Shown here: in pieces, positions 1 through 37,263 of the stretch | Numbering within the stretch: position 1 is the stretch's first letter | Layout: each line of letters starts with the position of its first letter | Origin: a virus | Taxonomy: Duplodnaviria > Caudoviricetes | Strand: one strand, 5' to 3' | IMG/VR virus record: IMGVR_UViG_3300037423_001354 | Location: 1 to 37,263 of that record | Length of the DNA: 37,263 bases | The notes under the pieces: model-generated | Told to the model about the DNA's origin: nothing | The model's database searches: none | The model's input: the letters and a program-made list of their open reading frames with translations, nothing else | Position numbers and translations under genes: made by a program

Positions 1-127
1 ACGGTCTGACGTTGGAACTTACAACGGATATGACGCAGGAGGAAATTGCTCCTCACTGGAATGATATCCTAGCCTGTTTCGAAAAATACGTTGAACGTTT
101 TCCAGATCATGAAACCGTAGAAAACAT
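1..127. repeat. Left copy of 127-bp terminal direct repeat (circular assembly overlap)
   Basis: Identical to 37137-37263; 127 is a common assembler k-mer; a CDS reads through the junction. Confidence 0.95.
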
Positions 128-449
128 GATCGGAGAGGTTGTCACTGGAAAGAGACAACTCTGGATCGTCAAGGATGAAACCGGAAAAGTCATCCTAACA
201 CCAATCACCGAAATCAACACGCTGCCAACTGGTAAGCGAATTATCACAATGTGTGAAATTGGAGGCGAGCGCCTTCAAGACTCGTTGCCCATGCTTTGTC
301 ATATCGAGCAATGGGCGGCTGATACGCATGGTGTAACTGAATCACAATTTCCCGGCAGAACTGGTTACAGAAAATTGCTTGGAAACTACGGATATAAAGA
401 ACACACCGTTTTATTCACCAAACCATTAGAAAAGTCGAAAGATGTCTAA
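12..449 (+). CDS. 3' part of a podophage tail-region protein, GNAT-acetyltransferase-like; true start is TTG 37121 across the circular junction
   Basis: In frame with TTG 37121 (MSWSHNGLTLELTTD...); C-terminal GRTGYRKLL..YGY resembles GNAT-like genes found after podophage tail genes. Confidence 0.55.
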   Translation: MELTTDMTQEEIAPHWNDILACFEKYVERFPDHETVENMIGEVVTGKRQLWIVKDETGKVILTPITEINTLPTGKRIITMCEIGGERLQDSLPMLCHIEQWAADTHGVTESQFPGRTGYRKLLGNYGYKEHTVLFTKPLEKSKDV

Positions 450-873
450 ATCATCAACTCAGAAAACTGAAAACAGTCCTCCAAAATGGGCTGAACCACT
501 TTTGAAAGAAGGTGCGCAACATGCGATGGACCTTTACAACGCTGGTATCGGTTACACTCCTTACATGGGTCAAACTCGTACAGGGTTCTCCGATCCTACC
601 TTAAGCGGAATGAATAACGCTCTAGCGGCAACTGGCTACACAGGTCCAGCCGTCACTAATCAAACGTGGCAAAGTGGTCCTGCTATTCAAAACGCTAAAG
701 ACCTCATTCAACAGCTAATGGTCGCTCGTCAAGCCAAGCTTGATGAAATGAATAAGCCGAAGCCTGTAGCTCCACCAGAAAAGAAAAAGCAACAATTCGA
801 ACCTCACGGCGGTAGCGGCAACGGTCCCGGTGGTCTTGGCGGTTCATCTGCAGGTGGTTGGGGTGGTCACTAA
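442..873 (+). CDS. Virion/ejection-associated protein
   Basis: N-terminal SKSSTQKTENSPPKW is typical of podophage internal proteins; TAATG coupling to next gene. Confidence 0.6.
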   Translation: MSKSSTQKTENSPPKWAEPLLKEGAQHAMDLYNAGIGYTPYMGQTRTGFSDPTLSGMNNALAATGYTGPAVTNQTWQSGPAIQNAKDLIQQLMVARQAKLDEMNKPKPVAPPEKKKQQFEPHGGSGNGPGGLGGSSAGGWGGH

Positions 874-2309
874 TGAACACAGGTAGCTCAAAAACAAACG
901 GAACCAATCAAAACACTGGAACTCCGGCTTGGGGTCAAGTCGGTTCAACCGCATACAACAACATGAATTCGCAGTTGCAAACTGCACCTATAAATGCAGC
1001 TACAACCACATTCGCTAATGGCGGTATGGCTCCTGCGGCTAACGATGCTGTCAACACCTTCCAAGGCATCGCAAACAATGGTGGTACAAACGCGAATATC
1101 GATTGGGCTGTCAACGCTCTGAAAAACAACGGTAGCCAATCCGTCGACACATCAACCCTTCAAGGGATGCTTGGTGGTCAGGGACCAGGTTCCATCAGCC
1201 AAAACAACTGGCAATCCCTTTTCGACAAGTCAGGGACTCCGGGTGCGAACGAAGCGAACCTTTCAGGGATCGCAAGCGGCTCACAGGTCGGACACAATCC
1301 TTATGTCGATGATATGGCCCGTCAGGCCGGGCAAGATGCGGCTAACCAAGTCAACTCTGCATATTCACTCGCTGGCCGTTACGGTTCTGGCGCCCATAAC
1401 AAGGCTGTCGCGAGTGGCGTAGCGAACGCTGAGAACGCTCTCCGCTATCAAGCTTACACCGATGATGCCAACCGCCAGCTGAACGCTTCCAGCGCGATCT
1501 CCGGTGAGCAGGGCAACCGCCTAGGTCTTCAAGGGAACGCTGCCAGTGGGGTCGCTGGGGTCCAAGGAACCAATATCGGGAACTCTATGGCCGATAACGC
1601 CCAAAAGGCCGGTATCGCGCAAACCATCGCAGGCATTCAATCCGGTAATTTGGACCGCTCAACTGGTGCCGCTCAAGGCGTCGGTTCGCTCGGTCAAACC
1701 CAACTTGGCAACACTGTAAATGCGGCTGGTAACGCGGCTCAAACCCAAAACCAAGGCTTCCAAAACATCATGAGCATGATTGGTGCGTTGCCTACGATTC
1801 AAGGCAACAAGACCTATGATGCTGATAAGCAAGCTCAAATCGGTTCCGCGTTGGATCAACAAAGCCAGAACCAGCTTAACGACCTTATCAACCAATTCAG
1901 CCAATTCGACATGCAAGATTGGGCTCGTATCGGTGGTCTTCTATCTGCTGGTACTACATCAGCCGGTAATTGGGGAACTCAGAACACCACGTCAACTCAA
2001 CCTATGAACATTCTAGGTGCGATTGGTTCATTGTTCTCAGGCTTCTCCGATGAAAGCATCAAAAAGAACGTCAAGAAAGTTGGTCAAACTCCGGGTGGTT
2101 TGGATGTCGTTAGATACGATTTGAACGAGAAGGGTGAAAAGCTCGCTGACGAAGCGAAGGAACCAAAGGGCAGGGAAGTCAACGAACGTAAGCCTAAAAA
2201 GGGTGGCATTCTTGGCGTCATTGCACAGGATGTTGCGAAGAAGCAACCAAACGCAGTTGTAAAAGCACCTAACGGCTTGCTGGCTGTCAAATACGGACAA
2301 ATTAGATAA
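873..2309 (+). CDS. DNA ejection/pilot protein with C-terminal peptidase S74-like chaperone domain
   Basis: G/A/N/Q-rich body; FSDESIKKNVKKVG...GVIAQDVAKKQPNAV...GLLAVKY matches the S74 pattern; ATG 873 overlaps the upstream TAA. Confidence 0.7.
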   Translation: MNTGSSKTNGTNQNTGTPAWGQVGSTAYNNMNSQLQTAPINAATTTFANGGMAPAANDAVNTFQGIANNGGTNANIDWAVNALKNNGSQSVDTSTLQGMLGGQGPGSISQNNWQSLFDKSGTPGANEANLSGIASGSQVGHNPYVDDMARQAGQDAANQVNSAYSLAGRYGSGAHNKAVASGVANAENALRYQAYTDDANRQLNASSAISGEQGNRLGLQGNAASGVAGVQGTNIGNSMADNAQKAGIAQTIAGIQSGNLDRSTGAAQGVGSLGQTQLGNTVNAAGNAAQTQNQGFQNIMSMIGALPTIQGNKTYDADKQAQIGSALDQQSQNQLNDLINQFSQFDMQDWARIGGLLSAGTTSAGNWGTQNTTSTQPMNILGAIGSLFSGFSDESIKKNVKKVGQTPGGLDVVRYDLNEKGEKLADEAKEPKGREVNERKPKKGGILGVIAQDVAKKQPNAVVKAPNGLLAVKYGQIR

Positions 2310-2318
2310 GGAATAACG

Positions 2319-4055
2319 ATGGCCGGGATTTTCGACCTATTAAACGACCTGTTCGCAGGTGACCAAGTTGGAATTGATGCAAATCGTAAGCGTAGACAAC
2401 AAGCTGCTTATGATGCCAACAAAGGCACTGATACATCTAAAATCATCGATCCTGCATTCATCGCTGCCCAACAAGCGAAGAATGGTATTCCAGCAAGTGG
2501 CGGCTTTCTTGATTCACTATTGGGTCAGGGTCGTCCAGAGGTCGTTGGGAATAACGATCCTGCGAAAATCAGCCCTCGATCACTCGATCAACGCAAGGCT
2601 GACTTGGCTGCTAATCCAACTTCACAGCCAGCCGGTATCCTTGAAGCCCTTGGCTTGAGAAATCCATTCACCGAAGGCACCCGAACACCAGACATGCAAA
2701 ATGGTGGTGTCGCGGATCAAATCGCAAGATCCAATCCAGCCAGCTATCCTCTTGATCCGGGTATTGCGGCTCAACCAAAGGCCTCTCCGAGCTATCCGCT
2801 CGATCCATCCATCAAGGCTGTGCTTGAAAATGCTCGAGCTAACCAAGCTCCTGCACAGGCGCCAGCGGCAACCGGTCCTGATCGTCAAGTTCCTGGCGGT
2901 CCTGTGAAGCCAAACGCAGATGGTATCCGAGACGTTGACGGCATTTTCCCATCAATCAATCCGGCTGACAAAGCGAAGTATGGGCAATTCCCTGACGCGC
3001 CAAAAGTGGACGCTCAAGGCAACCCATTCCCACCTGCACCTGATCCAACCAAAACAGCGGCAACCAATCCCGCGGCCAAGACTGGTCTCGGTGCTGCGCT
3101 CGGCAGCATGTTCAAGGATTTCGATCCGGCTGCAATAGGGATGGCGCTTACTGCTCTCGATCCCCGTAACGGCGCACTAGCTGCAAGCATCGGAAACCAG
3201 ATGGCGGCTCGTCGTCAGGAAAAGGCTGCGGCTGCTGATAAGAAAGCAAATCAAGAAGGTCTGTATGCATACCTAACCAGCCAAGGCGTGTCTGATACCG
3301 AAGCCCGAATGATGGCTCAAAATCCAGACGTCGCTCAAGCTTGGTGGACACAAAAGCAAAAGGCGAACGCACCTGCTGAATATGGTCTGACTCCGCAATA
3401 CGTGAAGATGAAAGACGGAACCATCAAGGCCGTCCAAGTTTCCAAGGACGGTAGCGGTGTTATCGACGCGGCATCAGGTCAAAAGCTCGATCAATCAGCC
3501 ATCGACGGATGGGTGAACCCTGCTGACATGCAAGGCATGAAGAAAACCGCAACAAACACCTCTGATGCTCAATTCGCACTTCCAGACGTAAACGCAACTG
3601 TTGGACGTATCGACGAGAAGGCGAACGCTATCATCAATAGTCCTGACTTGGACAAAGTGGTCGGTTACGACAACATGAGACCTAACTGGCTTTCATCTAA
3701 CAAAGCTATCGAGCTTCGTGGTTTCATCAAAGAGTTACAAGGCGAACAATTCCTTGCAATTCGTAGCAAATTGAAAGGCCAAGGTTCTATCTCCGACTTT
3801 GAATCAGCCAGAGCGACAGCAATCAACGCGCTTGATAACGCGATGGATGCAAGTGATCCGCAAGTGTTGAAAAACGCAATCATGCGCTTCCAAGACTTCG
3901 CTCACAAGTGGGGTCAAATTGCTGAACAGCAAGCAGGCGGTCAACCGGTCGATAACTCAACTACACAAGCCGCACCTACTTCGCAAAATGGTGGGACACA
4001 ACCGGCACCTAAGAAAGGTGTATACAATCCCAAAACGGGAAAGATTGATTACTAA
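2319..4055 (+). CDS. Internal virion (ejection) protein
   Basis: 578 aa, P/A/Q-rich, SD AAGGA; C-terminal LKGQGSISDFE resembles podophage ejection proteins; position. Confidence 0.6.
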   Translation: MAGIFDLLNDLFAGDQVGIDANRKRRQQAAYDANKGTDTSKIIDPAFIAAQQAKNGIPASGGFLDSLLGQGRPEVVGNNDPAKISPRSLDQRKADLAANPTSQPAGILEALGLRNPFTEGTRTPDMQNGGVADQIARSNPASYPLDPGIAAQPKASPSYPLDPSIKAVLENARANQAPAQAPAATGPDRQVPGGPVKPNADGIRDVDGIFPSINPADKAKYGQFPDAPKVDAQGNPFPPAPDPTKTAATNPAAKTGLGAALGSMFKDFDPAAIGMALTALDPRNGALAASIGNQMAARRQEKAAAADKKANQEGLYAYLTSQGVSDTEARMMAQNPDVAQAWWTQKQKANAPAEYGLTPQYVKMKDGTIKAVQVSKDGSGVIDAASGQKLDQSAIDGWVNPADMQGMKKTATNTSDAQFALPDVNATVGRIDEKANAIINSPDLDKVVGYDNMRPNWLSSNKAIELRGFIKELQGEQFLAIRSKLKGQGSISDFESARATAINALDNAMDASDPQVLKNAIMRFQDFAHKWGQIAEQQAGGQPVDNSTTQAAPTSQNGGTQPAPKKGVYNPKTGKIDY

Positions 4056-5599
4056 TGAAAACAATTACCGGACCTGACGGAATCGATGTCGACTTTCCAG
4101 ACGATATGTCTGATGAAGCCATAGCACAGGTATTTCGCAAACAATTCGGAGGGCCAACAACCGAACCTGCTGAAACCGCTCCGGTTGGTATTGAAGCGAT
4201 TCCAGGCATTGGAAAATATCTGAAGGCGTTCAACGATTTTACAGGCAATGTCCAAACTGGTTTTGCCGACATGGCGACATTCGGTACAGCCGACGAAATC
4301 AACGCAGCAATCAACGCTCCTTTGTCGGACAAGACATATGACCAATTGCTTGAGGATGGCCGTAAACGACTGGCCAATAGCGGAACAGCAGGGACCATCG
4401 GTCAAGCCATTGGCGCCGTCATGCTTCCTGCGGGTGCGGCCAAGACCATTCCTCAAGCTATCGGCATGGGTGCCCTTCAAGGTGGCGCATACGGCTTCGG
4501 TTCTGGTGAAGGTGGTGTTGAAAACAGACTTGAAAACGCAGCCATTGGCGCTGGCGTTGGTGGTGCAATTGGTGGCGTGGCTAACAAGCTCGGTAAAGCG
4601 TTGGCACCTAAGAAGGTCGATGACGCAGCTATTGAAACGCTCGACGGCCTGAAGAACCGAGAAACCCAAGAGTTCAAGAATGTTATCAGCAACGCTCCTA
4701 AGCTGACTTCATCCCAAGTTGATGATGTAGCGACAAAGGCAACCGATAAATTCGATGAATTGTTCAAGCGTGATAACGATGTTTACGCAACCGCGCCTGC
4801 CGAAGTTAAAAAGTTGGTCCAAGACCTGAATACGATTTCAAAGAACGGCAACGGCATTCATCCTGGCATCCTATATGACATGAGTAAAGACCTCGGTGGT
4901 TCTATCACCCATCAGACGTCAAAAACGGAAAAAGCTCAAATCCTTGGTATGAAAAGTATCCTTGATGATGCAGTTAATACAGCGATGCCTCAACTTGATG
5001 ATGCAAAGGGAATTTTCAAGCAATACAAAAAAGCTGAATTGCTTGATGACGCGATAAACGCAGCGAAGGTTCAATCAGAAACCTCAACTGCTGCTAATGG
5101 CTTGGCGGTTGGTAAGGCTGTTAAAAAGCAGATGGCTGATATCTACAAAAAGATTCAGTCAGGTGAACTAACAGGGTTCAAGCCAGAAGAGGTTGACTTG
5201 ATTAAACAAGCGGCAACCGCAGGTACATTCTGGGGTGATCGCGTTAAAGACGTTGGTGCGCTCGTTAATCCAACAACTTTAAGAGGCGCATTGTCTAATC
5301 CGTTCAACTGGATGGATGCGGCGGGAGGTTTGGCAACAGGTGGAATGAGCAACCTCGCGACACTTCCATTAAGAGCGGGTGCCGGTCATCTCATCGTTAA
5401 AGCCGGCGAAAAAATGAATGAAAAATCGTTGAGAAAAGCTATCGAGGCAAGTCAGGTCGTTCGATCAGGCTTGAGCCAAAAAGACCTTCCAAAACTGAAA
5501 AACGGTATAACCAAAAGCATTTTACAAGCACTAATGGAAAAAGCTAATTCACCATACGTTGCGGCTGTAGGAGCTTACGATTTAAACAAAGAAGAATAA
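4055..5599 (+). CDS. Internal virion (ejection) protein
   Basis: ITGPDG..VDFPDDMSDEAI N-terminus, ATFGTADEI motif and Gly/Ala hydrophobic segments; TAATG coupling. Confidence 0.65.
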   Translation: MKTITGPDGIDVDFPDDMSDEAIAQVFRKQFGGPTTEPAETAPVGIEAIPGIGKYLKAFNDFTGNVQTGFADMATFGTADEINAAINAPLSDKTYDQLLEDGRKRLANSGTAGTIGQAIGAVMLPAGAAKTIPQAIGMGALQGGAYGFGSGEGGVENRLENAAIGAGVGGAIGGVANKLGKALAPKKVDDAAIETLDGLKNRETQEFKNVISNAPKLTSSQVDDVATKATDKFDELFKRDNDVYATAPAEVKKLVQDLNTISKNGNGIHPGILYDMSKDLGGSITHQTSKTEKAQILGMKSILDDAVNTAMPQLDDAKGIFKQYKKAELLDDAINAAKVQSETSTAANGLAVGKAVKKQMADIYKKIQSGELTGFKPEEVDLIKQAATAGTFWGDRVKDVGALVNPTTLRGALSNPFNWMDAAGGLATGGMSNLATLPLRAGAGHLIVKAGEKMNEKSLRKAIEASQVVRSGLSQKDLPKLKNGITKSILQALMEKANSPYVAAVGAYDLNKEE

Positions 5600-6378
5600 T
5601 GTCGAACGATAACAAGGCACTAGTTTACAACGCTCTTAAAGCACAAGGTTGGAACGATATTCAAATCTCTGGCATGATGTCAGCGATCGAGCATGAATCC
5701 AACTTCAATCCTAGAGCTTTTAACCCGAACGATCCCGGTGGCTCCGTTGGTCTAAACCAGTGGTTAGGTGGCAGAAAACAAGCTCTTTATGATTTCACTG
5801 GAACCCAAAACCCATCGATCCCGCAACAAGTTGACTTCCTGAACCATGAACTGAATACGAATGAAAAGGCAGCGGGTGACGCATTAAGAGCGGCAAAAAC
5901 TCCGGGTGAAGCTGCTCAAGCGATGGTTCAATTCGAGCGCTTCAAAGGCTACGACAACCCCAACAATCCTGAAAGACTAGCTCGTATCAAAACAGCTTAC
6001 GGTTATGCCGGCCAGCAATATGAGCCAATGACCCCAGAGCAAATTGCGGCTGCTGGCGGTCAAACTGGAACGGCTCCTATTCAGCCAGCGAACGGGCAGG
6101 GTGGCGGTCATGCTCCCGCTAATCAGCCACCTCCAGGCATCCTAGCGATGCTCACTGGTAAGGCTCCTCCACCAACTGCGAAACAAGTCGGTGGCGGCAT
6201 TCTCAGCGCTCTTTCAAGTTTGGGTGATTCAGCCGTCGCTGCACCAACTCCACCACCTATGCCGCAGCAACCTACTAACAGTCCGCAACTAGCTGAGTAT
6301 GTAAATCAGTACGGTCAATCTGTTTTCAAAAAGACGCCATTTGACAACCCATTCGCCTATAAAAACGGTTTTGCCTAA
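5599..6378 (+). CDS. Virion-associated phage tail lysozyme (Phage_lysozyme2-like)
   Basis: IEHESNFNP..GSVGLNQW.GGR...QQVDFLNHEL...FER motif set; Pro-rich tail. Confidence 0.8.
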   Translation: MSNDNKALVYNALKAQGWNDIQISGMMSAIEHESNFNPRAFNPNDPGGSVGLNQWLGGRKQALYDFTGTQNPSIPQQVDFLNHELNTNEKAAGDALRAAKTPGEAAQAMVQFERFKGYDNPNNPERLARIKTAYGYAGQQYEPMTPEQIAAAGGQTGTAPIQPANGQGGGHAPANQPPPGILAMLTGKAPPPTAKQVGGGILSALSSLGDSAVAAPTPPPMPQQPTNSPQLAEYVNQYGQSVFKKTPFDNPFAYKNGFA

Positions 6379-6381
6379 ATA
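6375..6381 (+). promoter_or_regulatory. CTAAATA late-type promoter upstream of tail fibre 1
   Basis: Recurring intergenic motif, sense to the downstream gene; overlaps the upstream stop codon. Confidence 0.55.
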
Positions 6382-6457
6382 ACTGACGAAACAAACTGAA
6401 CGCAATTTTTGAAAGGCTTGATGATGAGAACAAAAGACATTTTAAGGAAGTACGATA

Positions 6458-8044
6458 TTGTCATCAATCTACGATTGGTCAACGACCGCAGGGAATAACG
6501 ATTCTGCCGACTCCGCGATTAACTGGCTAGAAGGTCAAGACCCAAACACTGTTAACAACTCTAACCGCGCTATGATGATGCGCGTTGCAGAGTTGTTAGA
6601 TGATCAGGGAGCCGTCAACACCACTGCCGGAACTGCATCAGCATTCACATTAACAGCGTCTTCCTCATTCACAACGCTAGCTGATGGATTGATTATCGGT
6701 TTCGTTGCAAGCGTTAACTCAAATGCGTCAGCCACAATCAACGTCAATGGCCTAGGTGCTCGTTCACTCAGACGATTGGTCCCAAGTGGTGACGTAGCAA
6801 TCGCTGCAAACGACTTGGTGGCGAACCAAAAATATGTCGCTCACTATAACACCAAGGCGAACTCAAACGCTGGCGGTTGGGTCGTATTAAATCCATCTGG
6901 CGTTATTCCGAATGAAAGCCTTTCAGGCGCTTACACCAACGTAACCAGTCTGACGATGGCTCAAGCGGCTAACACCGCAGCTATCATCATTTCCGGTCCG
7001 TCTCCTTCAATCAAGTTCACTGATACCGATTCAGGGGCAGACGACTTTTGGGCATACGTAAACGGTGACAGCTTCTATGTACGAAGCGACCGAACCGAAG
7101 CTGGCTCAGCCCAACTTCCTCATCCGCTTCAACTCAATAACACCACAAGCGTTGGTTCGATCTACGGTTCAACCGTTTGGACCGAAGGCAATGACGGTTC
7201 CTCATCCGGTCTCGATGCCGATTTGCTCGACGGCCAACACGGTGCCTATTACCTTCCAGCGGCATCCTACACAGCGTCAGACGTCCTAACCAAGATCAAG
7301 ACCGTTGACGGTGCTGGCTCTGGTTTGGACGCTGATTTGCTCGATGGTCAAACCGGAGCTTACTACTCAAACGCTTCAAACATCGCGACTGGCACAGTTC
7401 CTGACGCCAGATTGCCAACCCGTATTGGAACCGTAGCCAAGACAATCACTGACTGGAACAACGCCCAGGAAAATGGCTGGTACATGGGTTCAGCCGTTAC
7501 CAATGCGCCTTCAACAGCTTGGTACATTGGTGAAGTTCAGGTTCATAGAAACGATGCTCCTAACGGATATGTCGTTCAAACTGTCACTGGTTTTACAACG
7601 GCTTCTGATTCCGATTCCGTCACATACCGTAGATATCTTCAAGCCAATGTATGGACGGCATGGGCACGTCTTCGTATCAGCCAGACCGAGCTTGACACTC
7701 GTTACGTTCGTTCAGGTGCGACAACCACTCTTACCGCTGGTTATCCAACAACCGCAGTCAATGACGGCACGAAGTCATCAGGCACTTACACTCCTGATCC
7801 ATCAACCGGCTCATTCCGTGAAGCTACGAACAATGGCGCCCATACTCTAGCGCCACCAACTGTCAGCGGCTCATATACGATGGTGATTGATTACACCAAT
7901 GGTGCAACTGCTGGTGCGATTACCTCATCTGGTTTCACTAAGGTATCAGGTGACACCTTCACCACTACGAATGGTAACAAATTCCGCTGCTACATTTCTA
8001 AAGGTGGTGTAGGAACTCACTTGCATATCCAAGCCATGCAGTAA
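6458..8044 (+). CDS. Tail fibre protein 1
   Basis: Two SGLDADLLDGQxGAYY repeats; knob-like ITDWNNAQENGWY domain; TTG start after AAGGAAG. Confidence 0.8.
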   Translation: MSSIYDWSTTAGNNDSADSAINWLEGQDPNTVNNSNRAMMMRVAELLDDQGAVNTTAGTASAFTLTASSSFTTLADGLIIGFVASVNSNASATINVNGLGARSLRRLVPSGDVAIAANDLVANQKYVAHYNTKANSNAGGWVVLNPSGVIPNESLSGAYTNVTSLTMAQAANTAAIIISGPSPSIKFTDTDSGADDFWAYVNGDSFYVRSDRTEAGSAQLPHPLQLNNTTSVGSIYGSTVWTEGNDGSSSGLDADLLDGQHGAYYLPAASYTASDVLTKIKTVDGAGSGLDADLLDGQTGAYYSNASNIATGTVPDARLPTRIGTVAKTITDWNNAQENGWYMGSAVTNAPSTAWYIGEVQVHRNDAPNGYVVQTVTGFTTASDSDSVTYRRYLQANVWTAWARLRISQTELDTRYVRSGATTTLTAGYPTTAVNDGTKSSGTYTPDPSTGSFREATNNGAHTLAPPTVSGSYTMVIDYTNGATAGAITSSGFTKVSGDTFTTTNGNKFRCYISKGGVGTHLHIQAMQ

Positions 8045-8055
8045 GGTGGCGTGAT

Positions 8056-8931
8056 ATGAGTTTTGCAGGTCCAGCTTTTATCCCAAGCGTTACTTTGCTT
8101 GGCGTCAGTGACGTAATCACATCACTTAAAACAGTCGCATCTAGAAACCAACTGATGTCAAAAACCTCTGTTAATCAGGGGTTTGAAACAAATGCGACTG
8201 TCGGACCTTACTCCGGTGGCCTTGATACGACCTATGCTACTTCAACGTCGGTTTCTGGTACACTCAGCTATCCCCAATCACTCATCACATATCAAAGCCG
8301 TTGGACAACCATTCTAACTGTGAATGAAGGATCAACACCGGGAACAACCGTTGTAAGCGTCAACGGTGGTGCATATTCCGCAACTGATGAAACGATCCTC
8401 TATACGAAAAATACAGGTGTCGGAACTGACCTCAAGCTATGTCAATTTCAGGTTCCTATTGGAGTAGGAAACCTCACTTCCGTATCAGTCACATTCAATA
8501 AGGCGAGCAGCACCAGCGAAACGAACGCGCAACAAGTTTACATCTTACCGGGGAAATGGTCAGGCGTGTCCAACTCATATTATGCGGGTGGTTTCGGCGG
8601 AACCTCAAGCCATTCGTCAACCAGTTTGGCGGTCAATCAAAACGACCTTGTTTTCATACATGGTGGTTTAGATCGTACTGATGCAGGCATTCCAACGATT
8701 GGTCATGGTGGACCAGCTAACACAAGAGTAATTGAATCGAATTTCACATATGGCGGCAAGTCTCGTCAGATGGCTCTCCACACAATGGATGCAGCCGGAA
8801 CGTTCACCAGTGATACAGGGTACACATCCGTAACGACTGGTGGCGGTGGTGGTCACTCTGGCGGTGGTGGGACAACCACATATTACTATTACAGCAATTT
8901 GGTTCAGAGCATGAGGTTCGTTCAGCCATAA
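8056..8931 (+). CDS. Tail-fibre-associated beta-rich protein
   Basis: S/T/G-rich 291 aa directly after the fibre; SD AAGGTGG. Confidence 0.55.
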   Translation: MSFAGPAFIPSVTLLGVSDVITSLKTVASRNQLMSKTSVNQGFETNATVGPYSGGLDTTYATSTSVSGTLSYPQSLITYQSRWTTILTVNEGSTPGTTVVSVNGGAYSATDETILYTKNTGVGTDLKLCQFQVPIGVGNLTSVSVTFNKASSTSETNAQQVYILPGKWSGVSNSYYAGGFGGTSSHSSTSLAVNQNDLVFIHGGLDRTDAGIPTIGHGGPANTRVIESNFTYGGKSRQMALHTMDAAGTFTSDTGYTSVTTGGGGGHSGGGGTTTYYYYSNLVQSMRFVQP

Positions 8932-9272
8932 TGGAATACGTAGGACCATGGAAGTTTCTGAAAATCACAGCCAACGGTTGCTCATTCGAAATTCCTCCTG
9001 CGTCAATCGTGGATAACACATGGGTTGAGGTGTCAGCCAATGACTATCCGTGGCAGGAAGTTAAGGACGCAATCAATGAAGCTAGGGCAACAGTTTGGAA
9101 TGCGGATTTTATGAAGGCTTACAAGCGTGAACGTGAGGGTGAGATTGTTAATTCATACCATGAATGGAAACTATCGGACGAACAATTCCAACAAATTTTA
9201 GATGCTGTCCCCGACAACATACGCGAAGCACTTATAGAACTGGACGATTATAACAAAGGAAATACATGTTAG
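8931..9272 (+). CDS. Hypothetical protein
   Basis: TAATG coupling; operon position. Confidence 0.55.
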   Translation: MEYVGPWKFLKITANGCSFEIPPASIVDNTWVEVSANDYPWQEVKDAINEARATVWNADFMKAYKREREGEIVNSYHEWKLSDEQFQQILDAVPDNIREALIELDDYNKGNTC

Positions 9273-9880
9273 CATTAATTAGAAAATCAGATAACAGCTT
9301 CGTTGAAGAGGTTCTGGCAGGCGGCGCATTCAGCGTTGGAAACGATGTGACCTCACCAGCATATGACGGGTGGTCAAATAGCTCCTACAGGCTCGTTCAA
9401 ATCACCTCTCCGACCAGTGAAATTCCACTCGGAAAGCAACCTCAAGTCCAATCCGTTGAAGTCGCCGCTGACGGCCTGTCAGCCCAATATGTTTGGTCAT
9501 TCGTGGATGCGTCAAGACCGACCCATGAAGACGTCAACGCCGAACGTGACAATCGTATCGCCAGCGGCTTCCAGTTCAATGGCAAGAGCTATTCGATGGA
9601 TAGTGAGTCCAAGGCTCGTATCATCGGAGCGGCGACACTGGCAGGCTTTGCCATGGCCGCTGGTAAAGGGGCAGGGGATTACCGTTGGCACGGCGCGGTA
9701 ACTGACTTCGCTTGGATCGCTGACGACAACTCATTGAACCCAATGGACGCTCCAACCTGTTTCGAGTTCGGACAGGCTGCGGCTGCATGGGAAACCAAAC
9801 AAATTTTCCTAGCTAGAGCGATCAAGCAGATGAACCCAATCCCTTACGATTATAAGAGCAACAGTTACTGGAATGGATAA
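9266..9880 (+). CDS. DUF4376-like tail fibre assembly-type protein
   Basis: VNAERDNRIASGFQFNGKSY...WIADDNS..PMDA...ARAIK pattern. Confidence 0.7.
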   Translation: MLALIRKSDNSFVEEVLAGGAFSVGNDVTSPAYDGWSNSSYRLVQITSPTSEIPLGKQPQVQSVEVAADGLSAQYVWSFVDASRPTHEDVNAERDNRIASGFQFNGKSYSMDSESKARIIGAATLAGFAMAAGKGAGDYRWHGAVTDFAWIADDNSLNPMDAPTCFEFGQAAAAWETKQIFLARAIKQMNPIPYDYKSNSYWNG

Positions 9881-10139
9881 AGAGAACGATCCCCTAATCG
9901 TTCTCACACCCTCTGAAATTCGAGTTTTCAAAGATATGATGGCAACCATCACGGTTGATGACCTAAAGTGTATAAAAGAATATGCGGACGATAGACGCGC
10001 GATAACAAGAGTTGTCGCGAAAATTAAAAACTTCACTCTGGTTACGAGCGCCATTGTGTTGGCATATTTCGCCATCATTCGTAACGTTCTGCCACCAATC
10101 CGTGAATTGCTTCTCAAATTTCTCCAAGGTGGCAACTAA
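9873..10139 (+). CDS. Small membrane protein with one TM segment, possible lysis-module component
   Basis: Hydrophobic FTLVTSAIVLAYFAII segment. Confidence 0.5.
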   Translation: MDKENDPLIVLTPSEIRVFKDMMATITVDDLKCIKEYADDRRAITRVVAKIKNFTLVTSAIVLAYFAIIRNVLPPIRELLLKFLQGGN

Positions 10140-10420
10140 TGGATAAACGAACACCAGTCCAAAAGCGAAATGATGATAGATTCGCTAACCGCAGAAAGAT
10201 GGCCTTTTGGTCACTCTATGCGGTCCTGTTCGTCACACTATCAATCACTGTTAAAGTGCTGATCACACCAGCGGAACAGGTTGGTGAATATGCACCAATT
10301 TTGAGTTGGTCATTATCGGTTCTAGGTGGTGTGGTTCTAGCGTTCATAGGTGCAGCATCCGTTGAACAAATTCGAACACCGTTAGTCGCTCCTAGCGAAG
10401 ATACACCGATCGATAAATAA
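10139..10420 (+). CDS. Putative holin with two TM segments
   Basis: RRKMAFWSL followed by two hydrophobic helices; TAATG coupling. Confidence 0.5.
   Translation: MDKRTPVQKRNDDRFANRRKMAFWSLYAVLFVTLSITVKVLITPAEQVGEYAPILSWSLSVLGGVVLAFIGAASVEQIRTPLVAPSEDTPIDK
10413..10419 (+). promoter_or_regulatory. ATAAATA late-type promoter upstream of tail fibre 2
   Basis: Variant of the recurring motif, 47 nt before the ATG. Confidence 0.45.
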
Positions 10421-10465
10421 GCCGAGAGTGAATTTCAACAGCATGGGATTTTAGCAAGATGATAG

Positions 10466-12787
10466 ATGACACAAATCAAAGACCTACAATTCCGAACTAA
10501 CGGAACCACAAGTGACCGCCTTCTCGTTCAAACAGGTGGCGCAACATTCGCGGTCGATAATCCTAAAATCAACGGCAACCTGACCGTCACAGCCAACGGC
10601 ACATTCCACAATCTCACAGTCACCGGAACTCTCACTGCCAACACAGGTGGCGGGGGAGGGGCAACCACCTTCCTTGGCCTGACTGACACTCCTGCGAACT
10701 ACACCGGAGCGAATAACAAGCTCGTTCTGGTCAACGGGACTTCAACCGCGTTGGTCTTCGGTCCTGTGCCTGGTGCCTTGGCTTCACGCAACACCGTCAG
10801 CAACGTTCAATGGTCCGGTCAAAACCTTCAGATTGTGAATGGTGGTACAGGCGCCAACACCGCATCCGGAGCTAGAACCTCGCTCGGCCTTCAAATCGGT
10901 AGTGACGTTCAGGCATATGACGCAACTCTGGCTGCGCTCGCTGCCTTCAACACCAACGGCATTCTAACTCAAACCGCTGCCGACACGTTCACCGCCAGAA
11001 CGATGACTGGTACAGCTAATGAAATCTCCGTCAGCAATGGTGATGGTGTCTCAGGCAATCCAACTTGGAGTCTCCCATCCGCTCTGACATTCACAGGGAA
11101 GACGGTCACTGGTGGTGCCTTCACTGGTGGCACTTGGAACAGTGGCGCGATTGGGGGGACAACTCCCGCTTCCGGTGCTTTCACCACAATTTCAGCCACA
11201 GGTCTGACCCTCACAGCGGCTTCGGCTTCTGGTGGAGCAGGATTTCGTCTTCCCCATGGCGCGGCTCCTACATCACCTACCAATGGCGATTTGTGGACCA
11301 CAACAGCAGGTCTTTACGCTCAAATCAGCGGCACAACCGTTGGACCGTTCTCTACATCTTCTGGAAGCGTGATTGTCGATTCGGCACAAGCCACTCCAAG
11401 TGCTGTGGAATGGAAAGTTTCAGGATCCAATCGTTATCGATTCGAAAGAGCGAATGACTCAGAAACAGGCTCTAATGCCGGTTCAACATTGCAGATGCTC
11501 GCCTATAATGATTCCGGAACCCTGCTAGGTTCCGTATTCGATATCACACGATCAACCCAAGCTGTAAAGTTCTATGCAAACATGACCATGAACAATGGTC
11601 TGTTACTAACATCATCATCGTCAACTAGCCGTTCAGGACTTCGACTGCCTCACGGTTCAGCCCCAACTACCCCTACGAATGGTGACGCATGGACAACCAC
11701 AGGTGGTTTCTTCGTTCGCATCAATGGCGCAACTCAACAGATGGCCAATCAAACCGATGTCGATTCGGAAGTCATCACGCTTGCTCCGTCAGCTAATCAA
11801 AATGACTACGCCACAGGTGTCAGCACTAAAAAGGCGGTTCAATCAACCGTTATCATATCACCTACTAATAGCATTAAAATCACCGGCTTCAGCACAACAA
11901 GCTGGCAGACTGGTAAACGTATCAAGGTCATCAACGGAACGTCACGAACTGCATCAACTGCTAGAATGATTATTCTTGAACGTAACAGCGCATCAAGTTT
12001 GGCTGCTAACAGAATGGATCTGCCACCTAACGTGCACGGTGTCCCAGTCATCCTCATGCCGGAAGACGAATGTGAAATCTTCTTCGATGGCACGAACCTG
12101 AATGTTATTAATGGAACACGTGTAGGTAGTATCAACAATATGTTTGATACTGTAATGACCGGTGACGGAGTTCTTTCAGGCACAGGTTGGACCAGTGGAA
12201 CAGGCTCAGGCACATTTTCTAATAGCTGGAGAACCATCGGATCAAATATCTACATTGTTTCCGAAGTTGATAGCGGGACCACAACAACGGGACGTGCACA
12301 TGCGGCTAACGCTCCCGCAATGTATGCTGGCTCAGGGGCAATGCTATCGATTGTGTCGTTAGCTCCTAATGTGCTTTCAACTGCTACTGATGAATTCCTG
12401 CAAGTCGGCGGTTTTCATGATGCTCATTCAGGAACTCTTACTGATATGATTGGATGGGTTTACACCCGTCCGGTCAGCACGCTTTGGCAAACCAGAACGA
12501 TGAGCAATGGCGTCGCGACCAGCACCGCGATTACGGGTTTAACGGTAAGCATTAGCCAGATTCCATTGTTTGGTACGTTCGTGAATGGCAACGGAACCAA
12601 CGTAGAATTTTTCTACTCAACCGACGATGGAGCAACGTGGACGTTCACACCAACGCAGCACACCACAAACATTCCAACCGGTACGGCCAGAACGTTCGGT
12701 AATGGTCATGGAATACAGAAAACCGCAGGAACAACGAACGTTTGGGCGTACTCATCCATCATGGGCTACAGGTGGCAGCGCTTCTAA
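10466..12787 (+). CDS. Tail fibre/spike protein 2
   Basis: T/G/S-rich; GGTGA...ARTSLGL..GSDVQAYD fibre motif; internal duplicated RLPHG.APT.PTNGD.WTTT module. Confidence 0.75.
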   Translation: MTQIKDLQFRTNGTTSDRLLVQTGGATFAVDNPKINGNLTVTANGTFHNLTVTGTLTANTGGGGGATTFLGLTDTPANYTGANNKLVLVNGTSTALVFGPVPGALASRNTVSNVQWSGQNLQIVNGGTGANTASGARTSLGLQIGSDVQAYDATLAALAAFNTNGILTQTAADTFTARTMTGTANEISVSNGDGVSGNPTWSLPSALTFTGKTVTGGAFTGGTWNSGAIGGTTPASGAFTTISATGLTLTAASASGGAGFRLPHGAAPTSPTNGDLWTTTAGLYAQISGTTVGPFSTSSGSVIVDSAQATPSAVEWKVSGSNRYRFERANDSETGSNAGSTLQMLAYNDSGTLLGSVFDITRSTQAVKFYANMTMNNGLLLTSSSSTSRSGLRLPHGSAPTTPTNGDAWTTTGGFFVRINGATQQMANQTDVDSEVITLAPSANQNDYATGVSTKKAVQSTVIISPTNSIKITGFSTTSWQTGKRIKVINGTSRTASTARMIILERNSASSLAANRMDLPPNVHGVPVILMPEDECEIFFDGTNLNVINGTRVGSINNMFDTVMTGDGVLSGTGWTSGTGSGTFSNSWRTIGSNIYIVSEVDSGTTTTGRAHAANAPAMYAGSGAMLSIVSLAPNVLSTATDEFLQVGGFHDAHSGTLTDMIGWVYTRPVSTLWQTRTMSNGVATSTAITGLTVSISQIPLFGTFVNGNGTNVEFFYSTDDGATWTFTPTQHTTNIPTGTARTFGNGHGIQKTAGTTNVWAYSSIMGYRWQRF

Positions 12788-12797
12788 TCTAGATGTC

Positions 12798-12839
12798 AAA
12801 AATCCCGCTTCGCTGATAAAAGGCCAAGCGGGATTTTTT
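12798..12839. terminator. Bidirectional intrinsic terminator
   Basis: AAAAATCCCGCTT...AAGCGGGATTTTTT between convergent genes. Confidence 0.85.
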
Positions 12840-12840
12840 C

Positions 12841-13155
12841 TTAGTTGAAGTTTCCACCGGTTATCAATGCGAAAAGGACAATCACTCCGATAAAGATAAG
12901 CGGATATTTAATCAGGGCTTTTTTCATATCGGCCCTGAGTTCAGGCTCTTGCCATTCCTCATAGATTGTCACAGCGCAACTAACGAGAAACGCGATGGCG
13001 AATCCGCCTGCTAGTCCGATAGCTGCAAGGGTCACAACAGTTCCGATGCTAACCGTGAATTTTCCCGTAGCAAAGCAGATGACGATAAAGAGAAGCCAAA
13101 AGCCTCCCATGATCGTTGATTTCAGTTCTTCAAATTGTCGGTTATTCATTTTCAT
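12841..13155 (-). CDS. Small membrane protein (three TM segments)
   Basis: Strong SD AAGGAGG; three hydrophobic segments; own CTAAATA box. Confidence 0.7.
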   Translation of the reverse strand: MKMNNRQFEELKSTIMGGFWLLFIVICFATGKFTVSIGTVVTLAAIGLAGGFAIAFLVSCAVTIYEEWQEPELRADMKKALIKYPLIFIGVIVLFALITGGNFN

Positions 13156-13211
13156 TCCTCCTTGTTAAAAACGCGAAGGGGACCGAGTTTCCCCGATCCC
13201 CGTTGGTCAAC

Positions 13212-13218
13212 TATTTAG
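13212..13218 (-). promoter_or_regulatory. CTAAATA late-type promoter followed by a GAAA-tetraloop leader hairpin
   Basis: Minus strand reads GGCTAAATAG...GGGGATCGGG-GAAA-CTCGGTCCCC...AAGGAGG. Confidence 0.65.
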
Positions 13219-13230
13219 CCATCGCTAAAT

Positions 13231-13401
13231 TCATGTTTTGTTCTCGCCAAAATCATCGATCAGCGAACGAACAGCCTTGATCCCGTTTCCAAGGTCCTCG
13301 ACACGCTTGGTATCGAGATTTCTCAACGCAGCCGCTTGGAAATGGGCGAGAATCCTCCGAGCCGCTTGAAGGATTTCGATATCGTCACGCTTCAGCAGCA
13401 T
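13231..13401 (-). CDS. Hypothetical protein (56 aa)
   Basis: ATG 13401 with SD GGTGAGG, in frame with track ORF 13231..13488. Confidence 0.5.
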   Translation of the reverse strand: MLLKRDDIEILQAARRILAHFQAAALRNLDTKRVEDLGNGIKAVRSLIDDFGENKT

Positions 13402-13840
13402 TGTCAGCCTCACCAGCCATCGGGGTCTTCTGGATCGGAGGCAACCCCTGATCAGCAGGCAGAACAACCGCAGGAGTTTCGGCCGCAATCGCCTGCGCGG
13501 TCTTCAACTTGGCCTGACGGTCGCTCTTATTGGGCTTCTTGGAAGGTGCCTTGGCGGCCTTGGCAGGCTTGCCAGCCTTCGCGGGAGCCTTGGCGGCCTT
13601 AGCCGCTCCCTTCGCCGGCTTCGCGGCCTTGGGAGCCTTGGCGGGCTTGGCGACGACCTCTTCCTTGTCCAGGCCCATATCCTTGCGGAGCGTCCGAACG
13701 ATCTTCGGAACATCAACCCGATAGATTTCGCTCACGAAGCGAACGAGGGTCGGCGCAACAGGCTTCTCCTCCTTAATCCACTTCATATCCTCGTGCTTGA
13801 TGATCCATTCGAGAGCGGTCTTGTAGGTGATACGCGACAT
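13385..13840 (-). CDS. Histone H1-like K/A/P-rich DNA-binding protein
   Basis: Tandem KPAKA/KAAKAP repeats after a small globular N-domain; ATG 13840 with SD AAGGA. Confidence 0.65.
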   Translation of the reverse strand: MSRITYKTALEWIIKHEDMKWIKEEKPVAPTLVRFVSEIYRVDVPKIVRTLRKDMGLDKEEVVAKPAKAPKAAKPAKGAAKAAKAPAKAGKPAKAAKAPSKKPNKSDRQAKLKTAQAIAAETPAVVLPADQGLPPIQKTPMAGEADNAAEA

Positions 13841-13873
13841 TTTCAAATTTTCCTTCAATCAGGTTTCTGTTGA

Positions 13874-14059
13874 CTACTTAACCGAACGAGCTTCTTCGAT
13901 CCGACGAATAAGCAAACGTTCAGCATTATGACTCGACGGATCGCTATCGATGGTATCTTGAAGATAACCAACAATATCATCGAGAACCCCATCCAACATA
14001 AAGCGTTGGAGTTTCAGGCTCTTGATTTCTTCCGAAGAGTTGGCAGGCTTGACGTTCAT
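13874..14059 (-). CDS. Hypothetical protein
   Basis: SD GGAGA; operon position. Confidence 0.55.
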   Translation of the reverse strand: MNVKPANSSEEIKSLKLQRFMLDGVLDDIVGYLQDTIDSDPSSHNAERLLIRRIEEARSVK

Positions 14060-14160
14060 TTCACTTCTCCAACAATCAACGCTACAACCATTTTATAATT
14101 GCGACCTGTTTGAAGGAAAAGCACTATCTTGCCGTTTAGCAACAGAGGTAGAAGAAAAAG

Positions 14161-14187
14161 AAAAAGCCCACTCCGAAGAATGGGCTT
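14161..14187 (-). terminator. Intrinsic terminator
   Basis: AAGCCCA/TGGGCTT stem with U-run on the minus strand after 14214..14609. Confidence 0.6.
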
Positions 14188-14213
14188 CAATAGTGCGATT
14201 AGAAACTTGATTG

Positions 14214-14609
14214 TTAGGCTTTAGCAGCGCGACCTTTTTTCAAACGTGTTGAACGGTCAGTCGAAGCGTCACGGATAGCAGTCTTGAATTCCTCGTCAGA
14301 CTGCGCAAGCTCGATTGCGTCATTCAGGAAATCGTTGACCTCATCCAGCGAGGCGACCTGAAAATATTTCTCGCCACCGACTGGAATTCCATCCTTCCCA
14401 AGGCGGAACGTGAAACCACCCTTATGAGGACGGAACCACTGCTTGCGAGGCTCATGGGCTGAACCCTTCTTCACATTAGCAACCAACTTTTGTTGATCGC
14501 GAGCACGTGAAATGAAAGCCTCAACAGGGTCTTTCGATGCAGCAGCCGTCGCGGTCGGTTTAGCGGTTGCGGCTTTTTTGAATTTAGCAAGGATGGTAGC
14601 TTTGCTCAT
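14214..14609 (-). CDS. Basic hypothetical protein
   Basis: 131-aa ORF with protein-like composition. Confidence 0.6.
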   Translation of the reverse strand: MSKATILAKFKKAATAKPTATAAASKDPVEAFISRARDQQKLVANVKKGSAHEPRKQWFRPHKGGFTFRLGKDGIPVGGEKYFQVASLDEVNDFLNDAIELAQSDEEFKTAIRDASTDRSTRLKKGRAAKA

Positions 14610-14673
14610 GGGTATCCCCGTTTGATGAATCGCTTAACGGGACTACCATATGAAAAAGCGAAGGAGAAGTGAA

Positions 14674-14937
14674 TTAGCTTCTTCGCCATTCGAGAGCAAC
14701 AAGCTTCGTTTTAACGTCATATGAACCGGTCTTAGCAGTCTCAACAATCCGCGCACCTTCACGCAATTGGATCAGGCTGTTCGTCCTATCAAGTGACGCT
14801 TCAAAAGCTGCCTTTGCAACCGAGAAGCCATTCACTTCGCCGATGGTCTCAACGATCTCTCCACGCTCGGTGATCGCGTGTATCTGAAAGCAATAGTCGT
14901 GGACTCGTCCGGCAGCGCGACGCATGGGTTTCTCCAT
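14674..14937 (-). CDS. Small hypothetical protein, probably SOS-regulated
   Basis: LexA box 8 nt upstream of the ATG. Confidence 0.65.
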   Translation of the reverse strand: MEKPMRRAAGRVHDYCFQIHAITERGEIVETIGEVNGFSVAKAAFEASLDRTNSLIQLREGARIVETAKTGSYDVKTKLVALEWRRS

Positions 14938-14945
14938 AGGATAAT

Positions 14946-14960
14946 GTTCCTATTTTGTTC
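14946..14960 (-). promoter_or_regulatory. Alphaproteobacterial LexA (SOS) box GAAC-N7-GAAC within a sigma70-type promoter
   Basis: Minus strand CTTGACC...GAACAAAATAGGAAC; exact match to the alpha LexA consensus. Confidence 0.8.
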
Positions 14961-15058
14961 CCGTCCGTCAGAAGGTCAAGGGTGTAAAGAAAATATTCCT
15001 ATGGGCGGTGCCTCTGGCGAGAGCTATCATTCGTTGAGTCGCAAAACAGGGGGATCGA

Positions 15059-15283
15059 ATGAGCAATCTGGTTCACAACGAGCGCACAAAGATGGCGGCC
15101 TCGTTTTTCAATAGCGTTGCCGTGGTGTGTCTAGGAACGGGCATAGCCATTCCAACAATTTCGATGAGCATAGCGGACAAGCCGGTGGAAGTGCACAGTT
15201 TTGCGCCGTTCGCCTTGGGCACGTTTTTTAGCCTGTTATCAATCACTATAGCTCGGACCATTTTAGGCCATCTCAAGGAATAG
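15059..15283 (+). CDS. Small two-TM membrane protein
   Basis: MSNLVHNERTK.. followed by two hydrophobic helices; SD GGGGGA. Confidence 0.65.
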   Translation: MSNLVHNERTKMAASFFNSVAVVCLGTGIAIPTISMSIADKPVEVHSFAPFALGTFFSLLSITIARTILGHLKE

Positions 15284-16145
15284 GGTCGTCCTCAGAAAAT
15301 CCCAAGATTGAACCGTGCCGCAAAGGGTGTTCGCCGCGAAGGTGTTTGACCTGTAGCCTGATCCCCGGCTCAACCCATTTTGTATCTGGTCGCTTCTTCA
15401 ATCCCTTGGGTTCGGGTCCGGTATGTTCCTGAACTCGCTTCCATAGCCGTTCACGCATTTCACGATTCAAGCTGATGAAAGCCGAGCCAACATATTTGCG
15501 TGTTCCGGGTTCACCCATCAGGGCAAAAGCTGGCTTGCCTTGCTCACGTTCAACTCCGAGCAGTTCAAGATTGCTGACGGTGTAGCTTTTCGTTTTCAGC
15601 CAATCGGTCGTCGGCCCACTGCGATAACGGCTGTCTTTCCGTTTCGATACAATCCCCTCCAACCCGGCTCGATCAGCCAGATAGAAAACCGACTTGCCAT
15701 CACCCGGTAGAGCCTCACTGAATTGGATACGGCTATTGGGCTTCACTATGCCGGCTAGAAGATCGCGGCGAGCCTGACAGCCTTCGTTCCGCAAATCTCT
15801 TCCATTGAGATAGAGAAGGTCAAAGGCTCCGAGAACCGCAGCATATGGGTCCCTGTGGACAACACTTTGCATGAGACTGAAATCGGGCAACCCGGCATCA
15901 TTCAAAACGACTGCCTCGCCATCTATGATCGCGCTTTCAACATCTAGGTCGCGAGCGTCTTCAACGATGCCTCGATACTTTTTCGACCAATCCGAGCCAC
16001 TGCTTGAGAAAGCTCGAACCTCGTCACCTTCGATAATGACCTGGGTTCGGTAGCCATCCAGCTTGATTTCGTGAATCCATTCTCCGATCTCGGGTGGCTT
16101 CGAGACAAGCTTAGGCTTCATCGGAGGAATGAACTTCAAACGCAT
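15273..16145 (-). CDS. ATP-dependent DNA ligase (LigD ligase-domain type)
   Basis: Motif I EIKLDGYR, IIDGEAV, AFDLL, EGIVSK, YRSG...WLKTK; start could be 16145 or 16172. Confidence 0.9.
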   Translation of the reverse strand: MRLKFIPPMKPKLVSKPPEIGEWIHEIKLDGYRTQVIIEGDEVRAFSSSGSDWSKKYRGIVEDARDLDVESAIIDGEAVVLNDAGLPDFSLMQSVVHRDPYAAVLGAFDLLYLNGRDLRNEGCQARRDLLAGIVKPNSRIQFSEALPGDGKSVFYLADRAGLEGIVSKRKDSRYRSGPTTDWLKTKSYTVSNLELLGVEREQGKPAFALMGEPGTRKYVGSAFISLNREMRERLWKRVQEHTGPEPKGLKKRPDTKWVEPGIRLQVKHLRGEHPLRHGSILGFSEDDPIP

Positions 16146-16361
16146 GAACTGACTCACAAAAACGGGACTCAAGCCGGTGAGGTCCAGCAGGTTCCGACAT
16201 TCCGATTAAAATTTGATCGTTTTTAAACGCTTGCCTCGCGTTTTAAGTGGTTTCGCTGCGATTCCAACGAACTAGTATAACGCTCCGTTAACCTAAGCCG
16301 TTGTTTTAACAGCGATCCGGTAAAGCTAAAAGAGTTTTAGAAAGGCTTTACTTTAAACGTC

Positions 16362-17519
16362 TCAGGCATTCTCCAAGACGAGTTGACGTCCCTCCTGACG
16401 CTTCACAGCTACACGTTCAGCAGCCGCAAGCTTCGCGCGGTCATATACGGTCGCTGTAGTTACGGAAGTTGAGTGACCGGCCATCTGACCAAGGTCGGTA
16501 ATGCTTGCATCATACAATCTGGCTTCGGTAATGCCTGATGCTCTCAGATCACGAGCCCAAACAGTCGGATCGATATTGGCTTTCGCCCGATGCCGCTTGA
16601 AGTGATTCGCGAACTCCTTCGGGCTGTATCTTCGATCATCGATATCACACTTGATAACCGGACCAGAAAGTGGCTTTCCGTTAGCCAGATATGGCTTCAA
16701 TTCTTCCATCACCATCGGACATGAAGCCAGATTGATGATCACCTTGGCTCCAGATTTCTTGACGGTCTTGGTCGGGATGTATTGGAGGATCAAGCCATCG
16801 CTAATGTGCCTCCAATCAAGCTCCTGATGGGTATCATAGAGACGCAAGAATGTTTCGAACACGATTGCGTATGTGAGAGCCATCATTGGGCGACCAGCAG
16901 CATGGGCAGCTTGACGGAGTTTCACAACCTCATCAGCCGATATGAACTGATCGCGAGCTTTCGGATTGGGTAGGCGAGGGCTGGTAGCCTTCATCACTTC
17001 CATCAAGGCTGCGGCTCCCTCGATACGGCATGAGATCGCATATTTCACGACCGCTTTCAGAACCGTAAAACACATCTTGCCGGCTGCGAGCAGGGTGCGT
17101 TCTTCGGACCAGATATTGTGCCACTTTATCAGGTCGGTTCCGATGATTGAGTCCAAGCGAACCTTACCAACCTCCATCCTCAATCGCTTGAGGTAGATCA
17201 TATAAGTGTGGGCCGATCCGGCAGATAGCTCATGGAAGGGGGATTCCTTGTCCATTTCATAACGTCGGAGAATGTAGGAAACCGTTCCGTAATCGTGATC
17301 GGGAACGGCACCGATCTTGGATTTCTTGACCTCTTCGTTCAGCCGATCAGCTTCCCTCTCAAGCTCCCTTGGAAACTTCACAAATCTTGTGAGGTTCACA
17401 GTTCGTGGCTGGAAGTGCGATCCAGCAGGCGCGGTCCAATAAACTGCTAATGAGTTCTTTCTCTCACGATATTGGATGCCTTTTCCGATCACTCGTTCAA
17501 TCTGTTGCTTATCACTCAT
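16362..17519 (-). CDS. int: Tyrosine recombinase/integrase
   Basis: FETFLR, RDLRASGITE, AGHS...TVYDR catalytic pattern; SD AGGAG. Confidence 0.8.
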   Translation of the reverse strand: MSDKQQIERVIGKGIQYRERKNSLAVYWTAPAGSHFQPRTVNLTRFVKFPRELEREADRLNEEVKKSKIGAVPDHDYGTVSYILRRYEMDKESPFHELSAGSAHTYMIYLKRLRMEVGKVRLDSIIGTDLIKWHNIWSEERTLLAAGKMCFTVLKAVVKYAISCRIEGAAALMEVMKATSPRLPNPKARDQFISADEVVKLRQAAHAAGRPMMALTYAIVFETFLRLYDTHQELDWRHISDGLILQYIPTKTVKKSGAKVIINLASCPMVMEELKPYLANGKPLSGPVIKCDIDDRRYSPKEFANHFKRHRAKANIDPTVWARDLRASGITEARLYDASITDLGQMAGHSTSVTTATVYDRAKLAAAERVAVKRQEGRQLVLENA

Positions 17520-17630
17520 ATTTCAACTCCTATTGCTTTTTGTGACGGTTCGTCACTCAATACGTTTATAATTTCTCTTAATGAAACCAAAGAGGTTCTT
17601 AAAATTCCCGCTAACTATCTTCTAGATGTG

Positions 17631-17655
17631 AAAAGAGCCCGGAATTTTCGGGCTC
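17631..17655 (-). terminator. Intrinsic terminator separating the integrase from the upstream operon
   Basis: GAGCCCG/CGGGCTC stem with U-run on the minus strand. Confidence 0.65.
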
Positions 17656-17682
17656 AATCGTTAGCGGTTATGTAGGTTTGTT

Positions 17683-18087
17683 TTAAAGACTCAAAACGTC
17701 TTCGCCAGCCAGAAAAAGTTTTTCAAGTTCAGCACTGATACCAGCCAAAACCGATAGCCGTAGCATGTATTCAAGTTCGAGGTTTCTATTGGTGATCCCA
17801 GCAACGCGCTTCAAAAATGCATAATCGGCTGTCGCAATGCCAACGTCGCCATTCAACTCAGGTGTCTCACCTATTAGAATGGATTGAATTTCCGTGATCG
17901 GGAAATTTGCGTTTCGTTCAACCGCTGCCCGACTGATATCAGCGGGACCATAATCGCTCATGTAACGGAATTCGTCGCCCAAAAGGTCGTCGATTGATAC
18001 CTTCGGAATACGAAGTATGGCCGCTTGTCCGTTCCGCTTTCGGATCAATAGCTTATCGTACATTTTCTCCAAGTAATGGTCAGTCAT
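17683..18087 (-). CDS. Hypothetical protein
   Basis: SD AAGGA; 134 aa. Confidence 0.6.
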   Translation of the reverse strand: MTDHYLEKMYDKLLIRKRNGQAAILRIPKVSIDDLLGDEFRYMSDYGPADISRAAVERNANFPITEIQSILIGETPELNGDVGIATADYAFLKRVAGITNRNLELEYMLRLSVLAGISAELEKLFLAGEDVLSL

Positions 18088-18205
18088 ATAATTTCCTTCT
18101 CTAAAAATTACGCTACAAGATATCCGATTACCAGTATGACGCCTGCTGCTAACAATCCATGCAGTGCGATGTCTGGAAAATAATTTGCTAGACGCTTTAA
18201 ATCAC

Positions 18206-18505
18206 TCATTGAGTTGCGTCCCGTTTGCCTTCAAGGCAACTAATGCGCTTGTGCAAATCTTCTGTTATTTGATGACCATACAGGCCGCCATATCGCTCGT
18301 CATAATCTGAAGCAGACTGAGCGGGATCAATGAGAAATGGTTTAAGGTGTTCGAGAACCGCCTCTGTCTCGCTTGGTTTTGCTAGATTATCGAATAAAGC
18401 TCTAACCAAGAATCGATTCAAAGGTGACAATTTGCTACGGTCTATGTACCTTGGCCCATCATCGTAGGTGATTTGATCGAGCCCACTTGTTGCAATATCA
18501 TTCAT
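18206..18505 (-). CDS. Hypothetical protein
   Basis: SD AAGGAG; own CTAAATA box. Confidence 0.65.
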   Translation of the reverse strand: MNDIATSGLDQITYDDGPRYIDRSKLSPLNRFLVRALFDNLAKPSETEAVLEHLKPFLIDPAQSASDYDERYGGLYGHQITEDLHKRISCLEGKRDATQ

Positions 18506-18553
18506 TCAATTAACTCCTTTTTGAAAACGTGACGTCCTCCGTAACGTCATAGC

Positions 18554-18560
18554 TATTTAG
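18554..18560 (-). promoter_or_regulatory. CTAAATA(GCT) late-type promoter with leader stem-loop
   Basis: Minus strand CTAAATAGCTATGACGT...ACGTCAC...AAGGAG. Confidence 0.65.
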
Positions 18561-18697
18561 TTGTTATAAGTTTTTGTCTGATTGAAATTTAGTCGTGGCT
18601 TTCGCGCCACCTTCGATTCAAAAATCAGGAATCGGGATAGGACTGCACCGCAACGGTACAGCCACAACGATGTTTTACGGCTTGGTAGAGCTACAGC

Positions 18698-19411
18698 CTA
18701 TGAGTCTTGTAATTTTTTCTCGCGAATGCGCAGCGAACGTGCCCTCAAAGCGGCATTAATTTTGGCTCGGTGCTCGTCGGAAAATTTCCGCTTCTTCTGA
18801 GCTTCGCTCATTTTCTTCCGGGTCTCTTCGCTATGGCGCCGACCCTTGTTGAGTTCACTCAGTTTGCGCTTGGTTTCGTCCGAATGTGTCCAACCTTTTG
18901 GACGAAACCATGGATGATCTTGATTCAGTAATCGCTCACGGGAGGCAGCACCGATTCTCTTTTTGGCTTCCTCAGAATGGGTTCGACCAACCCACCAACT
19001 CTTTTCGCCGGTTCGTGATGCGCTGATGGCTTCACGATGAGAGGCAGACAGCTTTCGACCACGCTGCCAAGCGCTCATTTTTTCTCTGGCTTCATCCGTG
19101 TATTTCGTACCAAGAGGACTCCCTGCAACAGGTTGAAGGTTGTATCCGTTTTCGAAGCTATCGAGCTTCCACATGAACTCCTGTTCGAGCAAACGCAGAA
19201 TGTCCTTATCGCGTTCACATCGGAATAGAATGTTATAGATAAAGGCGGTTGGACCGTGCTTATTCCATGAGGCTTGCAGCTTACGGTTCTTATGGGTGCC
19301 ACGTCCAAGCGCGGTGGTATGACGTCTCCAACGAGACTCGATATGAATGGATTGACCGACATACGATTTGCCGGTCACCATGTTGTAAATTTGATAGATG
19401 CCGCAGGTCAT
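18698..19411 (-). CDS. GIY-YIG homing endonuclease with NUMOD3 repeats (Seg-like)
   Basis: GIYQI...YVGQS..I..RW..H; several H(S/T)xExxxK(M/I/L)S NUMOD3 motifs. Confidence 0.9.
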   Translation of the reverse strand: MTCGIYQIYNMVTGKSYVGQSIHIESRWRRHTTALGRGTHKNRKLQASWNKHGPTAFIYNILFRCERDKDILRLLEQEFMWKLDSFENGYNLQPVAGSPLGTKYTDEAREKMSAWQRGRKLSASHREAISASRTGEKSWWVGRTHSEEAKKRIGAASRERLLNQDHPWFRPKGWTHSDETKRKLSELNKGRRHSEETRKKMSEAQKKRKFSDEHRAKINAALRARSLRIREKKLQDS

Positions 19412-19839
19412 TGGCCACCTGCCTTCGCAGCCTTCTCAGCCCAATAGGCATGATGGGCAGCGGTCTTGCGTTCATTGTCGGCCAGGAACCCGTCAACCTG
19501 ATCGTCATCGACTAGGCCGTCCTCGACCATCATATCCAGAGCCATTCGCATCTGATCGGTGGTGACCGCGCCACCAAGGGGACGAATCTTTCGCTTCAAT
19601 TCCTTGACGTTCTCGCAGAGGAAATTCAGCTTTTGGTTCGGGGACTTTTTGTCATCGGGGATATCGACATCATACAGGTATCCGAACAGGAGCAGTGCTG
19701 CGTTCAGATCTTTCGGATGCCAGCCGGTGAACTCGATTTCGACCGTGACATTAGAGCGAAGCCCAAAGCGCGCCATGAGGTCATCAGACACTCGGTTAGC
19801 CAGTGCTTGTTCGATTTCGCTGCTTGCGTATTCATCCAT
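19408..19839 (-). CDS. Hypothetical protein
   Basis: SD AAGGAG; ATGA overlap with the GIY-YIG gene. Confidence 0.65.
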   Translation of the reverse strand: MDEYASSEIEQALANRVSDDLMARFGLRSNVTVEIEFTGWHPKDLNAALLLFGYLYDVDIPDDKKSPNQKLNFLCENVKELKRKIRPLGGAVTTDQMRMALDMMVEDGLVDDDQVDGFLADNERKTAAHHAYWAEKAAKAGGQ

Positions 19840-19908
19840 TTTAGTTCTCCTTTTGTTTTTATCGTTGATTCATGGCGAACACGTCATCACGGGTCATGTT
19901 GAGGTAGC

Positions 19909-20301
19909 TCAGAACTCGGTCTCCATCCGGACATGATTTGGCCTAGCGGAAATAATCACATCGCACTTATGATCATCGGTCACGTTTGGGCTGTAAAACG
20001 CCACACGATCCGTCTCTGTAAAGTGCATAGCAATCTTTGGAATCGTCCTAATTTCGATCAGTACACTTGCATCCATATCTTGTGGCAGATCGCATTTGAA
20101 ACGCACGTCAGGCCACAAGCTCGTCAGATGATAGAATGCCTTCACCGCGAATAGGGCAGGAGGCATGGACAGGAGGAACTTTTTCATGGATGGCGGCTTA
20201 TCCGTGACGTTGATCCGATCACGTATGATGTGGTCCATGTCGATGAATTGTTCGTAATCATACTTGCTTGAAAATTCGATATCTCTGTAGACAAATCCCA
20301 T
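19909..20301 (-). CDS. Hypothetical protein
   Basis: TAATG coupling to the upstream gene. Confidence 0.6.
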   Translation of the reverse strand: MGFVYRDIEFSSKYDYEQFIDMDHIIRDRINVTDKPPSMKKFLLSMPPALFAVKAFYHLTSLWPDVRFKCDLPQDMDASVLIEIRTIPKIAMHFTETDRVAFYSPNVTDDHKCDVIISARPNHVRMETEF

Positions 20302-21191
20302 TATGCGTCACTCCCATTCAGAAGCTCGGCAACCTCGTCATCAGTCAGATCGGTAGCGGTAGCCGGTAAACTCGCGATCACCGCTGGGCGAGGCTCTGGA
20401 GCCTTGGCAACCAGTTGATATTGGCCGTGGCGAACCTTAGCGATAAGGCCATCCTTTTCGAGTTGAGCCAGAGCCTTAACGATGGAGCTAAGTGAGACAC
20501 CATCGAATTTTTCAACCAGTTCCGCACGAACCAGCTTTTCGGTTGGACGTGCTCTAAAATATGTCAGCACGTCATTTCTAATAGACATTTTCAAATTCCT
20601 TTCTTTAATGCTGAAAACGGAGTAAGATGTTTTATTGCGGTTAGCGACCTTTTTAAGTTTGCATTCGCCATAGAGCTTGATGCCAACAAGCTCACTCGGA
20701 TCACCGCTAAAATCTGGTTTTTGCAGAATGGCTATCGCTTTCAGTTTAGCCTTCACGCTATCATTGATGTTGCGTTCCTTATTTTTCAGCTTCGTATCAT
20801 CGAGGTTGATAAAAAGACGGGCAGGGTTGTAAGTCGCAGTTACAGGTTTGCCGTTTTTATCCGCAATAGGTTGAAGCCAAACCCAAAGCTGCGGTGACTT
20901 CCTTTTATCCTCGCTATCACGTCGTCGCTCAACCTTGGTGATGACGCATTCAAAAAAGCCACGTGGATCATTCGTGATCGCAGGAACGCTAACCGCGCCT
21001 CTTGCCTTCGCCAAGGCATTCACTGCCTGTTTCAGATAATGGGCGGTCCCATCGGGCAGCTTTACAGGTCTGTGTAATTTTCCGGAGTTCACGAGCTTAT
21101 TAAGCTGGCGTCGCTCCATACCGCCAAGGATATCCAAAGTCTGCGCAGTGGAGTAAAATTTAGCAGCGGTATAAATATAGTTGTCAGCCAT
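20301..21191 (-). CDS. Multidomain DNA-binding protein: AlpA/Xis-like HTH, possible OB/SSB-like middle domain, C-terminal winged helix
   Basis: FYSTAQTLDILG...LNKLVNSGKLHRPVKL (AlpA-like); SIVKALAQLEKDGLIAKVRHGQYQL (wHTH); start ATG 21191 or GTG 21260. Confidence 0.6.
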   Translation of the reverse strand: MADNYIYTAAKFYSTAQTLDILGGMERRQLNKLVNSGKLHRPVKLPDGTAHYLKQAVNALAKARGAVSVPAITNDPRGFFECVITKVERRRDSEDKRKSPQLWVWLQPIADKNGKPVTATYNPARLFINLDDTKLKNKERNINDSVKAKLKAIAILQKPDFSGDPSELVGIKLYGECKLKKVANRNKTSYSVFSIKERNLKMSIRNDVLTYFRARPTEKLVRAELVEKFDGVSLSSIVKALAQLEKDGLIAKVRHGQYQLVAKAPEPRPAVIASLPATATDLTDDEVAELLNGSDA

Positions 21192-21284
21192 TAATATGGT
21201 TCTTTCTTTTTCGTTATGGGCAATTTCAATTTCATACCGACCCCACTGGTTAGCCGCCACGTGGGGTCACTTTCATTTCAGACA

Positions 21285-21292
21285 TATTTATA
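21285..21292 (-). promoter_or_regulatory. Exact T4 late promoter consensus TATAAATA heading the leftward HTH operon
   Basis: Plus strand TATTTATA, intergenic, sense to 20301..21191. Confidence 0.55.
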
Positions 21293-21296
21293 CTCG

Positions 21297-21553
21297 AAAA
21301 GAGTAAGAACGCAGTCGAATGTAGAAGATTTCTTAGAAAGAGTAAAGGATGATAGGCCCTGATAGGCCCCACGCAATCTAAAAGAGTAAAAAACTCATTG
21401 CGTTAACGCGTTGATATAACACGCGAATTAGCCCGATGATAGGCCCTGATAGGCCCTGATAGGCCCTTGCAAACGAATAGAGTAAAGAAATCGAACGCTG
21501 AAAACAGTGTTAAATCAGCGTGTTAAGCACTATGATAGGCCCAAAGAGTAAAG
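21297..21553. repeat. Iteron-like cluster: 6x TGATAGGCCC and 5x AGAGTAA; candidate replication origin
   Basis: TGATAGGCCC at 21350, 21360, 21437, 21447, 21457 and 21533; located where transcription diverges. Confidence 0.75.
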
Positions 21554-22151
21554 AAATGAGTGAAAACCACACCGCATATATGTACTACGTACAATATGGC
21601 ACTGGTCGATACGTTGTATCGGACAACCACCACTCGCCAAAAGCTCGTTTCGCTTACGCTCCACGATCTGGCTCGTCATATTAAAAAGACTCCTCCTCAA
21701 GCTCGCTTCACTCGCCCTGCGTCGCTTGCGCGCCACAGGCTTCTAGTTGGATTCTGAATTTCAAGAGAGTCCAATTTTGAGTCAACCAGTCCTGTAAACG
21801 GGATTCCCTATCTGTCTTCAGCATCATGACCAACGGGAACCCAGAGTTGACCTGGCTGTCATCACTCACCTGTTAACGGTCCTCCTGCCTACAGCATCAT
21901 CCTGTCTGTCTTCATCATCCAATCCCGAATGGGGGTGAACCTCCGGCATATGTTCCGCGCGTCCGTCCCGCCGCATCTGCTGAAACTGGATTTCAGATTT
22001 TACCCACTATTACAGGTATGAAAACGACCCGATCGAGCTTCGAAAACCACTAGCTGTAGTGGGTAATTTCAAGCCCGTACTAATCCCGTCAAAAATGAGC
22101 AATTTCGTCAATTTCAGCAAAACCATGCCTGCCAACGTGATTTCCACGGTC

Positions 22152-22180
22152 AGCTAAATAGCTGCGTGAATGAAACGTAT
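22152..22180 (+). repeat. 29-bp promoter-cassette repeat, copy 1 (AGCTAAATAGCTGCGTGAATGAAACGTAT)
   Basis: Identical to 22620-22648 and 24013-24041; contains CTAAATA; followed by an SD. Confidence 0.9.
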
Positions 22181-22197
22181 AACAAAAAGGAAACCAT

Positions 22198-22461
22198 ATG
22201 AGACAAGACCAAAAAATTGAAGCAGCCACAGACCTTTTAAACAAGATAGCTGAAGTGAATGACGATAAACTAAAAGCAGCCATCGACATGTTCCCAGCGC
22301 CAACCAATGAAACCCTAACGGGGCAACAATCGGATGTCTCAATTGCTGATATTCACGCCAATATGAAGAAGTTGGCAGAGCAGGCAAAAAGTGACCCAGA
22401 GGCGACACCAGAAGTCCTTGCCGCTATCGACGTGATTATGAAGAAACACAACCTGTCATAA
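22198..22461 (+). CDS. Hypothetical cassette protein
   Basis: SD AAGGA after repeat copy 1. Confidence 0.7.
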   Translation: MRQDQKIEAATDLLNKIAEVNDDKLKAAIDMFPAPTNETLTGQQSDVSIADIHANMKKLAEQAKSDPEATPEVLAAIDVIMKKHNLS

Positions 22462-22475
22462 TCCAGCCAACCATC

Positions 22476-22504
22476 TGCCACCTAGCCTAAACCACTAGGT
22501 GGCA
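22476..22504 (+). terminator. Stem-loop after the cassette gene
   Basis: TGCCACCTAG/CTAGGTGGCA perfect 10-bp stem; weak U-tail. Confidence 0.5.
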
Positions 22505-22619
22505 TTCACTCCCCACTCGCCCTGCCAAGCTCACTGGCAAGCGATCTCCATTCGCCGGTCCACTACCCCATTCGCTGCCCAATCCCTCCTGAAATCCCGA
22601 ATAGGCGCCATTCATCGTG

Positions 22620-22648
22620 AGCTAAATAGCTGCGTGAATGAAACGTAT
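22620..22648 (+). repeat. 29-bp promoter-cassette repeat, copy 2
   Basis: Identical to copy 1. Confidence 0.9.
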
Positions 22649-22664
22649 AACAAGGAGACAACCA

Positions 22665-22868
22665 ATGACTGAACACGACAAGGCAATTTTGGAAGGCATC
22701 AAGGCTGAACAAGAGGCAATCATCGATGAGGGTAAAAGACAATTCATCGCAAACCTGAGCCCTGATGAGAAGGCTACGTTCGACAAGGTTCCTGATGCAT
22801 TCAAAGATGCCTATATCGAAGGAGCTATGAAGGCACAAAGGCTCTATGATAGGAGCAAAAAGAAATAA
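22665..22868 (+). CDS. Hypothetical cassette protein
   Basis: SD AAGGAG; ATG 22665. Confidence 0.7.
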   Translation: MTEHDKAILEGIKAEQEAIIDEGKRQFIANLSPDEKATFDKVPDAFKDAYIEGAMKAQRLYDRSKKK

Positions 22869-22879
22869 GGAACGCAACG

Positions 22880-23140
22880 ATGGCAAAACATACACTAGTT
22901 GAATACGCATACACGCTACAGGGTGTTGAAGCAGATTACAATTTCGGTCGCGGTCACACAATCAAGTCACTTACTCGTAAACTGAACAAGGCTCTGAAAA
23001 CTTCACACGATGAAGGCAAACAGGTGACAGATATCGTTATATCCGAAATGACATATATCCCACTCTCAACAGGTAGGGGATACAAGGAACATGAATATGC
23101 TAAAAGCATCGGTCCATGGTCAATCGCTGATGGTCCGTAA
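22880..23140 (+). CDS. Hypothetical protein
   Basis: SD AAGGA. Confidence 0.65.
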   Translation: MAKHTLVEYAYTLQGVEADYNFGRGHTIKSLTRKLNKALKTSHDEGKQVTDIVISEMTYIPLSTGRGYKEHEYAKSIGPWSIADGP

Positions 23141-23188
23141 GCTTCGACAGTTTCGAACAAATCAACAAACCAGAAGGGAACGCAACAA

Positions 23189-23491
23189 ATGAATGACGAT
23201 TTCAACGCAACGATTGTTAGGCTTATGAAGGAAGACCCATCAGGCAAATTAATGCTGGATTTCCTATATCATGCGAACGAAGCGTCCTATAATCTAAACG
23301 AAACCAACTCAGCACATCTTATATCTCAACGCGTAAAAATATATGAGGAAGCACACGCTGATATGGAAGGCGATCCCGCAAATGACCAGTTGACCCCAGT
23401 CGCTACCATCGGAGATGGAACTGAATTCATGCTTGATCCTACAACCAATCGCTGGGAATGCTCTAGCCCTCGCTTCCCATATCGCTTCTAA
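23189..23491 (+). CDS. Hypothetical protein
   Basis: SD AAGGGA; shares GGAACGCAAC leader with the 22880 gene. Confidence 0.65.
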   Translation: MNDDFNATIVRLMKEDPSGKLMLDFLYHANEASYNLNETNSAHLISQRVKIYEEAHADMEGDPANDQLTPVATIGDGTEFMLDPTTNRWECSSPRFPYRF

Positions 23492-23907
23492 TCCCCAAGG
23501 TGACGCAAGCTTGAAATGAGGTGTCAGGTCGCGTCAGGTCGCGTCAATCAGCAGGTGTAGTACGAAAAGTACGACAAAAATAGCGATCTAAATTTCTGTC
23601 AACCAGTGAATTGGAATGCATTTCAGGTTCGCGGCTTTTCGATGAGTTGAAGTGATCTGATTTTACACGCCCATCCCTAAAAAGTCCCTGCCATATAGCT
23701 CAGTTGATTGCTCGTCGTAAAACATCCGTCCACTTTCATGGTCAAGTATTACGGACGACTATATAATGTCAGTCATATGGTTTGGGAAAGGTCCATATGA
23801 TTAGGGGATGTATACCAACGCCATGTGGTTTCCTCATCCCCGAACACCTCCTGTTGGTTTATATTTGTTCATACGCTTTCCGAATTGCACCTCGTTGAAC
23901 CACCTCA

Positions 23908-23945
23908 GCCAGCTAGCGACTTAACTCCCGTTAGCTGGCATTTTT
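23908..23945 (+). terminator. Intrinsic terminator
   Basis: GCCAGCTAGCG/CGTTAGCTGGC stem followed by ATTTTT. Confidence 0.7.
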
Positions 23946-24012
23946 ACATCTGAACTCTGACCACTGGCTGAAAAGGATTCGGTCACGAGTCATGCAGCTA
24001 AGAGTAGCTGAT

Positions 24013-24041
24013 AGCTAAATAGCTGCGTGAATGAAACGTAT
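24013..24041 (+). repeat. 29-bp promoter-cassette repeat, copy 3
   Basis: Identical to copy 1. Confidence 0.9.
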
Positions 24042-24057
24042 TAAAGGAGATAACCAT

Positions 24058-24348
24058 ATGAGAGAAGTAGGAATTGGATTGCCAGCGAGAGTTGAATTCA
24101 AAGCAATCGAACATGATAAAATTGAAGTATCATACGTGACTGACAATTCACCGGGAGAAAATGCATCCAAAGCATACCTCGAAAAGGTCGCATCAGGGGA
24201 AATCATTCTTTTTCCAAAGACTGTAGTCGGTATATTCGAGACGCAAGAAGACGCAGCAATCGCGCTCGGTCAGCACATCACCGCGATAGCGAAGGACGTT
24301 TTAACCCACGTCAAGTTCGGTCAGCCCGGTCCGGTAGAGGACCGTTAA
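24058..24348 (+). CDS. Hypothetical cassette protein
   Basis: SD AAGGAG; ATG 24058. Confidence 0.7.
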   Translation: MREVGIGLPARVEFKAIEHDKIEVSYVTDNSPGENASKAYLEKVASGEIILFPKTVVGIFETQEDAAIALGQHITAIAKDVLTHVKFGQPGPVEDR

Positions 24349-24466
24349 AGCTACCGTAACGCTTGATCGTTGGTTTCACCTGACAATTTTTAAAACGCCA
24401 CTAAAACGCACCCGATTTCGGCCCTATGGAGGCTGTCAACGCGTGACAATAAGAGAGCTACCCATA

Positions 24467-24640
24467 ATGACCCCAACCAAAGACGAAGTTCGTGAAGCCC
24501 TTCTCAAGCTAATCGCTATAGCCGAAGGTAACGAGACTGCAACTGAGAATGAACTCAATCGACTCGAACAAATTATAGACGAGGTGTCATTAGATGACGA
24601 TCCAGTGGCGAGAGATATTAAACGGAAGTACAATGACTGA
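24467..24640 (+). CDS. Small hypothetical protein
   Basis: ATG 24467; stop overlaps the next start (ATGACTGA). Confidence 0.55.
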   Translation: MTPTKDEVREALLKLIAIAEGNETATENELNRLEQIIDEVSLDDDPVARDIKRKYND

Positions 24641-25133
24641 TCGAGACACATACCTGAACACATATGATTATAACGAGGCAACTGGTGAGTTGACTTGGAA
24701 GCGACCATACTCAGGCAAAACTAAAGGCAAAGTTGGCGATATAGCAGGAACTTACAGTAAGGCTAACAATCGTTGGTATGTATGGAACCTGAATGGTAAA
24801 CAAGTGCCAAGAGCGAGAGTTATATGGACAATGAAGACCGGAGTTGATCCAGTTGGTAGCTCTATCATCCATAAGAATGGTGACTCATCAGATGACAGAT
24901 GGGATAACCTTGAACAATTAATGCATATCAGTGATAAACCAAAGCGATACCTAGGTGTACAGAAGTGGCGGAACTCTAACATATGGTTCGCTCGTGTCAA
25001 AGTGAATGACAAATGGAAGCGAATTGGTACATACTCAACTGATATTGAAGCAGCTAAAGCTTACAATGATGAAGCCATTAAACTGTATGGTGATGAAGCC
25101 AAGTTGAACACCTTTGACATGGCTGACAGCTAA
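24633..25133 (+). CDS. HNH-AP2 family protein with degenerate HNH site
   Basis: YDYNEATGELTWK; IIHKNGDSSDDRWDNL; AP2 domain YLGV...W.AR...IGTY...EAAKAYN..A..LYG. Confidence 0.8.
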   Translation: MTDRDTYLNTYDYNEATGELTWKRPYSGKTKGKVGDIAGTYSKANNRWYVWNLNGKQVPRARVIWTMKTGVDPVGSSIIHKNGDSSDDRWDNLEQLMHISDKPKRYLGVQKWRNSNIWFARVKVNDKWKRIGTYSTDIEAAKAYNDEAIKLYGDEAKLNTFDMADS

Positions 25134-25254
25134 TAGGGCTGTTGAAGGGGAGGGGGTAGGGACCGGTTTTGTCCACACTTTACCACTGAATGTTCAGACA
25201 GGAAGTTGTCACTACTAAAAACCATTCTAACGATTTTAGACGAGCTAAGACGAT

Positions 25255-25569
25255 ATGAACCGAAAAAACCTAATCGACCGAATCGCCAAACGGAATCCAC
25301 ATCTTTACCGAAGCGAAATTGAATTCATAGCTGATGAGGTTTTTAACGTCATATACGATGCGATGTTGAGTGGGGAAACCATGCAACTGCGTCATTTCGG
25401 GTCATTCAGAGTGAAACATCGACCTGAGAAGATAGGACGTAACGTATATGCGAATGTGCCTGTCTACATACCACCACGTAAGGTCATTCACTTTAAAGCG
25501 TCACCGGTTCTCTTGAAGCATATGAATGGTACATATGATTACGTATCAAGAGCGAAGGATAAGACCTAA
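25255..25569 (+). CDS. IHF-beta/HU-like DNA-bending protein
   Basis: RNPHLY, LRHFGSFRVK.R..K.GRN, HFKAS..L; resembles rhizobial IhfB. Confidence 0.85.
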   Translation: MNRKNLIDRIAKRNPHLYRSEIEFIADEVFNVIYDAMLSGETMQLRHFGSFRVKHRPEKIGRNVYANVPVYIPPRKVIHFKASPVLLKHMNGTYDYVSRAKDKT

Positions 25570-25787
25570 TGGCGACCTATTCATTTGCCAAAAATTGGGG
25601 TGAGGTTGACCGTATCGACTTGGGCATTTTGAAGGATACGAAAGCCATGTACAGCATGTTAGCTGGCATGGTCACGGAATATCACTATGAGCGTGGAGTG
25701 GTTATGGAATACACGATTCCCGGCGCTCCGAATGATGCACCATTAATTGTATTAACTAGTAAGGAAATAGACGACTATGGCAGGTAA
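25569..25787 (+). CDS. Hypothetical protein
   Basis: TAATG coupling. Confidence 0.55.
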   Translation: MATYSFAKNWGEVDRIDLGILKDTKAMYSMLAGMVTEYHYERGVVMEYTIPGAPNDAPLIVLTSKEIDDYGR

Positions 25788-26142
25788 GAAACGAGGATAC
25801 CCAACTGGGGTTCCACGTGGACCGATGAGTTTGGATCATCGAGAAAAGATTAAGAACTCTCGCGTTCTCACGGATTTGCTAGATATTGCATCAGGTAAAA
25901 TTCAGGCGTCACCAACTCGGTTGGCTGCTATCAAGATTGCCTTGGATAAGGTCTATGGTAATGCGCCAATCCAGATTGAACAGCAAGTTGAAGGTGTGGT
26001 GAACTTCATTGTTGATACGGGTGTACCGAGATCACCTATCATCGATGCACAGGTGCTTGATACAGTTAAAGCGATTGATACCGCAGCCGACTCGATTGAG
26101 GTTGATAACCTGTTGAACGAATTAAAAGAGGAAGACGAATAA
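25777..26142 (+). CDS. terS: Putative terminase small subunit
   Basis: REKIK...L.D.ASG..ASPTRLAAIKIALDKVYG helical pattern; upstream of TerL. Confidence 0.6.
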   Translation: MAGKKRGYPTGVPRGPMSLDHREKIKNSRVLTDLLDIASGKIQASPTRLAAIKIALDKVYGNAPIQIEQQVEGVVNFIVDTGVPRSPIIDAQVLDTVKAIDTAADSIEVDNLLNELKEEDE

Positions 26143-26441
26143 TGATTGAGAATTTTCAGAAATATGATGAAGCATGGACACCAGCGGTGAATATGGACGC
26201 GTTGATTGAAGAATCGAAGCGAGTCATTTTGAACGAATACGAAGGCGCAGGCGATACTGATTTCGCCATTCAGGATATCACTGACATGATAAAGTTGACC
26301 ATCATGGAAAAGACCGATCAGCAAATGATTGAGCTTTATCTACAGATGAAAGACTTTTTGATGGCTATGGATGAAGCAGGGAAACGAGTCATTGACCAAC
26401 TCGAACCTAAGCCTGTCGATAAGATAACCGTAAAATTCTAA
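26142..26441 (+). CDS. Hypothetical acidic protein
   Basis: SD GAGG; TAATG coupling. Confidence 0.6.
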   Translation: MIENFQKYDEAWTPAVNMDALIEESKRVILNEYEGAGDTDFAIQDITDMIKLTIMEKTDQQMIELYLQMKDFLMAMDEAGKRVIDQLEPKPVDKITVKF

Positions 26442-26506
26442 CCATCCATCGTGTGGCGAAAGCCAAATCCTTTGCAATGAAAATGGAGAACCGAATGAGA
26501 CCATAA

Positions 26507-27784
26507 TTGGACGCACGCATTTCCACTGGATATCGATCTAGACCACAGTTTATTCCTTTTCATACACGGACACAGCGTTGGGCATGTATCGTCGCCCATC
26601 GTAGAGCAGGGAAGACCGTAGCCTGTGTGGCTGAGCTGGTCGACCATGCCATTCGCTCCACCAAAAAGAATCCCCGTTTCGCCTACATTGCTCCGACTTA
26701 CACCCAAGCCAAAGACATCGCTTGGATGTACCTCAAGGAGCAGACAGCGACCATTCCTGGCGTCGCCGTCAAGGAAGCCGAGCTTTCCGTCACCCTTCCC
26801 GGGAACAACGCTGTAATCCGCCTGTATGGCGCGGAAAACTATGATCGCCTTAGAGGTATCTACCTTGATGGCTGTATCATTGATGAAGCTGGTGACATCG
26901 ATGAACGAGCTTGGGACCAGGTCATCAGAATCACCTTGGCCGACCGTGGCGGTTGGGCTGTTTTCATCGGTACTCCGAAGGGTGAAAACTGGTTCTACGA
27001 GAAGTTCGATTATGCCCTAAAGCACCCATCCGAGTGGTTCAGCCTGATTTTGAAGGCGAGCCAAACCGGCATCGTTCCCCAATCCGAAATCGATGACTTC
27101 AAGCGTCAGAACACTCGTGAAGCCTACATGGCTGAATTCGAGTGCTCATTCACTGCTGGTATCAAGGGAGCCTATTACGCGAACGATATGGAAGCCCTCG
27201 AGGAAAAGGGCCAAATCCGTTCCGTTCCATGGGATCGTGCCGCAGACGTCTTTGCGTCGATGGATCTTGGTATGAACGACGCGACCGCCATTTGGGTTGG
27301 TCAGGTCGTGGGCGCCGAATACCGCTTCATAGATCACTACCAGATGTCCGGTGAAGACCTGGGCCATTACGTGGATTGGCTCAAGAGCCGTGACTATCCG
27401 ATTCACGAACTCATCCTTCCCCATGACGCTGAAGTTCGTGAGCTTCAAACAGGTAACTCAAGAGCGCAGTTCCTCCGTGACCGCGGATTTAAGGTCAAGG
27501 TTCTCCCTCGAACCAATGACCGTATGGGCGACATCGAAGTTGTCCGAACGAAATTCAACCGCTTCTGGTTCGATAAGGTGAAATGCGAACATGGCATCAA
27601 GTGCCTGAAAAACTACAAATCAGAATACGACGTTAAGAACAATATCCAGAAGAGAACACCGCTCCATGACTGGACATCTAACAGCGCTGACAGCTTCCGC
27701 TACTTCATTCTTGGTGCCGAAAGCATGTCACCCAAATGGGTTCCTGTACCCAAGAGTCGCAGAATCATACAGGGATTAGTGTAA
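26507..27784 (+). CDS. terL: Terminase large subunit
   Basis: Walker A HRRAGKT, Walker B CIIDEA, GTPKG, nuclease MDLG..DAT, PHDA, ADSFRY. Confidence 0.95.
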   Translation: MDARISTGYRSRPQFIPFHTRTQRWACIVAHRRAGKTVACVAELVDHAIRSTKKNPRFAYIAPTYTQAKDIAWMYLKEQTATIPGVAVKEAELSVTLPGNNAVIRLYGAENYDRLRGIYLDGCIIDEAGDIDERAWDQVIRITLADRGGWAVFIGTPKGENWFYEKFDYALKHPSEWFSLILKASQTGIVPQSEIDDFKRQNTREAYMAEFECSFTAGIKGAYYANDMEALEEKGQIRSVPWDRAADVFASMDLGMNDATAIWVGQVVGAEYRFIDHYQMSGEDLGHYVDWLKSRDYPIHELILPHDAEVRELQTGNSRAQFLRDRGFKVKVLPRTNDRMGDIEVVRTKFNRFWFDKVKCEHGIKCLKNYKSEYDVKNNIQKRTPLHDWTSNSADSFRYFILGAESMSPKWVPVPKSRRIIQGLV

Positions 27785-27794
27785 AAGCGGACGA

Positions 27795-27833
27795 CTAAAT
27801 CAGGTTGTCAGCTATTAGGAGGCAACCTTGATT
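27795..27833 (+). promoter_or_regulatory. CTAAATC promoter variant overlapping an RBS/start-occluding hairpin
   Basis: Arms 27798-27809 and 27821-27833 cover part of AGGAGG and TTG 27828. Confidence 0.6.
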
Positions 27834-28268
27834 AACAGAGATTATTTGACGTCATTCGCTTGTTATCGACCAGAAACAGGCGAGTTTTTCACCTACCATG
27901 ATTTTAAGGATAAGGAAGGCAAATACCACATCGTTGAAAAACCTGCCAAATTCAACATGGTACGCGAAATCAAGTTTGATGACATGTGGTTTAACGCTGG
28001 CAAAGTGGCCTTCCTCCACGAAACAGGAAAATGGCCTGCTTTAAACGCTGTAATCCATAAGAATGGTGATCTGACGGATTATCGATGGGAAAATCTCACG
28101 CTTGATAGCCCATTCAAACACGGTGACGTTAAGTTGGATGAGGCATGTAACAAGTGGGCAGCGTTTACCGTCATTCATAACGTGAGAAATCACTTGGGAT
28201 TGTATTTTACAGAAACCGAAGCTCGATCAGCGTTGAATGAAGCGCTGCTAAGAATCCGCTTCGGATAA
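27828..28268 (+). CDS. Degenerate HNH-AP2 family protein
   Basis: YRPETGEF; VIHKNGDLTDYRWENL; NKW.A...HLGLYFTETEA AP2 remnant. Confidence 0.7.
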   Translation: MINRDYLTSFACYRPETGEFFTYHDFKDKEGKYHIVEKPAKFNMVREIKFDDMWFNAGKVAFLHETGKWPALNAVIHKNGDLTDYRWENLTLDSPFKHGDVKLDEACNKWAAFTVIHNVRNHLGLYFTETEARSALNEALLRIRFG

Positions 28269-28271
28269 ATA
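28265..28271 (+). promoter_or_regulatory. ATAAATA late-type promoter upstream of portal
   Basis: Motif variant at the head of a structured leader of about 180 nt. Confidence 0.5.
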
Positions 28272-28451
28272 ACTGATTGCGGAATAGCGTTCAAAGGCTC
28301 TGACAGCCTCACTGGACGCTATTCGCGGTCTCTTAGCGGCTAGGCCGCCCATTATCAACGAAATCAATTTTGCCATGACAGGGGAGGGACGTTTGGTTCC
28401 GCCAACAGTGATTTTTTTATCAATTTTTACCAGTCGATTGCGAAGGAATAG

Positions 28452-30650
28452 ATGGCAAAACGATTAACAGAACAAGAACTAGGCGCGAAGGTTCAAGCCG
28501 AAATTGCTAGAAGCATTGAATATGATCGTGCTGAACTCGCAACCAAGCGTATCCGCGCAATGGAGTACATGGAAGGCAAAATCAACGATCTTCCTTTGAT
28601 CGAAGGTCGTTCATCCGCAACCTCAAGTGACGTAGCCGACACAATCGGGTTCATGATGCCCGGTTTGATGAGAGTGTTTTTCAGTGGTGATGATATCGTC
28701 ACCTATCAACCTGTTACCAAGAACGATGAACAAACCGCGAAACAAGCTACCGAGTATGTCAATCTAATCCTCAAGGAATTAGACGCTTATGAAACATTCT
28801 GGGATGTTTTCCAAGACTCCCTACTTCATGCAAACGGCATCGTAAAACACTGGTGGGAGCCATACGAAAAGGTTGACGTCTTCGTTGAACGCCAGCTGTC
28901 CGAAAACCAACTCGCATTCCTAACGACTGATCCTGAAGTCGAAATCATCGAAGGCAATTCATACGATTATGCCGACGACACCCCACAGATTGATCCTGCT
29001 TCCGGCCAACTTCTCCCTCCAGTCGTCACCACTCTCTATGACGTAAAATTCAAGCGAACTGAAAAGCTCGGCCGCATCTGCATCAAGGCTGTTCCACCTG
29101 AACAATTCTTGATCGACACCAACGCCACCACTCTCAAGGAAGCAAATTTCGTCGGTCATCGAATGGTTGAAACCCGTTCGAACCTGATCGAGCAGGGCTT
29201 TGATCGTGACCTAGTTAAGAAGCTTCCAGCCTCAAGCGGCTCGCTAGAGTTCGATGAGGTCGTAACAGCCCGTAGAGACATATCAGGAGCCTTCAACGAT
29301 GGCACGGGCATGGATGAGTCCATGGACTTGGTGGAAATCATCGAGTGCTACATCAAGTTCGATTACAACGGCGACGGCATAGCCGAAACTCTCAAGGTCA
29401 TCATTGGCGGTAACGGCTCCAAAGACATCCTCGATTGGGAGGAGTGGGGCAAGGATTATCCGTTCACCGATTTCGTTGCTGAACGTGTCCCACACAGATG
29501 GCTTGGCCGTTCCGTGTTCGATGAGGTTGAAACCATTCAGAAGGTCAAGACCGTCCTTCTCCGTCAGTACCTGGACAACCTTTACCAATCCAACATCCCT
29601 GACCGTATCGTCAACGAAAACGCCATCGTTGACCAAGACGAACTCTATGACCGTGGCGTTGGTAACGTCATCCGCGTCAAGGGCGATCCAAATGGCGCGA
29701 TCAGCACCTATGCGGTCCCTAACGTCGCTAAGGAAGCGATCACCGGCCTTCAGCTTATGGACGACATTATCAAGCGTCGTACAGGCGTCGGCCAAGACAC
29801 CATGGCACTGGATCAGCAAGCCCTTCAAAACCAAACCGCGACCGCTGTCATGGCGGCTCAATCTGGCGCCTATGCCAAGGTTGAATTGGTTGCCCGTAAC
29901 TTCGCTGAAATGGGCTTCAAAAACTTCTTCAAGGCACTTTTGAAGCTGCTTGTCGAAAACCAAGACCGCCCGACCGCCAAGCAAATTGGTGAAGGGAAAT
30001 GGGTCGAGTTCAATCCGAAGTCATGGAACGCGAACATGGATTGTACCGTGTCCGTTGGTCTCGGTTCAGGCTCCAAGGAAAAAGATGTGATGATGCTTCA
30101 GGCGATCGCCGCGAAGCAGGAACAAATTATGGCTATGGCCGGCTTCGACAACCCTCTTTGCGGTCCTGTCCAATATGCCAACACCCTGAAAAAGCTGGTT
30201 GAAGCTGGTGGCATCAAGAACACCAATCAGTTCTTCAACGAAATCGATCCGCAGGCGCTCGCTGCCCAAGCTGGTCAGGGTCAAAAGCCTGATCCTAAGC
30301 AGCAAGAAGCTATGGCCAAGATCCAACTGGCTAACCAAGAAGCCCAAGCGAAGGTTCAGCTTATGCAGGCTGAACAGCAAGCGAAATTGCAGCTTGAACG
30401 CGAAAAAGCGGCTGCTGACCTTCAATTGCAACGTGAAAAGTTCGCTTTGGAAATGGAGCAGGAGAAGCAAAAGAACCTGCTTGAACTTCAACATAAGCGT
30501 GAGGTCGCTCAACTTAACGCCCAATTGGATCGTGACAAGATGCAAGCTGAAATCGCGTTGACTGAACAGTCAAACCTGCTTTCCGCATATCACAACATGA
30601 ACCAAGCAGACACGAAAATCAGAGGACAAATCGTCCCTGAAAGCGAATAA
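28452..30650 (+). CDS. Portal protein (P22-like, long C-terminal coiled coil)
   Basis: GRS...SSDVADTI..MMPGLMRVF; Q/E/A/K coiled-coil tail; follows TerL. Confidence 0.9.
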   Translation: MAKRLTEQELGAKVQAEIARSIEYDRAELATKRIRAMEYMEGKINDLPLIEGRSSATSSDVADTIGFMMPGLMRVFFSGDDIVTYQPVTKNDEQTAKQATEYVNLILKELDAYETFWDVFQDSLLHANGIVKHWWEPYEKVDVFVERQLSENQLAFLTTDPEVEIIEGNSYDYADDTPQIDPASGQLLPPVVTTLYDVKFKRTEKLGRICIKAVPPEQFLIDTNATTLKEANFVGHRMVETRSNLIEQGFDRDLVKKLPASSGSLEFDEVVTARRDISGAFNDGTGMDESMDLVEIIECYIKFDYNGDGIAETLKVIIGGNGSKDILDWEEWGKDYPFTDFVAERVPHRWLGRSVFDEVETIQKVKTVLLRQYLDNLYQSNIPDRIVNENAIVDQDELYDRGVGNVIRVKGDPNGAISTYAVPNVAKEAITGLQLMDDIIKRRTGVGQDTMALDQQALQNQTATAVMAAQSGAYAKVELVARNFAEMGFKNFFKALLKLLVENQDRPTAKQIGEGKWVEFNPKSWNANMDCTVSVGLGSGSKEKDVMMLQAIAAKQEQIMAMAGFDNPLCGPVQYANTLKKLVEAGGIKNTNQFFNEIDPQALAAQAGQGQKPDPKQQEAMAKIQLANQEAQAKVQLMQAEQQAKLQLEREKAAADLQLQREKFALEMEQEKQKNLLELQHKREVAQLNAQLDRDKMQAEIALTEQSNLLSAYHNMNQADTKIRGQIVPESE

Positions 30651-30658
30651 GGATTCAC

Positions 30659-30901
30659 ATGGATAAGACCGAAAAAGAACGTAGAGGCTACGAAGCTCAA
30701 AGACTGATGCAAGAGCCTCTGCTTAATGAAGCATTTGACAAAATCGAACAGGAAGCCGTTGACGAAATGTTGGCACTTCCTTTCTGGTCAGACAAAAAGC
30801 GTAGAATGCTGGTTGACCGTATCAAGGTCATTCGTGATTTCAGAAGCCATCTAACTTCCGTCATCACATCAGGTAGCACCAACCGCAAAACGTTTGTTTA
30901 A
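30659..30901 (+). CDS. Small protein between portal and scaffold
   Basis: A..L...PLL.EAF..IE pattern typical at this position. Confidence 0.7.
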   Translation: MDKTEKERRGYEAQRLMQEPLLNEAFDKIEQEAVDEMLALPFWSDKKRRMLVDRIKVIRDFRSHLTSVITSGSTNRKTFV

Positions 30902-30913
30902 AACGCATTTTCA

Positions 30914-30920
30914 CTAAATA
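30914..30920 (+). promoter_or_regulatory. CTAAATA(GCT) late-type promoter upstream of scaffold
   Basis: Recurring motif; intergenic; sense. Confidence 0.7.
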
Positions 30921-31060
30921 GCTTTCCTTGCCTGAACGTTGATAGGCAAACGTCAGCACTCCGAATTATCGGCCTGATTTCCTCGTCATGAGTCAGCTTT
31001 TTAGCTGCCATTAGAAACAAAGAGTCCGCTGGACCACACTTATGACTAAGGAAAAAAGAA

Positions 31061-32020
31061 ATGGAAGAATCACTCTCAGACTTCAACCTCTCACCTGAAC
31101 AGGATGCCGCGCTGAACGCAGCGCTTGGCCTTGACGATGACGAGGATAACCAATCCCCTCAAGCTGCTGCTCCTCAAGCTCCTGAACCTCGCCACCAAGA
31201 GGAAGACGCCGGCGACGATCAGTCTGACGAAGGTCATGACGAATCCGAAGACGATGAAGAAGGCCAAGAGCCTGTTCAGGCGTCCTATGCTGATAAGAAC
31301 CACAAAGTTCGCCTCGATGACGGCACCGAAGTTTCCGTTGCTGACCTGATCCGCGGGAACATGCGTGACAAGGATTACACCACCAAGAGCCAAGAGCTTG
31401 CTGCACAGCGCCAGGACACCGAAGCTCGTATTGCAAAGCTCAAGGACGGTGAAGCTGCCTACGATATCGCCCAAACCATCCTGTTGGCTGCGATGCCTGC
31501 TGAACCAACCGAAGACATGCTGATTTCCAACCCAATGGAATATTTCCAGCAAAAGGCACTCTATGACCAACGTCTTGGTCAGTACCAAAAAATCCTAGAT
31601 GCAAAGCGTCTCTATGCGGAAGCCCAAAAGGATGAAGCCCAAAGAGGTTTCAACGAATGGGCTGACAATGAACGTCAACGTGCCCAAGAGGTTCTTCCAG
31701 AACTGAAAACCAAGGAAGGCGTTGACGCCTTCAACCATGACCTTCTCAACGCTGTATCAAAGTATGGCTTCACCGAAGACGACGTTGGCGGCATCTACGA
31801 TCACAGGTTCTTGGTGATGGCTAGAGACCTGATCGAATATCAAAAGATCATCGGAAACCGTGAAAATGCGGTCCAAAAGGTTCAAGGCAAACCACCTTTG
31901 AGCCCTGGAAAACGTCAAACAAATAGCAACGCTGACTCTGCCGACCTTATGAAAAAATGGAAGGCAGGAGGTGGTAAAAACAATGACGACCTCAACAAGC
32001 TGTTGGACAAATTTTTCTAA
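31061..32020 (+). CDS. Capsid scaffolding protein
   Basis: Acidic N-terminus; VSVADL..G.MR..DYT.KSQELA; YDHR motif; precedes MCP. Confidence 0.85.
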   Translation: MEESLSDFNLSPEQDAALNAALGLDDDEDNQSPQAAAPQAPEPRHQEEDAGDDQSDEGHDESEDDEEGQEPVQASYADKNHKVRLDDGTEVSVADLIRGNMRDKDYTTKSQELAAQRQDTEARIAKLKDGEAAYDIAQTILLAAMPAEPTEDMLISNPMEYFQQKALYDQRLGQYQKILDAKRLYAEAQKDEAQRGFNEWADNERQRAQEVLPELKTKEGVDAFNHDLLNAVSKYGFTEDDVGGIYDHRFLVMARDLIEYQKIIGNRENAVQKVQGKPPLSPGKRQTNSNADSADLMKKWKAGGGKNNDDLNKLLDKFF

Positions 32021-32040
32021 TCGGTAAAATTCTCCGAAAA

Positions 32041-32047
32041 CTAAATA
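32041..32047 (+). promoter_or_regulatory. CTAAATA late-type promoter upstream of major capsid
   Basis: Recurring motif at the head of a structured leader of about 250 nt. Confidence 0.7.
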
Positions 32048-32296
32048 CGACTGTAATTTGAGATACAGACTCGAAAGAGCACCCTGTAAGTGACGTTACC
32101 TCGATTATGAGGTTGAGGGATTTAAACGATCCGCTGAATAGCAGACTTGAAAAAGCACCCTGCGAATAGCCAATCGTAAAATGACCTCGTGGAAACAACC
32201 ACGTTAAAAAACACCAACCAAAAGTCAAAATCAAAACATTTAGACCGACTGGACGCAAGTTCCGGCGGCTATCAATTTTTAGAGGAAAACGCCACT

Positions 32297-33295
32297 ATGG
32301 CAAAAGTATCAAACGCATTCGATACCTACCAATCAGTAGGTAACAGAGAAGAACTCTCTGACATCATCTATAACATCACTCCTGAAGAAACCCCTTTGAT
32401 GACCCTTTTGGGCCGTGAAAAGTGCGTTTCAAGACATCCTGAATGGCAAACCGATACCTTGAAAACTCCAGGTGCAAACGCTGTGGTTGAAGGTAACCAA
32501 TGGTCATTCGCTTCAGTCGTTCCAACAGTCCGTGTTGGTAACTACACCCAAATCTCCGAACTTACCTATGGTGTCACAAACACCCAAGAAACCGTCGACA
32601 AGGCTGGCCGTTCTTCACAGATCAAGTACGGCACTGTTAAGGCTGGTAAGGAACTCAAGAGAGACATGGAATATGCTCTTTTGGCTAAGCAGGCATCCGT
32701 TGTCGGTGCTGACTCAACAACCGCTCGTCAACTTGGTTCATTCGCTTCATGGCTTAAGACCAATAATGACAGTGGTTCAGGTGGTTCAACAACTGGTTAC
32801 AACTCAGGTACAGGCCTTGTTGCTGCACCTACAAACGGTACTTTCAGAGCGTTCACTAAGACTCAACTAGAAGCCGTTGCACAAAAGACATATACCTCAG
32901 GTGGTAACTTCACCACTTTGATGTTGTCACCATATGCTAAGCAAGTGTTCTCAACCTTCGCATCTGCTGACCAACTTAGATCAAACCAAAGCTCTGGTAA
33001 GAACGACCAAATCACCATCACAACCGGTGCTGATATGTACGTTTCAAACTATGGCCCTATCTCAGTTGTTGCTAACAGAGTCATGGCTACTGCAAACACC
33101 ACTGCATCCCATGTCCTTCTTATCGACCCTGATATGGCAAAGGTTGGTATCGCTCGTCCAATCACTGTTCGTGACGTTGGCGCAGTTGGTGACGCTGTTC
33201 AAAAGGTCATCAACGTTGAATACACCCTTATCATGAAGAATGAAGCTGCTCACGGTAAAATCGCCGACATCTTCGGTCTGTCAGCTACAACCTAA
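32297..33295 (+). CDS. Major capsid protein (DUF5309/SU10-like)
   Basis: GNREELSDIIYNITPEETP, HPEWQTD.L, GNYTQI, ELKRDME, EYTL..KNEAAHG; ATG 32297 with SD GAGGA. Confidence 0.92.
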   Translation: MAKVSNAFDTYQSVGNREELSDIIYNITPEETPLMTLLGREKCVSRHPEWQTDTLKTPGANAVVEGNQWSFASVVPTVRVGNYTQISELTYGVTNTQETVDKAGRSSQIKYGTVKAGKELKRDMEYALLAKQASVVGADSTTARQLGSFASWLKTNNDSGSGGSTTGYNSGTGLVAAPTNGTFRAFTKTQLEAVAQKTYTSGGNFTTLMLSPYAKQVFSTFASADQLRSNQSSGKNDQITITTGADMYVSNYGPISVVANRVMATANTTASHVLLIDPDMAKVGIARPITVRDVGAVGDAVQKVINVEYTLIMKNEAAHGKIADIFGLSATT

Positions 33296-33317
33296 TAGAT
33301 CGAATATCACTGAAATT

Positions 33318-33339
33318 AGGCACCTTCGGGTGCCTTTTT
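33318..33339 (+). terminator. Intrinsic terminator with cUUCGg tetraloop
   Basis: AGGCACC-TTCG-GGTGCCT-TTTT. Confidence 0.9.
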
Positions 33340-33362
33340 CATATGATGAGATAGCAGTGATA

Positions 33363-33369
33363 CTAAATA
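33363..33369 (+). promoter_or_regulatory. CTAAATA promoter for the candidate sRNA
   Basis: Recurring motif lying between two terminators. Confidence 0.65.
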
Positions 33370-33374
33370 GGTTT

Positions 33375-33507
33375 GTTATAATGAGAAGGGTGATCCTTAT
33401 TGTTTATGTTGGTTAGAAGCGATCACTAAAGTAAAACATTCCTAAAAGCTCCTTGTTAAAAATCGTTGAACCCAGATGGTTGAGTGAATCCTACCATCTG
33501 GGTTTTT
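33375..33507 (+). ncRNA. Candidate sRNA of about 130 nt with anti-SD sequence
   Basis: Own promoter and terminator (33469-33507); no long ORF; 14-nt complement to the RBS of gene 12841..13155. Confidence 0.5.
33469..33507 (+). terminator. Intrinsic terminator
   Basis: AACCCAGATGGT/ACCATCTGGGTT 12-bp stem plus U-run. Confidence 0.8.
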
Positions 33508-33535
33508 CACATTCATCGGTAAAAAACACGAAAGA

Positions 33536-33573
33536 CTAAATAGCTGTGTAAATAAAAACCATAACAAAAAGGA
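33536..33573 (+). promoter_or_regulatory. CTAAATA promoter; diverged fourth copy of the cassette repeat
   Basis: CTAAATAGCTGTGTAAATAAAAACCATAACAAAAAGGA versus CTAAATAGCTGCGTGAATGAAACGTATAACAAAAAGGA. Confidence 0.7.
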
Positions 33574-33582
33574 TTCACAAAA

Positions 33583-34089
33583 ATGGTTACACAGCAAAGA
33601 CTAAAAGAAGTTCTCGATTACAATCCGGAAACAGGCGAATTTACGTGGAAGGAGAGAGGTCAGGGACGAATAGTCGGCAAGAGGGCCGGAACACTGTCTG
33701 TTTCAAAAACGTCAATGAGACGCTGGTTTTTATGCGTTGATAGACAAGTCATGCTTCGTTCACGTGCCGCATGGATTTACATGACGGGTGAAGACATCAC
33801 TGGAAAGGTCATCGATCATATCAATCGTAATACCGAAGATGATCGATTTAAAAACCTACGTTCCTGCACTCAAAATCAGAACATGAAAAACCGCAAGGCT
33901 AATTCGAATAGCGCCACAGGTGTTAAAGGTGTCTTCTACAATAAGGCAAAGAATAAGTGGGGAGTCAGTCTAGGAAAGAATACCGGCCTGTTCAAGACAA
34001 TCGATGAAGCGGCAATCGCTTACAACAAGGTGGCTAAGGAGTTGTACGGGGAATTCGCCTATCAAAATCCAATCGGGCTAAATACCTAG
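33583..34089 (+). CDS. HNH-AP2 homing endonuclease
   Basis: LDYNPETGEFTWK; IDHINRN..DDR..NLR..T..QN..N; AP2 GVKGV...KW...EAAIAYN. Confidence 0.88.
   Translation: MVTQQRLKEVLDYNPETGEFTWKERGQGRIVGKRAGTLSVSKTSMRRWFLCVDRQVMLRSRAAWIYMTGEDITGKVIDHINRNTEDDRFKNLRSCTQNQNMKNRKANSNSATGVKGVFYNKAKNKWGVSLGKNTGLFKTIDEAAIAYNKVAKELYGEFAYQNPIGLNT
34078..34084 (+). promoter_or_regulatory. CTAAATA promoter upstream of the 34117 gene
   Basis: Motif in the last codons of the HNH gene; imperfect hairpin with SD AAGGA. Confidence 0.6.
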
Positions 34090-34116
34090 ACATTTTAAAC
34101 TAAGGAATTTTCAAAA

Positions 34117-34488
34117 ATGCGCTTCAACGTATCCCAAGACGAATTGCGAAAAATGGACCTCGGTTCGCTCGTTCGTAAAAACATGATTTTCGATGACCCA
34201 AAAATGGGTATCAGAGTGATTGAATACGAGTTCGAACTAGGAACCGTCAACAAGACGATTTGGTATGCACAAAATGCATTCATGGATGCGTTGAAGGAAA
34301 TTCGTAACAATAATATCGGTACGAAATCGGATACAAAATCAGCCATGGGAACTAAGGTGGCAACCATTCCAATGCATATTTGGGCACGTGAGGTTGCGCC
34401 TCGTCAAAAGGATGGCAACGACACATCGTTGAAGAAGTGGCTGAATGGTGAAGGTTCCATATTCAAAGTAAGAGACGGCGAGGTTTAA
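34117..34488 (+). CDS. Post-capsid hypothetical protein
   Basis: VATIP..IW...LKKWLN pattern seen downstream of this MCP type. Confidence 0.7.
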   Translation: MRFNVSQDELRKMDLGSLVRKNMIFDDPKMGIRVIEYEFELGTVNKTIWYAQNAFMDALKEIRNNNIGTKSDTKSAMGTKVATIPMHIWAREVAPRQKDGNDTSLKKWLNGEGSIFKVRDGEV

Positions 34489-34528
34489 GGGCTTCGCCGT
34501 CCTTTTCACACCTAAGAAGCGTGGATCA

Positions 34529-34535
34529 ATAAATA
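34529..34535 (+). promoter_or_regulatory. ATAAATA late-type promoter upstream of the adaptor gene
   Basis: Motif variant adjoining a CGGTAAC/GTTACCG hairpin. Confidence 0.5.
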
Positions 34536-34570
34536 CGGTAACAAGCAATTAAGTTACCGGATTCTAATCA

Positions 34571-35179
34571 TTGACCACACTGTCAGACTTAAACTCAGCA
34601 ATCGCAAGCTTCCTATTTGATAGAACGGAATTGACTCCGCAATTCTCCACATTCATCGCCATTCTAGAAGGCGAACTGAACCAAATTCTCCGTGTTAACG
34701 ATCAGCTTAAGACAACCACGCTGACGCTCGATGCCAACGGCGAAGCAACCCTCCCAGACGATTTCCTAAGCTTCCGCTCCGCTGTCTCACAAACCAATCC
34801 TGTTATCAGACTTGACCACATTGTACCGGGGACACTCGATGCACTGTATCCGGCTGTCAGTGGCTATCCACAAGTGTTCTCAATCGTGGGGAACACTCTA
34901 AGGGTTCGCCCAATTAATTCAGCCGATGTGAAGCTAACATATTACGCAACGCTACCTGCGTTGACCGAAGGCAATCCAACAAACTGGCTACTAACAAAGG
35001 CATACAACGTCTATTTGTATGGCGCATTGAAACATGCGGCTGACTTTGAAAACGAGACAGAAAGAAAAGCAATATTCGAAAACAATTACATCAAGGCTGT
35101 AGGCCAATTAATCGACAACGATAAAAACGCAAAATACGGAGCTAGAACCGTATCTAGAATTGCGGGTCCAACTCCATAA
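34571..35179 (+). CDS. Head-tail adaptor (tail tubular A / P22 gp4-like)
   Basis: LPDDFL...G.PQVF...LTYYA.LPAL...NPTNWLL....VYLYGAL pattern. Confidence 0.75.
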   Translation: MTTLSDLNSAIASFLFDRTELTPQFSTFIAILEGELNQILRVNDQLKTTTLTLDANGEATLPDDFLSFRSAVSQTNPVIRLDHIVPGTLDALYPAVSGYPQVFSIVGNTLRVRPINSADVKLTYYATLPALTEGNPTNWLLTKAYNVYLYGALKHAADFENETERKAIFENNYIKAVGQLIDNDKNAKYGARTVSRIAGPTP

Positions 35180-36690
35180 TGAGTGATAAAATAATCGTCC
35201 CTATCGGACAGTTTGGCCCTGACCGCAGCCCTTTCGATCCGAACTTCACCGACACCGCTTTCAACGTCATCCCATATGACGATCACTTCGGCCCATTTCC
35301 CGGCTTCCAGTATTTCAGTGGTGCGGTTCCTGCTCAGCCTCAAGGTGGATACCTGGCTGATAAAGGCAGCGGTGTATGGCTTCCAATCGTGGGGACTGCC
35401 AATGCCCTCTACAAGCTCGATTCATCCACTAACGCATGGGTCGACGTATCAGGGAACACTGCCCCTTATGCCACTCCTGCAGGCACCCAATGGTCATTCA
35501 CTCCGTTCGGCAATCTGGTTATCGCAACCAATGGCGTTGATAAGCCCGTCCAGCTTGATGTCAGCAACCCAGCGGCCAAGTTCGACCTGCTTTCAAACGA
35601 TGCCCCAAGAGGGAAGAACGTCGGTGTAACGGGCGACTATCTCGTTTTCAGCAACATCGCTGCAACGAGTGACAAGGCCGTTCAATGGTCTGGCCTGAAC
35701 CAACCAACAATCTGGGATTCTCTCGTTCAAAACTCCGATGACCAGCTTTTCGCTGACGGTGGCGAAATCATGAACATCACAGGGTTCGAACACGGCTTCG
35801 TAATCTTCCAAGAACACTGCATTCGTGAAGGTTCAATCACCGGAACCAACATGATCATGTCATTCAATAAGACCGTCAATAACATGGGCGTTCATGCTCG
35901 TAATTCCGTTGTCAACACTGGCGCCGGTATCTTCTTCCTATCTCAAGATGGCTTCTATCGATACAATTCAGGTGGTCAACCTCAACCAATCGGTGTTTCA
36001 CGTGTTGACATATTCTTTTACACCGATTGCTCACTTCCTGATTCATACCAAACCATCGGGGTTGAAGATCCAGCTAGAAAGATCGTTTATTGGGCTTATC
36101 GTTCAAAGGAAAACACCACAGTCAACACATATGATCGCATCCTAGTTTACAACTATGGCGTTGATAGATGGTCGTTGATCAAGCTCGATTTCAAAGCGCA
36201 AATGATCTGTAGCGCTGTCTCTCCCGGCTACACCCTCGACAACATCGGAACGCTTACAGGCTACAACCTCGACACATTGCCTTGGTCACTTGATTCAAGA
36301 ATCTGGGCTGGTTCGCTTCCAACGTTCGCTGCGTTCGATGACCAGTACCGACTTGGGTTCTTCTCATCCACTCCGATGAAGGCAACCATTCAAACCGCTG
36401 AACTCCCGTTGACTGAAGGCAGACGCAGCCTTGTCAAAGGCTTCACCGTTCAAACAGACGCCAGCCGAACCGATAGCTCTCCCTCCCAAAAGGGCAGGGT
36501 GGCCCGTAAGGACTATGAAAGCGATCCGAGCACATGGGGCGTTCAATATCCCTTGAACACAACCACCGGCGTCATTTTCGCTCGTTCATCCGGCAAGCTC
36601 CACAGATTTGAGGTCGAGCTTCCATCAGGAACAAACTGGAAAGTCGTTCACGGCGTTGAGGTTCAAAAAGACGCTGGAGGACAACGCTAA
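35179..36690 (+). CDS. Tail hub/nozzle (P22 gp10-like beta-propeller)
   Basis: 503 aa, beta-rich, WS.LN, FFLSQDGFY; follows the adaptor. Confidence 0.75.
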   Translation: MSDKIIVPIGQFGPDRSPFDPNFTDTAFNVIPYDDHFGPFPGFQYFSGAVPAQPQGGYLADKGSGVWLPIVGTANALYKLDSSTNAWVDVSGNTAPYATPAGTQWSFTPFGNLVIATNGVDKPVQLDVSNPAAKFDLLSNDAPRGKNVGVTGDYLVFSNIAATSDKAVQWSGLNQPTIWDSLVQNSDDQLFADGGEIMNITGFEHGFVIFQEHCIREGSITGTNMIMSFNKTVNNMGVHARNSVVNTGAGIFFLSQDGFYRYNSGGQPQPIGVSRVDIFFYTDCSLPDSYQTIGVEDPARKIVYWAYRSKENTTVNTYDRILVYNYGVDRWSLIKLDFKAQMICSAVSPGYTLDNIGTLTGYNLDTLPWSLDSRIWAGSLPTFAAFDDQYRLGFFSSTPMKATIQTAELPLTEGRRSLVKGFTVQTDASRTDSSPSQKGRVARKDYESDPSTWGVQYPLNTTTGVIFARSSGKLHRFEVELPSGTNWKVVHGVEVQKDAGGQR

Positions 36691-37067
36691 TGGGACCACA
36701 AAATCAACAGACTATTGTTAAGCTCCTATCATCCGATCCGCCAAAAGTGTCGGTCGGTTTCAAGACATCAACTGTCAGTGACGTTGCATATGAAAACAAG
36801 GTGCAAATCTCATATTTGATAAGCGCCAGAGTGGCTAACGTGAGTGGTGCAGATGCAACTGTTACAGCGAAATGGTATAATTCGAAAAACGCAACTGACT
36901 ACACATTAGCGAACGCAATCAAGGTTCCTGTAAATTCATATCTGACTATCAATTTGGATGACCTGACGACATTAACAGGCGACAAGCTGAAAATAACAGG
37001 ATCAGCTAACAACGCTTTTCATTGCATTGTGACCGTCAAGGAACTTAGTTCCAGAAACACCGGATAA
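36690..37067 (+). CDS. Hypothetical virion protein
   Basis: Beta-rich; L..GDKLK motif; TAATG coupling. Confidence 0.6.
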   Translation: MGPQNQQTIVKLLSSDPPKVSVGFKTSTVSDVAYENKVQISYLISARVANVSGADATVTAKWYNSKNATDYTLANAIKVPVNSYLTINLDDLTTLTGDKLKITGSANNAFHCIVTVKELSSRNTG

Positions 37068-37086
37068 TCGTAAGAAACAGCATCGG

Positions 37087-37122
37087 CTAAATAGTAGTTC
37101 AAAGGATAAAGGAGCTACTATT
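37087..37122 (+). promoter_or_regulatory. CTAAATA promoter overlapping an 11-bp RBS/start-occluding hairpin
   Basis: AATAGTAGTTC (37090-37100) pairs with GAGCTACTATT (37112-37122). Confidence 0.75.
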
Positions 37123-37263
37123 GAGTTGGTCACATAACGGTCTGACGTTGGAACTTACAACGGATATGACGCAGGAGGAAATTGCTCCTCACTGGAATGA
37201 TATCCTAGCCTGTTTCGAAAAATACGTTGAACGTTTTCCAGATCATGAAACCGTAGAAAACAT
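37121..37263 (+). CDS. 5' part of the gene that continues at 12..449
   Basis: SD AAGGAG and TTG start; in frame across the junction. Confidence 0.7.
   Translation, partial: MSWSHNGLTLELTTDMTQEEIAPHWNDILACFEKYVERFPDHETVEN
37137..37263. repeat. Right copy of 127-bp terminal overlap
   Basis: Identical to 1-127. Confidence 0.95.

What the first reader, a model, noticed from the sequence alone, without database searches (positions are those of the whole stretch)
1..37263. Candidate new class of satellite: a complete podovirion under T4-type late promoters with no sigma factor of its own
Seen: CTAAATA lies at operon heads, sense to the downstream gene, at 6375, 13218(-), 18560(-), 22154, 22622, 24015, 30914, 32041, 33363, 33536, 34078 and 37087. 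Variants are ATAAATA at 10413, 28265 and 34529, CTAAATC at 27795 and exact TATAAATA at 21292(-). At the CTAAATA sites I checked there is no CTTGAC/TTGAC -35 at canonical spacing, unlike the host-type SOS promoter near 14980. Known: T4 late promoters are a lone TATAAATA read by the phage sigma gp55 with gp33 and gp45. From memory, CTAAATA-like variants are reported in more distant T4-like phages; this should be verified. Seen: no ORF resembles gp55, an RNAP, a CI repressor, replisome proteins or an endolysin. Inference: the integrated element could stay silent without a repressor and fire only when a T4-like myovirus supplies late sigma, and perhaps replication and lysis, then package itself in its own virion. 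This would invert the P4/PICI logic, and could also act as anti-phage defence.
Basis: partly seen in the sequence, partly recalled or inferred. Interest (0 to 1): 0.92.

Follow-up and report, generated by a model that had tools for sequence, protein, structure and literature searches.

The report
Podophage wired to T4-type late promoters
A small soil phage that carries genes for its own whole particle puts the late-gene promoter word of T4-like rhizobial phages in front of most of its operons but has no detectable gene for the factor that reads it, so it likely lies silent in its host until a T4-like phage infects and switches it on, which would make it a bacterial counterpart of the virophages of protists.

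Summary
Observation confirmed and strengthened. The window is a complete circular 37.1-kb SU10/phiM5-type podophage with an integrase. CTAAATA occurs 12 times (2.8 expected); all 12 lie 39-256 nt upstream of a same-strand gene, with no -35 element. The same word heads late operons of the gp55-encoding Sinorhizobium phage phiM12 and none of 11 replication or regulatory genes tested. An A-tract 12-14 nt upstream is shared with phiM12, phiN3 and Cr30. A host-integrated relative in Pseudaminobacter soli keeps the promoters and layout, but is broken. That host genome has only 38 copies in 6.1 Mb. No gp55, gp33, gp45, sigma, CI, polymerase, helicase or canonical endolysin was found. Best reading (0.68): a satellite phage switched on by a T4-like helper's late sigma. 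Not shown: any helper, RNA data, or defence. A 296-aa HTH protein beside iteron-like repeats could be an own initiator or activator. A sister prophage also lacks these genes but has no motif. Satellites with their own capsid (MiniFlayer, MulchRoom) and late-promoter virophages (mavirus) are known; this combination was not found in 10 literature searches. This scan noted T4-type promoters before on other DNA, including a lambda-like prophage.

The parts
6375..6381 (+). CTAAATA before tail fibre operon (6458-10420)
10413..10419 (+). ATAAATA before 773-aa second fibre-like gene
13212..13218 (-). CTAAATA before 104-aa membrane protein
18554..18560 (-). CTAAATA before 18505-18206 and 18087-17683; read-through could reach the integrase (inferred)
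21285..21292 (-). TATAAATA before the leftward operon (296-aa HTH protein, two unknown ORFs, GIY-YIG nuclease)
   Evidence: ATAAATA at the like place in L087
21170..21177 (+). antisense TATAAATA inside the 296-aa gene, pointing at the repeat region; also in L087
21337..21553 (.). iteron-like repeats (TGATAGGCCC x6, AGAGTAAA x4), candidate replication origin (inferred)
   Evidence: different repeats at the like place in L087
22149..22196 (+). promoter-leader cassette, copy 1 (CTAAATA at 22154)
22617..22664 (+). promoter-leader cassette, copy 2 (CTAAATA at 22622)
24010..24057 (+). promoter-leader cassette, copy 3 (CTAAATA at 24015), heads the HNH-HU-terminase run
27795..27801 (+). CTAAATC variant before HNH 27828-28268
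28265..28271 (+). ATAAATA before portal
30914..30920 (+). CTAAATA before scaffold
32041..32047 (+). CTAAATA before major capsid protein
33363..33542 (+). two CTAAATA sites (33363, 33536) before HNH 33583-34089
34078..34084 (+). CTAAATA before 34117-34488
34529..34535 (+). ATAAATA before adaptor and tail genes
37087..37093 (+). CTAAATA before the ejection-protein operon that continues across the circle junction
25777..37067 (+). likely small terminase (inferred from position), TerL, SU10-type portal, scaffold, SU10-type capsid, adaptor, tail protein
12..12787 (+). ejection proteins, tail lysozyme (5599-6378), fibres, DUF4376, two small membrane proteins (9873-10420, holin-like by hydropathy)
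16362..17519 (-). tyrosine integrase, 60% identical to the P. soli element's
20301..21191 (-). 296-aa orphan: excisionase-like HTH, beta-rich middle domain, C-terminal wHTH; candidate initiator, excisionase or activator
14214..16172 (-). host-type cassette: LigD-like ligase domain, SOS-type box at 14946, sigma70-like promoter at 14979, two small genes, terminator at 14188

Best explanation
This podophage genome carries the late-promoter word of rhizobial T4-like phages in front of its packaging, head, tail and likely replication genes and has no detectable factor to read it, so it is most likely a satellite phage whose genes are switched on by the gp55-type late sigma of a co-infecting T4-like helper. 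Shown: motif, placement, lack of a -35, match to phiM12/phiN3/Cr30 late promoters including the upstream A-tract, conservation in an integrated relative, a full virion gene set, no sigma hit. Inferred: a Rhizobiales host; silence without a repressor because host RNA polymerase does not read these sites; helper gp55/gp33/gp45 firing all units at once; the 296-aa HTH protein binding the adjacent repeats and recruiting a helper or host replisome; packaging by its own terminase into its own particle; release by the helper's endolysin, possibly timed by the element's small membrane proteins. Harm to the helper is a guess.
For: 12 sites against 2.8 expected; 12 of 12 upstream and sense. Of the 21 single-base variants only ATAAATA is clearly enriched upstream (4 of 5); two others are 2 of 2. 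No -35 signal. phiM12 encodes gp55, gp33 and gp45 and has (C/A)TAAATA 31-55 nt before 10 of 10 chosen late or homing-endonuclease starts (6 of them already seen) and before 0 of 11 replication or regulatory genes. CTAAATA: 26 against 5.5 expected in phiM12, 28 against 5.8 in phiN3; 5 of 5 Cr30 sites are upstream. A at -14..-12: 28 of 36 positions in the window (background 0.29); at the same offsets 34 of 78 in phiM12, 35 of 84 in phiN3 and 11 of 15 in Cr30 (p below 0.001 each). The P. soli element has 3 CTAAATA and 4 ATAAATA sites in 11.5 kb; its genome has 38 CTAAATA in 6.1 Mb. Of 151 related sequences only the window and L087 reach p<0.01. Six-frame HMM searches for gp55, gp33, gp45, gp32, gp41 and gp59 gave no hit under E 0.05; PF04542 and phrog_234 none. 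The cultured relative RHph_I1_23 has a repressor/cro pair and an endolysin and no upstream CTAAATA. GC is 48%, against 57-65% in the host flanks and 58% in RHph_I1_23.
Against: No helper was identified and no expression data are in hand. Only two members are known, and the second is cut in the portal by an IS-like end, with capsid and tail genes not found in that assembly. The next relative (Phyllobacterium sophorae prophage, TerL 55%, capsid 60%) also shows no replication or repressor gene in PHROGs but has an endolysin and no CTAAATA enrichment (2 against 3.9 expected), so missing genes alone do not mark helper dependence. Flanks differ from phiM12: G follows the motif in 9 of 12 window sites, A in 10 of 17 phiM12 sites, and T4 promoters are AT-rich downstream (PMC2988020). 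The A-tract is not seen at phiM12 or phiN3 ATAAATA sites. Codon use does not single out phiM12 (r 0.43; OC 0.57). In T4, activation needs the sliding clamp on the DNA and gp33 represses basal transcription (PMC2988020), so the first firing from an integrated copy is unexplained. Most alphaproteobacterial sigma70 promoters lack the -7 T (PMC8407463), so TAAATA is not an impossible host -10. About 20 small ORFs remain unannotated.
Confidence: 0.68

Rival explanations
1. Autonomous temperate phage with activator-dependent promoters: host sigma70 reads TAAATA as a -10, and an element protein (the 296-aa HTH/wHTH protein or an SOS-cassette product) binds the A-tract/GGTAAAA box about 25-30 nt before the start, in the manner of T4 MotA (recalled).
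For: A second conserved element exists upstream. The element encodes an HTH/wHTH orphan whose N-terminus is weakly shared with L087 (29% over 66 aa). SOS-type boxes lie in both elements. Alphaproteobacterial promoters often lack -7 T (PMC8407463).
Against: The 296-aa gene itself lies behind TATAAATA. Only its first 60 residues are shared although the promoters are alike. The A-tract also occurs at phiM12, phiN3 and Cr30 sites, which have gp55. The near-invariant 7-mer is unlike a degenerate sigma70 -10. The SOS operon ends in a terminator at 14188 after two small genes.
Confidence: 0.15
2. The element encodes its own, very divergent small sigma or late activator among its unannotated ORFs, as some podophages do (phiEco32, recalled).
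For: About 20 ORFs of 60-150 aa have no family. The right arm of the relative is missing, so conservation of such a gene could not be tested.
Against: No hit with gp55 or sigma models in six frames. The unannotated non-structural ORFs, apart from the 296-aa one, are at most about 150 aa, against 193 aa for phiM12 gp55. The middle domain of the 296-aa protein is predicted to be beta-rich (low confidence).
Confidence: 0.07
3. Facultative dependence: the phage grows slowly on its own, and a helper's late sigma only boosts it, or the promoters are relics of past dependence.
For: A sister prophage with a similarly bare early region has its own endolysin and no motif. One site (33363) is followed by a TGnTATAAT-like extended -10.
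Against: All 12 sites are exact and well placed, and three are near-identical copies of one cassette, which fits ongoing use. No canonical endolysin was found.
Confidence: 0.07
4. Ordinary host RpoD promoters.
For: GCTAAAT resembles the Caulobacter -10 consensus (recalled); -7 T is often absent in this class (PMC8407463).
Against: No -35 signal; only 38 copies in a 6.1-Mb related host genome, fewer than the 104 of the reversed control; constitutive expression of virion genes without a repressor would be hard to reconcile with an integrated state (inference).
Confidence: 0.03

Closest known systems
Late promoters of T4-like phages read by gp55 with gp33 and gp45 (PMC2988020; CTAAATA in Aeh1, PMC1524935; phiM12, phiN3, Cr30 tested here)
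   Same: Lone -10 box without -35; same 7-mer, similar distance to the start codon and same upstream A-tract as phiM12, phiN3 and Cr30; also drives homing endonuclease genes.
   Different: Lies in a 37-kb podophage with no gp55, gp33 or gp45; also precedes non-virion genes; downstream flank is GCTG-rich.
Streptomyces satellite phages MiniFlayer and MulchRoom (PMC10690885)
   Same: Own terminase, portal, capsid, scaffold and adaptor; no primase found; HNH and GIY-YIG nucleases; integrase plus HTH gene (MulchRoom); low GC.
   Different: Those are 15-17 kb. MulchRoom showed long siphovirus-like tails and MiniFlayer does not integrate. This element is 37 kb with a full podoviral tail, ejection and fibre set plus integrase. 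'Promoter' and 'sigma' do not occur in that paper's main text. Their dependence is shown by experiment; here it is inferred.
Provirophage mavirus and giant virus CroV (bioRxiv 10.1101/068312)
   Same: Integrates, silent until superinfection, promoters like the helper's late motif, makes its own particles.
   Different: Eukaryotic and unrelated in sequence: an analogy of mechanism only. Activation and protection were shown for mavirus.
PLE of Vibrio cholerae, PICI, cf-PICI and P4
   Same: Integrated elements triggered by a helper; PLE answers a lytic phage and depends on its transcriptional progress (PMC13595925); P4 late promoters answer P2 Ogr (recalled).
   Different: These borrow capsids or tails; this element encodes both. 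No primase or CI was found here.
phiM5/RHph_I1_23-like temperate rhizobial podophages with SU10-type virion genes
   Same: Capsid 50% identical to RHph_I1_23, same structural gene order, integrase.
   Different: RHph_I1_23 has repressor/cro, ERF, RusA-like and endolysin genes, 58% GC and no upstream CTAAATA.

Membership tests
T4-type late promoter | Short near-invariant TAAATA box without -35 | tested here: met
T4-type late promoter | Same word as late promoters of gp55-encoding phages of related hosts | tested here: met
   phiM12, phiN3, Cr30; (their promoters are inferred from position, not mapped)
T4-type late promoter | Transcription start about 6-7 nt downstream, dependent on gp55 | not testable with these tools
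   needs start mapping or reporters
Satellite phage (MiniFlayer/MulchRoom type) | Own encapsidation genes | tested here: met
Satellite phage (MiniFlayer/MulchRoom type) | No replication enzymes | tested here: inconclusive
   no polymerase, primase or helicase hit, but an orphan HTH protein beside repeats could be an initiator
Satellite phage (MiniFlayer/MulchRoom type) | Cannot propagate without a helper | not testable with these tools
   uncultured
PICI / PLE / P4-like satellites | Lack of own tail genes (and, except cf-PICI, capsid genes) | tested here: not met
   full head and tail set
PICI / PLE / P4-like satellites | Integrase and chromosomal residence | tested here: met
   integrase; relative joined to host DNA in P. 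soli; the window itself is a circle
SU10/phiM5-like podophage virion lineage | SU10 portal, capsid and adaptor families | tested here: met
   PF23899, PF17236, PF24175 above cut-off
Autonomous lambdoid-type temperate phage | CI/Cro switch and canonical endolysin | tested here: inconclusive
   none detected; divergent forms cannot be excluded
CtrA-controlled alphaproteobacterial phages | TTAA-N7-TTAA boxes | tested here: not met
   0 in the window

The most novel reading that the evidence does not exclude
A bacterial provirophage: an integrating phage with a complete virion of its own that needs no repressor, because almost its whole genome is readable only by the late sigma of a virulent T4-like phage, which it exploits and possibly suppresses; one example of a wider class of phages that plug into a helper's late promoter code.
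Probability: 0.5. Interest if true: 0.92.

Novelty: new variant of a known kind. Interest (0 to 1): 0.78.

Why it matters
It would show a repressor-free way to keep a prophage silent and to sense one class of attacker through its sigma factor. It would extend satellite biology to elements that borrow transcription rather than particles. Satellites defined by missing structural genes would not include such elements, so genomes now filed as complete autonomous phages may be helper-dependent, and their promoter word predicts the helper. A direct test exists, since phiM12 and Sinorhizobium meliloti are cultured.

Tried and rejected
L081 is an unrelated AT-rich contig with the match antisense inside a gene. 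The 296-aa protein has no full-length homolog; single-sequence folds were low confidence (pLDDT 39 and 50), fold searches gave nothing clear, and an atlas lead to DUF669 scored only 0.85. The idea that the Phyllobacterium prophage uses the phiM9 word TAAAATA was rejected: 9 of its 12 sites are on the opposite strand and none is upstream of a gene. CtrA boxes: none. Rfam and tRNA in the window: none. PADLOC: 0 of 22. Sequencing runs: one soil DNA holder, possibly the source; no RNA holder listed. Laying its contigs showed no joints; the 191-kb 'longest record' was not among the laid pieces and was dropped as a helper clue. An att core could not be pinned. A gapped pattern search over five phages used a wrong spacer and is uninformative. 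The one-word literature search returned noise.
Full report
The sequence. The window is the whole record and closes into a 37,136-bp circle through a 127-nt terminal repeat; it is classed as complete with direct terminal repeats. PHROGs and Pfam scans of 52 ORFs show TerL, SU10-type portal, capsid and adaptor, scaffold, tail and ejection proteins, a tail lysozyme, fibres, three HNH and one GIY-YIG nuclease, HU, a LigD-like ligase domain and a tyrosine integrase. No polymerase, primase, helicase, sigma, CI or canonical endolysin was hit. The best cultured capsid matches are Rhizobium phages at 50%.

The motif is real. CTAAATA occurs 12 times against 2.83 in shuffles, and 0 of 100 shuffles reach 12. 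It tops the intergenic word list. All 12 sites lie 39-256 nt upstream of a same-strand start, 9 within 100 nt. Four of 5 ATAAATA sites do too; the fifth is antisense inside the 296-aa gene. Among the 21 single-base variants only ATAAATA is clearly enriched. There is no -35 signal. A second feature emerged: A fills 28 of 36 positions at -14 to -12, and G follows the motif in 9 of 12 sites. The motif must be a -10-type element, because in the relative two sites lie only about 25 nt from their start codons (inference). Units headed by the motif cover the structural arm and the leftward operon. The integrase, the SOS-type cassette and the 14059-13231 genes have no such site directly upstream.

It matches rhizobial T4-like late promoters. 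CTAAATA was reported as the late promoter of Aeh1 (PMC1524935, passages). In phiM12, which encodes gp55, gp33 and gp45, (C/A)TAAATA lies 31-55 nt before 10 of 10 chosen late or homing-endonuclease starts and before 0 of 11 replication or regulatory genes. Six of the ten were already known, where gp21, gp20 and gp13, which lie inside operons, had none within 90 nt. Whole-genome counts are 26 against 5.5 expected (phiM12) and 28 against 5.8 (phiN3); all 5 Cr30 sites are upstream; Ochrobactrum phage OC uses ATAAATA (40 of 58 upstream); the 50 kb of phiM9 examined use TAAAATA. The A-tract found in the window recurs at the same offsets in phiM12 (34 of 78), phiN3 (35 of 84; not independent of phiM12) and Cr30 (11 of 15), but not at OC CTAAATA or at phiM12 and phiN3 ATAAATA sites. 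The downstream flank differs from phiM12, so the helper is probably a relative and not phiM12 itself.

It is not a host promoter word. Pseudaminobacter soli has 38 copies in 6.1 Mb, 3 of them in the related element, against 104 for the reversed control. Alphaproteobacterial sigma70 promoters often lack -7 T (PMC8407463, abstract), so the hexamer alone does not exclude host polymerase; the missing -35 and the invariance argue against it.

Relatives. The nearest is joined to host DNA in P. soli HC19 (L087; integrase 60%, TerL 69%, portal 64%). It repeats the layout: integrase, ligase, HTH genes behind ATAAATA, repeats, then CTAAATAGCTG sites before a small gene and an HNH gene. Its portal ends at an inverted-repeat end that I recall as IS21-like, and capsid and tail genes were not found in that assembly, so it is a remnant. 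The next relative, in Phyllobacterium sophorae, also shows no replication or repressor family among the ORFs scanned, but has an endolysin and no CTAAATA excess. Of 151 sequences tested (related loci of 8 kb or more, some overlapping, plus the window and two whole relatives), only the window (p 3e-6) and L087 (p 0.001) show upstream enrichment below 0.01. The trait is thus specific to this small lineage, and absence of early genes is weaker evidence than the promoters.

No reader found. HMMs built from three or four T4-like phages for gp55, gp33, gp45, gp32, gp41 and gp59 gave nothing under E 0.05 in six frames; PF04542 and phrog_234 gave none. The only regulator-like gene is the 296-aa orphan: weak excisionase-like and wHTH hits, no full-length homologs, a beta-rich middle domain at low confidence. 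It sits behind TATAAATA and next to six TGATAGGCCC repeats, the layout of an initiator and its origin (inference). It could recruit either a host or a helper replisome.

Mechanism (inferred). The element integrates. Host polymerase reads only the integrase region and the SOS-type cassette, so no repressor is needed. A T4-like myovirus infects; its gp55 holoenzyme fires the motif-headed units; the element excises, replicates from the repeats, packages itself in its own podovirion and leaves at lysis, probably by the helper's endolysin. Two small membrane proteins at the usual lysis position may affect timing. One difficulty: in T4, strong late transcription needs the clamp on the DNA and gp33 represses basal transcription (PMC2988020, passages), so the first firing needs basal activity on supercoiled DNA or a helper-made nick. 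Defence is untested.

Comparison with what is known. MiniFlayer and MulchRoom encode encapsidation but lack primases (PMC10690885: abstract, first part of Results, passages); the words promoter and sigma do not occur in its main text; its supplements were not read. Mavirus is silent until CroV infects, shares CroV's late promoter and makes its own particles (10.1101/068312, passages). PLE activation follows ICP1's transcriptional progress, with the cue unresolved (PMC13595925, abstract and passages). PMC4621102 and PMC6630229 (passages) describe gp55 in phiM9-like phages without a promoter motif in the passages seen. P4 activation by P2 Ogr, MotA, phiEco32 and the Caulobacter consensus are recalled, not checked. 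Ten literature searches found no report of a tailed phage with a full virion under a helper's late sigma; the library lacks most subscription papers. Notes of this scan describe T4-type boxes in a lambda-like prophage and in three islands; I did not test them.

Verdict. Observation confirmed; satellite reading likely (0.68) but unproven; a new variant of satellite phage that works like a provirophage. Interest 0.78.

Noticed in passing
window 21170-21177 (+) and L087 4333-4340 (+): An antisense TATAAATA about 15-20 nt inside the HTH gene is present in both elements and points at the repeat region; it could prime or activate the origin, or only reflect conserved codons.
   Followed up: partly
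L087 1198-1273 (-): The P. soli element carries a tRNA-Gln(CTG) gene between a CTAAATA-headed small gene and the integrase; the window has no tRNA.
   Followed up: no
G002:C44 about 298100-334300 (L254, L088, L255): Phyllobacterium sophorae prophage beside a tRNA-like sequence: 47% GC, almost no GATC (observed/expected 0.01), endolysin present, no detectable replication or repressor genes. It may depend on a different helper.
   Followed up: partly
window 7185-7251: A tail-fibre repeat is 78% identical in DNA over 67 nt to the phiM12 tail-fibre gene; similar stretches occur in many fibre families, so this is weak.
   Followed up: partly
window 22149-22196, 22617-22664, 24010-24057, 33531-33578: A 48-nt promoter-leader cassette has been copied in front of small orphan genes, like moron cassettes.
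   Followed up: partly
window 27795, 28265, 33536, 34078: Two HNH genes inserted in the morphogenesis operon have a motif before them and another at their end, as if restoring expression of the downstream gene.
   Followed up: no
window upstream of 14059(-) and 17519(-): ATTATAAA-type words precede the integrase and the 61-aa gene; they may be host -10 elements or weak late-promoter variants.
   Followed up: no
window 13385-13840 (-) and 25255-25569 (+): A Lys/Ala/Pro-rich histone-like ORF and an HU-family gene.
   Followed up: no
L257 (phiM9 1-50000): TAAAATA precedes phiM9 late genes (10 sites against 0.2 expected): a likely late promoter of this phage family.
   Followed up: partly
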